64,000 nt of DNA from Lingula anatina (lineage: Eukaryota > Animalia > Brachiopoda), in NCBI GenBank assembly GCA_051362555.1, contig CM120647.1:6200001-6264000 (forward strand), given 5' to 3'. The first letter of the stretch is position 1. Each line of letters begins with the position of its first letter. The position numbers were made by a program, and so were the translations under genes. This document shows positions 1-64,000 of the stretch, piece after piece. Below the pieces are notes generated by a model that saw nothing but the letters and a program-made list of their open reading frames with translations, ran no database searches and was not told the DNA's origin.

Positions 1-479
1 CGACCTTGCATTGTTATAGCAACAGAATAAAATTGTAAACACCGCCACCAAAAACTAGGTCAAAGAAGACGAGCCCAAACCGAATTGCCTTAAAATCCAT
101 TAACACAAAAATCAATTAACGTTTTAGTAACACAAGAGAAACATCTATTCAACCAGTAGATTGTCTTCGTAATGCAGTTAACCTAGAAAGTCAGTGGGAA
201 AGTCAACATCGCATAAATTTATTACAAGTCAATGGTTCATAAAAAACCTATCAGTTCATTTTCTGTGACATTAGTCAAGTCGTGGTTTGTGATAATGACA
301 GGTGCACTATAATGACCTTTCAATTTCCCCCGTCAAAACAGACCCAGGCAGTCGCCATTCCGCATTCTATTTCAAACCATTAGTTTCCCATTTAGAGCCA
401 GATCTGTTCTAATGCCCGCGGGACGAGGAAATTGTTCATTTTGGCCGTTAGATCGAAGGGAATTATTATCACCCGGGAT

Positions 480-866
480 AATTAGCGCAGGCGCATCGAG
501 TTGTTTACGACTCTGAACCTAGATCACGTGATGCGAATATGGCTGCTGCCTTTCAGTAAAGAGAACAACACAGCCGCTGCAAGATTAATATAGATTTTTC
601 TCCGGTTCAGGAATCGCGAGACCTTGTGTGCTTCAAGTCTGACCAGCCTCCCCTTAATCTTTTCATCCAGGGGCGCTGAGGATTTTTCCTTTCGCTGGAA
701 CATTTTGATCGGGCGTTTGTTATTGAGAGGGCAAGCTCTCTGGTGCGCCGACTCTCATTCATAAATTCCCGTGTGTAACATGTTTATCGGCGCCAGAAGG
801 TACAAGGAAGAAGTTGTGTAATAAACAGACTCACGGAGGAGAAGGTGAAGGTGATTCAAAGGCAGG
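480..866 (+). promoter_or_regulatory. Putative main IRS promoter and 5' UTR
   Basis: Locally CpG-richer sequence; FoxO-type TTGTTTAC (501-508), E-box CACGTG (525-530), YY1-like AATATGGC (~536-543) and Inr-like TCAGT (553-557) upstream of the ATG. The TSS is inferred, not observed. Confidence 0.5.
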
Positions 867-923
867 ATGGCGTCCACGGACTCGGGGGATATCCGAAAGC
901 AGGGATATTTGAGGAAATTAAAG
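867..923 (+). CDS. IRS: Insulin receptor substrate (IRS/chico family), coding exon 1: N-terminus and first beta strand of the PH domain
   Basis: ATG at 867 (context aggATGg) reads MASTDSGDIRKQGYLRKLK, matching the IRS-family 'D(V/I)RKxGYLRK' PH start. It ends at AAG|GTGAGA (phase 0 donor at 924) and joins exon 2 in frame. It is too short for the ORF track. Confidence 0.92.
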
Positions 924-2214
924 GTGAGACTCGAGAAAAACAAGGGCCGTACGATACACATATGTAATGGAGTGAATGGCAGGTTCAAATTGCACCCTGT
1001 GTGTCATAGCGTAGAAATGTTCCTTTAACCTCCAAATCACAGGGTGACATAGTTTTACCGTGTAGATTGTACCGAGTAACCCAGAAAAACATATATAACG
1101 ATAAAAACAGATTGAATCAAAATTCCAGGTACTACTACTAGTACTCGAGTACTGATGGAGACGTTTCATTCATCCTTTATTGCCAGCACGTCCCTCTGTC
1201 TGTCATCCCGTCTATCTGTCTGTCTAGCTATCTATGGACATGTATATACACATACAGCACTGGAGTATAAGCCCATTGATAAAAAGTGAATTGTTCCTAA
1301 AGAAAAAAGCCTAAACCTGTTTTTTGCTAAGTACTCATGATTATGTGAGACATGGCATTGAGCCAATCATCAAAGAGCCGTTTTTTTTTTATCCTTCATT
1401 ATAAAGAGACAGTGAATGTTTTATCATGTAAGCCGATTGTCCTCTCGGTGTATTAAGTACTCTGTAGTTTTTTTCCCTCCAAGTCTGATGGAAATGGCAA
1501 ATCCCCTCCCCCCCCCCTGCATTCTGGTATTTACATATATGTTAAGTACATGTGATTTGCATATATGTGTTTAAGGTATATTAATTAATCACCATTATTA
1601 TAATTATTATTGAATAATTGATACTGTTAGTATTTTTGATTGATTGATTGGTCTGAAGAAACTGTGGTTCACCTAAATTAATATGTTTGTTCACATGTTC
1701 ACTTTTCTGGAAGCTTAATACAGTGTCATCAGAAAAAAAAAAGTTTTTTTATTGGGGATATTTTTTTAACTGCAGATGTTTTTAGATCTTCCTTGAAAAA
1801 TATCTGCCAAATTGGAAAATGACTTACTCTCTCTCTCTCAGTTAAATATCATATAGCAGTTGCAGGTACCATGTACATAAAATAGAAATCATCAAATCAT
1901 CATTCCCCTTTGTCATACGAGACTAGAAAACATGACAAAAACCCGTGTGAGGCTTAACTTTTTATTGATTTTGCCCAGAAAGGCATCTTAGAAAACAAAA
2001 CATGATGAATTTGTACTGTAGCTACACACAATGAACTATAATTTGACGAGACATAAGAGGAAAAATTACCAGTGTATAAATTCTATTGTCTTTTATTTGT
2101 TGGCGCACCTCTGTCGCTAGTCTGCCATTATTTCTTATCCCACTCCTTCAAATTCCATGAAAATTGGCTCGACTTTAGGCTAAGTGGTGAGACTGTGGGC
2201 TGTCTCTGTAGAAC

Positions 2215-2401
2215 GCATTCAGAACAGGTTGATCTTGGGACAAACAGATCCGCGGACCAAATATGGCAGACACACTTGAAAGCTTGCTGCCTAATCCCCT
2301 ACTAGGTACTAAATAGATTAGGCAATAAGCTTTCAAGTTTGTCTGTCATATTTGATGTGGATCTATTAGTCCGTGGATCAACCTCTGTTCTGAACGCAGC
2401 C
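2215..2401. mobile_element. Foldback MITE (~190 bp palindrome)
   Basis: Arms GCATTCAGAACAGGTTGATC...CAAATATGGCAGAC..TTGAAAGCTT..TGCCTAATC pair with GATTAGGCA..AAGCTTTCAA..GTCTGTCATATTTG...GATCAACCTCTGTTCTGAACGC. Confidence 0.75.
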
Positions 2402-2414
2402 TATGATTGTTTAA

Positions 2415-2751
2415 AGGGATAATAACTCTTCGTTTTGGCCAAAAAAATGAATTTTCCTGGAGTAAACAACAATTTTCCCATACTTACCAATGGTTAATGA
2501 ATCCATTTTTACATTCAAAGTTAGTCCCTGGTTTTTTCTAAAAAGTTTGTTTTTTTGTTATATAATCTCTTAAGAGATTTTAACAGAGTAAAGCCATCAA
2601 TGGAGGTCACGTGGTCTAAAGACTAGTTCAGATATCAGAATAATAGCTATAACTGCCGTTTTTGTGGTAAAACAATATATTATATTTCTATGAGTTGTTC
2701 ACAATGTTTTTATTGTGAAATATAGATCTCATACGAAGAGTTATTATCCCT
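2415..2751 (+). mobile_element. Non-autonomous Kolobok-like DNA transposon, copy 1
   Basis: TTAA|AGGGATAATAACTCT ... AGAGTTATTATCCCT|TTAA. TIRs start with AG and the TSD is TTAA, which fits Kolobok rather than CC-ended piggyBac. Confidence 0.8.
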
Positions 2752-2774
2752 TTAACATGGGAGACAGATTCATA

Positions 2775-3000
2775 CACCCCATTTCCATAGATTTTTAGAT
2801 CGATCTATCCCTGTGGGGAGTCTCACTAGATTACTGTCAGCTTGGCCAGCTTAAGTGTCTGTCCCGCCTACTAAAAGCTGTAAGGGGGTAATTAACTATG
2901 GTGCGCGCTCGGCTGACTGCAATTTAGTGTGAACCCCCAGGGAGTTAGGTCGATCTAAAACTTAATCTTTAGATCGATCTAAATCTCTGGGAAAGCACCC
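2775..3000 (+). mobile_element. Harbinger/Tourist-like MITE, subfamily A copy 1
   Basis: CACCCCATTTCCATAGATTTTTAGATCGATCTA ... TAGATCGATCTAAATCTCTGGGAAAGCACCC, flanked by ATA/ATA; closely similar to 39110-39334. Confidence 0.8.
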
Positions 3001-4679
3001 ATAGTGTGACTGTTGTTGTTGTTGTTTTTCATCTTCCAGTAATTGTCCTTCATCACCCTTAGCAACAGTCATATTTATATCTATTTTGTCTCAGATAGGA
3101 AATGATGGCCATTATTTCTAAGCTCGTTTCATTTCAGATTTATTTATACCTTAGCCTATCATGAAAATTGTTTAGTATTGTTTTTTATTCTTGTTTTGAT
3201 GGGATGTAGGTTTTTTCAAAGGTCAACTCAACCCTGGATAGAGAAATTTCATTATCAGAAACCATAGGAAAGATTATAGTTTTGAGGAAGCTTACTAGTA
3301 CCAGAATGTAATGGGGGTTTATCTGGAATAATCTTTATTTAGTCTTATAGCTGGATGGTTTTGGCCATTTATTTATTTATTTATTTATTTATTTCTGCCT
3401 CAAACATGCCAAAAGTACATTTGAACTTTAATTTCCATCTCCCCCCCCCCATTTTTTTAGCTGTAGACAGTATAGGGATTTTTTCATTTGTGATACAGAA
3501 TGTTAATCCTGTTATTCATTTATCTAAGTCAGAAACTTTTAACAAAATTAATTATGTATATTTGACGGGAAAGGGCTAATGTGTTTTACATCGATCTTCA
3601 ATGAGTAAATGGTCCAATTTTACATTGTACAAAAAAATAAAAAAAATAAATAAATAAAAGAATGTCAGCAGACCACACCAGGATCTGTTTACAAGTATAG
3701 AAATATGATAAGCAATAAATATACAAAAAACAACTGGTGTTATATAAAATTTGGCTCGGGGACTTCATGATGGAGGGAACTTTAGCTGGCATAATAAGTG
3801 TTCACATAGGTTAAAAATAGCTAGCTAATATATTGCCACGAAAAGTGAAAGAGGATTTACTTCTCTTTTCCAAATTTTGTTAATTCATGGCTGGAAAGAT
3901 TTTAACAAAATTTGTTTGAAATTAGGATTCTTTTTCTGTAGGTAGTGGGTCTAAGGGTGGGATTAGTGGGGTGGGGGGTGGGGGGGTTAAAGGTTAGGAA
4001 AGGGATGTTTTATTGTGTAAATAATTGTGTAATGGGCGAAGGTTTTACTGGTTGCACGTAAAAGCAGTGGGAAAAGAAAGTAACATGTTACACCATTGTT
4101 ATAGTAAAGATTCAATTGCATTGATTTTTTAAGTGGAAGAGTGGATCTTGCTTCCTTCACATTAAAATTAATGCTCATCATTTTCTTGAAAACAAACTGG
4201 ATTTCTATTCCACTTGCTTAGATTTAGTGACAAGTTACCTAGTCCATAAAGTGCAGTTATCTAAGAGTAAGGGTCACATTTTTTTTAATCTCTTAAATTT
4301 TGCCCTTGACAAGTTTAGAACGACTATATGTGCCCAAGTAATAAATTTGATTTAAGGTATAAATTGTATCAGAGAACTTAGTAGAGGCCATACTGTCTTG
4401 AATGCATAAGGATGAAATTTTGGCAAAAAACACTCTATCAAAAGTAATATTGCTTCTGGTTTTAAAAAAATCAGATTTCTTTTATAATAAATTTGGTGAA
4501 AAACAGATATTTGATTCAAAAAAATTCTGCAACCCTTTCATAAGTTTTTTACTTTTAAGATATATTTTAAGTTTTAAAATAAATAAACAAACATACCTGT
4601 GGCTGACAAAGTCTGCTGTTTTTTCTTGGAAGTCCTGGCTCTGTAATGACGGTTGAAGAAAATGACCAAGCTATTTATA

Positions 4680-5918
4680 CTATAGATATGAAACTGAAAG
4701 TGGGCAATACCATATGTCACCTTAGAGGTCCCTAGCTCTTAGAATTGGGGGTTTCCGTAGGCTCTTTATTTCTTAGAAGTGGAGGTTTCCAGAAGGCCCT
4801 TTGTGTGTGTGTGAATGTGTGTGGGTGAATGTGTACGTGTGTGTGTGTGTGTGTGTGTGTGAATTGATGACAATCTGAATATAATTGAAATTGATGCAAT
4901 ATAATTTTCGAAAATCTTTGATGTTTGACAGGACTGTGATAATAATAATAATAATAACAGCTATAATAATCAAGCAATATGTCACTTTTTTTTTAGTCGC
5001 ATCAACTTTTAAAACAAAGAATCTTTTGTCACAACATCTTTTTACAGTTTTGTTCCAAACTTGGGGGGGGGGGGGGGTCTGGATAAATTGTATATAATTT
5101 TTTTTAAAGTCCAAAACGTATACAGTACAAAACAAGGCTGATAAGATTGCGAAAGGGTGAACTTAAGCAGATGGTTCTCAGGTCAAATGTCACAGGGGTT
5201 TCCGTAGCTCTTTATATCTGAGAACTGGGGGTTTCCAAGAAGTCGTGTGTATGTGTGTGTGTGAGAGAATCAGTGATAATCAGAAAGTTGAAATTGATGC
5301 TATATATTAAAATTTTTTGATGTTTGACAGGTCTGGACTAGTGTGATAATAATAATAATAACAGCAGTAATAATCAAGCACTATTTCACTGTTTTTAGTC
5401 ATATCAAGTTTTGAAAAAAATCTTTTTTGACATCATTTTTTTGACATTTTTGATACAAACTGGCCAGGGCTAGGGGTCTGGATAAATTGTATAAAAAATT
5501 CTTTGAAGTCCAGAAATTATACAATACAGGAGAAGGCCAATAAAATAATCAAACGGTGAACTTAAGCAGGTGTTTTTCAGGTCAAAGGTCACAGAGACTT
5601 CCAGCCAGGTTGAAGTTTCTGAGAAATTTGAGAAAATGAAAGTAAAAAAATTCCATCCTATAAAATGCTTGAAAGACAAAGCAACCTACCTGCTATTAAC
5701 CGGCTGTGGTGTTTTCTTCTAGCACAGGATCCGTAATAAAGGCTCAAGAAAATCACCCAGCTTTTTGTACCATAGATATGAAACTGAAAGTGATCTTTTG
5801 AAATTTCCAAGAACTGGAGACTTCCAGGAGACCCTAATTTTGTGTAGGTGCATTGTTGACAATCTGAAAATGGATTTTGATGCTTTATCTTACAATGTGC
5901 CTTCCATAGAATTGGTAT

Positions 5919-5959
<41 letters not shown>

Positions 5960-6100
5960 TATGAATATCACATCTCTCTGATATTTTTGTCATTTATTTT
6001 TGAAAGTGAATTTTTTAAATCATTTATTTCCATTTGCTCAACTTGAGAATGTCTAGAATTAGATGGAAATATAACCAAGTCTTAAATCCAACCCTTACAC
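4680..6100 (+). repeat. Diverged tandem array of ~450-bp units (2 clear, 1 decayed)
   Basis: Recurring GGGGTTTCCGTAG..CTCTTTAT, TTGAAATTGATGC, GATGTTTGACAGG, GGGGTCTGGATAAATTGTATA, GGTGAACTTAAGCAG..TCAGGTCAAA and TAGATATGAAACTGAAAGTG. Confidence 0.8.
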
Positions 6101-6308
6101 AAGGGAAAGTTGATTTAATTTTAAAAGGTTGTGTAAACAAAGGTTTTGAGGTCAGCAGGTCAAAGGTCATGGAGTCTTCCAGCCAGGTTGAAGTTCTGTG
6201 AACTGAAAGTGAAGGTGAAAGTCAGAGGATACATACTAGTTATTTCTTTATTGAATTTTAGTAGCTAACTTATATTTCAAGGGAATAATGTGATGGATGC
6301 AATTCTTT

Positions 6309-6339
<31 letters not shown>

Positions 6340-6931
6340 GTCCTGCCTCAGACATGCCAAAAGTAAAATGGAATCTTGAATTTTCATCTTTTTTCCCCAT
6401 TTTTTAGCTGTAGACAGTATAGGGATTTTTGTTTGTGATACAGAATGTTAATCCCATTATCCATTCATCTGTCATGTAACACGTGTAGCGGAGGCGCCTA
6501 TGTGTGATGAGATGACTTCTTGAATGGTATAAAATATGCATAAGGGAAAGTTGATTTTATTTTAAAAGGTTGTGTAAACAAAGGTTTCGCGGTCAGCAGG
6601 TCAAAGGTCACGGAGTCTTCCAGCCTGGTTGAAGTTCTGTGAACTGAAAGTGAAAGTGAAAGTCAGAGGATACATACTAGTGGGGCCGTAGCGATAGTCC
6701 GAAGGTTCAATAGTCCGAAGGTTCATTGGTCCGAATGTTCACTATAGAACCTTCGGACCAATGAACCCTTGATTAAAAAATCGATGAAAATGTTACCACT
6801 TTTCGGACCAATGAACCTTCGGACCAATGAACCTTCGGACTATCGAGACGCCCCCATACTAGTTATTTCTTTATTGAATTTTAGTAGCTAACTTATATTT
6901 CAAGGGAATAATGTGATGGATGCAATTCTTT

Positions 6932-6982
<51 letters not shown>

Positions 6983-7196
6983 GTCCTGCCTTAGACATGC
7001 TAAAAAGAACAATTGAAACTATAAATTTCCATCTTTTCCCCCCCCCCCCAATTTGTAGCCGTAGACAGTATGGGGATTTTTTTATTTTCCAATTCTGAAT
7101 GTTAATCCCGTTATCCATTCGTCTGTCATGTAACACGTGTAGCGGAGGCGCCTATGTGCGATGAGTAATGACTTCTTGAATGGTATAAAATATGCA
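6101..7196 (+). repeat. Tandem duplication of a ~440-bp unit (6101-6541; 6542-7196 including the MITE insertion)
   Basis: Both units start AAGGGAAAGTTGATTT and end GAATGGTATAAAATATGCA. A more diverged partial copy lies at ~3350-3525. Confidence 0.9.
6682..6855 (+). mobile_element. GGGG-ended foldback MITE with 16-bp subterminal repeats and an 8-9 bp TSD
   Basis: (C)ATACTAGT|GGGGCCGTAGCGATAGTCCGAAGGTTCA... ...TGAACCTTCGGACTATCGAGACGCCCC(C)|ATACTAGT. The empty site is present at ~6232-6240. Superfamily (Mutator, Merlin or hAT) is unresolved. Confidence 0.88.
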
Positions 7197-7549
7197 CATC
7201 AAGTACAGTTGCTTAACCTTGTAACGAGACACACTACTGAATCACATACAAATTTTTTTTTTTTGTCACAGCACAGAACCTGACAATTTTGCCTTATCAC
7301 TGGCCTAGTCACTTTTACCAACTTTTAGAGAACTTTCTGTTTCACTTTTGTTTTAATACTTTTGGATTTAAATTCTAACAACTATTTTACAAGTATATAC
7401 ACTTGGTAAAAATGTTTTGCCTTTGTCATTGTTAAATGCACTAATACTGTACTAAATAATAATGATAATGATGATAATTATAGAAAAAAAAACTTTTTTC
7501 TTATCAATGCAAATAACCTTCACCCAGTTTCATTAAATACGTCAAAAGT

Positions 7550-7670
7550 TCAACCTTTTAAGACTTGAAGGCCTATCAGGGTGTTTACTGTGTATATTGC
7601 CACATCTGGGACCCCAGCGTTTTGTTTGTTTATAGATTTTGAACTTAGCCAGAACAAGGTTAAGGCATGG
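7550..7670 (+). repeat. Dispersed ~120-bp repeat (second copy ~13286-13420)
   Basis: AACCTTTTAAGACTTGAAG...GGGTGTTTACT..GTGTATATTGC.ACATCTGGGACCCCA...ACTTAGCCAGAACAAGGTT occurs in both places. Confidence 0.75.
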
Positions 7671-9039
7671 GAATTTTTTTATTTTCTTTTTTCTTGTTAA
7701 TAATTATCAATAAAACTAATAATACTACTTAGTACTACTACTAATAATAATATTTTAATCAAAAATTCTCAACACATTTTGAGCGAATGTCAGAAGGTTG
7801 GCTCAACCAAACTATTGCATATAGTATTCATAAAATGTAGTGTAGACGTGGAAAGAAAAATTGACAGACAGACAGACAGACAGACACACAAAACTTAAAT
7901 CATAGTAACACCATGGCAAATATCAAGGAAAAAAGGTCAGACATGCATCTTGCTTACAGGAACATCACAAAAGTGAAAATAAGCCACCTAGACGAATTTT
8001 AAAGCCTTGCTGAGTTTGAAATGGACATGCACCGAATGACCCCCCAGAAGTTAAAAGATGCCATCATGTTGTTGTTGTCGTCTCAGCCACCAGACATTGA
8101 AATGAGTTGTTGACTGACACTGAAGGTGAAAATAGACCGGGTGATTGACCTTGGGGCAAATAACAGTGTCATTGAGACAAACCGTAACAGTATGTGTCAC
8201 CCAATTTGATATCTAGATCTGTGTTCATTGCTTGTTGTTTACCTGAATGAAAGCGAATTATTAAATACTGGAAAAAAATATAAAGACAGAAACCAGAAAA
8301 CAATCAAATACCTAAAGAATGAAGAGATTAATAAATAAGAGGATTAATATATAAATAGTTGATAAATAGTTGAATCAATAAATAAATGAATGAATGAATG
8401 AATAGAAAGATGAATGAACTAATAAAATAATTAAATAAATGAATAAGTAATTAGTTAAAATTGAAACTAAATTGTAAAGTTTTCACCAATTAAAGTGGAA
8501 ATGCCCCAATTCATATCTTTTAGGCTAGGACCAGTTCAGACAGGGAAGTAACTTAGACTGGATCTTGACCACATTGCATCATGATATTTACTGTTATAAA
8601 GAATCACTAAACCGCAGGCGGCTTGTTTGACGGGGCAAAAAAGGTTGCCGTAGAAATGCTCTAGTGATGCTCAACATCTGGTGATGATAATGATGATGTA
8701 ATTAATTTATGACGCTTAATTTGATTCCTGATGTGAACAGGCCCGTAGGTTGAATTTCTGGCCCTCCGGTGCCATGTCAGTGCAACACGATATTGATAAC
8801 CTAATTTCATGGAGTGTGGCATAAATAAGTTCTAATTATATTTCTCAGCTGGCTCAAAGATGGATTACCCTGAGTTTCTAAATCATATTGCCAACCCATT
8901 GCATGTACTAGTAGTGGGTAAGACTTCTAGAATGAAATTATTTGCTGGGTTTTATAATTATGTGAGTATGTTGGTGAAAACGGAAGTCACCCTATTGAAT
9001 GTAGGTTGGGAATTGATAGATGACGATAAATAAACCTAA

Positions 9040-9285
9040 ACTGGGTTCACATACCTAACGGGATCGATCCATCTCCAAAGGGTTTCCCGCTAAATTACTT
9101 TCATCTTAAGTGGCTCAGATGTCTGACACGCCTACTGAAGCTGCTAAACGATAATTAATTACCCCCTAGCAGCTTCAGTAGGCGGGACGTACATCTAAGC
9201 TGATCAAGTTGATTGCAATTTAGCAAGAATCCCCTTGGAGATAGATCGATCCACAGTTAGTACGATATGGTCTAGGAATGGTTCC
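9040..9285 (+). mobile_element. Harbinger/Tourist-like MITE, subfamily B copy 1
   Basis: Palindromic core CGCCTACTGAAGCTGCTA...TAGCAGCTTCAGTAGGCG; arms GGATCGATCCATCTCCAA / TTGGAGATAGATCGATCC; flanks TAA/TTA; colinear with 49820-50050. Confidence 0.75.
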
Positions 9286-10542
9286 TTAGCCACAATGACG
9301 TAAAACATAATTATAAAAGGTGGGGGGTATGATTTCTCGCCTGGTTCAAGGATGGGATAAGCTGTCCATGAGTTTCTGCACGAAAATGATTACCCAATGC
9401 ATGTAGTGTGCTGACGCAAATAGGCACTAATTATATTTCTCAGCTGGCCTAAGTATATCGATTACCTTGGGTTTCTATGCCATAATATGTGATGACATAA
9501 GAAATTAGAAAACTGTCACAATAATATACGTAAGAGAAGTCTTGTAGATATTGGTTACTTTTCAGTAACTTGCTGTTTTTAGCGCGGTAATAACATGGAA
9601 ATTTAGTCGGTTCTGAAATTTTTTTCAGTAGATGATTCTCCACTGACATAATTTTTTTTCACTTAGAAAATTTTGTCAAAATTTTAAACATGACACAGGA
9701 TAATTTTGAGAAGTTTTTCACCTAATATGGCCATGTCAGATTCAGGCATGACAAAAATGACAAAAATTTTCAAGGTCTTTACCGTAACACCCTGAGATTC
9801 TAGGGTCATTTTGAAAACTCTCCCGTCTTACTTCAGAAAGTCTCTACCATTTCCAAAGAGGTGATCTTCCAGTGCCTTCTGACTCTCAGGGTGATATGAG
9901 TATACTTGCACTAAATACCTCCTGTTTTGTAACTCGGATAAGGCGGTTAACCATAGCGATCATAAGTGTCACTGGAAATGATGTCATATCAAATTTTGTC
10001 AATCACTCTCGTTGTTGTTATGTAAGTTGGGATTGGCTCATAAAAAAAAAAAAAAATTGGGTAAGATTACACGAGCTACCAGTGCTAATAGATTTGAAAT
10101 ACGGATGTTTGAACCAGGCTTACCCCTGAGGGACGACCAGCCATCATTTGGATGGCCATTGGCTGCAAAAAGACTGCCTTTATTTCCAAAGATGGTAGAA
10201 CGGCTTATGTAATCATTGGGAAGTGAAGGTATATTTGTAGTTTGACTCCCTGTAAATCGGTGACGCAATTACAGATTTATTTATAAACATTTTGGGACTC
10301 CCCATACCCCAAATACTGGGGAAACCTCTGATTTGAATTGTGACAAAATAGCTTAGAGACTAAGAAAATTTAAAAATGTTTTTTTTTCCTTTGAGGCTTG
10401 ATGTTTTTTACCTTTCTCAAATGGCCTTGATTACACTTGATGGCACTCGTCATCACCATCGTGAGCTCTGGGAGTTAAGATGGTGCCATTGTTGAAAGGT
10501 CAAATTGTCATGCCTTGTAGACCTATGAAAACACCTTTTGTC

Positions 10543-10736
10543 TCATAAATGTAAATTATCAAACACAAGCCGAAAATTTTTCATACCATTAGCTAACAGA
10601 CAACCTGGGACGTAGGCCTTCATCAGCATTATGTTGTTACTCACTGACCGCTAGGTGGTATAGCGGTGATCCAGTGTGACCGTAAACAAACCATATGAAA
10701 GATTTTCAGCTTGTGTTTTAGAATTTTCATTTATGA
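10543..10736. mobile_element. MITE-like element with ~43-bp inverted arms
   Basis: TCATAAATGTAAATTATCAAACACAAGCCGAAAATTTTTCATA versus TATGAAAGATTTTCAGCTTGTGTTTTAGAATTTTCATTTATGA. Confidence 0.7.
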
Positions 10737-11659
10737 TCCAACTACCAAGCTAATGAACATTTTTGCTGATTTACTTTAGTCTCTATACAAATGTTGTTTT
10801 CATCATCGCCACTCAAGAGACACGGTTTCATCCTCCTTAAAGCATTGATTTAATAGATTATTTTTGCTGTCAGTGTTTTTTAGTTATTATTTTAAAAGAT
10901 GAATTGATTCTGCATAAATCTGTTTGTGATTGTGTAATACTTTCAGACATTTAATATACACATTTAAAAATGCCCAAATGCCCCAAAGTCATTTTTTGCA
11001 TGTCTGCAGATCCTGCAAAGCTACTTATCTTTCCTGATTCTGATCCTAAAAACCAATAAAATCTCTCGAATCTAAATACTTGATGTCGATAATTCCCTCT
11101 GCGATGTTCAAGAAAACATGTCAGCTTGAGCATCTGGCCAGACATTAAAAACTAAATTATTTAGGAAGAAGAGGCGTAAAACTTCAAATCATTGGGCAGG
11201 AATTTGTTGAACGATGCTTTATGTGTAGGTGAATTGCTTTTTTATTTCTCAAGGAAAATCTGAGAAGTAATGAAAATCCCAGATATGATGCATTTATTTT
11301 ATGTTAATAATTGAAAGAGCAGTTACATTATAGTAATTACTCGATCTTTTTAAAGGGCAAAAATGATCAAACTTTCAAATACATAATTTTATTATCACAA
11401 AATTTTATTTCTGTATAGCATTTGTGATGCCTTTACTGTATATAATAGAACTACAGAGTAGCCTCCTTCTTAGTTTTGTTGCACTCAATAGGAATGTTCT
11501 TATTTTAAGAAATTATGACTTAAAAAATACAGCATCAGTAAAATTCACAATTCTCCCCATTGAAACAAGGATTGGCAGTGATCGCTCCTGTGGGGGGAGG
11601 GGGGGGAGGGCTTTTTTGTGTATCTCTTTGGATGTAGATATATATACAGTATTTAAATC

Positions 11660-11831
11660 TGGGGTAGCACTAGCAATTTTCTTCTTATAGCCAAATCACC
11701 CCTTTTTCATTACTTTTTTTCGCAAAATGGTTTAAATTTGTCTAAAATGAGTCAAATCAACCCTATTTTGTTTAGCCACTTGAAGTCAGTTTTAGCATTT
11801 GGCTAAATTGGCGAGTGTTAGCACTACCCCA
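11660..11831. mobile_element. Small MITE-like element
   Basis: TGGGGTAGCACTAGCA ... TGTTAGCACTACCCCA imperfect TIRs, with internal TAGCCAAAT/ATTTGGCTA inverted motifs. Confidence 0.5.
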
Positions 11832-12932
11832 TTGTAGATATATATGAATATATATCTTTTTGGGTCATTGGTTTAGATTTATTTCTATTTTGTTGGATGA
11901 AAATCAGGGACGACCTTTAATGGACCGTGGAAATGATAACCTATTTCATGTTCTTGTCAAATAGAAAACAATCCCATTTCTATTTCTGCCAAAGATTTAT
12001 CTTATTAATTTCGGTACGAATTGTCTGGTAATGTTGGTGCATTGTATGGTAATGTCGGACGGATACAATATTGGGTCTGAAAGGAAGGAGAAAAAAACAG
12101 AGAGAGAGGGAGGATACATGTGAACAAATAAATGAGAGAGAATAGAAAGTCCTGACCCTAAGACATTTACAAAATTATATAAACGTCTTAGTGTTGGTGT
12201 GTGTGGGTGAGTGAGTGAGATATCTAATTAGTTCTTATCAAATTGTACTTATTATTATTTTTTTTTTGAATTATGCAATAAAAAAGTGAGTCCAGACCCA
12301 GGATAAAAATCAACACTTTCAGACTTGAATAGAAGTCAACACAATTTTCTACTGTCAATATTGACCCAGTATGGAGAGAACAGAGCCCAACCTCTGACCT
12401 CTGACCTTCCACCCCCCTGATTTTTATTGTGGTCCAAAATTGAGCTAACATGGGTAAAGACCAGGGAGGCGATAATGGGCAACGTTGCCCTACTACATGA
12501 ACGGGATTAGAAACTGACCTCCCCCAGGCGGCAAGCCTAACGGCAACTATTTATGGCAGTACGTAATGAGTTTGGCTTAAATCTGTCAAGTTGAACTACT
12601 CGGCTAAGGTTAGAATTTCTTTACGGCCATTGGCTGAATAAAGTAACCAAAAGCATTAATTAAATTACAAATTGTTTGAATTGAGAATTTAAAGATAGAA
12701 TACATTTTTGCCAAATAATATGCAATCAAGCGATAATTAAATAAAAATAATTTTGATTGAGAATGTAAAGATACAATACATTTTTTGCCAAATAAAATGC
12801 AATCAAGCATTTGGCTTCGATTTATTCTTCTAGAAGGGGCCATGTTACCCTGTTGATCAGGCATACCACTTTCCACTTCCTATTTTTTTTTCTTACGCAT
12901 CATCCAGATTCATGGAATATAACAAAAGTTAA

Positions 12933-13281
12933 AGGGATAACAACTGTTCATTTTGGCCAAATAAAAAAGGATTTTCCTACGTAAGCGGCAAATTTCCTGA
13001 TAGTTCACGAATGTATTCTGACATTTTAAGTCAGTCCCTGTTTTTATTTTCTAAAAATCTTTTATTTTTTTCTTTTTTTTTTTTTGTAATATTCTCTTAA
13101 GAGATTATCACAGAGGGTAGCCATCTGTGGATGTCATGTGGTCCAATGGCAAGCACAAATTTCAGAATAATTGCAGTAACTGCCATTTTGGTTGAGAAAT
13201 GGAATTTATTATATTTCTCTGAGCTGTTTTCAATGTTTTTTATTGTGTAATATGGATCTCATATGAACAGTTGTTATCCCT
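12933..13281 (+). mobile_element. Non-autonomous Kolobok-like DNA transposon, copy 2
   Basis: TTAA|AGGGATAACAACTGTTCAT ... ATGAACAGTTGTTATCCCT|TTAA; internal sequence colinear with 2415-2751. Confidence 0.8.
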
Positions 13282-14099
13282 TTAAACCTTTTAAGACTTG
13301 AAGACTTGTCTGGGTGTTTACTTGGTGTATATTGCTACATCTGGGACCCCAAGGTTTGCTTGTTTATAGATTCATGTCTGGACTTAGCCAGAACAAGGTT
13401 TACAGTCATGAGGGAATTTTTTTTCTTTTCTTTTTTTTTTTCTATTTTTTCTTTTGTTTCACTTCCAACTGTGCCAAGATTTGCCAATGTTTGTTAAGCA
13501 TCGATAAGAGCAGTAGAAGTAATGCCTGATGATTGCAGTGCATTTTGGCAGAAATGAGGATTTGTTTTTTTTCGAAGTTTGTTGATATCGCTGTTTCTGA
13601 TGTAGGTCAGTTCTGTCATACTACATTTGAACCAGTCATGTTTTTTTTAATCCTCTGGATAAATTCATCAACTTTCAGTTTGGAGGCGGCTAGTGCGTGT
13701 GTGGAAATGTCAAATAACTTCTCTTGAATCATTAAAAAAAAAAAAAACCCAATGCCCTTGAGGAATAATTGTATCAGGAAGTGAATTGAGGAATTTTTTC
13801 AGTCAAATAGTCAACAATCAGTATTCTGTATTTTTTTCTTCTTTTTTATCTATTGTAATTTATTTATATAAAAAAGTGGTCTGTTTTCTTATGTTTGTTT
13901 AAACAATTTCTTTAAAAAAATTTCTTTACATTTATAAAGAGACATTTATTTATATAAAGAAGTAGTGTGGCTTCTATTCTTTTGTTTGTTTAAACAGTTT
14001 AAAAAAAAATTTATACATTTTATAAATGGACAACAGCGCCATCTTTATTCCGTATTTTTGACTACAAAGCAATGTCATCATCTCAATTCAATCTTTCAG

Positions 14100-14403
14100 A
14101 CGATGAAGAAAAGGTACTTTGTAGTCAGAGAAGAAAGTCCTAGTGGTCCTGCCAGACTCGAATACTATGATAACGAGAAAAAGTTCAAAAGTGGCCATGC
14201 CATACCCAAGAAAGTGGTGGACTTTTACGAGTGTTTCAACATCAACAAAAAACACGATTCCAAACACAAGCACGCCATTGCCCTCTATACTGGAAGTGAC
14301 TGCTTTTCGCTGGTTTTTGAGAATGAGAAAGAACAAGAGGAGTGGTTAGCGCTGTTTTTAGAACTGCAGGGCATTGATGAAAATTCTACCAAGCAGCATT
14401 TTG
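14100..14403 (+). CDS. IRS: IRS coding exon 2: remainder of the PH domain and linker
   Basis: Acceptor tctttcAG|ACG at 14099/14100. Translation TMKKRYFVVREESPSGPARLEYYDNEKKFKSGHAIPKKVVDFYECFNINKKHDSKHKHAIALYTGSDCFSLVFENEKEQEEWLALFLELQGIDENSTKQHF carries IRS PH hallmarks (PARLEYY.NEKK, CFNINK..DSKHK..ALYT, EQ..W). Donor TTTG|GTGAGT at 14404, phase 1. Confidence 0.96.
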
Positions 14404-14489
14404 GTGAGTCTTCCTTGTAATGTTTGCCTGGTGTTGGTTGTTTTATGTCATGTTGTGTGGATATATATTTATATTTATATTTATATATA

Positions 14490-14884
14490 CAATGGCGGAT
14501 CCAGCATTGGGGGGGGGGGGGGAGGGGGGGGGTCTCGATAGTCCGAAGGTTCATTGGTCTGAAAAATGGTAGCATTTTCATCAGTTTTTTAATCAAGGGT
14601 TCGTTGGTCTGTAGGGAAAATTCGGACCAGTGAATCTGTGGACTATTGCTACTGCCCCGGTGCACACAAGTGTTAAATAATGGGCCCAATTTTACAATTA
14701 TAATATTATAAAATTATAATGCTTAGAACACAGGGATGGAAACATTTTCTGGTATCATTTTGCTTACTTATTTTATTTAATCATTTACTTTTTAATTTTT
14801 TTGTTGGGAAGAGGGGGGGGTATCTCGGAAAGTTGGGGGGATGGAAGCTCATGCCTGTTGTAACTTTGCCCGGATCTGCCTTTG
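14490..14884. mobile_element. Decayed hAT-like MITE hosting the 14525 insertion
   Basis: Termini CAATGGCGGATCCAG ... CCGGATCTGCCTTTG form imperfect inverted repeats with G-rich subtermini; no clear TSD. Confidence 0.45.
14525..14659 (-). mobile_element. Second, older copy of the GGGG-ended foldback MITE (inverted)
   Basis: GGGGTCTCGATAGTCCGAAGGTTCATTGGTC...CATTTTCATCAGTTTTTTAATCAAGGGTTC...GGACTATTGCTACTGCCCC is the reverse complement of 6682-6855. Confidence 0.75.
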
Positions 14885-16641
14885 TGACATTGTTATAAAA
14901 CTGAATTTTATCAAATTTTCATCATTTCTGAGATTGGTCAAATGTTGAACCAGGTGTTATTTCTTTTTCTTGATATTTTGTATAATTTACACATGAAAGT
15001 CTTCCAGAGATTTGATTGTTGTATTTATGCCACCACATAATATAGATCCCAATTGTTTGCATTTTCAGGATTATTATAAAGTTTTGCTTATATCTCTCAG
15101 TCTGATAATTGTTTTTGTGTGTGTGTGCGTGTGTGTGAATTTTAAAATTATTTGTGGGTGATCAGCGTTACTGTTTTCAATAGTGTCACTGGAAAATGAT
15201 TATTAAACTGGAATAAAAAGACCTGGTTAAAAAGATGAATGAATAAATAAATAGACAAAGGAATGAGTAAACATTTGGAAGTAGATAAATAAAATGCATA
15301 GTTGAATAAGATGAATAAACATGGACGTGGACAAATATTATAGGTAAATATAGAGATTGATCAAATTTAAGACATATTTAAAAAAGCAGTGTGTGGTATG
15401 ACACAAAATATGTAAATACAGTTGCTGACTGTGACAATACATAACAAATGATAGTACTTCAGATTCTATCACTCATCGTGGCCCTTTTAGAATTGTTTTT
15501 TTTCTATTTATCCTTGATCAAACTTGGAGATTAAACTTAGATGGGTTTTCTTATTGGTTTTAGCAAGAAATGGATGATATTAATGCTATTTATTGTTAAG
15601 TTGTGGCTTTAGTCCTGGGAATACTCGGGTTAGTTGAGGCAATAAGCAGGTGCTACTATATCCAGACGTTCTTGTGGCAAAGATTAATTTTCCTAGAAAA
15701 CTCACCACTTTTCCCTTAATTTCCAAGGAATTTCCTGCTGTAAAGTGTTGGCAACATTTTGATCCTATAAACAAATTATCAAATATTAAATTGAGATGTT
15801 TTTACATTTAGTACTGAAATTCACCAGTTTCTCTCCCTGTCATGCCAGTCCTGTACTAATAATGATAATTAAAAAAAAAATTAAAGCTAGAAATTAAAAA
15901 TGGCTTTAGGAAGTGCAATTTCATGTACTGTTTTGGATAGGGTATTACGTGATGATTATGGAAAATTGTGAAATTGGTAAGAAAATTTTCATTGTTATTT
16001 ATTATTATTATTAGTGGTAGTAGTATTTGTATAGAAAGTTCTAACTCTTGCAACGTTCGTTGTGGAATTATTTTATAGAGTTATACTGTCTGAGATTGGG
16101 AACAGCTTAATCTGACAAACATTGCTCATTTTGTGGTCTTCAAATGATGAGAAGCAACAGCAAAATACAAATGCCACGTGAACCAAAAGAAAAATAGCGT
16201 TTTGGGGCCTGGAATAATGGGGGTTTTGTTGTGCAAGTTTTTTTTATGAGTTATGCAATGCTGATTATTTAAGGAGGTTAGAATTCAGGTAAAAATGTTT
16301 ACCCCACTTACAAATGAATATGTTTTTATACATACCTGTGGCATGTTATTTTATTTATTTATTTTTTTGACTGTGAACTAGTTTCTAGATAAAAACTGCA
16401 ATAACAACTATGGTGGGAGAAACTAGGACGGAAAAACAGACTTATTTTCTATTCCATATTTTCAAGATTGATATTTAAGTTCTTAAAAAACATGGTAATT
16501 ATTAAGAAATCGCAAAGTAGGTATTGTAAATAAATTTTCTTTTTGCAGCACAATTGTTTTTAAAAATAATTTGGATAAACATTTATACCAAAATTGGTTC
16601 AGGTATATGAGAAATGTGAGCAGAGAATTTTTGGGGTTTAA

Positions 16642-16880
16642 AGGGATCATAACAACTGTTTGTATGAGACTCATATTTACAATAAATGCATTGTAAACAA
16701 CTCATAGAAATATAATAAATTCCTTTTTACCACCAAAACAGCAGTTAAGGCAATTTTTCTGGAGTCTATACTTGCCAAGGATGGCCTTACCTAATCTCCT
16801 AAGAGATTATAACGAAAAATTTCAAACTTTCTTAGAAAAAAAAAAAAAAAAAAAAACATGGACTCGAAAATGGTCAGATT
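16642..16880 (-). mobile_element. Kolobok-like element, copy 3 (inverted, truncated)
   Basis: TTAA|AGGGATCATAACAACTGTTTGTATGAGA...AACAACTCATAGAAATATAATAAATTCC is the reverse complement of the 3' part of copies 1 and 2; the other end is not recognisable. Confidence 0.65.
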
Positions 16881-18569
16881 TTAAATAAATAATAAAATAA
16901 TAAAAATGAAAGAGAGGTTGCTGTACTTGTGGTATTTTTTTCCTCAAATGCACCATGGGGCAGTCAAAACAACACAAAGATGGGAAAAGGCAAATGCAGA
17001 TTATTTTATTTCCGAACATCTGCTCCGATACCTTAAAAACAGGAAGTACTTTGTGGTCTGCGGGTCTGATAAAATCTTTCATGAACGTCTGCTCGGTTTG
17101 TTTGCACATTTGGAAGGTCGGCTGCTATCTTTGGCAGTGGAAACATAAGCTTGGTTTTAGACCATCATCAATCCGTATTTTATTGGAAACCACAGTTTAT
17201 TAATCAAGTGAAGAGTACTCCGATTCTTTGTTTGCTAGGAAACCACCAAGAAATCATCTTAATGACAAACCACGGAGTTCTTTGTTTTCCTGTAACCACA
17301 CTTATCAAATCCAAGCTGGTGCTTTCCGTTCTTTGTTTTCTGACAACCACAGATCTGATGCATGATGCCTGCTCAAAGGGTTGACGCCAACCGCCCAGAA
17401 AATGGACGGAATCACTTTGTTATTGTTCGTTCAGAATTGCATTTGCTAGGTGGGGTATTTTAACCCCCTACCCTACAAACAAATCTCTTAATCTGATGAA
17501 CATATTTAGGATTTAGTACTGGGATTTTAATCTGTGTTGAGCTATTGAAATAGGCGGAATTTCTCTTGACTGTTCTCAGAAATTTTGTTTTCAAGTCAGC
17601 CTTTTCTGTGATTTGTATCAATTTATAAGTGAACAAATGCCATTTCATTCAGATGATATATCATAATTTTTGACAATTAAAGCCACTGCTGAAAATTTGA
17701 GATGGGCTAGCCTTTTTTTTTGAAAACTAAGAAAAATTTATCGCTTTTTTGTAGTGGTAGATTTAAACCAATACATTGTCTCTTTCAACTCAAACTAGAT
17801 ATGCAGTAGTTCATGATCATTGAAATAGAGAAACTATTTGCCTAAAACAATAGCCATCTCTTTCTAAAAAAAAAAAAAGAAAAAAAAATTAGGTAGTTAC
17901 TTATTTATCTTATGTCAAAATGGACTAAAATTTTGATCTTAAAGTTAAGACCAATTTTGGGGGCCAGATATTTTTTTATGAATCAATCCACAATGTTGAT
18001 GTCGCTGATGTCGCAGAAAATAGACCCATTAGCGGTTGTTTACAACTTCTCAACCAGACGCTTAATATGGGGCCACGTTGGGTCATAGCGGGTGATTAAG
18101 GAGCCTTAAGTCTGACGAGAAATCCTATTTCATTTTCCAGACATTTCTGTGTCCCTGAATGATATGAATCCTGCCTTGGGCATGTTCACAATACAGACAG
18201 ATAAATTGTTTCTAAATTGGTCTCGATGACAAGGAATTTTTTTTTTGAAGAGAGCATTGCTGATAAGGCGATTTTCTATAGAGGATGAAACTCATTTTTG
18301 TCTTTTTTTTTTTGTCTTCTTTCTTTTCTTTCAGACTTTGATTCAGTGTGGCTGTATTAATGCTCTGTGTGTGTGTGTGTGTTTCTGTGCGCGCGCACAT
18401 GAGAGAGAGAGAGAGAGAGAGAGATTATTCATTTATTAAAACTACACGAAGCATGACAGAATATATTTTTAAAAAATAACGATGTAGACAGAAAACCCCA
18501 TCCTTGTCCTACTAGCCATATGTGTCAACAAGTACAACAGATGGTGACTACAAATTAACCTGGCTAGAT

Positions 18570-18810
18570 AGGCAGTTTTCACAAAACAATTTCAGTTCGA
18601 AAATCAGTCCAAACTTCGGTCTACTTCTGACCTTAGATAAATCAGTAATAGTCCAGTTTTAAGAAGTGTTTGTGCTTTTTTTATAAAAATAAAGTCTTGG
18701 ACTATGTTTGAGACAATTACTTACTTTATTTAAGCGGACTGATATAGATTTATCTAGAATGAAAGTTTGGACCTATTTTCGGTCCGAAGTTACTTTGTGT
18801 AACTTGGCCC
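18570..18810. mobile_element. Decayed Harbinger-like foldback MITE
   Basis: GGCAGTTTTCACAAAACAATTTCAGTTCGAAAATCAGTCCAAACTT versus AAGTTTGGACCTATTTTCGGTCCGAAGTTACTTTGTGTAACTTGGCCC. Confidence 0.55.
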
Positions 18811-19354
18811 TGATTTTCATTCATAAGTGTGGTCTGCACTTTAAGCACCCTCCCTTCCTTATATAAATAACCAAGAAAGGGGGTACAGAAAGTTCATATA
18901 TTTTTTTGACATTTTTTGCATATTTCTTGGACTTTTAATAGATGTAGATAGTGTCTGCACTGTTGGAGATAATTTCGGGGGATCTAAATAGCGAAATATA
19001 TGTGGACCAGGATATACAAATTGTTTGTCACCTATAAAAGTTATGAAAAGGAATTGCGTATATATTGGCTCACTACTTTAAACAGGAGAGATTATCAGAA
19101 AGACTTTAAACAGTGGACCAATGTATTTATAGATTGAATGTTTTTGTTTTTCTCACTCTTTCGACTTAATTTGATATATTATTGTAGAGCTTCTTAGTGC
19201 CATAATTACTTACTAGTAATGTTTTCAAATCCCTGACTATTTCTATAATTTTGTTTTTACAAAAAATCTTTTTTCAAACCCTCCCTAAAGATTACTTCTC
19301 AAGATGAAGCCTATCAACATTTTAATTTAATTACAAACAAAACATTTCTTGAAA

Positions 19355-19622
19355 ATTAAATTAATTCATTTTGTTCAAATTTAATGAGCATTTATCATAC
19401 CTTAGAAAAACTTGATGCTCTAAAAGTGACCATTTTTTGTGGAATGGAAATTAATTAATATATTTTGTTCACATTTGATGATTAGTTACCATTTCTCAAA
19501 TAAACTTTACGCTCTAACAGTGACCATTTTTATGTGAAAATTAATTAACTCATACTGTTCAAATTTAATGAGTATTTACCATACATTGAAAATACTTTTG
19601 TGCTCTGTAAAAGTGACCATAT
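19355..19622 (+). repeat. Diverged tandem repeat, ~90-bp unit x3
   Basis: AAATTAATT...TGTTCA(A/C)ATTT(A/G)ATGA...GCTCT..AGTGACCAT occurs three times. Confidence 0.7.
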
Positions 19623-20723
19623 TTTCAAGTACCCCTGTAAGATGGCAATCTCCTCTTGTAACAGCTTGAAGTGTGTCTTTGACCCCTGACCCCTGACCCC
19701 TGACCTCGTCTAGCCACAACTATTTGTTTGTGTCCCGCTCAGTACACTGTTGAAATAAGATAACTTGCGCAGCAGTGTAATTTATAGACCTACTTTTGGG
19801 TTGAGTTTCCAGGGTTGTTGGAGGTGAAGAATTCTAAGGGGGGGGGGGGGGGCACTGGGATTTCAGCATGGGATAGAGTTTTTGTTGGTGTGATACTAAG
19901 TACAATGGGACAAAAAAAAAAAAAAAAAAAAAGAAGAAGCAGTGGTGAAACAATAGATAAAGTGGGTTTATATTGAGGTCCCTGCTTAATATCAGTTTAT
20001 ATGAGGCAAGGAACTGAAAATCTGAGAGCCTTGGGCAAGGGGGGGGGATCATTGGCATCTTTGCATAAAGCAAAGCAGTCATCAGTGTCTAATTTAGTAC
20101 AATGGAGAAACAGAAACTATGGTGGCCTTGAGGTTCTTAGTTGTAAGGAGGCGAGAAACAAAGTGAGATAGAATGCAACTTATTAAAGTATTGGCAGTCA
20201 AGACGGGGGAGAAAGTGTTTATGAGTATTTTAGGTCAGACGGGTTTGTTTTCGTGTTGTTGACCTTATGTGATTGCCTGCTCAAGTCAGTGCATGCGTCC
20301 GTTTTAAAAAAAATGTCAACAAGACCTTTAGCAGATAGAATTCTCACAGGAGGATTTTGACTGGAATTGCCATTCTGTTTATTGGGTTACTCAATCTGCA
20401 TTGCCCTTTTGAGGGTAGAATATTTTCAATGATTTCCTGAATTCTGCATTAAATGTTTCAGTGTATCTATAGTAAAGCCTTTGAATATGTATGGCTGCAA
20501 AAGCATGTCCTTACCAGGACCCCCCTCACTCCCCCCCCCCCCCCCCCCTAGACTCCCAAATTTCTCCTTAGGTAATTTGCTTTATTTCACTCGCAAGAAG
20601 AAATAATACTATAATGATGATAATTTATACAACTATTATATAATTGATGCATTAGAAATTGTGATATGAAATTTGAATAATTAACAGTAAATCTATGTCC
20701 CTAAAAGGAATTTAGTGTTTGTG

Positions 20724-20768
<45 letters not shown>

Positions 20769-22193
20769 ATATATGAGTGACAGCCAGTCATATTTCAGCA
20801 TTGTGTTTGTATTGTTTATTTTTGAAATCTAAACAAAAATGGCATTCTAATATTGTTAAAATACAAGGTCAATAAATCACTACCAAATTAATTTATAATT
20901 ATTGGTTAAGAATAAACCTTGAAATCAGTGAAGGGATAAAAAAACATGCAGATAGCAGCAGTGCATTCATTCTGAAAAATCTCAGTTGTTGGCCAGACGG
21001 AGTTTAGCTGCCCGTGGAACTAGTGAATGAATCGTTCTAAGCAGGTGGAATGAGGTTTTTGTGGTCTGGGGTTGTCCAGGGGGGATCTCCAAAGAGGAAG
21101 ATGGCCATAATTTATTTTTATCCAGTATTTTTCCCTTCAGGGTTTGAATTTTGCACAGCAGACCTCATTTTAAAAAAAAATTTCATGATTGGTTTTAATC
21201 AATTTTTAATGATTTTATTTATTTTTTATTATGTTTCGCTTGGCAAAATAGAACAAACACAAAAATTACGAAAGTTCCTCTGACAAATTTTTACTACATG
21301 CAGGAGTCGAACTATTTCTGACCAAGACGTTTATAAAACGACCTCATTTATATAACATTGGACTCTTTTTCCAGCTTTAGTATAGAACCAAATTTTTTAT
21401 ATGGTTCTCCAAGATATTTTTATTCAAGTATCCCCTCCCCCCTCCCCCCTCCCCCCCTGTACACTTTAAAAAAATTTTGCACCTGCCTTAATGTCACCCC
21501 CTACCCTTACCCAAACCCCTCTTGTACACCCCCCTTGTTAAGCAGAATAAGTTCTATTGCATGTAATTTGCCACCTCTTCATGCTGTATATCCACAGTAC
21601 CAGCTTCTCTCAGGTGACTGTGGGCCGTGTGGCGTGTTGTTGTTCTACCTGATCCGTCTGTAGACTAAACTGTGCTGCTGTGATAAAATCTTCCGACTCC
21701 GGGCCGACCCAGTCTGCTCTTCTAGTGCTTTCGCGATGTTTCATTTGCGATGAGGGGAAAAAAAAACAAGACCTTTCGGAACAGCCTACTGTAGACAAAA
21801 ATGATGGCACAGTACTAGCTGCGTAAATATGTTGTAAATCTACTCGTGTGACAATAGAAGTAGACATCCGATACCAGAAGTGATTATTTTAGAAAACGGA
21901 TCAAGTCTTCAATAGCCAGTGAACCATATTGACCACGTGAGAATCAGAAACAACAAACAACCTCTTCAATAACAGAGGACTCTCCATTTGGACATTACAT
22001 CCAGTGAACTGCTCGGGTCAGATGTATTCCATTACTATACCCTCCTAAGTGTTTATTTCTCAGTTTAGCACCTCTAAAAGTGCCCTGAGGAGTTGGACTC
22101 ATTGACTGCTTTTGGTGACCTTATTTTGTCTGGAAAGTGGCAGCCGTCCATTTCCGCTGCTGTGGGGTCTGTTTCTCGTGGATTTGACCTCCA

Positions 22194-22269
22194 ATGGATG
22201 TTTTTATGGGAGGGAGGAAGAAGCTGCGACGTTCGTTTAGTTATCCCAGCGCCTGTTATACTATACAAG
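22194..22269 (+). CDS. Candidate alternative first coding exon of IRS, 25 codons + 1 nt
   Basis: ccaATGg start (second in-frame ATG at 22206); MDVFMGGRKKLRRSFSYPSACYTIQ; ends CAAG|GTATTG (phase 1). Preceded by ~600 bp of GC-richer unique sequence and followed by low-complexity TTG/ATT-rich DNA. Confidence 0.4.
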
Positions 22270-23315
22270 GTATTGTTATTGCATTGTTATTGTTATTGTT
22301 AGTGTTGGGTCTGGTATTGTTATTGCACTGTCATTGGTTCTCTCCTGCTGTTCTCTACAAAGATATAATGTTATTCTAGTGTTATTGTCATTGTTACTGT
22401 TGGTGTACTATACAAGGTATTATTGCATTGTTATTGTCATTGTTTTCTGTCTTGCCTGGCATTGTTATTGTACTGTCATTGTCTTTGTTCTGCTTTTTTT
22501 TAAAAAAAAAAGGTATTGTCATCATAGTGTTGTTGCCATTGTTACTGCTATAATTTGATAAAATCTTTCCTGGAAAACAAATTTAAACAATTTTAAACAA
22601 GTAAATAGTAGTAAAGAGATTGAAAACGGTGACACATTTTATTTCACTTTTAAAAACAAGATTGCGAGATAAAAAATACCCCCCCCCAAAAAAAAAAATC
22701 TTTGATTTATATATATTATATATATATTAAGTGATGTTTAGGCAAGAAAACATAATTAAAGAATGATAAGTATATATAGATATATAAAATGAATATATTT
22801 TAATCACCCGAGCATGATAGTCCTCGACTTTTTAGCGACTGGTTGTGTCTGAGGTCACGTCCTCAAAACGTATTAAAAAAACATCCTCTGCTGCTTTATA
22901 TATATTTATATACAGAATGCGATGAGGGCATTTGTAAAAGGCCAGATGAAATGTATTACCTTACTTGGTTCGCAGGGTTTTTTATACCTCCACCATGAAG
23001 TTTTTTTCCCCTTTGTTGGTTTGATACTCAGCGTAACTAAAAAAATTCTTGATGGATTTTTATGTATATAAAAAAATAGGATAGGTCAGAAAATAGGCTT
23101 ATTTAGAATTGTTTAGATTATTATTGTGTTCCATTTATTAACTTATACCTGTTGTTTTATTGATAAGGAAGATTGGGTTTTTGTGTACAGAAGTCTACGC
23201 TCTTTTTTTTTTTTACGTTAAATAATGAACTGAAATCTGCTTATGTGGAAAGACATTGAATTACATTTAATGTGACAGTGTGTATATTTTATGCATTGAA
23301 TCACAAGTAATATAA

Positions 23316-23360
<45 letters not shown>

Positions 23361-24172
23361 TGCATCAGTTCGTTCATGTATGTGTGTGCATGTTTAAAAT
23401 AAAGATATTGAAATATTGAAATAAAAAAGATGTTTTTTATAACAGGAGATTTTATGAAGCTTGGTTTTAGTTCCTACCAAAAGTACTGTTTTGAAGTTTT
23501 TACTTCCTATTTAACATTTTTTTCCTCCAGACAAACATAATGATTAAAATGTAATTAATCTATTTTAAGCTACCACTTATTTTGTTTTATTTATTTGCAA
23601 AACATTTTAACATGTCGGGAACATTCCCCAGTGGGTGGTGGTTGGGATGTTTGTTTTCAAATTTAACAACGGTAATTATTTTTACATTTGCTATGATGTG
23701 TGAAGAATATCTTTGTTTTTTTTTTTTTTTTTTTTACAGAGACAGATATGATATTGAGTATATTGATTTAGTGGGTGGTGGGTGGGATGCTTGTTTTTGG
23801 AATTTCGCAACAGCAATTTTTTTAAACAATTGGTCTGACAACGTGTAAAAGAGAGCCTAAAAAGTTTGTTTTTATTTACGGAGACAAATTTGATCTTGAG
23901 TATTTTGTTTTTATGATCAAAATTTTGCAGAATCATGGAAAATTAGGAATAGGTTGTCCTATGTCACTGGACAAAAATACCTAGCATTTCTGCATGAATT
24001 TTTAAGAACTTCAACCTGGAAAAGTTGGGTTAATAATTCATTTGAAAAAGCAGCAGAGGTGTTTGAATTTCCAATGCACCGGTTGAAATATGTAACAGAA
24101 ACATTTTGTAAAAGTAATCATGTGCTATCATCATACTGGGAGACACATTAATTTTGTCCTACTTTTTTGTAA

Positions 24173-24357
24173 GACCCCATTCCCATACCTAGATCGATCT
24201 AGCAGAATCAGTCCATCTCCAAGGAGATTCTCGCTAAATTGCTTAAGCGGCTTACATGTCTGGCTTGGAGCTTTAAGCTTGAAAGCTGAAAACAACTTAG
24301 CTAGAATCCCCTTGGAGATGGACCGATCCCGCTAGATCTAGGTATGGGAATGGGCTC
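24173..24357. mobile_element. Harbinger/Tourist-like MITE (internally deleted relative of B)
   Basis: TAA|GACCCCATTCCCATACCTAGATC ... GATCTAGGTATGGGAATGGGCTC|TAA: 23-bp TIR with one mismatch and a TAA TSD. Confidence 0.85.
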
Positions 24358-27300
24358 TAATATTCTTATGGCATACAGCTCTGTTTGGTATGAGCTTACA
24401 GCGGTGATTTAAAAGCATAATTTCGGAAAATTTTGCATCGTCTTGACTACCATTTCTATTATGTATGGCATACCTTAGGTATCATTTAGGGCGAAACAAA
24501 AGATAACTCTTCATTTACTTGACGGTTAAGTCAATTACAGTAATAATACAGTATATTTTAGAGTTTATTTGCAGTTACAGGTGCCCAGAGTAAGAAGAGT
24601 CTGGCGAATGTTGGAGAGTGGGCTTTTTCCAAATCTGTCAATTATCTTACTTCTGGTGGAATTATTTTATGGCATTTATTTCTGTCGATATTTCATGACA
24701 TTTATCTGATTAAATATGATCAAAATATAACGCTTGCCCTCAGATAAGGTCAAAAAGAAGTGGTTCAAATGAAATGTGTTCAAAATCTTCCTCTGTCTCA
24801 GTTTGTATCAGTGATCTTCTGTATTTTGTTTACAATTAAATCAAATATTTGAAGAAACATGAAAAATAAAGTATGGGTCTTCTTAAAATAAGCAATTTTT
24901 TGTGGAATACAACTTAGTTGGCTAAGTCTTGGTAGGCTAAGATTTAAGCTCTGGAACTGACTTCAAATTTTTTTGTGAAATGGGTCCTGGTTGTTAAATA
25001 TTTACCTCAGCCATGATCCCGTCTCTTCTCGTCTCATAGAAATTACATCTCAGCTCAAATTGCAACAAAAATATCTGGACCAAAGTCCGAATGTAAGTTC
25101 AGGGGGTTTATTTATTTTGAGCAGTCTTGTTTTTAGAACCAATTTGTTAGTGAACTGAAGTAGCCTGGTACATATTTCTGTTACTGGGAGGAATTTTGAT
25201 TGAAATTATTCAATTACAGTTGCAATATGCACTTGAGGGTCAGCGAGAAGCGTGCTAGAAAAAAATGTGTAATAGCCTCTTCATGGTAGCTTGTGAAATG
25301 TATGTTTATATTGATTGATTGAATGATTTATATTTTATGACATCAGTTCTCCATTTTTCTCAAACATTTTCATTTTGGTTCTTAATTTTACTTAAAAGTA
25401 CTAGAAAAATGAAATGTTTGGAGATATTTGAATGGAAAATGTTTGACAAAATAATGAAAACTAGAGTGTGTAGGGCTTGCAGCAGATTGACAACCAGCTT
25501 TATGTTTGTGATATAAGGCTTTTCTGTTCTAGATTACCCGCAATTATTCACATAAATTGACTTACTTTTTGCCGTCTGTCGTGGTAACATGACACGATAC
25601 TGCTAGACCTTTAGGTGATATATACAAAACGTAAAATCAGAAAATGTCACAATTTATGAAAATTGCTGTTTGATCAAGATTCATCAATGCTAGTAATAAT
25701 AATAATAATAGCAATAATGATAATAATGACTGTAACTGGTTCTGGCACATTTTATAAAGGCTATTACCAAACACTTATGTGCTTGACAGTAATGACAGAT
25801 GCTTTTTTTATAATAAAGAAAAGAAGACCTTCACATACATCAAACTGCTAGATAGGAGTTGTCTTTATCATGCAAATAAATTGACTCGTTTTTTTTTTTT
25901 TTTCTTCCTACAATAGTGGCATTGTGACAGACAAATCTAAATCTGTTTACGAAATCCTTTCACAATCTGAAAATCTAATCACACCGATCTTGACATTGCT
26001 TTGATGTGTTTTTTTTTTCTTTGACGCACAATTCTGAGAATTTGCCACTTGAGACAGGCTGCCAGTTTCCGCTTACATCTTCTGTTGTGTTTCATTGAAG
26101 CAATTTTTGCCTGAAGGTCAGCAACCGGAAATGTTCATGAATTGAGATATTTATAAATATTATTTTTGTCAAAGTGGTGATTTCATGGCCAAATTTCATT
26201 TTAGAAACTTTCACATTGAAATCAAATTTTATCAGTGTTTGGTAAAGATTGTTCAGGTGTTTCAGCTATAATGATATTACATGAATCTGATAATGTATTT
26301 TATTCTTTGGAAGTAACTGTGAGCAAGGTTTTTAAAGGTGTTTTTAGTTTTAAAAGGATTGAGTGACTTAAGTCATGGCTTCACATCCTAATTAAAATGA
26401 AATAAATCGCATGTTTATTATGTTTTATTATTATTATGTTAAAGGTTTCAGTAAACATGTCTGAATTAGTTTCAATATCTCTTGCTATTTTATGTGATTC
26501 GTTTTGTGTATCAGTATATGTATAGGGAATCTTTTGTATAGAGACCAGAGATCATCAGAGCAAGTTTGATCAGTCGAACCTATAGCTGGATTGCCCGTGC
26601 TGTCTTAGGAAGACCCAAGATCTCTTACCCTGAGAAATAAACCCATAGATCAGTCAGTTTATAGTTGATCTCTAGAAAACATATCGTAGCTGAACGTGTG
26701 TTACCTGTCGCAAATTTTCTTTTGTCTCAAGTATTCAATTTTAAAAATATTCACAGCTATGCTTCAATGTCTGTCGACAGTTTCTTCATTAGGTTTTTCA
26801 ATGAATTACTAGTAACTTCATTTGCGACAGAAATTTTTTGATCTGAGTGGGGTAGTGATTGTGTTAGAGGAGACAGCAGTCACAACCGGCACATTGTGTT
26901 GAGCAAAGAAAATAGGACAACTATCACAATGAGTTTATGAGGACCTATTATTTTATTCTTTCCAAAATCAAATGTTTGATTGTAGTTTGTTTAAAAAGGC
27001 GTGAAAAGCAGTGGTTTTTCACCTAATTGGAAAAATTCAAAGTCTACTCCTCTAAAGGAACAGAAGCCTATATAGAAAAAAAGCTTTCAAGTATCTGCTA
27101 GCAACAGTGTTGAGTTTGCTTGTAAAAGCAAGCAGTCATTGCTTCAGTTGCCAAAATTTAATTTAATTTAACTCATTTCAATTCAGAGGAAACAAGTGAC
27201 ACAAAATAAGATGAGATTTGATATGTTGTTATTGTGTATTTTTCCTTTTTCGAGCATGCTTTTTGAAGTGTTACTAGGTGATCAAGCAATATGTTCACTT

Positions 27301-29375
27301 GTAGGATTTTTGTTTTTTTCTTTAAATTTTGACAGGCTGTCAAATTTTTTGTTTACTGTTTGTTTTTTACTCATTATATATTTATTGAAATGCCTTCCTG
27401 TGGCTACTGTTTATGAAATTAGATGGCAAATTCATTGATTTTGAGTTTAGATTGAGTAAGAGTACAGAAGTGATTTTTCTTCAATCAGCAGCAAATATCA
27501 GAATTGTTGTTTACCTCCCATAATTTGATGTCAGTCTAGAGAATCTCCATTTTCATAAGTCGGTTACTTTTTAAGCTTCAGAGAGCAGATAATTTTACAG
27601 AAAAGAGACGGTTCAAATAACTGCATGTTTCTTAACTGTTTATTGCTGCAGTGTTGGTAAGTCTGTATATGTAAACTGTTTCCATGTGATCAGGTGCCAA
27701 ATTAACTGTGTAGAATTCTCGTTAATTGTGAAACATTAGATGAAGAGAACTCCCATTACAGGGGTACCCAAGGACAATTCTGAAGAGCTGGTTCTTGTTT
27801 TTTTTTTTTTTAGCTAGTAAACAGTTAATCAATCACCTCCCGGTTCTTTTCAGCACTGTCAGATATAATAAGTATAAATTTATACGTTCTAGGAATCCAC
27901 TTATCCATTTATGCTGACGATATTAAATAAATCTTTTTTTTTTTTCATGGTAAATAATTTCTAGGAAAATCTTGCTAATTCTATAAAGCCACTTGGAAAA
28001 ACCATCAAATGGCACAATGAATTTATCACTCCTGTGAATTCACTTCTTCTGCCATTACTCCCAAGGTATCAGATGATCTTTGTTTGTTATTTATTTTTAT
28101 CCGTCCTCCCCTCCCCTCTCCTGTCAACGTATATAATTTCTAGGAAAAATCCTTGTTTCCAGAAAACTAATTTAGCTTGTCATCAAGGGGTCACGCATTT
28201 TTGCCTTGAGTGGATTTCGCTCTTGAGACCTCGGTAAACAGGATCAAAATCCCATTAAACTATTACGTTTCTGGATAACTTCCCCAGGGCTCGAAGAACT
28301 GTAATGTTGACAATTTCATGTGACCCAGTGGAACGGTGGCAATCGGTGACCTTTTGGCAGTTGAGGATCTATAACCTTCTGTGGAATTAGTACTTGACTG
28401 TAGTTTGTAGTGCTGTTCACTTTCTGATCGAGTTCCATGGTCAGGATTTAAAGAAAAAAAAAATTTTGAAAAAAATCTGTCATATCCCCCATTCCAAAAT
28501 TTTTAAAAAATTGAAAAAAAAAGAAAAAAATGAAAAAATGGATGAGACCAATTTAACTCAGTACTTACCTTTTTGCCAACTACGTAATATCTTCCAAGAG
28601 TAATGAAAATAAAAGGTCAGAGCTCACATCAAACTGTTTGGCACAAACACCAGGTTAACCATTTAATTAGCTAAGAACTATATTTAGCTTAAGATCATGC
28701 TGTTTGGGTGAAATAATTTCTTGACATATTTATCAAAAAAACTAAGACAGGTCTACTATAGTTAATGGTTTGTTTTCTTTAAAGCTTCTTGTATCTTAAT
28801 TAAGGAGTGTTCATTGTTTTTATTTTTGTTTTGTGTTTCCATGGCAATAATACAGTTGATCTAATCAACTTTATTTTTATAGGGACTTTTGACTACATAA
28901 ATCATATTCAAACAAATACTGGAATGTCAAATATTATTTTGTGTGTACTAAGTCCTAACTACATATTGCTAATCAGTAGTTTGCAGGTCACCTAAATGCC
29001 ATCCAAACAAATTCAGTCATTTCAGTTATAAAAATAGAAGGAAAATACAAACCAATTTTGTTTACAAGTGTGCATCAGTATGTGATGGTCAACAGCTTCT
29101 GCTAACCCAGATCCAAGCCAATCAAATTTAGCTGCGATGTCGCATTGTTTAAGGTAAAAATAACGACCAAATCATCTGTGCCAAGCAACAGCTTAGTTAT
29201 TGACCCAAAGAGGTGAGGCAAACAAATTCCTGCTTATGAGAAGTAAAATATCCAAATACAAACCAACTGTTGTTGTTGTTGTTGTTTTGGATGCATTGGA
29301 CATCTGCCAGTATCTTTTTTTTTTTTTTGTTTGTTGTCCTCATTATAAAATTTGTCAGGAGTCAGTCTCTCTCTC

Positions 29376-29406
<31 letters not shown>

Positions 29407-30359
29407 TGCTTCTACTTCTCTCTTTCGTCATTCATTCATTTATTCATTCATTTAATTTGGTTCTTCTCTTCATAAATGAAGAGAAAAACATACTTTATAC
29501 AATAGAAAACATTGTTTTGAATGACCCTAATTATAGCAGTCTGTGACGTCCACACATCTGCTGCTAAAGCAGTCCCATGTTTACAACACATCTGCGAAAC
29601 AGACAGTCCTACTACTGATGGGGTTGTTATTGAGGGGGGGGGGGGAGAAATGAGGGAAAAAATTAGTCAATTCAATTCAATTTATTTCTCTACTGGTAAT
29701 TTTACTGAGTAATTTTACTTATTTGTTTTGCAGGTGTATTTGTTTAAATGTTGTTTGCATATTTCTTTCTTTCTTCATTCATTCGTTTCATCATCTCTAC
29801 CATTTGTTTAAAAAAAATCGCTGTAGTTTTAAGAAGTCAAGACATTTATGTCTGTTTGGCATTATTAGTCTCTAATGCATACATCATTGTCGGATCAACT
29901 TACCTCGGTGTCGCGGCTAATTAACTCTGTTATTGTTTACTGGCAGAAAAAGTCCTAGGGAGATAATGGAAAAGACGTGCTTACACTTTAGGCTGGCTTG
30001 TTGATTCTCTGTCTCATTGTTCATTCACATCAGTGGTTTCACATTTCTCACGTTTTGCCAGCTTGATTTATTTTTCTTACGCAACTCGTGTTGATGTTTC
30101 TTTTGTTGATATTTTTCTCTAAAGTTCTAAATAAATGGATTTTTTTGGTTTGCGTTGTCGCCTGTCCGATTCTAATTTATTTCTTTACTGTGGAAATTAA
30201 TCATTTGGCTAAAATGTTCAATAAAATCATTTTGAATAGAGTACTTAGTAACATAGTTTTCAGTGTTACAGTAATGATGTGTTTAGAATTGATCTCCTTG
30301 TGCAGCCATGCTATTCTAAATAAGTCACCGGAGATTTTGATTCTAAATGTAAATGTCAG

Positions 30360-31172
<813 letters not shown>

Positions 31173-33073
31173 AAAAAAATCAACAGTGTGTCTGGATTTT
31201 ATGAATCCAGAATACTTAATATATAAATGCATTTTATAATCTGATAACACGTGTTGTACATGTATGTTTGCATAGGAGCATATGTGCTGATGCAATTCTA
31301 TAAACACACTTGCATACTAGTGCAGATGTAGGCTAATAATATACACTTGTGAATAGGTATGCACAATAGAACTATAGATGAAAGGGCATGCTTATTTTTA
31401 TACACAGGTGAAATGAGAAATATTTGGTTTCTTTCCCAGTTATCTAGCTCGCTAAATATCATGTTATTTACAGATATAAAGTCTCATGCGTCTCTGTTGT
31501 GAAGTAAATGTTGAGTGGATACTAATTTTAGGAACAGACAGTCGCAATTTGTTTCTTAGGGGGAAAAAAAAGAGTTTGACTCTTTCGGTATTAGGTAATG
31601 GTTATTTTCTCTCTCTTTCTCTCTATCTGACATTAGCTGTTAAAGTACATGAGTGAGATTTTTGTATAGTTATTATTTTACTTTTATCTTGTCACAATTG
31701 GTCTTCTACCTTTCAAGGTGAATCCATAGTACTTCACTCAAACAAATGAAACAGTGATTTCAAACATTAGCCATGCTTGTGATAAAACAGGCATGAAGTT
31801 TCATCCATTTTACTTGTATTTTCTTCACAATGTTTATTGTATACCACCTTTTTTATAATTTTTTTCATTTATTTATTATCAATACTGTTTTTAATGTAAT
31901 AAAAACATAGTAATGGTTACAGGGCTTTTAAACGTAAAAATTGGATCTTTAACCATGAAATCTTCATGTACCTAGATAAAAGGGGACCTTTTCCAGGCAG
32001 AAAGGGGGGGGGGGGTTTCATCCGAAAATCTCTCTCCCCCCCCCCCCCAAAATCCCCTTTGGTACGGGCCTGAGTCAAGTTACGTAAGACAAGGGCATAA
32101 ACCTCTGACCAGAGGGCGAGAAAAGGGTGTTTAACCTTCGATAAGTTGCCGCCATGTTTACTCGTAAACATGCCTCTTGAGTGCAAAAAGATTAGGATGA
32201 AAAATGAGGCTTGACGGAAATGCCTTTTGATTATGTATATCTTCAAATATGCATTTTTCTCATGTCAGCTTGACATTTAATATGGCAAACAGAATTTTGT
32301 TTTGTTTTTCAGATGCACGGGTTATGTTCATTTTCCCCAAAGGGATAATTGTAATTATCTAAAATTTTCAAACTCCCCTTTTTTAAAAATAATTTACTTT
32401 TTCATTATTTATCATTCTCACAAACTCGCAACAGTGTACTCATTGTCATTAAGCCAACTGAATTAGTATTTTTAAGTATATTTAACGAAAGTTTTTTTGG
32501 TTGAAGGGGGGGGGGAGAGATAATGAATTCATGTTATTTGAATATATTAAGCAATTACCGTAGTGCAGACTTTTTACTCTAATAGAGACAGGGTTAGATT
32601 TAATGGTACCAATCTCCACCATTCTCCCTCCGTGTTCCCCAGTGAACATGACACTAAGTGCAAAGAAAATGAGGTAGAAAAATGAGTCAGACGGAAATGT
32701 TTTTTCCATTTCGGATTCAAATTGACATTTTGGAAGGGTCATGCAAAATCGCGTTCTAAGCAGAATTAAGTTGGACAGAAAATTGTCCATTTGGCATCAT
32801 CTTTTTTTGTGAAAGAACAAAACAAATATGTAACATTACATTAAAAAACAAAAATAATTTTAGTCCAAACATTGGTCTTCATTTTTAGACTAGTCTGTTA
32901 GGCTTTCTTAACCAGAGATCACTTTTAGACCAAAATATTTACCAATTTCTACCTAAATTAAATCAGAAATAATTAAAGTAAATGAAATGTTGTGCCTGTT
33001 TTATAATTAGAAAGAGATGCTCAATGTTTCTAACAAATACTATTTCTCTGTGTGATTGAATTACAGTGACACA

Positions 33074-33112
<39 letters not shown>

Positions 33113-33299
33113 ATGCGCATGCACGCAGGCACACACATATACACACACATGTTACTTTGAACTGAACAGACGTATCAGATTTTTGATCCAAATGTTTTGA
33201 CTATAATTATCTAGCTTTAGTGCATTAGTGAAAGCAGTTTTTGAACTGCAGGTTACGTAAGACCCGTATTTGGATTTAGAATTGCACAGAATATTATTG

Positions 33300-33431
33300 C
33301 CTGATATATGAATGTTTGTAAGAGTTCCAGTTTAAGTTAGTCTCAGTTTAGAATGCGACCTTGTGTTTCCTATAGGTCAAAAATTACAAGATCAGAAGTA
33401 ATTGCCTACAAGGTATCTGGTGGGAGACTTC

Positions 33432-33476
<45 letters not shown>

Positions 33477-33940
33477 GACAACGCCCTTTGACAGATGGAG
33501 TTATGCAGGGTGCATAAAATAATTATGAGATACAACACATTGCTGCTTTATTGTGTCAAGTAATTTTAGTTGTCTCTTTAGTTCAGGTTTAAGTTAGTTC
33601 CAGTTGAGAATGCGGCCTTGTAATGGATGATTTTACCGAACTCCCATTTTTTGATAAAGAATTGTATATCTGATATGAATGTTTAAGTTAGCTCCAGTTG
33701 AGAATACGGCGCTTGTAGTGGATGATTTTACCAGACCAGCTGCGGGCATGTTTTGGTCAAGCAACTACAAGATCAGGCAGAGATTACCATACCAGCAGAG
33801 ATAGCCAGGGTCAAAATGTTTCCTATAGGTCAGATATTACAAGATCAGGAGTGCTTGCCTTCAAGGTAGCTCCAGCGAGACTTCAAAACAACAAAAATAT
33901 CTGATCAAAAGAACAACAACAAGTACAACAGACATCGCCC
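33300..33940 (+). repeat. Local diverged duplications around an (AAC)n tract
   Basis: ATATGAATGTTT, AAGTTAG..CAGTT.AGAAT(G/A)CG and GTTTCCTATAGGTCA..ATTACAAGATCAG each recur 2-3 times. Confidence 0.65.
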
Positions 33941-34199
33941 TCTATAGAGTAGATGGATTTTTGCAGTTTTTGATAGATTTAACACATTGCTGTACTGTTT
34001 TTTCTTTTCTTCTTTATCTGTCAGCTTTATTTAACAAATTAAAAATTTTGAATTTTGCTCATACTCTTCTTCCTTCTTTTGAATCAACATTTAAAATGTT
34101 ACTCATAAAACATTAGTTTTAAAGTTATTTCGTGAGAGTGAGTTTTTTAATCACTCTTGCACAATTTTATCTGGAAAATATACTGCAGCCAAGAAAGAT

Positions 34200-35801
34200 A
34201 CCAGTTTCCCAGCTGGGTTTTCCTCGCCCAGTAGTCACATGACCTCCAGCCAGTCATTTGACCTCTCAGGAGGTCGGAGGTCACTGTAAACAGCTGGTGG
34301 GCATGTGTGGCTGGCTATAGCATAGTAAACAACTTGGCCTATATAGTAGTGCTTAGAATAGGGGCAAGGTGGGATGGTTCTCGGCTGAAGTCAACAGGAT
34401 CATTACCAAGCCTTATTTTGTGTATGCGGGTTACTACCACTTAGCCATGATCTATGAACGTGAGAGAAAGTGACGTAGTTTGGAAGTTGGGTCACTTACG
34501 TGTTTAAGACAACTTTCTACGTAGTGGGTTACTATAAAGGTGGGACTCCTTGAGAACAAACGGAAGAGTTTATTTTAATAGACTTTGTGTGTTGTTAATC
34601 GTAGGGATTTATGATACACCTGAGAAAAACAAACAAGGACATTAAATGATTTACCGCATTGGAGTTAATCATTGAGTGAAGACCAGTCAGTGAAAGTGAA
34701 ACACAGGTGAAAAAAGCACGAGGCTTTGAGGATGTTAGCGACTTTGTTGGGATATTTCCATTCATTGAGAAGGAGAACGTGAGAGCGTGTTAATGTATAC
34801 TGTGGTTTCAAAGATCCAAGATTAGAGGCACCAAAGGAGGATCTTAAAGCTGTTTTTTATTTAAGGAAATTCATATTTATTCACAGACAGGTACTGAGCA
34901 AGGGTTGGCTTAAAATGTGGTTAAGAACGTTTGTTTGTGCTGTACTCAGATTCAGAAGTTCAAGCTGATTTTAACTAAAGGGTTTCCCAGGTTCATATTC
35001 AAGACAGAAACACAAAGGCAGTCGGGCCCTGTGGGAACTCAACTGGTAGGAAATATCAACATTGATTGGGGATTTTTCCAGTAATTAAGGGATTCTCCTT
35101 GAAGGCAGACATTCTGAGGTCAGAAAAGAAAACATCACGCCACTCGATTTGAACCAAAAAAAAAAAAAAAGGAGCTGAGCAGACGGACAGTGCCATATTG
35201 ATTTTTACTAAGTGGTGGGATTTTTCTCGCCTGGTTACTTTTTTCATCTGTAGACGGATTTAATAGCTCTGCGGTAATTTCACAGTTCCAGTTGTTGTTC
35301 TTATGACTGGGTCAGTAGCAGAAGAGAGGGACTATTCTTAGAACAGTATGTATTCACGTTGTAGAGACTACGGGAAGGCTCTAGAGAAAGGAGGTAAATA
35401 AGTGGAAAAATCGAACGACACAGGGATTAATCAGAAGTGTTTGTTTATAGGAGTGATAGCCAATGTGCATCAGTGATTCAGAGATTTTTGAAGGAGCTTG
35501 AGGATTTGTAGTCATATTTGTGTACTGAAAGGTTTCAGATCACATAAAATAAGGACTACAAGGAACTAGATCAGGGAAGAAAAATAAAAACACTGAAAGA
35601 GGTTGTTGACATTTGTGGGTTTGTTTCACAATTTCTTTCAATGTCTGATGATTTGGGAGAAGTTGCAGACGACAGTTTTAGTGTTGTTGTGTACTGGGTT
35701 TCCAATTTGAAAGCAGGAAAAAACATTTCTATTTCGGCAGACGACATTCTGTCAGCTTCACAACCCTGGCAGGCGAGCACGGATGTCAAAAAGTGAATGA
35801 C
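34200..35801 (+). promoter_or_regulatory. Putative internal promoter and long 5' UTR for the 35802 exon
   Basis: Repeat-free, purine-rich stretch preceded by GTCACATGAC (34234-34243), GTAAACA (34286, 34325), half-CRE TGACG (~34471) and TATAAA (34533-34538). Confidence 0.35.
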
Positions 35802-36009
35802 ATGGGGATATGGAACAGACTCCTGAAAGTTTGGGCCAAAACCAAACGGAAGGGTTCGGTGGAGTTTTTGGACCATAAATTTGTCTTTGACGGACACATC
35901 ACAAAAGGAGCCAAGAAATCTCAGAAAAATTCGCACAAAAATGGACTCCGGAGATCGAAGAGTTGGTCCCCGGGTTTGGCAAAATGGTGGTTGAAAACCG
36001 AACGTACAG
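35802..36009 (+). CDS. Candidate alternative first coding exon of IRS (PH-less isoform), 69 codons + 1 nt
   Basis: gacATGg start; MGIWNRLLKVWAKTKRKGSVEFLDHKFVFDGHITKGAKKSQKNSHKNGLRRSKSWSPGLAKWWLKTERT; ends ACAG|GTAAAT, a phase-1 donor like exon 2. Composition switches abruptly to T-rich/(TA)n intron-like DNA right after the donor. No homology evidence available. Confidence 0.55.
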
Positions 36010-36057
36010 GTAAATTGTTTTTGTTGATGTTGCATGTTTTTTTTAGGTTTTTTTTAG

Positions 36058-36105
<48 letters not shown>

Positions 36106-36366
36106 ACATTTCATTTATAAATAACTAAATTACACCATAAATGCATGTATGTACATGACTGCATACACTGAAGACCAGGATGGACATAGGGAACAATTGA
36201 TTTTATGATTTATACATTACAACATTCTCTTGTTTGTCCCGCACTGTAGTAGTATTTAGATATACTCATATATGTATTCACTACATGTTTAATTTAGTAA
36301 GAGTAGTTCATATAGTAGCTGTTGTAGGCTGGTTGAGCAGAAGTTGTCGAGAGTCAGCTTTGATAG

Positions 36367-36434
<68 letters not shown>

Positions 36435-36492
36435 AAAAAAAAAAAAACAGCAGTTATTTTACCCTGACCGGTTTCATCGCATCTTCAGGGGG

Positions 36493-36550
<58 letters not shown>

Positions 36551-36859
36551 AAAGTGGGGTAGATTCACAGTCTGTGGTAAAAAAACGAAGACGGATCTAT
36601 GATTTTTTTATTGTGTCTGTTTGAAAGGTTGTCACTCCCCTAGGGAATAAAATACATCAACCATAGTTATGTATAGATAACATAACAAGACCGAGAACAA
36701 TTCTTTCTATATTTAGTAGTAGTAGACAGCCTGAAGTCTTTAAAAGGGAGACACAACATCATCTACTAAAAAATAATATAAGTCCGTCCCTTATCTGTTT
36801 AGGGACAAGGATTTGATTTTATTTAAATAGGTTTTTATCAAGTGATCCTTTTGTGTGAC

Positions 36860-37810
36860 CACAAAAGAAAGTGATAAATACAATTATGCATCTGGCCCTA
36901 TAAACGTGAGTGGGCTACACTTATTTGTGAGGATAGCAAATTTTGCGCTTCAAGTAACATCCTTTTTATGTTGAACCTTTCATAAAAAAAGTCAGGAATT
37001 TCATCAGTTTTGGCCTCAAACTAGGTCACAGTTAAGGGTTTGGAGGGTAATGCTAAAAGGACCCCTAAATAAATTGTGTGCAATGGCACAGGGTAGGACT
37101 GTATTGTGTGATAAAATACAAATTATTATATATAATGATATATCTGCCCCTAAACATGAGTGGGCTGTGCTTATCTATGAAGACAGACACAATATGGGCT
37201 TCAAATAACATCCTTTTTTATGTTGAACCTTTTATAAACTAAACGCCTAGTGGCACTTGATAGTACTGTATTCTGTTGTAAAGTACAGTGTTTATTATAT
37301 ATAATAAACACATCCGTCCCTAAATGTGAGTTGCATTTATCGATGAAGACATACAATATGGGCTTCAAATGACATCTTTTTTATGTCGAACCTTTCATAA
37401 AATATTGGGAATTTCATCAGTTGTGGCTTCATAACTAGGTCACAATTGCCACTTTGAAGTACAGTATAACGCTAGAAGGGCTCCTATTATATATACTAGG
37501 CGTGCAGTGGCACATGGTAGTACTGTATTGTGTGATAAAATACAAATTATTATATATAATGATACATCTGCCCCTAAATGTGAGTGGGCCTAATTTTTCT
37601 ATGAAGACGAAACAATATGGGCTTGAAATAACATTCTTTTAATATTGAACCGTTCATGAAAAAAGTCAGGAATTTTGTCCGTTGTGACCTCGTGTTGTAT
37701 AACTAGGTCACGATTGAGGGGTTTGAAGTGTAACGCCAGAAGGAGCCCTAAACAAACAAGGCATGGCATGGTACATGATAGTACTGAATTGTGTGATAAA
37801 AAATACAAAG
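36860..37810 (+). repeat. Diverged satellite-like array, ~250-bp unit x ~4
   Basis: Units anchored by ATC(T/C)G.CCCTA(T)AA..TGAGT at ~36890, 37142, 37312 and 37566, with T(T/C)GAACC.TT.ATA, ACTAGGTCAC and TGTGTGATAAAATACAAA. Confidence 0.8.
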
Positions 37811-39109
37811 GCCAAATATAAATTAAGCATGACATTATTTTAATACTAAACCTGCTTCAGCAGAACTTGGATATAAACGCAACGTTGCATTATTTAAGGT
37901 GTAACGACCAACATCTATTTTATGCATGGTTGACCTAGCTGTCAGTGTTTGAAGAAATATAGACCATGTTTTATGACTGTTGTTGATTCAGTGATGTTTA
38001 TTTTTTGTTTAGATTAGCTATTTTTCTAACCCCCCCACCCCCATTTTTTAAACCGTCTAATGTGGTTTTGTGGAACTTGAGGCGTGAGCACATATGTAGG
38101 AAGTGTGCATATGTTTTATTGCTGCTTATGCACAGGCATGCATATATGCATTGAAATATGCACAGTTTGATTGTATACCTAGATGGTTGGGTTCAATTTT
38201 ACATTTGGTAGTTCTACATCCTTGCAAAAATATATATATATATATTCATTGAAAGTTATAGGTTGAAGAAAATGTCCAGAAAAGTCTTTGATGTTAATTG
38301 ACTTGACAGGAAGGCAAAAATGAACCTCAGTGTTTTTTACTCCATTTTTTTGGTGTAATTTTATTCTTTCTATCTCAGCTGTTATGTTGGCAATTTTTCT
38401 TTGATAAAAATATTGCCTAAGATTTTATATTTTTCGGGGGTATGTCAGTCGTCAGTTACCATTATGTTTGAAAAGCTAAGAAGCAAAAATAGGTCTTTTT
38501 CCATTGTTTGTAAGTGGCGAACTTTACAAAAGCTCAGAGTACGAGACCCCCTGGAGTATTAAAGTACAAGTCCTCGACAATTGTGGGGTTGCTGGTGTGT
38601 AAAATTGTACAAATCAAAACATGTTTTTTGTCTATGATAAGCGAAGCATGTAGAAATAGTGAAGCCAGTCATCGTGATCGAAAAAGGAACCTGAAATTAA
38701 AGTCTCCTTATACTACTAATTAAATTTTAGATAGCCCACTTTATACTGCAAAATAAATTTTAGTCCACTTTTAGTCCACTTTGACCGTAGATAATAAGTC
38801 AGTATCAGGAATTACGTAAGGAATCACGAAGGTAGTGTCGCTGTCAGTGAATGCATGAATGAAAAGATGCAGAATGGACGGGAAGGCCTGGCTAGACGAA
38901 TTAACTCAGGAACTGACCTGGACTCCATACATAGATTTAATCATTTTTGCCCCACTTCACTCTGCAAAAATAATGTAACATTTAGGTCACGCTGATGTCT
39001 AAAATTGCTTGGTTTTGTGTCATTTTGCTTGTGATACTATTATTTAGGTTAGTACCTCCTCCCCTCTACCAGGGCGATAGATTGATTTCTCACAGGATAT
39101 TCACAGATA

Positions 39110-39334
39110 GACCCCATTCCCATAGATTTTAGATCGATCTATCCCTGTGGAGAGTCTCACCAGATTACTGTCAGCTTAGCCAACTTAAGCATCTGTCCCC
39201 CCTACTAAATGCTGAAAGGGGGTAATTAACTGTCGTGCGCGCTTGGCTGACTGCACTTTAGCGTGAACCCCCAGGGAGTTAGGTCGATCTAAATCTAAAT
39301 CTCTGGATCGATCTAAATCTCTGGGAATGCACCC
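39110..39334 (+). mobile_element. Harbinger/Tourist-like MITE, subfamily A copy 2
   Basis: GACCCCATTCCCATAGATTTTAGATCGATCTA ... GATCGATCTAAATCTCTGGGAATGCACCC; colinear with 2775-3000 over its whole length. Confidence 0.8.
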
Positions 39335-41315
39335 TATAGTCATTTGGTTCTCTGGCTTTTGGAAAATTTGCCAATAATATGTCCTCCCTGGTAGAGGGTA
39401 GGTACCTCCTATGTGAGGGGAAGGCTTGCTTCATCCCCCCCCTCCCCCCCCCCCCCCCTCGTGGATCTGCCTTTGTTTTGGGTACATGCGGGTGTGACAG
39501 AGCTTGTAATCCACACTCCTCCGTGTGAGCTGCGTTGACACGATGGCAGCTGCTACAACGCTTGATTACACTTTGTGGTTTTTTCCCTTCCTCATTGTGC
39601 CTTGTGACAATGTATACTGGAGAGCTGCAACCTTAAAGGTGGGACGCCACCAATGCGTGATAAAGAAATTCATTTTTGGTTGGAAAAATATTTTTTCTGA
39701 GAAAAAATGATGGTTTCCTTGTTTGTTTTTGTTAATTCCTTTATGTTACTTGCTGATTTGTGATGTGTTTGTTGAAAAATGAATTTGTGGTGTGAAAGGT
39801 TTTATTTGATTGTCTCATATTAAATATATAAGTGACATTCGAACATTGCTATTGGAGATAGGAAAAAACACACATCACTACACTTTTGGATAGAAAAGAA
39901 AAAGATAAAATGAGAAAAATTTAAAAAAATAAAGGGATTGGATTTTGGAAATGGACGCCAGGGCAATTTGTTTTGTACATGTTAAGTGGAAACTTAATGC
40001 AATTAAGCAAAGGAGATTTTAGCATGATTAGACCATTTTACTTCTTGGGAAACGAGACATGGGATGTGCTTATAAACACGTAGCTACAGAAAGGCAAACA
40101 AAAACATATTCTTATTTCAGGAAGGTCACAAATTGGAACAACTTGTTTATTTCTGTTTTGGTTGTTAGGTAAACCTAATAGAAAATTAGGTCCTTTCATT
40201 TTGTAAATACTACGCAAATTGTCCTTTTTACAGTGGATGAGACATAAGACATTTGTTTATGAGGAAAATGTGTTTCTTCTTTTCACGTGATCAAGTCAGG
40301 CAAAGGCAATTACACCGAATGTCCTTATACAGGATGTAGTAACAAAGGATAGGCAAATTCTCCACTTTTGTTAGTAAGAAATTTAAGTTTAGAAAGAGCG
40401 AGATCCGTAAATAGAATCAAATGAACATGACATCATCATAAGGTTAGAAGTAAATTTTTTTGTCCCTTGTGCAATGAGGCTTAAAAAAACACTTTGATGA
40501 AAGTTTTATAATGTCATGCTTCATTGGTAGTAAACATGTTTAGTCTCCTAATAGAAACAATTTATTTTTTGGCAAGATCATTTTGTCTGTGGTAAATTTA
40601 CTAAATTTACGTAGTCAGGCCAAGTAAGAGAATTAGATTGAGAACCTTACATTTCCAGGGTATGGAATAAAAAAGGAAACTTGACAATTCAGATGAAATG
40701 TCCCCATGTCAGCAGTACTTGATTGATGTTGTTTATCAGCTTTATTTTCTGTCTCCCAGTTATGGGAAACAATGTAGCATTTGGCAGGTAATTAAAAACC
40801 AGTTAACAAAAATCCCCATTGTGTTTTCATTAAATAATGCCTTGTTTGTTATTGTGGTGTTTTAGAAGCCTAAATGATTTTTTGCCGTGTTCCTTGTTCG
40901 GAATTAACCTATAGAATAATAAGGTTGTCTTTGTGGTAGCTTGGGGATTTTTTTCCACCAAACTTGTAAAATTCCACAGCATGAATACGAAGTTTGACTT
41001 TCAGATTTGTACCCAACATCTTGACCCAAAATAAAAAGAAAATTATCCTAAAATCAGTCCAGCCAAGTTGTGTCCATTATATATTCATAAAGCACTTATG
41101 AATCTGCTCCATGCTCTCCACAGTGGCGTTCTGAAAAGGCTGTTTACTAATGATGACTTTTTTTGTATTCCAAAGATGTCATCATCGTGCTGAGGAGTAT
41201 AGACTTAATGGGAGTTGATAATGTGAGCTGGGGTAGTCCACGGCCTCGGACTGTCAACTATGCGTGTGTGACCTGGGGGATTTAATGGCTGAGGACAGGG
41301 ACTGGGGGCTGGTTG

Positions 41316-41391
41316 GAGAGAGAGAGGAATTAAAAGAGAGAGAGAGAGAGAGGGAGATAGAGAAAAGAATTAAAAGAGAGAGAGAAAGGAC

Positions 41392-41428
<37 letters not shown>

Positions 41429-41574
41429 AAGAAGAGTAAGAGAGAGAGGGAGAGAGTAAAGAAGAAGTTAAAGAGGTAGAGGAAAGAAAGAAAAAGAAAG
41501 AAAGAGAAAAAAAGAAAAGAAGAGGAAGAAGAAGAGAGAGGGAGAGTTGGAGGGAGGTGAGATGTAGGATGGAA

Positions 41575-41633
<59 letters not shown>
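41316..41633. repeat. ~320-bp polypurine/(GA)n tract
   Basis: Almost purely A/G on the + strand. Confidence 0.9.
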
Positions 41634-43259
41634 AACTTGAAAACATGTACATCCCTAGTTGTCATTCTATTCAGGTCCTGCTCTCCACATTGCCCCTTTT
41701 TTCCAGCCCCATTTCTGTCATATTTTAAAAGGACCAACAATGGTCATAAGAACTTTTTATGGGCACTTAGGTTGACAAGCTCAGTTGACCCCAAGATTTT
41801 TTTCTGTGTCAGCTTCCTTTTTCTTGACCAGACGCATTAGTCTTAGATATCTGACAGGCATATATCTTATTTGCCAAAATGCGTGCAAAGTCGACCTTGC
41901 GTGTTTAAGTTTTGTTTTTGCCAGTCAACAGTGTTAATATTCAGAAAAAAAGGAAAAACAAAATAGATTAATTCATTAGTCATATTAGATGGAATTTAGC
42001 TAAAAAAGTTTGAAATTACTACTTCTATTAAATGAAATGACATATTCAGCTTATTAAATCCATTTATACAACTATTTATGATTAAGGACTAAAATCCCAC
42101 TGTTTTCTGAAAGTTCTCATTTTTTTCTCTGACCTAGTTACTATGTGCCCTGGCTTGTCCTCGCCTGATGTTTTATTTTTATTTTTGTCTAGACACATTA
42201 GCAAGACATTCTTGACGAGCTAATAATTTTTGCCCGGATACCCACTAATGATAGTCTGGGTTGAGAATTTTTATGTCGGAAATCTCTGTCCATCTTCCAA
42301 GAAAAGGTGATTACTAAGAAGATGGTTTTTCGATCAAGAAGAGATTTTTTCTTCCTATTTTGTTTTTGTTACTTTCTCTAATTCCTCATTGAATCAAAAT
42401 TGATTGGGAATTTGTGTTTGTTTCATTTTCACTAATTCAGGATGATAGAAGCAATGTTTATGAACCGCCAGATGAACAAGACATGTTGATTTTTTGAAAC
42501 ATCATCTCTCAAGATCTCTCAAGGCACGAGTTATACCCTGTGTAAATTGCTTGGTGAAATACTACGGGGTTATTGCTCTGTACTCAAAGATTCTGCTCTC
42601 AGTGGAGTATTAGGGCTCCCCCTGAAGTGTTATCCTAAACAATTTCACAAATTACACCCATTTGATCAACAATGAATGTCGTAAATTAGATCAACAGATT
42701 TTGCCGCGTCTTGTACCACCTGTAATACCACAGTCGTTGCCTTTGTTACGGACATCGCCTTGACAGCCATTATGTAACATACAAAGTTACAGGAAATTTA
42801 ATTGTGATTTATTCAATAGGATTAGGGCATACTGTAGTGTATGTGTTGGTAAACAAAAGTAGGCGAACAAGCAGTAAGGAAATTATGGGTTTATTTAAGT
42901 TTGATCGGTATAGTTTGGAGACAGGAATAACGTCACTCCATTTTAAGCGCTTTTGTTGATTACAGCATATTAAGTGTTATTTTATTTCTTGGGGATGTTG
43001 TGGATATAATGGTCATTGTTGTTATTGACGTGATTGGCCTTGCACTTGTTGATGGTATTTGCTGAGTACAGGTCAATTGTTATTGCCGACCATAGTATTT
43101 CATTGTCGTTCTTATAATTGTCATTGTTGGTGTTTTGTTATGGTCATTGCCATTGTCAGAGCCATTTGCAATGCAGGCCTTATTTGTATAATATGTGGTG
43201 GTAAAGAAGAGTGATCAGTATATAGCATGTGATATCATATACGTATATACTACTCAAAC

Positions 43260-43330
<71 letters not shown>

Positions 43331-45130
43331 AGGGTGATAGGGGTTCGGACTTTTGCTGGGGAAAAAAGTCTGCTCTGGGTGAAATTTGATCTAAGTGCAC
43401 AAAGGTTGCATTGTAAAAGGTTCACTTTTCTAGAAAAAGAACCCCCTCTCCCACCCCTTTGAATTTGATGACCATGCACCTGGGGAGAGAGAGATAGAGA
43501 GAGAGAGGATGGATGGATGGATGGATGGAGAACGGAAAAATGGGATCTATTATTCCAGTTAATCGTCTGAAATGACGTCATTCCCTTGTTATTGCTATTG
43601 TTCCTGGCATCCCAAACACAGGTGTTCTGTTACAGGTAAACCTGGTATTTCCTGCTCATTCTAGCAAAGGGGATAGAATTCTGATGAAGACGATGAGAGG
43701 GGGTGGGTTATCAAGTTTGTTCCATCTTGTTTATAACTAGAAATTCCTCTTTATGTCATGGTCCTCTATTGATGTGGTCAGTGGCCAAACTCAGTGGTCA
43801 CTGTGCGTGTGGGACTGGTCACTGCACCCTTTAATATTGTGGTCAATCTTACTCAAGTGGCCACTAAAGGATCGGTTGCTATTATTGACACCAACATGTC
43901 AAAACAACTCTACCTACAGGAAGTGACCGTGACCACCTGGTCAGTCTTGGACATGAAATTGACCGCTGGTCAGGTTTGGGTGGTCACTGCACCTTGTTAT
44001 TATTGGTCAGTCTGTTCAATTATAAATGTTTACTAGGTTATCGTCACAGTCTGGAGTGCTGCCACGCCCACTTGTGTTCAGCTTTGATGGTAATAATGGT
44101 AGTTGTTCATGTTATGGTTCCGGTACGTTTTCTATTGAATTACGTCTGTCCCTTTAAAGTTGATGTTTATAAGTATGCACAACCACCTTTCATAATTACA
44201 TCACTTGTTTGTTTATTTTGTTTATCGTTGCGTGGAATTTGCAATTGTTGAGGTGTTTGCGGGTGGACTGAGTGACCTTTTACTTTCAAGAAATGTAGAT
44301 TTTTTTTTTTTTGTATTTTATATGCAGGCATAAATAACGAGTCCTTGAACATGTGCATGTGACTTGCTTTATAATTTTCATTTCGACCTTTCATGTGTGA
44401 AATCTTAGACTTGCTATTCTGTTCATGTATAAAATTGTTTTAGTTATAAAAAAAAAGAAGAAAAAAATACTTCCTCCAAAGTGCTTTGTGTGACAAAATG
44501 ATATTAGATGTCATCTTAATGTTTATAAATAATGAACATTTTCTTTGTTCCTTTGTTGTGTTTCCTGGTATAGAAAAATAACGTGAACAATCTCTTGGTT
44601 TCATCTTTGCATTTATCAGTGTAATATCTCTTTTTCCCCTTATTTTTCATTTGTTAAACTTCCTCCTGCTTTCTGGACCTATTTTTCATGATGTGGATGC
44701 ATTAGTTATTAATATTATTCATGTGTGCACGCGCGTGTGGGTTTTATATTTCCGAGAAAAAAATATTATGAAAGGCAGCAGCTGAAAAACAATCTATATA
44801 ATTGACAGTAAATGGCAGCATCTGTACATTTTTGACATAAATGGGCACGTTTTTGTTTCATTTTCTTAATGGGAAGGGAAGTTCATGAAGGTACACATTG
44901 AATAATTGATTGACAAATGATAATGGCAAGGATTATGACGGTCAAAATTATACGAGGTTATTTTTGACGAGGACTAACTCTGTTCCCAAATGATTGCCTT
45001 TTCTGGCATAATGATTATTATTTCCATCTGACCATTGGTTTGTCGGTCGTCTGAGTACTTATATGTTAAGGTCAAGGTCAACTTTAACGCCTTCTCCCCA
45101 TCTGTTTTTTACATTCACAGATACTTAATC

Positions 45131-45183
<53 letters not shown>

Positions 45184-48100
45184 TTATTATTATTATTATG
45201 TATAAGGATGGAAGGGAAATTTTAAAGGTAAACCTGATATTCACAAAAAAAAAAAAAAAAAAAAAAAAAACAAGATCAGCCTGTTACAAGAAAGGACAAT
45301 TTAAACATCTAGTTATTCTTCATGTAGAGACTAAATAACGAGAGTGGTATATGTACACATCATTTTGATCCACTCTCTAGAATAACTCTGTTTTAAGACC
45401 AGCCTCTGTGTAGCACTAACACTCACCAACTTTGCCAATTTATGGATCTGTTCAGTCCTGAAATGATATAAAAACATTTTGGCCATTTTAATAGAGAGGA
45501 GTGTAATTGACAAGCTAGCAATGCAAGCAGTTTATAACGAAATTATGTACATTATTCATCAAAAAGATGTATGTAATATATCAGTGTCATTTGTATGAAA
45601 TTTGGACATTTGAAAGCGCTGATTTATTAATTACAAGTAAGAAGTGATTCTCTATAATATACCAACTTTATAGAACGATTCTTGCAATGGTGAATCACAA
45701 AATCAATGAACTCATGTGTCTTATTTGGTGTTTTCATTTTCTTTTGTGTAATGATGATATAAAAAGTAAATCTTTTCTAAAGTAAAGAGACTTTATATGT
45801 TTTCTACCCCTGATATGTTGAGATTCATTCATTGGTGTGTACTGGTATATCGTGATTGAGGAAAAAAATGGGAAATTGATAACGCATCTGTTACAATACC
45901 CGATTGCATGTTTTTGTGTAATAAGAGATGGGAACATCTCTGTGGTATCTTATCTCCTAGAACGAAACATGATTTTTGTTCAGTGATTTTTACAAATCAG
46001 ATAAAGAGCACGGGAAAAAAAATCATCAGATAATCAGATTCACTAGACTGGAATGACCACAAGACTAGTATAAATATAAAAATGGTACCCGTTTTATCTT
46101 TCCAACAACACGATTCGACCATTATAACACAACTGTCACGTACAGTGACGTAGATGACCTCTGAAATTAGCAGGGTCGATGAAGACAGTGGTATTGGGTT
46201 TCAAGATCTTAACCTTTTTACTCATTTCCTGTTTTTTATATTGTGGTATGGGGCCCTAATCCCAGGTGGGAAGGAACTTAAGGACCTTTATATTTGTGTG
46301 CCTTTTTTACCTGTTTTTTTTTTCTTACGAGAGACTTTTGAGTCATCTTGTCACCATGTAGGACAATGGCAGAAGATTTTTGGCACTTTTTTTGTCGAAG
46401 TTTTAGCGTGAGAAAACTGGTACTTTATGTTGGGAAGATTTTTTTCTTTATAGCTTGATGTGATAGTATATATCCTTGATGTTATTGTTGCATTATTCTT
46501 GTGTCTGTCTCTCTGTCTGTCTGAGAAACAAAAAAGTCAAATTTGGGGACAATATAATTTGACAAAATATAATAATAATAATATTCTTTTTCATACAAAC
46601 GGACTCACTGAATAAAGACATTTTATTTAACAATGTGATAATGGTAAACAATAAAAAATATTAATAAACACCAATTCCCAAATTATTACAATTCCATTCA
46701 TGTTCTCTGTATCTCTTTTCTTTATATCTCTCCTTTCCTACCAAATTCTTACAAAAACACTTGGCAAAAATCATTTCCCGATGACCTCAGAAGTGGAGAA
46801 TGAATGATCAGACATCCTCACCCAGACTGTAAAAGCACTTGTACCAGGTGCAGAAAAAAATTCTTGATTTCTTTACCTGCACAGTTGGTTTTTAACTCGT
46901 TATACACCTGTAGGGACTGAAGAAGCATTTTTGTGTGATGGGCTGTAGGCAAGTCATTGTATACGCCGTTAATTCTCAGGCTTCACAAACAGTTACGATG
47001 CAAATTATTAAATCCCAAACAGAAAAATTTTTATGTGAGATGTTCAAGTTTTATGTAAAGAGGGTTGTTAGGTTGTGTGGGAACCTTTTTATTTTTTATT
47101 ATTCATTATTATTATTTTTGCTTGTTTCTGTTATATTACGATATTTAGGTTGTCATCAATGCTCCCAGGTTATGTCTTATATGCATGATGAAATGGTTTT
47201 CAGTTTTCTACCATTGTATGAAAAAGTAAATACAAAGTCATATATTACTAGTAATTTCATTCTCTGCACAAACTATGAATATATTGCATCCTTTTTTGTT
47301 GTTTTCACACTCGACAGTTTATTTTCCAAGTTAGTGGTGATATTTTTCATCACTCACACCTTCACTAATTGAGGAGTTTTTTTGTCTAGAACCATAATGA
47401 AATAATGATCATATCATCTCGGTGCAGAGCCTCCATTAGCGGAGGTTGTTTATGACAGGGGCAGCAAAATGGATTATTTCTTCCATTTATAGTTATTATA
47501 ATCATTCATCACTAAGTGACAGGTTTTGAAAAATTGGTTATGGGATTTTGGCTCATTTTAATCATCATTTATAATTTGGATCATACATATGATGTGACAC
47601 TATATGCAACATTAGGCTGTAGTTTGAGAGTTAAGCTTTTGACAAAATTGCATATTAGAGATTCAGAATGGAGGATGCCGTGAAATTTCAAAATATTGGA
47701 ATAATAACAATGTCAATAATTATATAGAAAGATAATTTTTTGTGTGAAAAAATATAATCATCTTTGTTCTAATTTTCTGAGTAGTTACGGTAATTTTCAG
47801 TAATTTACTGAGTGCTGAGTCTAAAACAACAACACATAAGAAGGGTGCATGTGAGTTTAATAGTTTCTTAACCGGTCGTTGAACTTTTCTCTCTCTTGTT
47901 AGCATGCTGCACTTTTGTAATCTATAAATCAGACTGGTTTTTACTCATTGTAGATAAGGCGCATTTATAGTTCACTTGGGACGACCCAACTTGGTACCAT
48001 ACTAACTGGGCAAAGCATCTGATTAGAATTTCTAACCATAAAAAGAAACTCTTATCACTTTATTGTCACTCACACTTACACATTCTGTAAGTTTAATTGC

Positions 48101-49819
48101 ATCTCATGTAAAGAATTAGAAAGATTTATAAGTTTCAGGTGAATTATTCCTATTTTTTCATGCACTGCATTATTTTGCCCCCAAAATACTTATTATATTT
48201 TTGAGATGATACATAGGCCCTACCTCTCTCTCTAATAGCAGAGATGACCATGCTGAGCGATTCCAAAGAGGGATGGTTGGCAGTGACAGGAAAACCAATT
48301 TGTTACTGTCAAAAAGAGACTAACACAAACAAATGAATCATAAATTAAAACATTTTAGATATTTTGTTTTTCATCTACCCCCCCCCCCCACAAACCATCT
48401 CCAATATTTCAGATTATGTCATGTTTAGTAAGATGTACGTTTTTAATAAAAATGTTAAGTATACATTATATTATTAAGGCGAAAGAACAAAATGTGTTTA
48501 GTTATCTCTAATACAAGCCCTTATCCCTCCTCTCCCTTTTTTTCCTGGTAAGGGTTGGTCTAATATAGGTATGACATATTGCTACAGTGTTGTAATTAAG
48601 GAAAAAACAGGGCTAGTCTGGAGAGAGAGGCGAGAGGAAAAAGGAAGAGTGATTCGTTATTGTCACGGATAAACTTGCACAAACAAGTGATAAATCAAAA
48701 ACTGTGACATTTTCATATCTGTGGATGGTCGACATTGGCTTTGTTTTTATCAGCACTATACACTTGCACAGTTAATTGAACCACTCGCCAAAGGCTTTGG
48801 CTATTTTTGGTGCGGGACCTCAATTAAACTGTTTATCTCGTGAATTATAATTGGCGATATTTTTAGTTCTTTTGAGCTGACTTACTTCAAATACTACGTA
48901 CACACAAGGCAGTGTATGTTTAATTAGCCTGTATAGTCAATAATTGACTAGGGGCGGTATGTTTTTGGAGCGTAAGGCTAATAATACGGAATTCAACGAT
49001 TTTTTGAGATAATAAGATTGGTTTGGAGAAAAAATAAAAAAAGTCAAATAGTGCCACTTAGTTTCATTTTGCTGAATCTCACTGGAAGTGAGAATGTAGC
49101 CAATTTTTCTTATATGTTTTGTGGCAGGTAATTTTCTCATATTTCCCCTAGGATGAGGTGGAGATAGAACTTCAAGAAGATTTACGAGATATTTTTTGTG
49201 TTGATTTACATCTCAGAGTTGCTTTCAATAATTAAGTTAGAGAGAAGGGGAAATTTATAACCTAGCAAAAAACATGTTGTTCACCTTTTTTTTTTCCTTA
49301 AATAAATTAAAATATAGATTTTTTTCTCTGAAAAGAAATGTTACTGAGAAGAAAAAAGTATCTTGAAATTTTTAGCACTCTTTTTACTGCGATACTTGTA
49401 CTTGGGAAGGCAGGTTTACAAAGTACAAACTTTTGTCTGTTACCATAGCAACAAGCATTTTTGAGAAGGTTTTGAACCAAGTTATCAATCGGAAAAAAAG
49501 GAAAAGAAATTAATTTTTGATCTTTGTTATCCCAACTTTGAGCCTTATGATATCTGCTCTTAAAGTGGGTTTAAAAAAGTACTACATGCATTGCACTTAG
49601 CAATGTGTAAGGTCCATAACCTTTACATTTTGTCCTATATCAAGGTTTATTTGTTGATGTCATTGTGGTTTTAAGATAACCCATATTTGTCTTGCATATC
49701 TCATTGTAACTGACCCTGAGTGGATAGGATAAGGCCAAATAAAAGATTCGGACTATCTAGACTATCTAAGGCCACGTTGCACTACCTTGTGATATGTCAC
49801 ATGCTTGTTGCAACTGTAA

Positions 49820-50050
49820 GACTGGGTTCTCATACCTAGATTGATCTAACAGGATTGATCCATCTCTGAGGATTTTTTCTTCCACGTCTTCCCTGCCAAC
49901 TGAAGCTGCTAAATGATAACTAATTACCCCCTAGTAGCTTCACTAGGCATGGCAGACATCTAAGCCACTTAAGTTGATTGCAATTTAGGGAGAATCCTCT
50001 GGGAGATAGATCGATCCACAGTTAGTACAATAGGGTCTGGGAATGGTCCC
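49820..50050 (+). mobile_element. Harbinger/Tourist-like MITE, subfamily B copy 2
   Basis: TAA|GACTGGGTTCTCATACCTAG ... GGTCTGGGAATGGTCCC|TAA, 3-bp TAA TSD; same core as 9040-9285. Confidence 0.75.
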
Positions 50051-51913
50051 TAAGATTAAAAATCTTGTGCCTTTTTTATTTAAAGGTGTAGCAACAACTG
50101 AAAAGAAGAAGTTGGGTCAGATTTAGAAAAGCAGTAGGAAAATTTGTGTCGAGCAATTTACTTCTTAGCATTTTACTGAACAGTTCAGGGTGTCAGTTAC
50201 TTGTGATGAAGGCCTAGAATACTGGAGATTTTTGTTTCAAATTTTTTACAGATTGATAATAGACCAAGGATGAACAGATTTGATTTTCATAAGGATCAGA
50301 ATATTATATTTTCCTTTTCTACAATGAATAGCAGATAAAGATAAGTTTGACAGTTTTAATTATTATTTGTTTGTAGATTTTTTTTTTTTTTTTTTTTTTT
50401 TTTGTCAGCTGCATGCCATAAGCCAGTCCCTTGTCCAGTTATGTAGAACAAATGTAGTACATACCACAACAAGACCACACCACACCATCTGGTCTTGTGA
50501 AATAATGAAACAACAAGACAACTCCCTCATCATTATAAATTTCTTGACACCTAGTTAGAAAGACTTTGACGTCAACAGACATCTCCTTACAGTCGAAATA
50601 GTGAAATGCTTAGGTTTGTTTTTGTTTTTGTTTTTTTTTTTTTGGTAGTGACGGAATTGGAGTCATTTTAAGGCATTTTGAGGTTAGTGCCTCCCCTTTT
50701 TTTTAGATTCCACAACTGGAAAATAATTGGCGTATTTTGATTTCAGTAATCAAAACTAGCCGTTATCTGAAATAAAGAATAATTGGGGATTGGTGTATTT
50801 TTAATTTCTTTTCACGTTTTGATTTCATAAATCAAAAGCAGACCCTGAAAATGAACAACAAAGTAATAGCTCTAATGTGTTTGCAAATGACAGATGTTTG
50901 TAATGGATGAAACAAGAAATGTGCGTTGTGGTGGCTTTTGTCCAATTCTTAGTTCAAGTGTACTGTTTATTTACTTCCCCAGTAGTATTTTTCATAAAAG
51001 TATAATGAGCGCCATTTTAATTGGTTCTCACCTTAAAAAAGAGGTTATGGGAACAGAGTTATAAATGTAGTGTACTTTTGGATCATTTTAAACTTTCACT
51101 CTTTTGCAATGGGGTCAGGTCTTCGATTTTCGAGTCATTATTTTATTTCGAGACTATTAACACTTGATATTTGTGCCTTTCGATTATAATGAAACCTACA
51201 ATCATTAAACCTGAAAAGTTGTATTCCGAATAAAAGAAAAGCGGGGTGCATGCCATTGCCGTGGAAACCACCGCTCAAACATTGTTGCGAAGTCAAATCA
51301 CTTGTTTGCTCTGAGAGTAAAAGTCAACTTGTTTGTTGACTGCTAAATTCTTTGGTAATTGTTATCGAACTAGAGGAGCTTTGTGAATGAAATTGCCTCG
51401 GGGGTTCGTTGACTGCTGGAGGTTAAATAAGAGTACGCGTCCCTCCCTTGTTTTGTTTTTGGCATTGATATTCAGATATTATATTTACCAGTCTAGGGTA
51501 AATCTGTCCTGGGATTGTTGAGGTTAGAAGAGTTTGTCATAATAATTATAATAACAATGATAATAATAATAATAATGATGATGATGATGTTGATAATGAT
51601 GTTGATAATACTAATAATAATAATAATAATAATAATAATTGTATTTATTGAAAGTCTGTAATCTTCAAAAGTTCAGAAGACTTAAACATAACAGTGTTCT
51701 AAAAAACGAAAACACAGAAAAGATAAAGACACAATTTAAAACCTGTAGTTAAGGCATTAAAGGGTAAATAACATTAAAGTTTTATACATAAAAAACTGTC
51801 AAGTTGAAAGTCTCTTCTTTTTCTTTGATAAAGTGATGCAAATGGTTTTTTCCTATTGTTTTAGTTTTGAAAAAATTTTAAGATGGAAGGTAATTTTGGT
51901 TCAACCCCACACA

Positions 51914-51958
<45 letters not shown>

Positions 51959-53611
51959 ACACATACTACCACTCCCACCAAGACAGACATATTCAAATCT
52001 TTTACAACTTTGCTGTTTGTCAACAAACTAGCTGTTATTGAGTTATGTCTAAGGGGTTAGAGATTTTCACCTTCAGAGTTTTATTGTTGTCACTAATCTG
52101 TTTTTGTCCAGATTTTCCTCAAAAGACTCAACCCGGGCGGGGGAGGGAAGGGCAGCTAACATAAAATGCACACACAATGTGCACTGGCGTTTGTATTGTT
52201 GCTTCTGTAAACAAATATGGGTGTTGTTGTCATAATTTGTTTTTGGCAAAAGTTCCTATTGTTAAGTCACGCTTCACGCCTGAGGAGGTTGTAACATGAT
52301 CCCCTGCTCATCAAAACTATTTATTTGAACTAGAAGTGTTGTTGGGTAAGTGGTTGGTTCACCTTAAATTAAGGTTTTTTTTCTGTGAGGATGGGGTGAT
52401 TCGGTAGGCCTGACAAGGGCACTTATTTTGATATGGTAACAATGTTGACAAGTTAATTTCAACTTCGTGATACATTTATAAGGTGGTGAGGTGGTGAATC
52501 TTTTGTAAAGAATCTGAATGTGTTTTTCTGTCCGTGAGTCGTGACACATTAACCCATCATCAAAGGAAATGTCATATAGAAATGATTTACTTACCATTTC
52601 ACAAAAAAACAAAACAATGAAGAAATTGTTCCCCAAATTTACTATAGTTATTTATGTGTTTTTTACTATAAAATGGATATTGACAAATGATTCCCTGCAT
52701 TGTAGAAATTTGTTCAGTCAAGATATGTGGGATTGTGTGACCTTGTGAATTCTTAAGTCACTTTGAATTTTTCTCTTTTTGAAAGTGGGTCCTTTTTTCC
52801 TAAAAGAAAATCACTTTTTACTAATCAAGTTTTCTAGTAATTGTTCATAGCAGAATAGTGTGTTTATTAGCATGTCTCCTAGGTTAATGGAATTTGGAAT
52901 TTTTGACAGTGGCAGTTATAATTACCCTCTAATCTACGATTCATTGGCTGTTCTGAACTAAGCTCTCAATGACATAAATAAGTGCAGAAATGTCCCCATC
53001 AAACCTATGCCTTCTTGAATGAATCAGACAAAGCTCTGTAAGCCCCTGGCTATTTTGAACTTAAGTTTCGGTGACATTAATGAATTCATAAACAACATCC
53101 CTGTCAAACTTTCAAACTTAGGAGATATAGTGTGACCTGTCCTTGTATGACATTGACCAAAAAAAAAATCGAGTCTACTTTTCCCAAGAGAAAGGGGAGA
53201 TAAAGGGATTGGCATGATCTCGTACTGTTTATTAATTTAGATGCAGGACACACAGCGATGCCGAGGTTGCTGGCTAGCATATCAACATACAGATATGGAA
53301 AGTTTTTTTTTTCTTTTAAGAGAATTTGTTATTTGTATTTTGAAAAGAAAGCTTGAAAGGTTATTGATTTTTGTGTAAAATCTTCAGAAAATGAAATTAA
53401 ATTTATTGTTGATGTGGTAGATGGTTTTATTTATTTTTATTTATTTTTGCATTTTCATGGGCTTATTGAAATACACAGTCACACAATTGAAAAAAAAATA
53501 GATCCACATGGTACACTTTATCTAATACACTGCTTTTAAGTATCTAGAAAACAGTGATTTATTTCAAATTTTAAAGAATTTTTTTAAATGTTGCTTCATA
53601 TAGATAGGTTT

Positions 53612-53885
53612 ATCTTGATTGACCCAATGCTTCCAGTCACCCCCTCCCCCCCCCAAAAAAATATCTTGATTGACCCAATGCTTCCAGTCACCCCCTCCCC
53701 CCCCCAAAAAAATATCTTGATTGACCCAATGCTTCCAGTCACCCCCTCCCCCCCCAAAAAAAAAATATCTTGATTGACCCAATGCTTCCAGTCACCCCCT
53801 CCCCCCCAAAAAAAATATCTTGATTGACCCAATGCTGCCAGTCACCCCCTCCCCCCCCCCCCAAAAAAAAAAAAAAAAAAAAAAA
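53612..53885 (+). repeat. Minisatellite, ~51-bp unit x5
   Basis: ATCTTGATTGACCCAATGCTTCCAGTCACCCCCTCCCCCCC(n)AAAAAAAT repeated; units differ almost only in homopolymer length. Confidence 0.95.
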
Positions 53886-55346
53886 GCCAACGAAGAAAAA
53901 AAAAATCAAAAATAATCAGATTATGGGTCAAAAGTGGGAGTGGCACTTCTGGCTGTGTTCATTTCGCCCTCTATGTCATTGGCACTCGGGCAATGCCCTT
54001 GGACTGACACTGCTACGTGTACTGAAACGCTGTTGTTGTTGATGTTGGCAAAGCTGTTACCCAGTGGAATTGAAAGCCACAGTTATCACCATACATCACT
54101 TGATTACTGCAAAATTTGCAATTCATTATTTCCCTTTTTTTGTCCGAGAAATGGCACAGATAGGGTGAAAAGCCAGAGCTATCTCCGCAAATCAGTTCAA
54201 CAATAGAGTTCATTGTTGGCTTTTTTTCTGCCAGAGATGTGGAACTAATGGGATGCAATTCTGCGCCTGGATAATCATTTGAGTGCTGGGAATTTTGTTT
54301 ATACGTGTTTGATGAACTTAGACCTTTCCTGAAAAAAATCTCTGGGAGGTTAATGGCCATTGTTAAGTACTGGTCATGATATGTTGGTATACTCAGGTGC
54401 TTTGATAGAAACTCTGAAAGGTCCGTTTTACAAGAACTTTAGGTCTAAATTTTCAGGCTACGTTTTTAGCCTCTTTTGACTCGAGATAGGTCATCAGTTG
54501 TTTAACTGAAAGAAATATTTCTCAAAAATTCTCTCCTGTTTTTAGAATGTGAAAGGTGCATGGCTTATGTTATACAGGCCATTATGATATTTAAGTGGAC
54601 TATTATGGGTTTATCTTGAACTGAAATAGATCAATATTTTGGTATAAATGTTCATAAGTGTAATTGATGCAAGGATATATTTTGATCAGAATCTGAAAAA
54701 CGCAATTAACGGCCTGATTGCACATTAACGATGGCAATGGACCTGCACTAATCATCCTAGAAAGTGTGATTATATTTCATGGTTCATTCCAGAAGAATTT
54801 TTATTTTCTGATCATTTTCCATTACATTATAGATTCCAAATGCGAGATTAGAGAAAAGGGATTTTTTTTTTCACCAAACAAACAAAATAATTTGGGCAGG
54901 GGAGGGGGAGTGTAAGAGCTTAGGCACCCGGAATGTCAAAGTGAACTGTTCTTGATGTACTTTCTAACAACATTTGATGGAAATATCAAAGTTGTCATGA
55001 AATCTCTGAAACACAGGGTCACGTGAATAAAAAGTGCCCCCCCCCCCCCCCCCCATACACACGCATAAATTGTATTGCAGTGAATGGAGATACAGAGGGA
55101 ATGCCATTGTTATTGAAGAAATTCCTGCAGCAGCTCCACCTATAAATACTTCAGAGCACTGTCAGACTAGCACTAGCTGGTATTGAGGTTTTGGTTCCCA
55201 TCTTGGGATTGTTGATGATGTAGACTATCCTGTTCTTGGACCAACTCTGACGTAAGGGCTGTTTTTAGACTGGAAAATCAAATCATTATTTTGTCATTGT
55301 AAGGGCACGTTAAGGTGTTGTTTTAATTTGATTTTATGCCACTGTG

Positions 55347-55408
<62 letters not shown>

Positions 55409-55502
55409 GACATGCACACATACATACACACATGCACACACACACAAACATATACACAAACACATACATAAACACACACATACACACAGTCCAATGCAGT
55501 CA

Positions 55503-56812
55503 CAGACTTTACGAAAGGCGTCGGACCGTCAGACATGCCTGGCAAATTTCGTCTCGGTCCGATAAAAAATCCTGTATCGTCGGACCGTATGTCCGGTGAA
55601 TTTTCAAACTGACTGGGAATGTGTAAATATAAGGAATACGTTGTTGTTTCTTTTCTGGACGATATATTTTACTACATTCGAAAAGAGAGACGGGGTGAAA
55701 ATCTCGGGGAGTTCCCAGCTAATTATACATAATTTATTAACCTCAGTTTCACTCACAAATACTATTTTGTGACTGGCTGAGGTTGGGGGATTCCTGAATG
55801 ATGTAATGTACAGTCTCGTTTTCGTTTTCATAATACCCCTACATGACAAAATGGCTGCAACACATGTGCCCGTGCTATTTGCGTTTTTACAGACTTGATC
55901 CTCTGTTTCTTCATTATCAGTCGAACACAGTACTCATGGATAAGTCTTTTGTTTAGAAAATGACGTTGTTGAACTTTAAACACTTCGTTGGTGCAAAGCG
56001 TGGCAAAAATGAAAACGAAGTGAGGAAGAGAAACGGAAGTTTACTAAAATTGGAAAGAAGGTAGGCCCTGGCGGACTTGTGACCTGTAGGAGAGGAAAAT
56101 AGTGTGTGCCGATTGTCAGGAGTACTAAAGTTATCATTTTGACCAATAGCAACATAAATGTTACAGCTTTATTACGGGCTCTTAAATTATGGAACATATG
56201 TACGTATTTGCATGTACCGTTCACCACGAGTTGGAGAAAGTGCACATGAACTTGATAAAAGCTCACAGTTTGAGTTTTTTTTTATAAAAAAGAAATAAAA
56301 TGAAGAAGGAACTTGGACTCGGGATGGACAGTCCCTGTCAAAGCTTCAATTGGATGAAAGAGACTGCCTTATTGTGCTGTTTCAATATGCATATGTTATT
56401 GCCAAAAACAAGATGTGAAATGGTTATCTGATTAACAATAACAGACGTTTTTATGGACATACATTTGATATTGCTAGCTACACAATTCTTCATACTTGTA
56501 TTGTTTTTAGCCCTTGTGTCATTCCACAGCGTCTTTTTCATTAAATAAAAAACAACTTGTTATGCAAGTAATTTTTTGTCTATTTTTTTTCTTTCTTATT
56601 TTACTTTTTTACAAATAAATATATATCAAAAATTTAATATTTGAATTTATGTCAGTGATATAAAACGTTAGAAAATACACATGAAAACATGAATAATGGT
56701 TCATATTTCTATTATTTTACTTCGGTCTGACAGATTTTGTTTCGGTCTGACAGAATTTTCAAGCTTGTCAGACCGAATGTCTGACAGATTTTTTGGCCTT
56801 TCGTAAAGTCTG
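55503..56812 (+). mobile_element. 1.3-kb non-autonomous hAT-like DNA transposon (internal deletion derivative)
   Basis: Perfect 17-bp TIR CAGACTTTACGAAAGGC / GCCTTTCGTAAAGTCTG; flanking direct repeat (TG)CAGTCA; subterminal GTC(G/A)GACCG / CGGTCTGAC repeats at both ends. Confidence 0.85.
55960..56250 (+). pseudogene. Frameshifted remnant of a transposase N-terminus with a TTF-type zinc finger
   Basis: Across frameshifts and stops it reads KRKFT..WKEGRPW (56031-56071), IVCADCQEY (CxxC at ~56105), YSFITGS and HELEKVH (56225-56245). This is the RxF..W...PW / CxxC / F..G / HxxxxxH pattern of ZNF862/KIAA1586-type hAT transposases. Confidence 0.6.
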
Positions 56813-59470
56813 CAGTCAGCAGTTTCATACTGAGCCAGGATATTTTTCTCACAGACACAAATATTCGCAACTGACCTGTCTGACTTGTTGTGATGATGTT
56901 TTTTTTTTTCTTTTTTTTTTATGAAGTTGGCTGTAGAATTTTTTTCTCTATCACTAGACAACCACCTGATGTTTGGAAATTAAAAAGAAATATCCTAGTA
57001 GTTGAAATTGTCTGGTAAACAGGATAGAGGAATAGACCACCTGTTGTTGATCTGTGAAAAAACAACCAATTGAAATGAAATTAAGCTGACTTGGATGAGT
57101 TTGTCTGCTTTCTGAGGCCTGTCTGCTTCAGGTGAAGATAGGAGGAAGACCTAGGGTGAAAAAGTGCAACGGCAGGTCTGTTTTGCCGCTCTTTTCTCAG
57201 GGGAAAGAGTTTATAGGGGCTGAATGAGTACAAGGTATTGATACAGGTGTCAAAAAACAAAATAAATAAAAAAAAATAAATACAACTTTTCCCTTTATTA
57301 TCAAGGTATACCACGCCCAAAACTCTACACAGAATTATAGTTCATAAACCATTTTTGAAATTCTAAATTTGTAATTTTGTTTTTGACTCGTGCTCTTAAT
57401 GGAGCTATTGTCTGATGGATTTCACTTGTATAAGACGCTGTAAAAATTATTAGAAAGTCAGGACTGTAAGAAGGGCTTTATAGATCACCATATATTTTAT
57501 CAATAGTTTTTGAAAAGGTAAACCTTGATGATCTAGAAAAAATTGATTTAATTTCTTGGAAACTTTTTTTGTAATATATGAAGGTCAAACACATCTTGTA
57601 TGCCTTGAATTTGAAGTGAACTAACTTGAACTGCTGTCTCTAGGTGTCTCTAGTAGTTGTTTCGGGTTTTTTTATGACCTTGTATCGCTTCTCAGTATAA
57701 AGGGCAACATGTTAGGATGTCATGGAATAGTTACCAGGTGCGTAAAAAACGAGTTGACTGACCTATAGGTGTTTTCCCAAAATGTTTTCCTTTCTTTTTC
57801 TTCTTTGGAAAATCTTTGCTTTAAGCATGATCAGAAGTGAAGCTGGTGAAGAAGAAATTGTTAAATGACTTGAAACCACTACAAGACTCAGACTTTTGCC
57901 AACATAAAGCAACAAAGGATTGATTTCAGAAATATAAGTTGACATGAATTCAATTGGAATTTTTGCCACTTTTTTGTCTCCTGAATAACCATCCTGAATT
58001 TTTTTTCAAAGAAAAGAACATTTTTAGTTATCTTGTCCACAAACGGACCAATTCTGATAAAGTAACCTCTTTTATTGACAAAGCTTATGAAAAATGCTAA
58101 TGACAAGTTTTTTTTTTTTTTTTTGGTGAAAAAAAATTTGTTGTCAGGAATGCCACGTAATGAGAACAAGACTTTGATGGTGAACTTAGGAGCATCATCA
58201 TTTTTTTTTTTTTTGTTCCATTCTCAGAATGGGAAAAAGGCAGAACCTGCAAGATTTTTATGTGGTAGCAGTTAGATAAATTTAAGGCAGTTGATGTCTT
58301 ACAACAAAAACAAGATAATTTGCTCAGTGTACCCCCCAAAAAAGTCAAGATTAAGTTCACACCATGATGAGGAAAAAAGGAATGTTTCAAAATCTAGGAT
58401 CAAGGTTAGAACATCGTAATTTAGTGAAAAGTTCATGACCTTTGGGAATTTTGAACAGGTGTAACATTCAAAAGTAACAAGAAAGTTGATCTTTTGGGTC
58501 CAGAGGCCTTACTAACAAGTATTTACTGTTCCTCAACTGGCAAGCAGTGAAAAAGGCTTTCTCTAAGTCGCCATGGGTGGTGTTTAGAGTAGAAAATCGG
58601 AATTTCAGCTCATTATTAACAGGTATAAATTTGAACAAACAGGAAGAACTATTTTAACGGCCCAGAGAGATGTTGCTGTTTACTTTTGGTGTTGGAAACA
58701 AAATTTGTGCCCCCAAAAATCTGGATGCATGCTCTGTGTGGATAGACGGCCAATAGTGCTGTTTCTGTTACAGCAGATGAGAAGAAAAATTAGAATATCT
58801 AAACGTCTGTCCCTGATAAAACAAATTCACCCTCCCTCTTCCCCTCTGTTTTAAACTTTCAAAAGGGACAATAAATCATCATTTACATATTGAATTGACT
58901 TATATCTTTTTGAAACCCCATACCAAATAAAAATGACAAAATCATTGTCGCTTTCTGTTGCCAAGATAAACTTGTACGTGACAAATGTGCTGCCATCTAT
59001 CGGCCCTAATATAAAATAAATTGACTTCTGTTGCAAAATTTAAGCGAAAAATTGACAACATGTATCATATTTGCCATCCTCTATCAAGAGGAGCTTGTTT
59101 ATTATGACAGGTGCTGCCATCTATGGTCCATGATGTGAAATTAATTGACTTCTGTTACAAAATTTATGGAAAATGCTGCAACATCTTGATGGGGACCACC
59201 TGTTGTTGTTGCAGATTTCACATTTCCTGTTTTTGACTGAAAAATTAAAAGAAAAACAGGACACTAGTTTGTCATTTTTGAGTATGCTTGTGTATGATAT
59301 GAATAAGGTCAAATGTGTGGAATCGAAATATATGATGCTCAGAATGCGGTTTTGACAGCTTACCCCTCTTTTTTCAATAGTTTTAAGATTTCAAACTAAA
59401 TGTAAACTTATAAGTAGGTTATTGATTTGTTGGGTTATAGAGATAGCAAAAATAGTTGTTTCTTTTATAT

Positions 59471-59505
<35 letters not shown>

Positions 59506-62332
59506 TTTTTTTTTTTTTTTTTTATTGACAAATAACAATTTCTCCCATTAATGTGTTCAGGCTGATGCAAGGTCATTTAAGGTCAAAAAATGTTGAAACA
59601 CTCAGCCCACCTACCATCCGGAAATACCAGTTCCTGACAATCCCCATAAAACTTGAGACTTTTCATCAGAATTGTTTTCTTAAACAACAGGAAAATACTA
59701 CAGGAAAATACTTAAACATTTCTTCAGTGGCCACATCAAGGATACTCTAAAAGCCATTAGCCTTAAATTGTTTTGGCCACTGACAAAAAAACGAAAAAGG
59801 ATTTGACTTCAAAATAAAAAGCCATTTAGGGACATGATTAACGATTAAAACATTAATTATACCTTTTTGGGGAGAAAAAATTAAAAGCAAGCTCAATACA
59901 AACAGGATTTGTGCATGGTGAATTTGACAGAAGTGGCAAGTTTGTGGGTTTACTTTGAAAGTGGACAACATTGAAAGTATGGCCTTGCCTAGATTGGAAT
60001 ATTTTGGAGACAATCAGTCCACAGCATGAGGTCATGGCTGAATTACAGACAGTATATTAAAGGAGTGGTTTGGTCCAGGAAAAAAGTCAATTAAAGGGAA
60101 GTTTTGTTCATCTCACATTGCCATCGTCATTATCATCATTATCTCAATTGCATACCAATATTCTTTACTTTTTTTTCCTATTTGATTGACTTTTTAAATT
60201 GTTTTTTTTTTTTTTTTTGGTTGGGGAGGGGGGAAAGGATATATCCAACAACAAGTACACGTAGATTATGATTAAAATTTTTATTCCTGGTAGATATGCC
60301 TTAAATATTAATAGCTCAATTCTTTGGACTTAGTTCTCATTTCTGGATATTCTACTGTACTTCCCCTGTCTGTCCCGATATCGATGTTTTCATCAGTCTC
60401 TGTCCTTTTTTTCCTTTGTTCCTTGGATAAGAATAGAGTTAGTTGATCATTTCCATTGGAATTTCATTATTTAACTCCCCCCCCCCCCCCCCCCCCAAAA
60501 AAAAAAATCATATTTATCAACATTCTATGGCAGATGTATGACACTTTATAGTTATGAGGATATGATACATTGAATGAAATAAAATTGAAAAAAAAAAAAA
60601 AAAAAACAGATAGGAGCTGGTTGAGAGCAGGATATCATTAGTCAAAATTCATGACAGATGTCTGACAAGTTAACAATAATGATGTAATTTGTCTGATTGA
60701 AAAAAATGGAAAAAATTGAAACAGGCAGAGCAGATGTCAGTTGTACCCAAATTTATCATTTTCAACTCAGAACCCTGCTTTTTGCACTAAAGGACCCCAG
60801 TTTGTATGAAAATGGAGGCAGAATACTGGATTAATAAAGTTATTTTTGGCATTAAACGCTGCTCAACGAGCTATTTTTTCCCCGCAAAGATAAACAGATA
60901 TAGGAGTCTCAGTGTCTGGATCAAGAGGTCGGAAAAAAATAGTCTGGACATGGTTCAAACACGGAGGGCCTGACGCACAGTAGTTTGTTTGGAGAATAGG
61001 TTTGCAATTAGGGTCAGGTGCACTTTCAGGTGCTTTTCTGGTACAGCTAACTAATTTTAGACTTGACTGGTAAGGTTGGGTAATAAATACGAAAATGTTG
61101 TGTTTTGTTTTATTTTGTTTTTTGTGTGAATTGCCTGGGGAGAAGAAAAAGTAGGATGGTTTTTGAACGGAGGCAGTGTTATTTTTGTTGATTTAAAGTA
61201 CTCATTGGCCATGCTAGCTGCTTGCACTAAAACATCCGAGCATGGCAATGACGGAGGTCGTTTGGATGGAGACAGGTGATTTCACTCATTAGGGCAAAAA
61301 ACCAAAGTATGTACCAGTAACTTTAAATAAGTTATCTTTGTTGAAGTAAACTGTACCTTCACATTGCCATTCATCTATTCAGCAGTTGTGTTCCCATATC
61401 TTTATAGCCTGGTGTATAATTTATTTAGAACTAGATTTCACAAAAATTATACCAGCTTATTGCTTTCATTGGATCGAATAACTTGTTGACTGAGACCTGA
61501 TCAATTTTGCATAAACTTATGGCCAATCTCGGTCATTAATTGCACTAATTGGAGTTATTTGTGAGATTGCTGGGTAATAAATTACATTGCATTAATGCAT
61601 TGCGTTCATGGTACGGGGCAAAATTGCACATTGTAAAGGCTGGTGAATTCAACCATTACACTTAATGATACTTTAGAATTTGCTTTTCATGAAATTCATC
61701 ATTTTATTTGTCACTCACTATCTTTTTTTCTCTGTCTATCATGAAAGCAGATTGCTTTTTGCAGACCATTAAAATGATATTTTTCAGGATTTACTAGCAT
61801 TACTAGTTTAAATACTCTTAATACTTGTAGCTCAACCTTTGCAAAGTTGACTTAACGGAGCTGGCTATCTGATATTAGCTATCCAAAAGCTTAGTCAAAG
61901 AAGTTCAACATACTATTTATAACAAATAAAATGGGATAAAAGTTCCTGCGACCAGGCTACTTCAGTGAATATCAAATCCTGATAAAAATTTAAATGATTA
62001 CTGTAGGTGGAACATCTCGTGACGTGATTAAAAACTGATTTATGCCTTAACAACTTTTTAATCGGAGGTTGCAGTTAAATGAGTCGGATATTCCCCCATT
62101 GAATTGATCCAAGTTACTTTGTTTTGGAATCCCAGTCAGGTTATTTTCTCGTTTTCTTGAAGTTTAATTCATCATGATGTGGAGAATGCTCAAATGAGCT
62201 TTTGAGAATTTCTAGATTTTTTTCAAGATCTTTGATATGAGGGAGAACTTGGCCTACATCTGGGGCAAAAGTCTTCGCACGCTCGCACACAAGTACACAC
62301 ACACACATACACATACACACACATGCTACTAT

Positions 62333-62500
62333 GGTTGTTGCCATGTTGATTCCTGGTTTTGGTTGTTACCATGTTGATTCCTGGTTTTGGTTGTTACCAT
62401 GTTGATTCCTGGTTTTGGTTGTTACCATGTTGATTCCTGGTTTTGGTTGTTACCATGTTGATTCCTGGTTTTGGTTGTTACCATGTTGATTCCTGGTTTT
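62333..62500 (+). repeat. Minisatellite, 28-bp unit x6
   Basis: GGTTGTTACCATGTTGATTCCTGGTTTT repeated six times with one variant base in the first unit. Confidence 0.95.
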
Positions 62501-63065
62501 CATGAATTAAAAAAAGGTATTCCCCCACCTTGTTTTAAGGGTCACTGAAAACAACAGAGGCATGCTGATAATATGGAGGGGAGGTTTCCACTGACCCCTG
62601 AAACCAAGGATTTATTTACCCCACCTATAAAGCTTTTATTTCTTCACATATAAAATCCTGTCTTGATATTGTTTTGATATCCAAGTTTTGTTATTTGGTT
62701 GGTGTCTAGGAATCTTGGCAACTTCAGGTGTTAATGGAAACTTCTCAGGCGCAAAGACGACTTCGATTGTTGTTATGTAAGTCCTCCAAGATATTGATTG
62801 ATTAAAACAGACACGAAAAGGGAGCATTATCAGTAGCAGCACCTTCTCCAGAGAGACTTCTGTCTCAGATAACCTCACAATTAACTAATTGAATACCAAT
62901 GCTAATTAGATAGGGGTTAGGTGCTTTAAGGAAATTATGGTGCCCTGTGGTTTGGGTGATGGGTAACTGTCAATGTGTGGTTTGAAATGAATGATCTATA
63001 TACTTGGTTTTCATCATGTGGTGAATTTTTGTGATGTAATTCCCTTGATGTGGGAAGACCATAAT

Positions 63066-63135
63066 GGTGCACGGGATTTGATGACACGGTGCACGAGATT
63101 CTATTACTCAGTGCACGGGATTTGATGACGAGGTG
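63066..63135 (+). repeat. Short degenerate tandem repeat GTGCACG(G/A)GATT x3
   Basis: GTGCACGGGATTTGATGAC twice plus GTGCACGAGATT. Confidence 0.7.
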
Positions 63136-63970
63136 CCACTGCACACATTATTTTTGCGTTATGTCCTGCTAATATTGACCATATACCAAGAATTAGGTCT
63201 GATTGAAGTATGTACATCTACCATATATGTGGAATAAAAAAAAACTAAATTTAGACAACTACTAAAAATGTGATTATATATATATATATATATATATATG
63301 AAACAACTGAAGTGCAGCAGAATCATTTGGTCTTAAATGATATAGAAATACAGTGAAATTAGTCCTAAATAGAATAAGTACTGTAGTGGAATTATTTGTT
63401 TCTAATTGGTAAAAAAGCACTGCTGAATCATCCGGTCTTAAAGATACATACAAAGTCAATTTTTTGTCACAAAAACCAACCAAATGCCAGCATATAGTTT
63501 CAAGTAGTATAACTAAGAGAATTACCAAAAGGCATTGTTTAATTTTACCCGAAAATGATGTTTGAACAGATTTTTCTGCTGGCATTCTAAGCTGTATGTC
63601 AATGGGGCAGGAAAGTAGGTCACGAATGTAGGTTAAATTTACAACCATAAATTTAAAGAAAGGAGCAGTCTAAAGGTCTTTTATGGCTGATCGAGTGATC
63701 TATTCAGTTTATCCCTTGGCATGTCAAATTTATTTGAGTCATATAAGAATCTAGTAGAGGTGGTTTACATGTGTTACTGGGAATCCACGCTCCACCGATG
63801 CTCGGTTCGTATGTACCTTTAAATTTTGGCACAATGTAAAGCTAAGTTGATTAGTTCTACCATTATATCTAAGTCTTTCTTGGCACAAGTTTCATCAGCA
63901 CATTCACACCCAAAAGGGCTTTTTTATATTCTTCCACTTTGGCACAATTAAGGCATGTGACGACATCTAT

Positions 63971-64000
63971 GACCCCATTTCCAGAGATTAGATCGATCTA
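63971..64000 (+). mobile_element. Left end of another subfamily A MITE, cut by the window edge
   Basis: GACCCCATTTCCAGAGATTAGATCGATCTA matches the left terminus of 39110. Confidence 0.65.

What the first reader, a model, noticed from the sequence alone, without database searches (positions are those of the whole stretch)
14404..64000. Possible variable-N-terminus system: several phase-1 alternative first exons in IRS intron 2 that could replace the PH domain
Seen: PH exon 2 ends in phase 1 and is followed by >49 kb with no PTB exon. Islands of unique, GC-richer sequence within this intron hold ATG-initiated ORFs ending at phase-1 GT donors: 22194-22269 and 35802-36009, with weaker candidates at 30663-30771, 16906-17116, 43572-43635 and 61242-61275. 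Known: IRS proteins use a PH+PTB tandem for membrane and receptor targeting; FRS2-type adaptors put a lipid anchor before an IRS-type PTB; plectin, UGT1A and protocadherin loci use variable first exons spliced to constant exons. Inference: this locus may swap the PH domain for different short targeting or regulatory modules through promoter choice. Caveat: short ORF-plus-donor matches arise by chance in AT-rich DNA, so only the first two have additional support.
Basis: partly seen in the sequence, partly recalled or inferred. Interest (0 to 1): 0.8.

Follow-up and report, generated by a model that had tools for sequence, protein, structure and literature searches.

The report
Insulin adaptor with swappable front ends
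In the lamp shell Lingula, the gene for the insulin-signalling adaptor IRS has extra start exons inside a long intron (one shown by RNA reads, one matching a database gene model) that replace its membrane-binding PH domain with short basic peptides, which likely act as alternative membrane anchors switched off by phosphorylation.

Summary
The window is the 5' part of the Lingula anatina IRS gene. The two strong candidates are alternative first exons. 35802-36009 and 22194-22269 encode, letter for letter, the N-termini of RefSeq isoforms X3 and X5. A third PH-less start (X4) lies outside the window. All join the same 1081-aa PTB-plus-tail part. For 35802-36009, raw RNA reads give 18 junction reads into the PTB exon, + strand transcription, its own 5' end near 34.3-34.6 kb, and only synonymous changes among the 3 coding differences listed. 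The four weaker candidates are indistinguishable from chance (30 such patterns seen, 22±5 expected), absent from the gene models, and untested by reads. An acorn worm (Ptychodera flava) model has a PH-less start joined at the same residue; 28 of 30 clusters checked show none. The Lingula X3 and X5 and the Ptychodera peptides are basic and carry an RR-x-S-aromatic-P-like site but do not align significantly. Likely mechanism (inferred): promoter choice swaps the PH domain for a phospho-switchable basic anchor. The strategy is known (plectin-type first exons, PH-less DOK1) and the isoforms are already in RefSeq; my searches found no paper describing it for IRS.

The parts
867..923 (+). Coding part of canonical exon 1 (19 codons, first strand of the PH domain; phase-0 donor)
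   Evidence: Matches the N-terminus of RefSeq X1 (P0060) at 867; donor read from sequence; CpG-rich upstream region
14100..14403 (+). Exon 2, rest of the PH domain, phase-1 donor
   Evidence: Pfam PH E 8e-08; 100% identical to Lingula anatina IRS X2
22194..22269 (+). Coding part of alternative first exon of isoform X5 (25 aa); 5' end unknown, GC/CpG-rich unique stretch from about 21590
   Evidence: Exact match to P0058 N-terminus, joined to the PTB start; upstream GC 99th percentile; not tested by reads
22227..22247 (+). Basic Ser motif of X5 (residues 12-18), fits 14-3-3 mode I consensus R-S-x-S-x-P (consensus recalled)
34340..36009 (+). Alternative first exon of isoform X3, about 1.4-1.65 kb; 5' end between about 34340 and 34590; long leader with 12-15 upstream ATGs
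   Evidence: Read depth zero at 34150-34338 in all runs, then near-continuous; stranded runs show + strand; 18 junction reads at 36009; TATA-like words at 34340 and 34533, upstream ATG count
35802..36009 (+). Coding part of X3 first exon (69 aa, net charge +14); residues 1-19 predicted amphipathic and basic
   Evidence: Exact match to P0059 N-terminus; 3 of 3 listed coding differences synonymous; charge and moment
35949..35972 (+). Basic Ser motif of X3 (residues 50-57)
30663..30771 (+). Unsupported candidate (36 aa); best of the weak four: amphipathic stretch and CpG-rich upstream region
   Evidence: in no gene model; not tested by reads
16906..17116 (+). Unsupported candidate, probably chance (weak donor, AT-rich surroundings)
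43572..43635 (+). Unsupported candidate, probably chance (follows microsatellites)
61242..61275 (+). Unsupported candidate, probably chance (11 codons)

Best explanation
An exon inside intron 2 of the Lingula IRS gene has its own 5' end and splices directly to the PTB exon, two more such exons are predicted by database gene models, and the resulting PH-less IRS isoforms likely use their short basic N-termini as substitute membrane anchors that phosphorylation and 14-3-3 binding would switch off. Shown: X3 exon transcription, strand, 5' end region and junction; the intact PTB and the full tail of docking sites in all isoforms. From gene models only: X5 and X4. Inferred from allele pattern: translation of X3. 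Inferred from sequence only: membrane binding, phosphorylation, 14-3-3 binding, tissue-specific promoter use. Odds by step: X3 transcript about 0.97, X5 transcript about 0.85, X3 protein made about 0.8, switchable-anchor function about 0.5.
For: RefSeq X3, X4, X5 share an identical 1081-aa constant part with X1 and differ only before it. Pfam finds IRS-PTB but no PH in them, and the junction sits at the start of the region matching the solved IRS-1 PTB (1irs_A). Reads: loose ends at 36009 in run X4 (4 reads) and run X7 (14 reads) translate to the first residues of the PTB exon; depth is zero upstream of 34339; runs X4 and X5 are strand-consistent with + strand RNA. Of the 40 differences listed, 37 lie in the leader and 3 in the coding part, all synonymous (P about 0.01; no change at about 164 non-synonymous sites, P 0.006 at the leader rate). 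Net charges +14, +9, +4 for X3, X4, X5 and +8 for Ptychodera; basic-hydrophobic score 0.86 (X3), 0.74 (X5), 1.02 (Ptychodera) against 0 of 1063 windows at 0.6 or more in the constant part (scale and threshold recalled). An RR-x(1-2)-S-aromatic-x(0-1)-P pattern occurs in X3, X5 and Ptychodera, and only twice in 99,190 six-frame residues of the intron, both in the two real exons. Ptychodera flava models join a 107-aa PH-less start at the same residue. Phospho-regulated basic-hydrophobic motifs bind phospholipid and are released by phosphorylation (PMC7340324, passages); 14-3-3 binds and inhibits mammalian IRS (PMC4443775, PMC2709114, passages).
Against: No protein-level or functional data. The shared motif was defined after seeing the sequences, and no pair of N-termini aligns significantly (shuffle p 0.07-0.24; BLASTP E 0.77). 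X4 scores below the basic-hydrophobic threshold (0.51) and lacks the motif, while an unsupported candidate (16906) scores 0.73. The aPKC-type site given in PMC7340324 is present in X3 only. The X3 leader has 12-15 upstream ATGs, one overlapping the start out of frame. 58 difference rows were not shown, so the synonymous-only result rests on the 40 best-supported rows; whole-leader versus coding density is not significant (p 0.26), nor is the absence of indels (p 0.25). Run X1 gave 0 reads (no test) and run X5 listed no junction. Titles in the reference list of PMC2709114 call the PH domain the principal link between receptor and IRS-1 and say heterologous PH domains do not couple it (titles only), so a lipid anchor may not restore coupling. 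28 of 30 clusters show no such isoform.
Confidence: 0.55

Rival explanations
1. The PH-less isoforms are made but act as dampers or relocated scaffolds: without the PH domain they couple poorly to the receptor, compete through the PTB or hold PI3K and SHP2, and the basic clusters serve nuclear import or 14-3-3 sequestration rather than membrane binding.
For: PH-less DOK1 (p37-44) moves to the perinuclear area and loses inhibitory activity on an SRE reporter (PMC4919572, passages). The PH domain is hypothesised to drive receptor recruitment of IRS (PMC2709114). All 8 YxxM and both C-terminal SHP2-type sites are kept. Short K/R clusters in X3 and X5 would also fit nuclear localisation signals (recalled consensus).
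Against: The X3 and Ptychodera N-termini start with an amphipathic Trp/Leu plus Lys/Arg stretch (hydrophobic moment 0.73 and 0.64; 99th percentile of the constant part is 0.65), more typical of a membrane-binding helix. Three different N-termini would not be needed merely to delete the PH domain.
Confidence: 0.25
2. The intronic promoters are real but the N-terminal peptides are incidental: the transcripts are weakly translated, or any in-frame start would do, and the point is only tissue-specific expression or transcriptional noise.
For: 12-15 upstream ATGs in the X3 leader. Low depth in runs X4 and X5. No homologue of the X3 peptide in three searches. Haliotis X2 and an amphioxus-hybrid X3 model start inside the PTB with no added peptide.
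Against: Listed coding differences in a 90-95% identical population are all synonymous. The X3 start has G at -3 and +4. Basic composition and the Ser motif recur in Ptychodera.
Confidence: 0.13
3. One reading: all or most of the six candidates form a larger array of swappable first exons.
For: All six have the right phase. Gene models miss rare exons. 30663 has a CpG-rich upstream region and an amphipathic stretch. The strict-donor class is slightly above its null (NAG|GTR, 20 aa or more: 10 seen, 5.1±2.3 expected), which the two real exons only partly explain.
Against: The loose pattern is at chance level (30 vs 22.2±5.2); none of the four is in the 5 isoforms read; 16906 has a weak donor in the most AT-rich context.
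Confidence: 0.07

Closest known systems
Genes with multiple variable first exons: plectin, NOS1, glucocorticoid receptor; PCDH, UGT1, GCNT2 clusters (PMC1885805, passages)
   Same: Several first exons in one frame, each spliced to common constant exons; X3 has its own 5' end.
   Different: Lingula's exons are not detectably related to each other, unlike the highly similar PCDH/UGT1/GCNT2 exons; the default 'variable part' is a two-exon folded PH domain and the alternatives are short peptides.
PH-less DOK1 p37-44 (PMC4919572, passages)
   Same: A PH-PTB docking protein with a natural form that lacks the PH domain and keeps the PTB and tyrosine tail.
   Different: DOK1 p44 is an N-terminal truncation with nothing described in place of the PH; here dedicated exons supply new N-termini.
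FRS2/FRS3 adaptors (recalled; no call)
   Same: IRS-type PTB preceded by a short N-terminal segment instead of a PH domain.
   Different: FRS2 is a separate gene with a myristoylated N-terminus; only X3 has Gly2 and its context fits poorly; these are isoforms of IRS itself.
[quoted passage not shown]
   Same: Short basic-hydrophobic stretch with nearby basophilic Ser sites.
   Different: Lipid binding and phosphorylation are untested here; the aPKC-type site occurs only in X3; X5 and Ptychodera carry a 14-3-3-type site instead.
Canonical IRS1/2, chico, IST-1 (PMC4443775, PMC2709114, passages)
   Same: Isoform X1 has PH, PTB, YxxM and SHP2-type sites.
   Different: These reviews give PH plus PTB as the common feature; the passages read mention no natural PH-less isoform.

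Membership tests
IRS family (gene) | N-terminal PH followed by IRS-type PTB | tested here: met
   X1 has PF00169 11-103 and PF02174 127-219; best PDB matches are IRS-1
IRS family (gene) | Tail with YxxM, YxN and C-terminal SHP2-type tyrosine motifs | tested here: met
   8 YxxM, 2 YxN, 2 SHP2-type sites in the constant part
IRS family (isoforms X3, X4, X5) | PH domain present | tested here: not met
   No PH hit in P0059, P0057, P0058; they are PH-less products of an IRS gene
Multiple variable first exons (plectin/NOS1 type) | Each variable exon spliced to common constant exons in one frame | tested here: met
   X3 by 18 junction reads; X4 and X5 by gene models only
Multiple variable first exons (plectin/NOS1 type) | Each variable exon has its own promoter | tested here: inconclusive
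   X3 depth begins inside the intron, with no upstream joint and no pyrimidine-tract acceptor nearby; no cap-site data; X5 and X4 untested
PCDH/UGT1/GCNT2-type clusters | Tandem array of highly similar variable exons | tested here: not met
   No significant pairwise similarity; lengths 25, 60, 69 aa
FRS2-type adaptor | N-terminal myristoylation signal before the PTB | tested here: inconclusive
   Only X3 starts Met-Gly; position 6 is Arg, not the recalled Ser/Thr; no predictor available
PRBH membrane motif | Basic-hydrophobic stretch above threshold | tested here: inconclusive
   X3 0.86, X5 0.74, Ptychodera 1.02, X4 0.51; scale and 0.6 threshold recalled; an unsupported candidate also passes
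PRBH membrane motif | Direct phospholipid binding released by phosphorylation | not testable with these tools
   Needs liposome binding and cell localisation assays

The most novel reading that the evidence does not exclude
A PH-replacing, phospho-switched front end is an ancient bilaterian option of the IRS gene: the phase-1 intron at the PH/PTB boundary hosted an alternative first exon in the common ancestor of brachiopods and acorn worms, giving insulin signalling a second adaptor whose membrane access is set by basophilic kinases and 14-3-3 rather than by phosphoinositides, and most lineages lost it or have it unannotated.
Probability: 0.2. Interest if true: 0.72.

Novelty: new variant of a known kind. 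Interest (0 to 1): 0.45.

Why it matters
The PH-PTB tandem is treated as the fixed core of IRS proteins, and how much the PH domain contributes through lipid versus protein contacts is still described as a hypothesis (PMC2709114). Natural isoforms that keep the PTB and all docking tyrosines but swap the PH for three different short peptides, with a parallel case in a second phylum, are ready-made tests of what the PH domain is needed for. They also suggest that invertebrates with a single IRS gene may diversify insulin signalling by promoter choice. The importance is moderate: alternative first exons are common, the isoforms are already in RefSeq, and function is untested.

Tried and rejected
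No whole genome is held, so the PTB exon and the X4 exon could not be located. No RNA holder was listed by the run index (no evidence either way); its raw-read runs were used instead. Reads were laid only on 34150-36030 (4 of 9 runs, about 6-25% of each); the X5 exon, exon 2 and the four weak candidates were not covered, so isoform ratios and tissue use stay open. Homologue searches for the X3 peptide found nothing: 10 candidates, none at E 10 or better (weak evidence); among the best 150 representatives no match began before query residue 51; Pfam 0 hits for 5 candidate peptides (the 11-aa one was not sent); Atlas hits under 0.8 (Numb-like fragments, lead only) and generic PTB clusters. Of 418 PTB-bearing proteins held, 29 lacked a PH match and had 20 aa or more before the PTB; 20 of these keep the native linker or part of a PH and were set aside as truncated or divergent models; 9 (3 Lingula, 6 Ptychodera sharing one N-terminus) remain. 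The bacterial promoter scan does not apply. Repeat scans showed no repeat origin for the two real exons within the window. The BH-scale source paper was not held. The Gab/DOS review passages gave no PH-less isoform. Structure and complex prediction were not run: short, probably disordered peptides and a phospho-dependent partner.
Full report
Identity. The peptide of 14100-14402 is a PH domain and is 100% identical to Lingula anatina insulin receptor substrate 1-B isoform X2. Exon 1 codes from 867 to 923 and exon 2 runs 14100-14403, ending in phase 1. Nothing of the PTB or tail lies in the remaining 49.6 kb. No genome was available to locate the PTB exon.

The observation. All six candidates exist as described, but the pattern alone is uninformative. 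The intron has 30 ATG-ORFs of 10 aa or more ending at a phase-1 NAG|GT on the + strand, 19 on the - strand, and 22.2±5.2 in 100 resamples. Independent evidence was therefore needed.

Gene models. The Lingula cluster has 6 members, 5 of them read. X1 carries the full PH; X2 starts inside exon 2. X3 begins with the 69 residues of 35802-36008 and X5 with the 25 residues of 22194-22268. X4 begins with 60 residues found nowhere in the window. All five share an identical 1081-aa constant part. Pfam finds the IRS-type PTB but no PH in X3, X4 and X5, and the constant part begins where the match to the solved IRS-1 PTB begins, so the PTB is whole. These models come from the same assembly and are automated, so they are not independent of the window. 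None of the four weaker candidates appears in them.

RNA reads. Four of 9 listed runs were laid on 34150-36030: run X1 0 reads (no test), run X4 36, run X5 31, run X7 202. Depth is zero over 34150-34338 in all runs and starts between about 34340 and 34590. The two stranded runs put nearly all first mates on the - strand, which means + strand RNA under the usual library convention. No internal joint was listed. Loose ends at 36009 (4 reads in run X4, 14 in run X7, agreement 1.0) translate to the first residues of the PTB exon; only 2 reads in run X7 ran over an end of the stretch. This shows the X3 exon as a 1.4-1.65 kb first exon spliced to the PTB exon. Run X7 is 90-95% identical to the window. 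Of the 40 difference rows shown (58 not shown), 37 are in the leader and 3 in the coding part, all synonymous third positions (P about 0.01). No non-synonymous change is listed over about 164 sites (P 0.006 at the leader rate). Overall density (p 0.26) and the 10 leader-only indels (p 0.25) are not significant. The leader holds 12-15 upstream ATGs, which argues for weak or regulated translation. The X5 exon and the weak candidates were not covered by reads.

Other animals. Members of 30 clusters were listed (at most 15 listed each, and 40 of 245 read in the largest). PH-less N-termini joined at the PTB start appeared in 2 of 30: Lingula and the acorn worm Ptychodera flava, whose six models share one 107-aa N-terminus. 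None appeared in the echinoderm, amphioxus, Saccoglossus, nemertean, mollusc or arthropod clusters. Two Haliotis models and one amphioxus-hybrid model start inside the PTB instead. Across 418 PTB-bearing proteins, 9 have a replaced N-terminus and 20 other PH-negative ones keep the native linker or part of a PH. The X3 peptide has no detectable homologue. The four alternative N-termini do not align significantly with each other. Convergence at a permissive intron is therefore at least as likely as shared ancestry.

The peptides. X3, X4, X5 and the Ptychodera N-terminus have net charges +14, +9, +4 and +8. X3, X5 and Ptychodera exceed a recalled basic-hydrophobic threshold that no window of the constant part reaches; X4 does not, and unsupported candidate 16906 does. 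X3 and Ptychodera open with an amphipathic Trp/Leu/Lys stretch. X5 has an exact R-S-x-S-x-P site (14-3-3 mode I, recalled), Ptychodera two R-x-x-S-x-P sites, and X3 a near variant. A pattern covering the three occurs twice in 99,190 six-frame residues of the intron, both times in the real exons, but it was defined after the fact.

Mechanism. Shown: an intronic 5' end and splicing that removes the PH domain while keeping the PTB, 8 YxxM and the SHP2-type sites. Inferred: the peptides bind acidic membranes and are released by Ser phosphorylation and 14-3-3, as for PRBH motifs (PMC7340324, passages) and in line with 14-3-3 inhibition of mammalian IRS (PMC4443775 and PMC2709114, passages). The main rival is a damper or relocated scaffold, like PH-less DOK1 (PMC4919572, passages); reference titles in PMC2709114 stress that IRS-1 needs its own PH domain (titles only). 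A second rival is that the peptides are incidental.

Comparison and novelty. The layout works like plectin/NOS1-type variable first exons and fails the similar-exon test of PCDH/UGT1 arrays (PMC1885805, passages). The isoforms are already annotated in RefSeq. Six full-text searches returned 3, 0, 1, 0, 0 and 1 papers, none on natural PH-less IRS isoforms judging by the listings; the library lacks most subscription journals, and no supplements were read. Unchecked notes from this scan report comparable alternative first exons in other Lingula genes, so the device is probably not rare in this genome; searches for this locus itself returned nothing.

Verdict. Two of six candidates are real, a third exon lies outside the window, four are unsupported. 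New variant of a known kind; interest 0.45.

Noticed in passing
window 924-14103: RefSeq X2 starts at the Met at 14103 inside exon 2, implying a further non-coding first exon in intron 1 and a PH domain lacking its first strand. Tachypleus, Eriocheir, Mercenaria and Octopus models also show variable starts at this junction.
   Followed up: partly
outside window (P0057): Isoform X4 has a third PH-less 60-aa N-terminus with Cys at 10 and 13; its exon is not in the window and probably lies between 64000 and the PTB exon.
   Followed up: partly
   Followed up: no
window 34340-35801: The X3 leader is 1.2-1.45 kb with 12-15 upstream ATGs, one overlapping the main start out of frame; run X7 shows molecule ends at 35559 and 35802.
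   Followed up: partly
P0420, P0421, P0233: Two Haliotis models and one amphioxus-hybrid model start inside the PTB, lacking both PH and a whole PTB.
   Followed up: no
run X7 on window 34150-36030: Reads are mostly 90-95% identical to the window, suggesting a divergent population or cryptic species under the same label.
   Followed up: no
window 53611-53859, 62332-62500, 2793-3000 and 39127-39334: Tandem arrays (51 bp x 4.9; 28 bp x 6) and a 208-bp dispersed repeat at 91% identity; ordinary intronic repeats.
   Followed up: no
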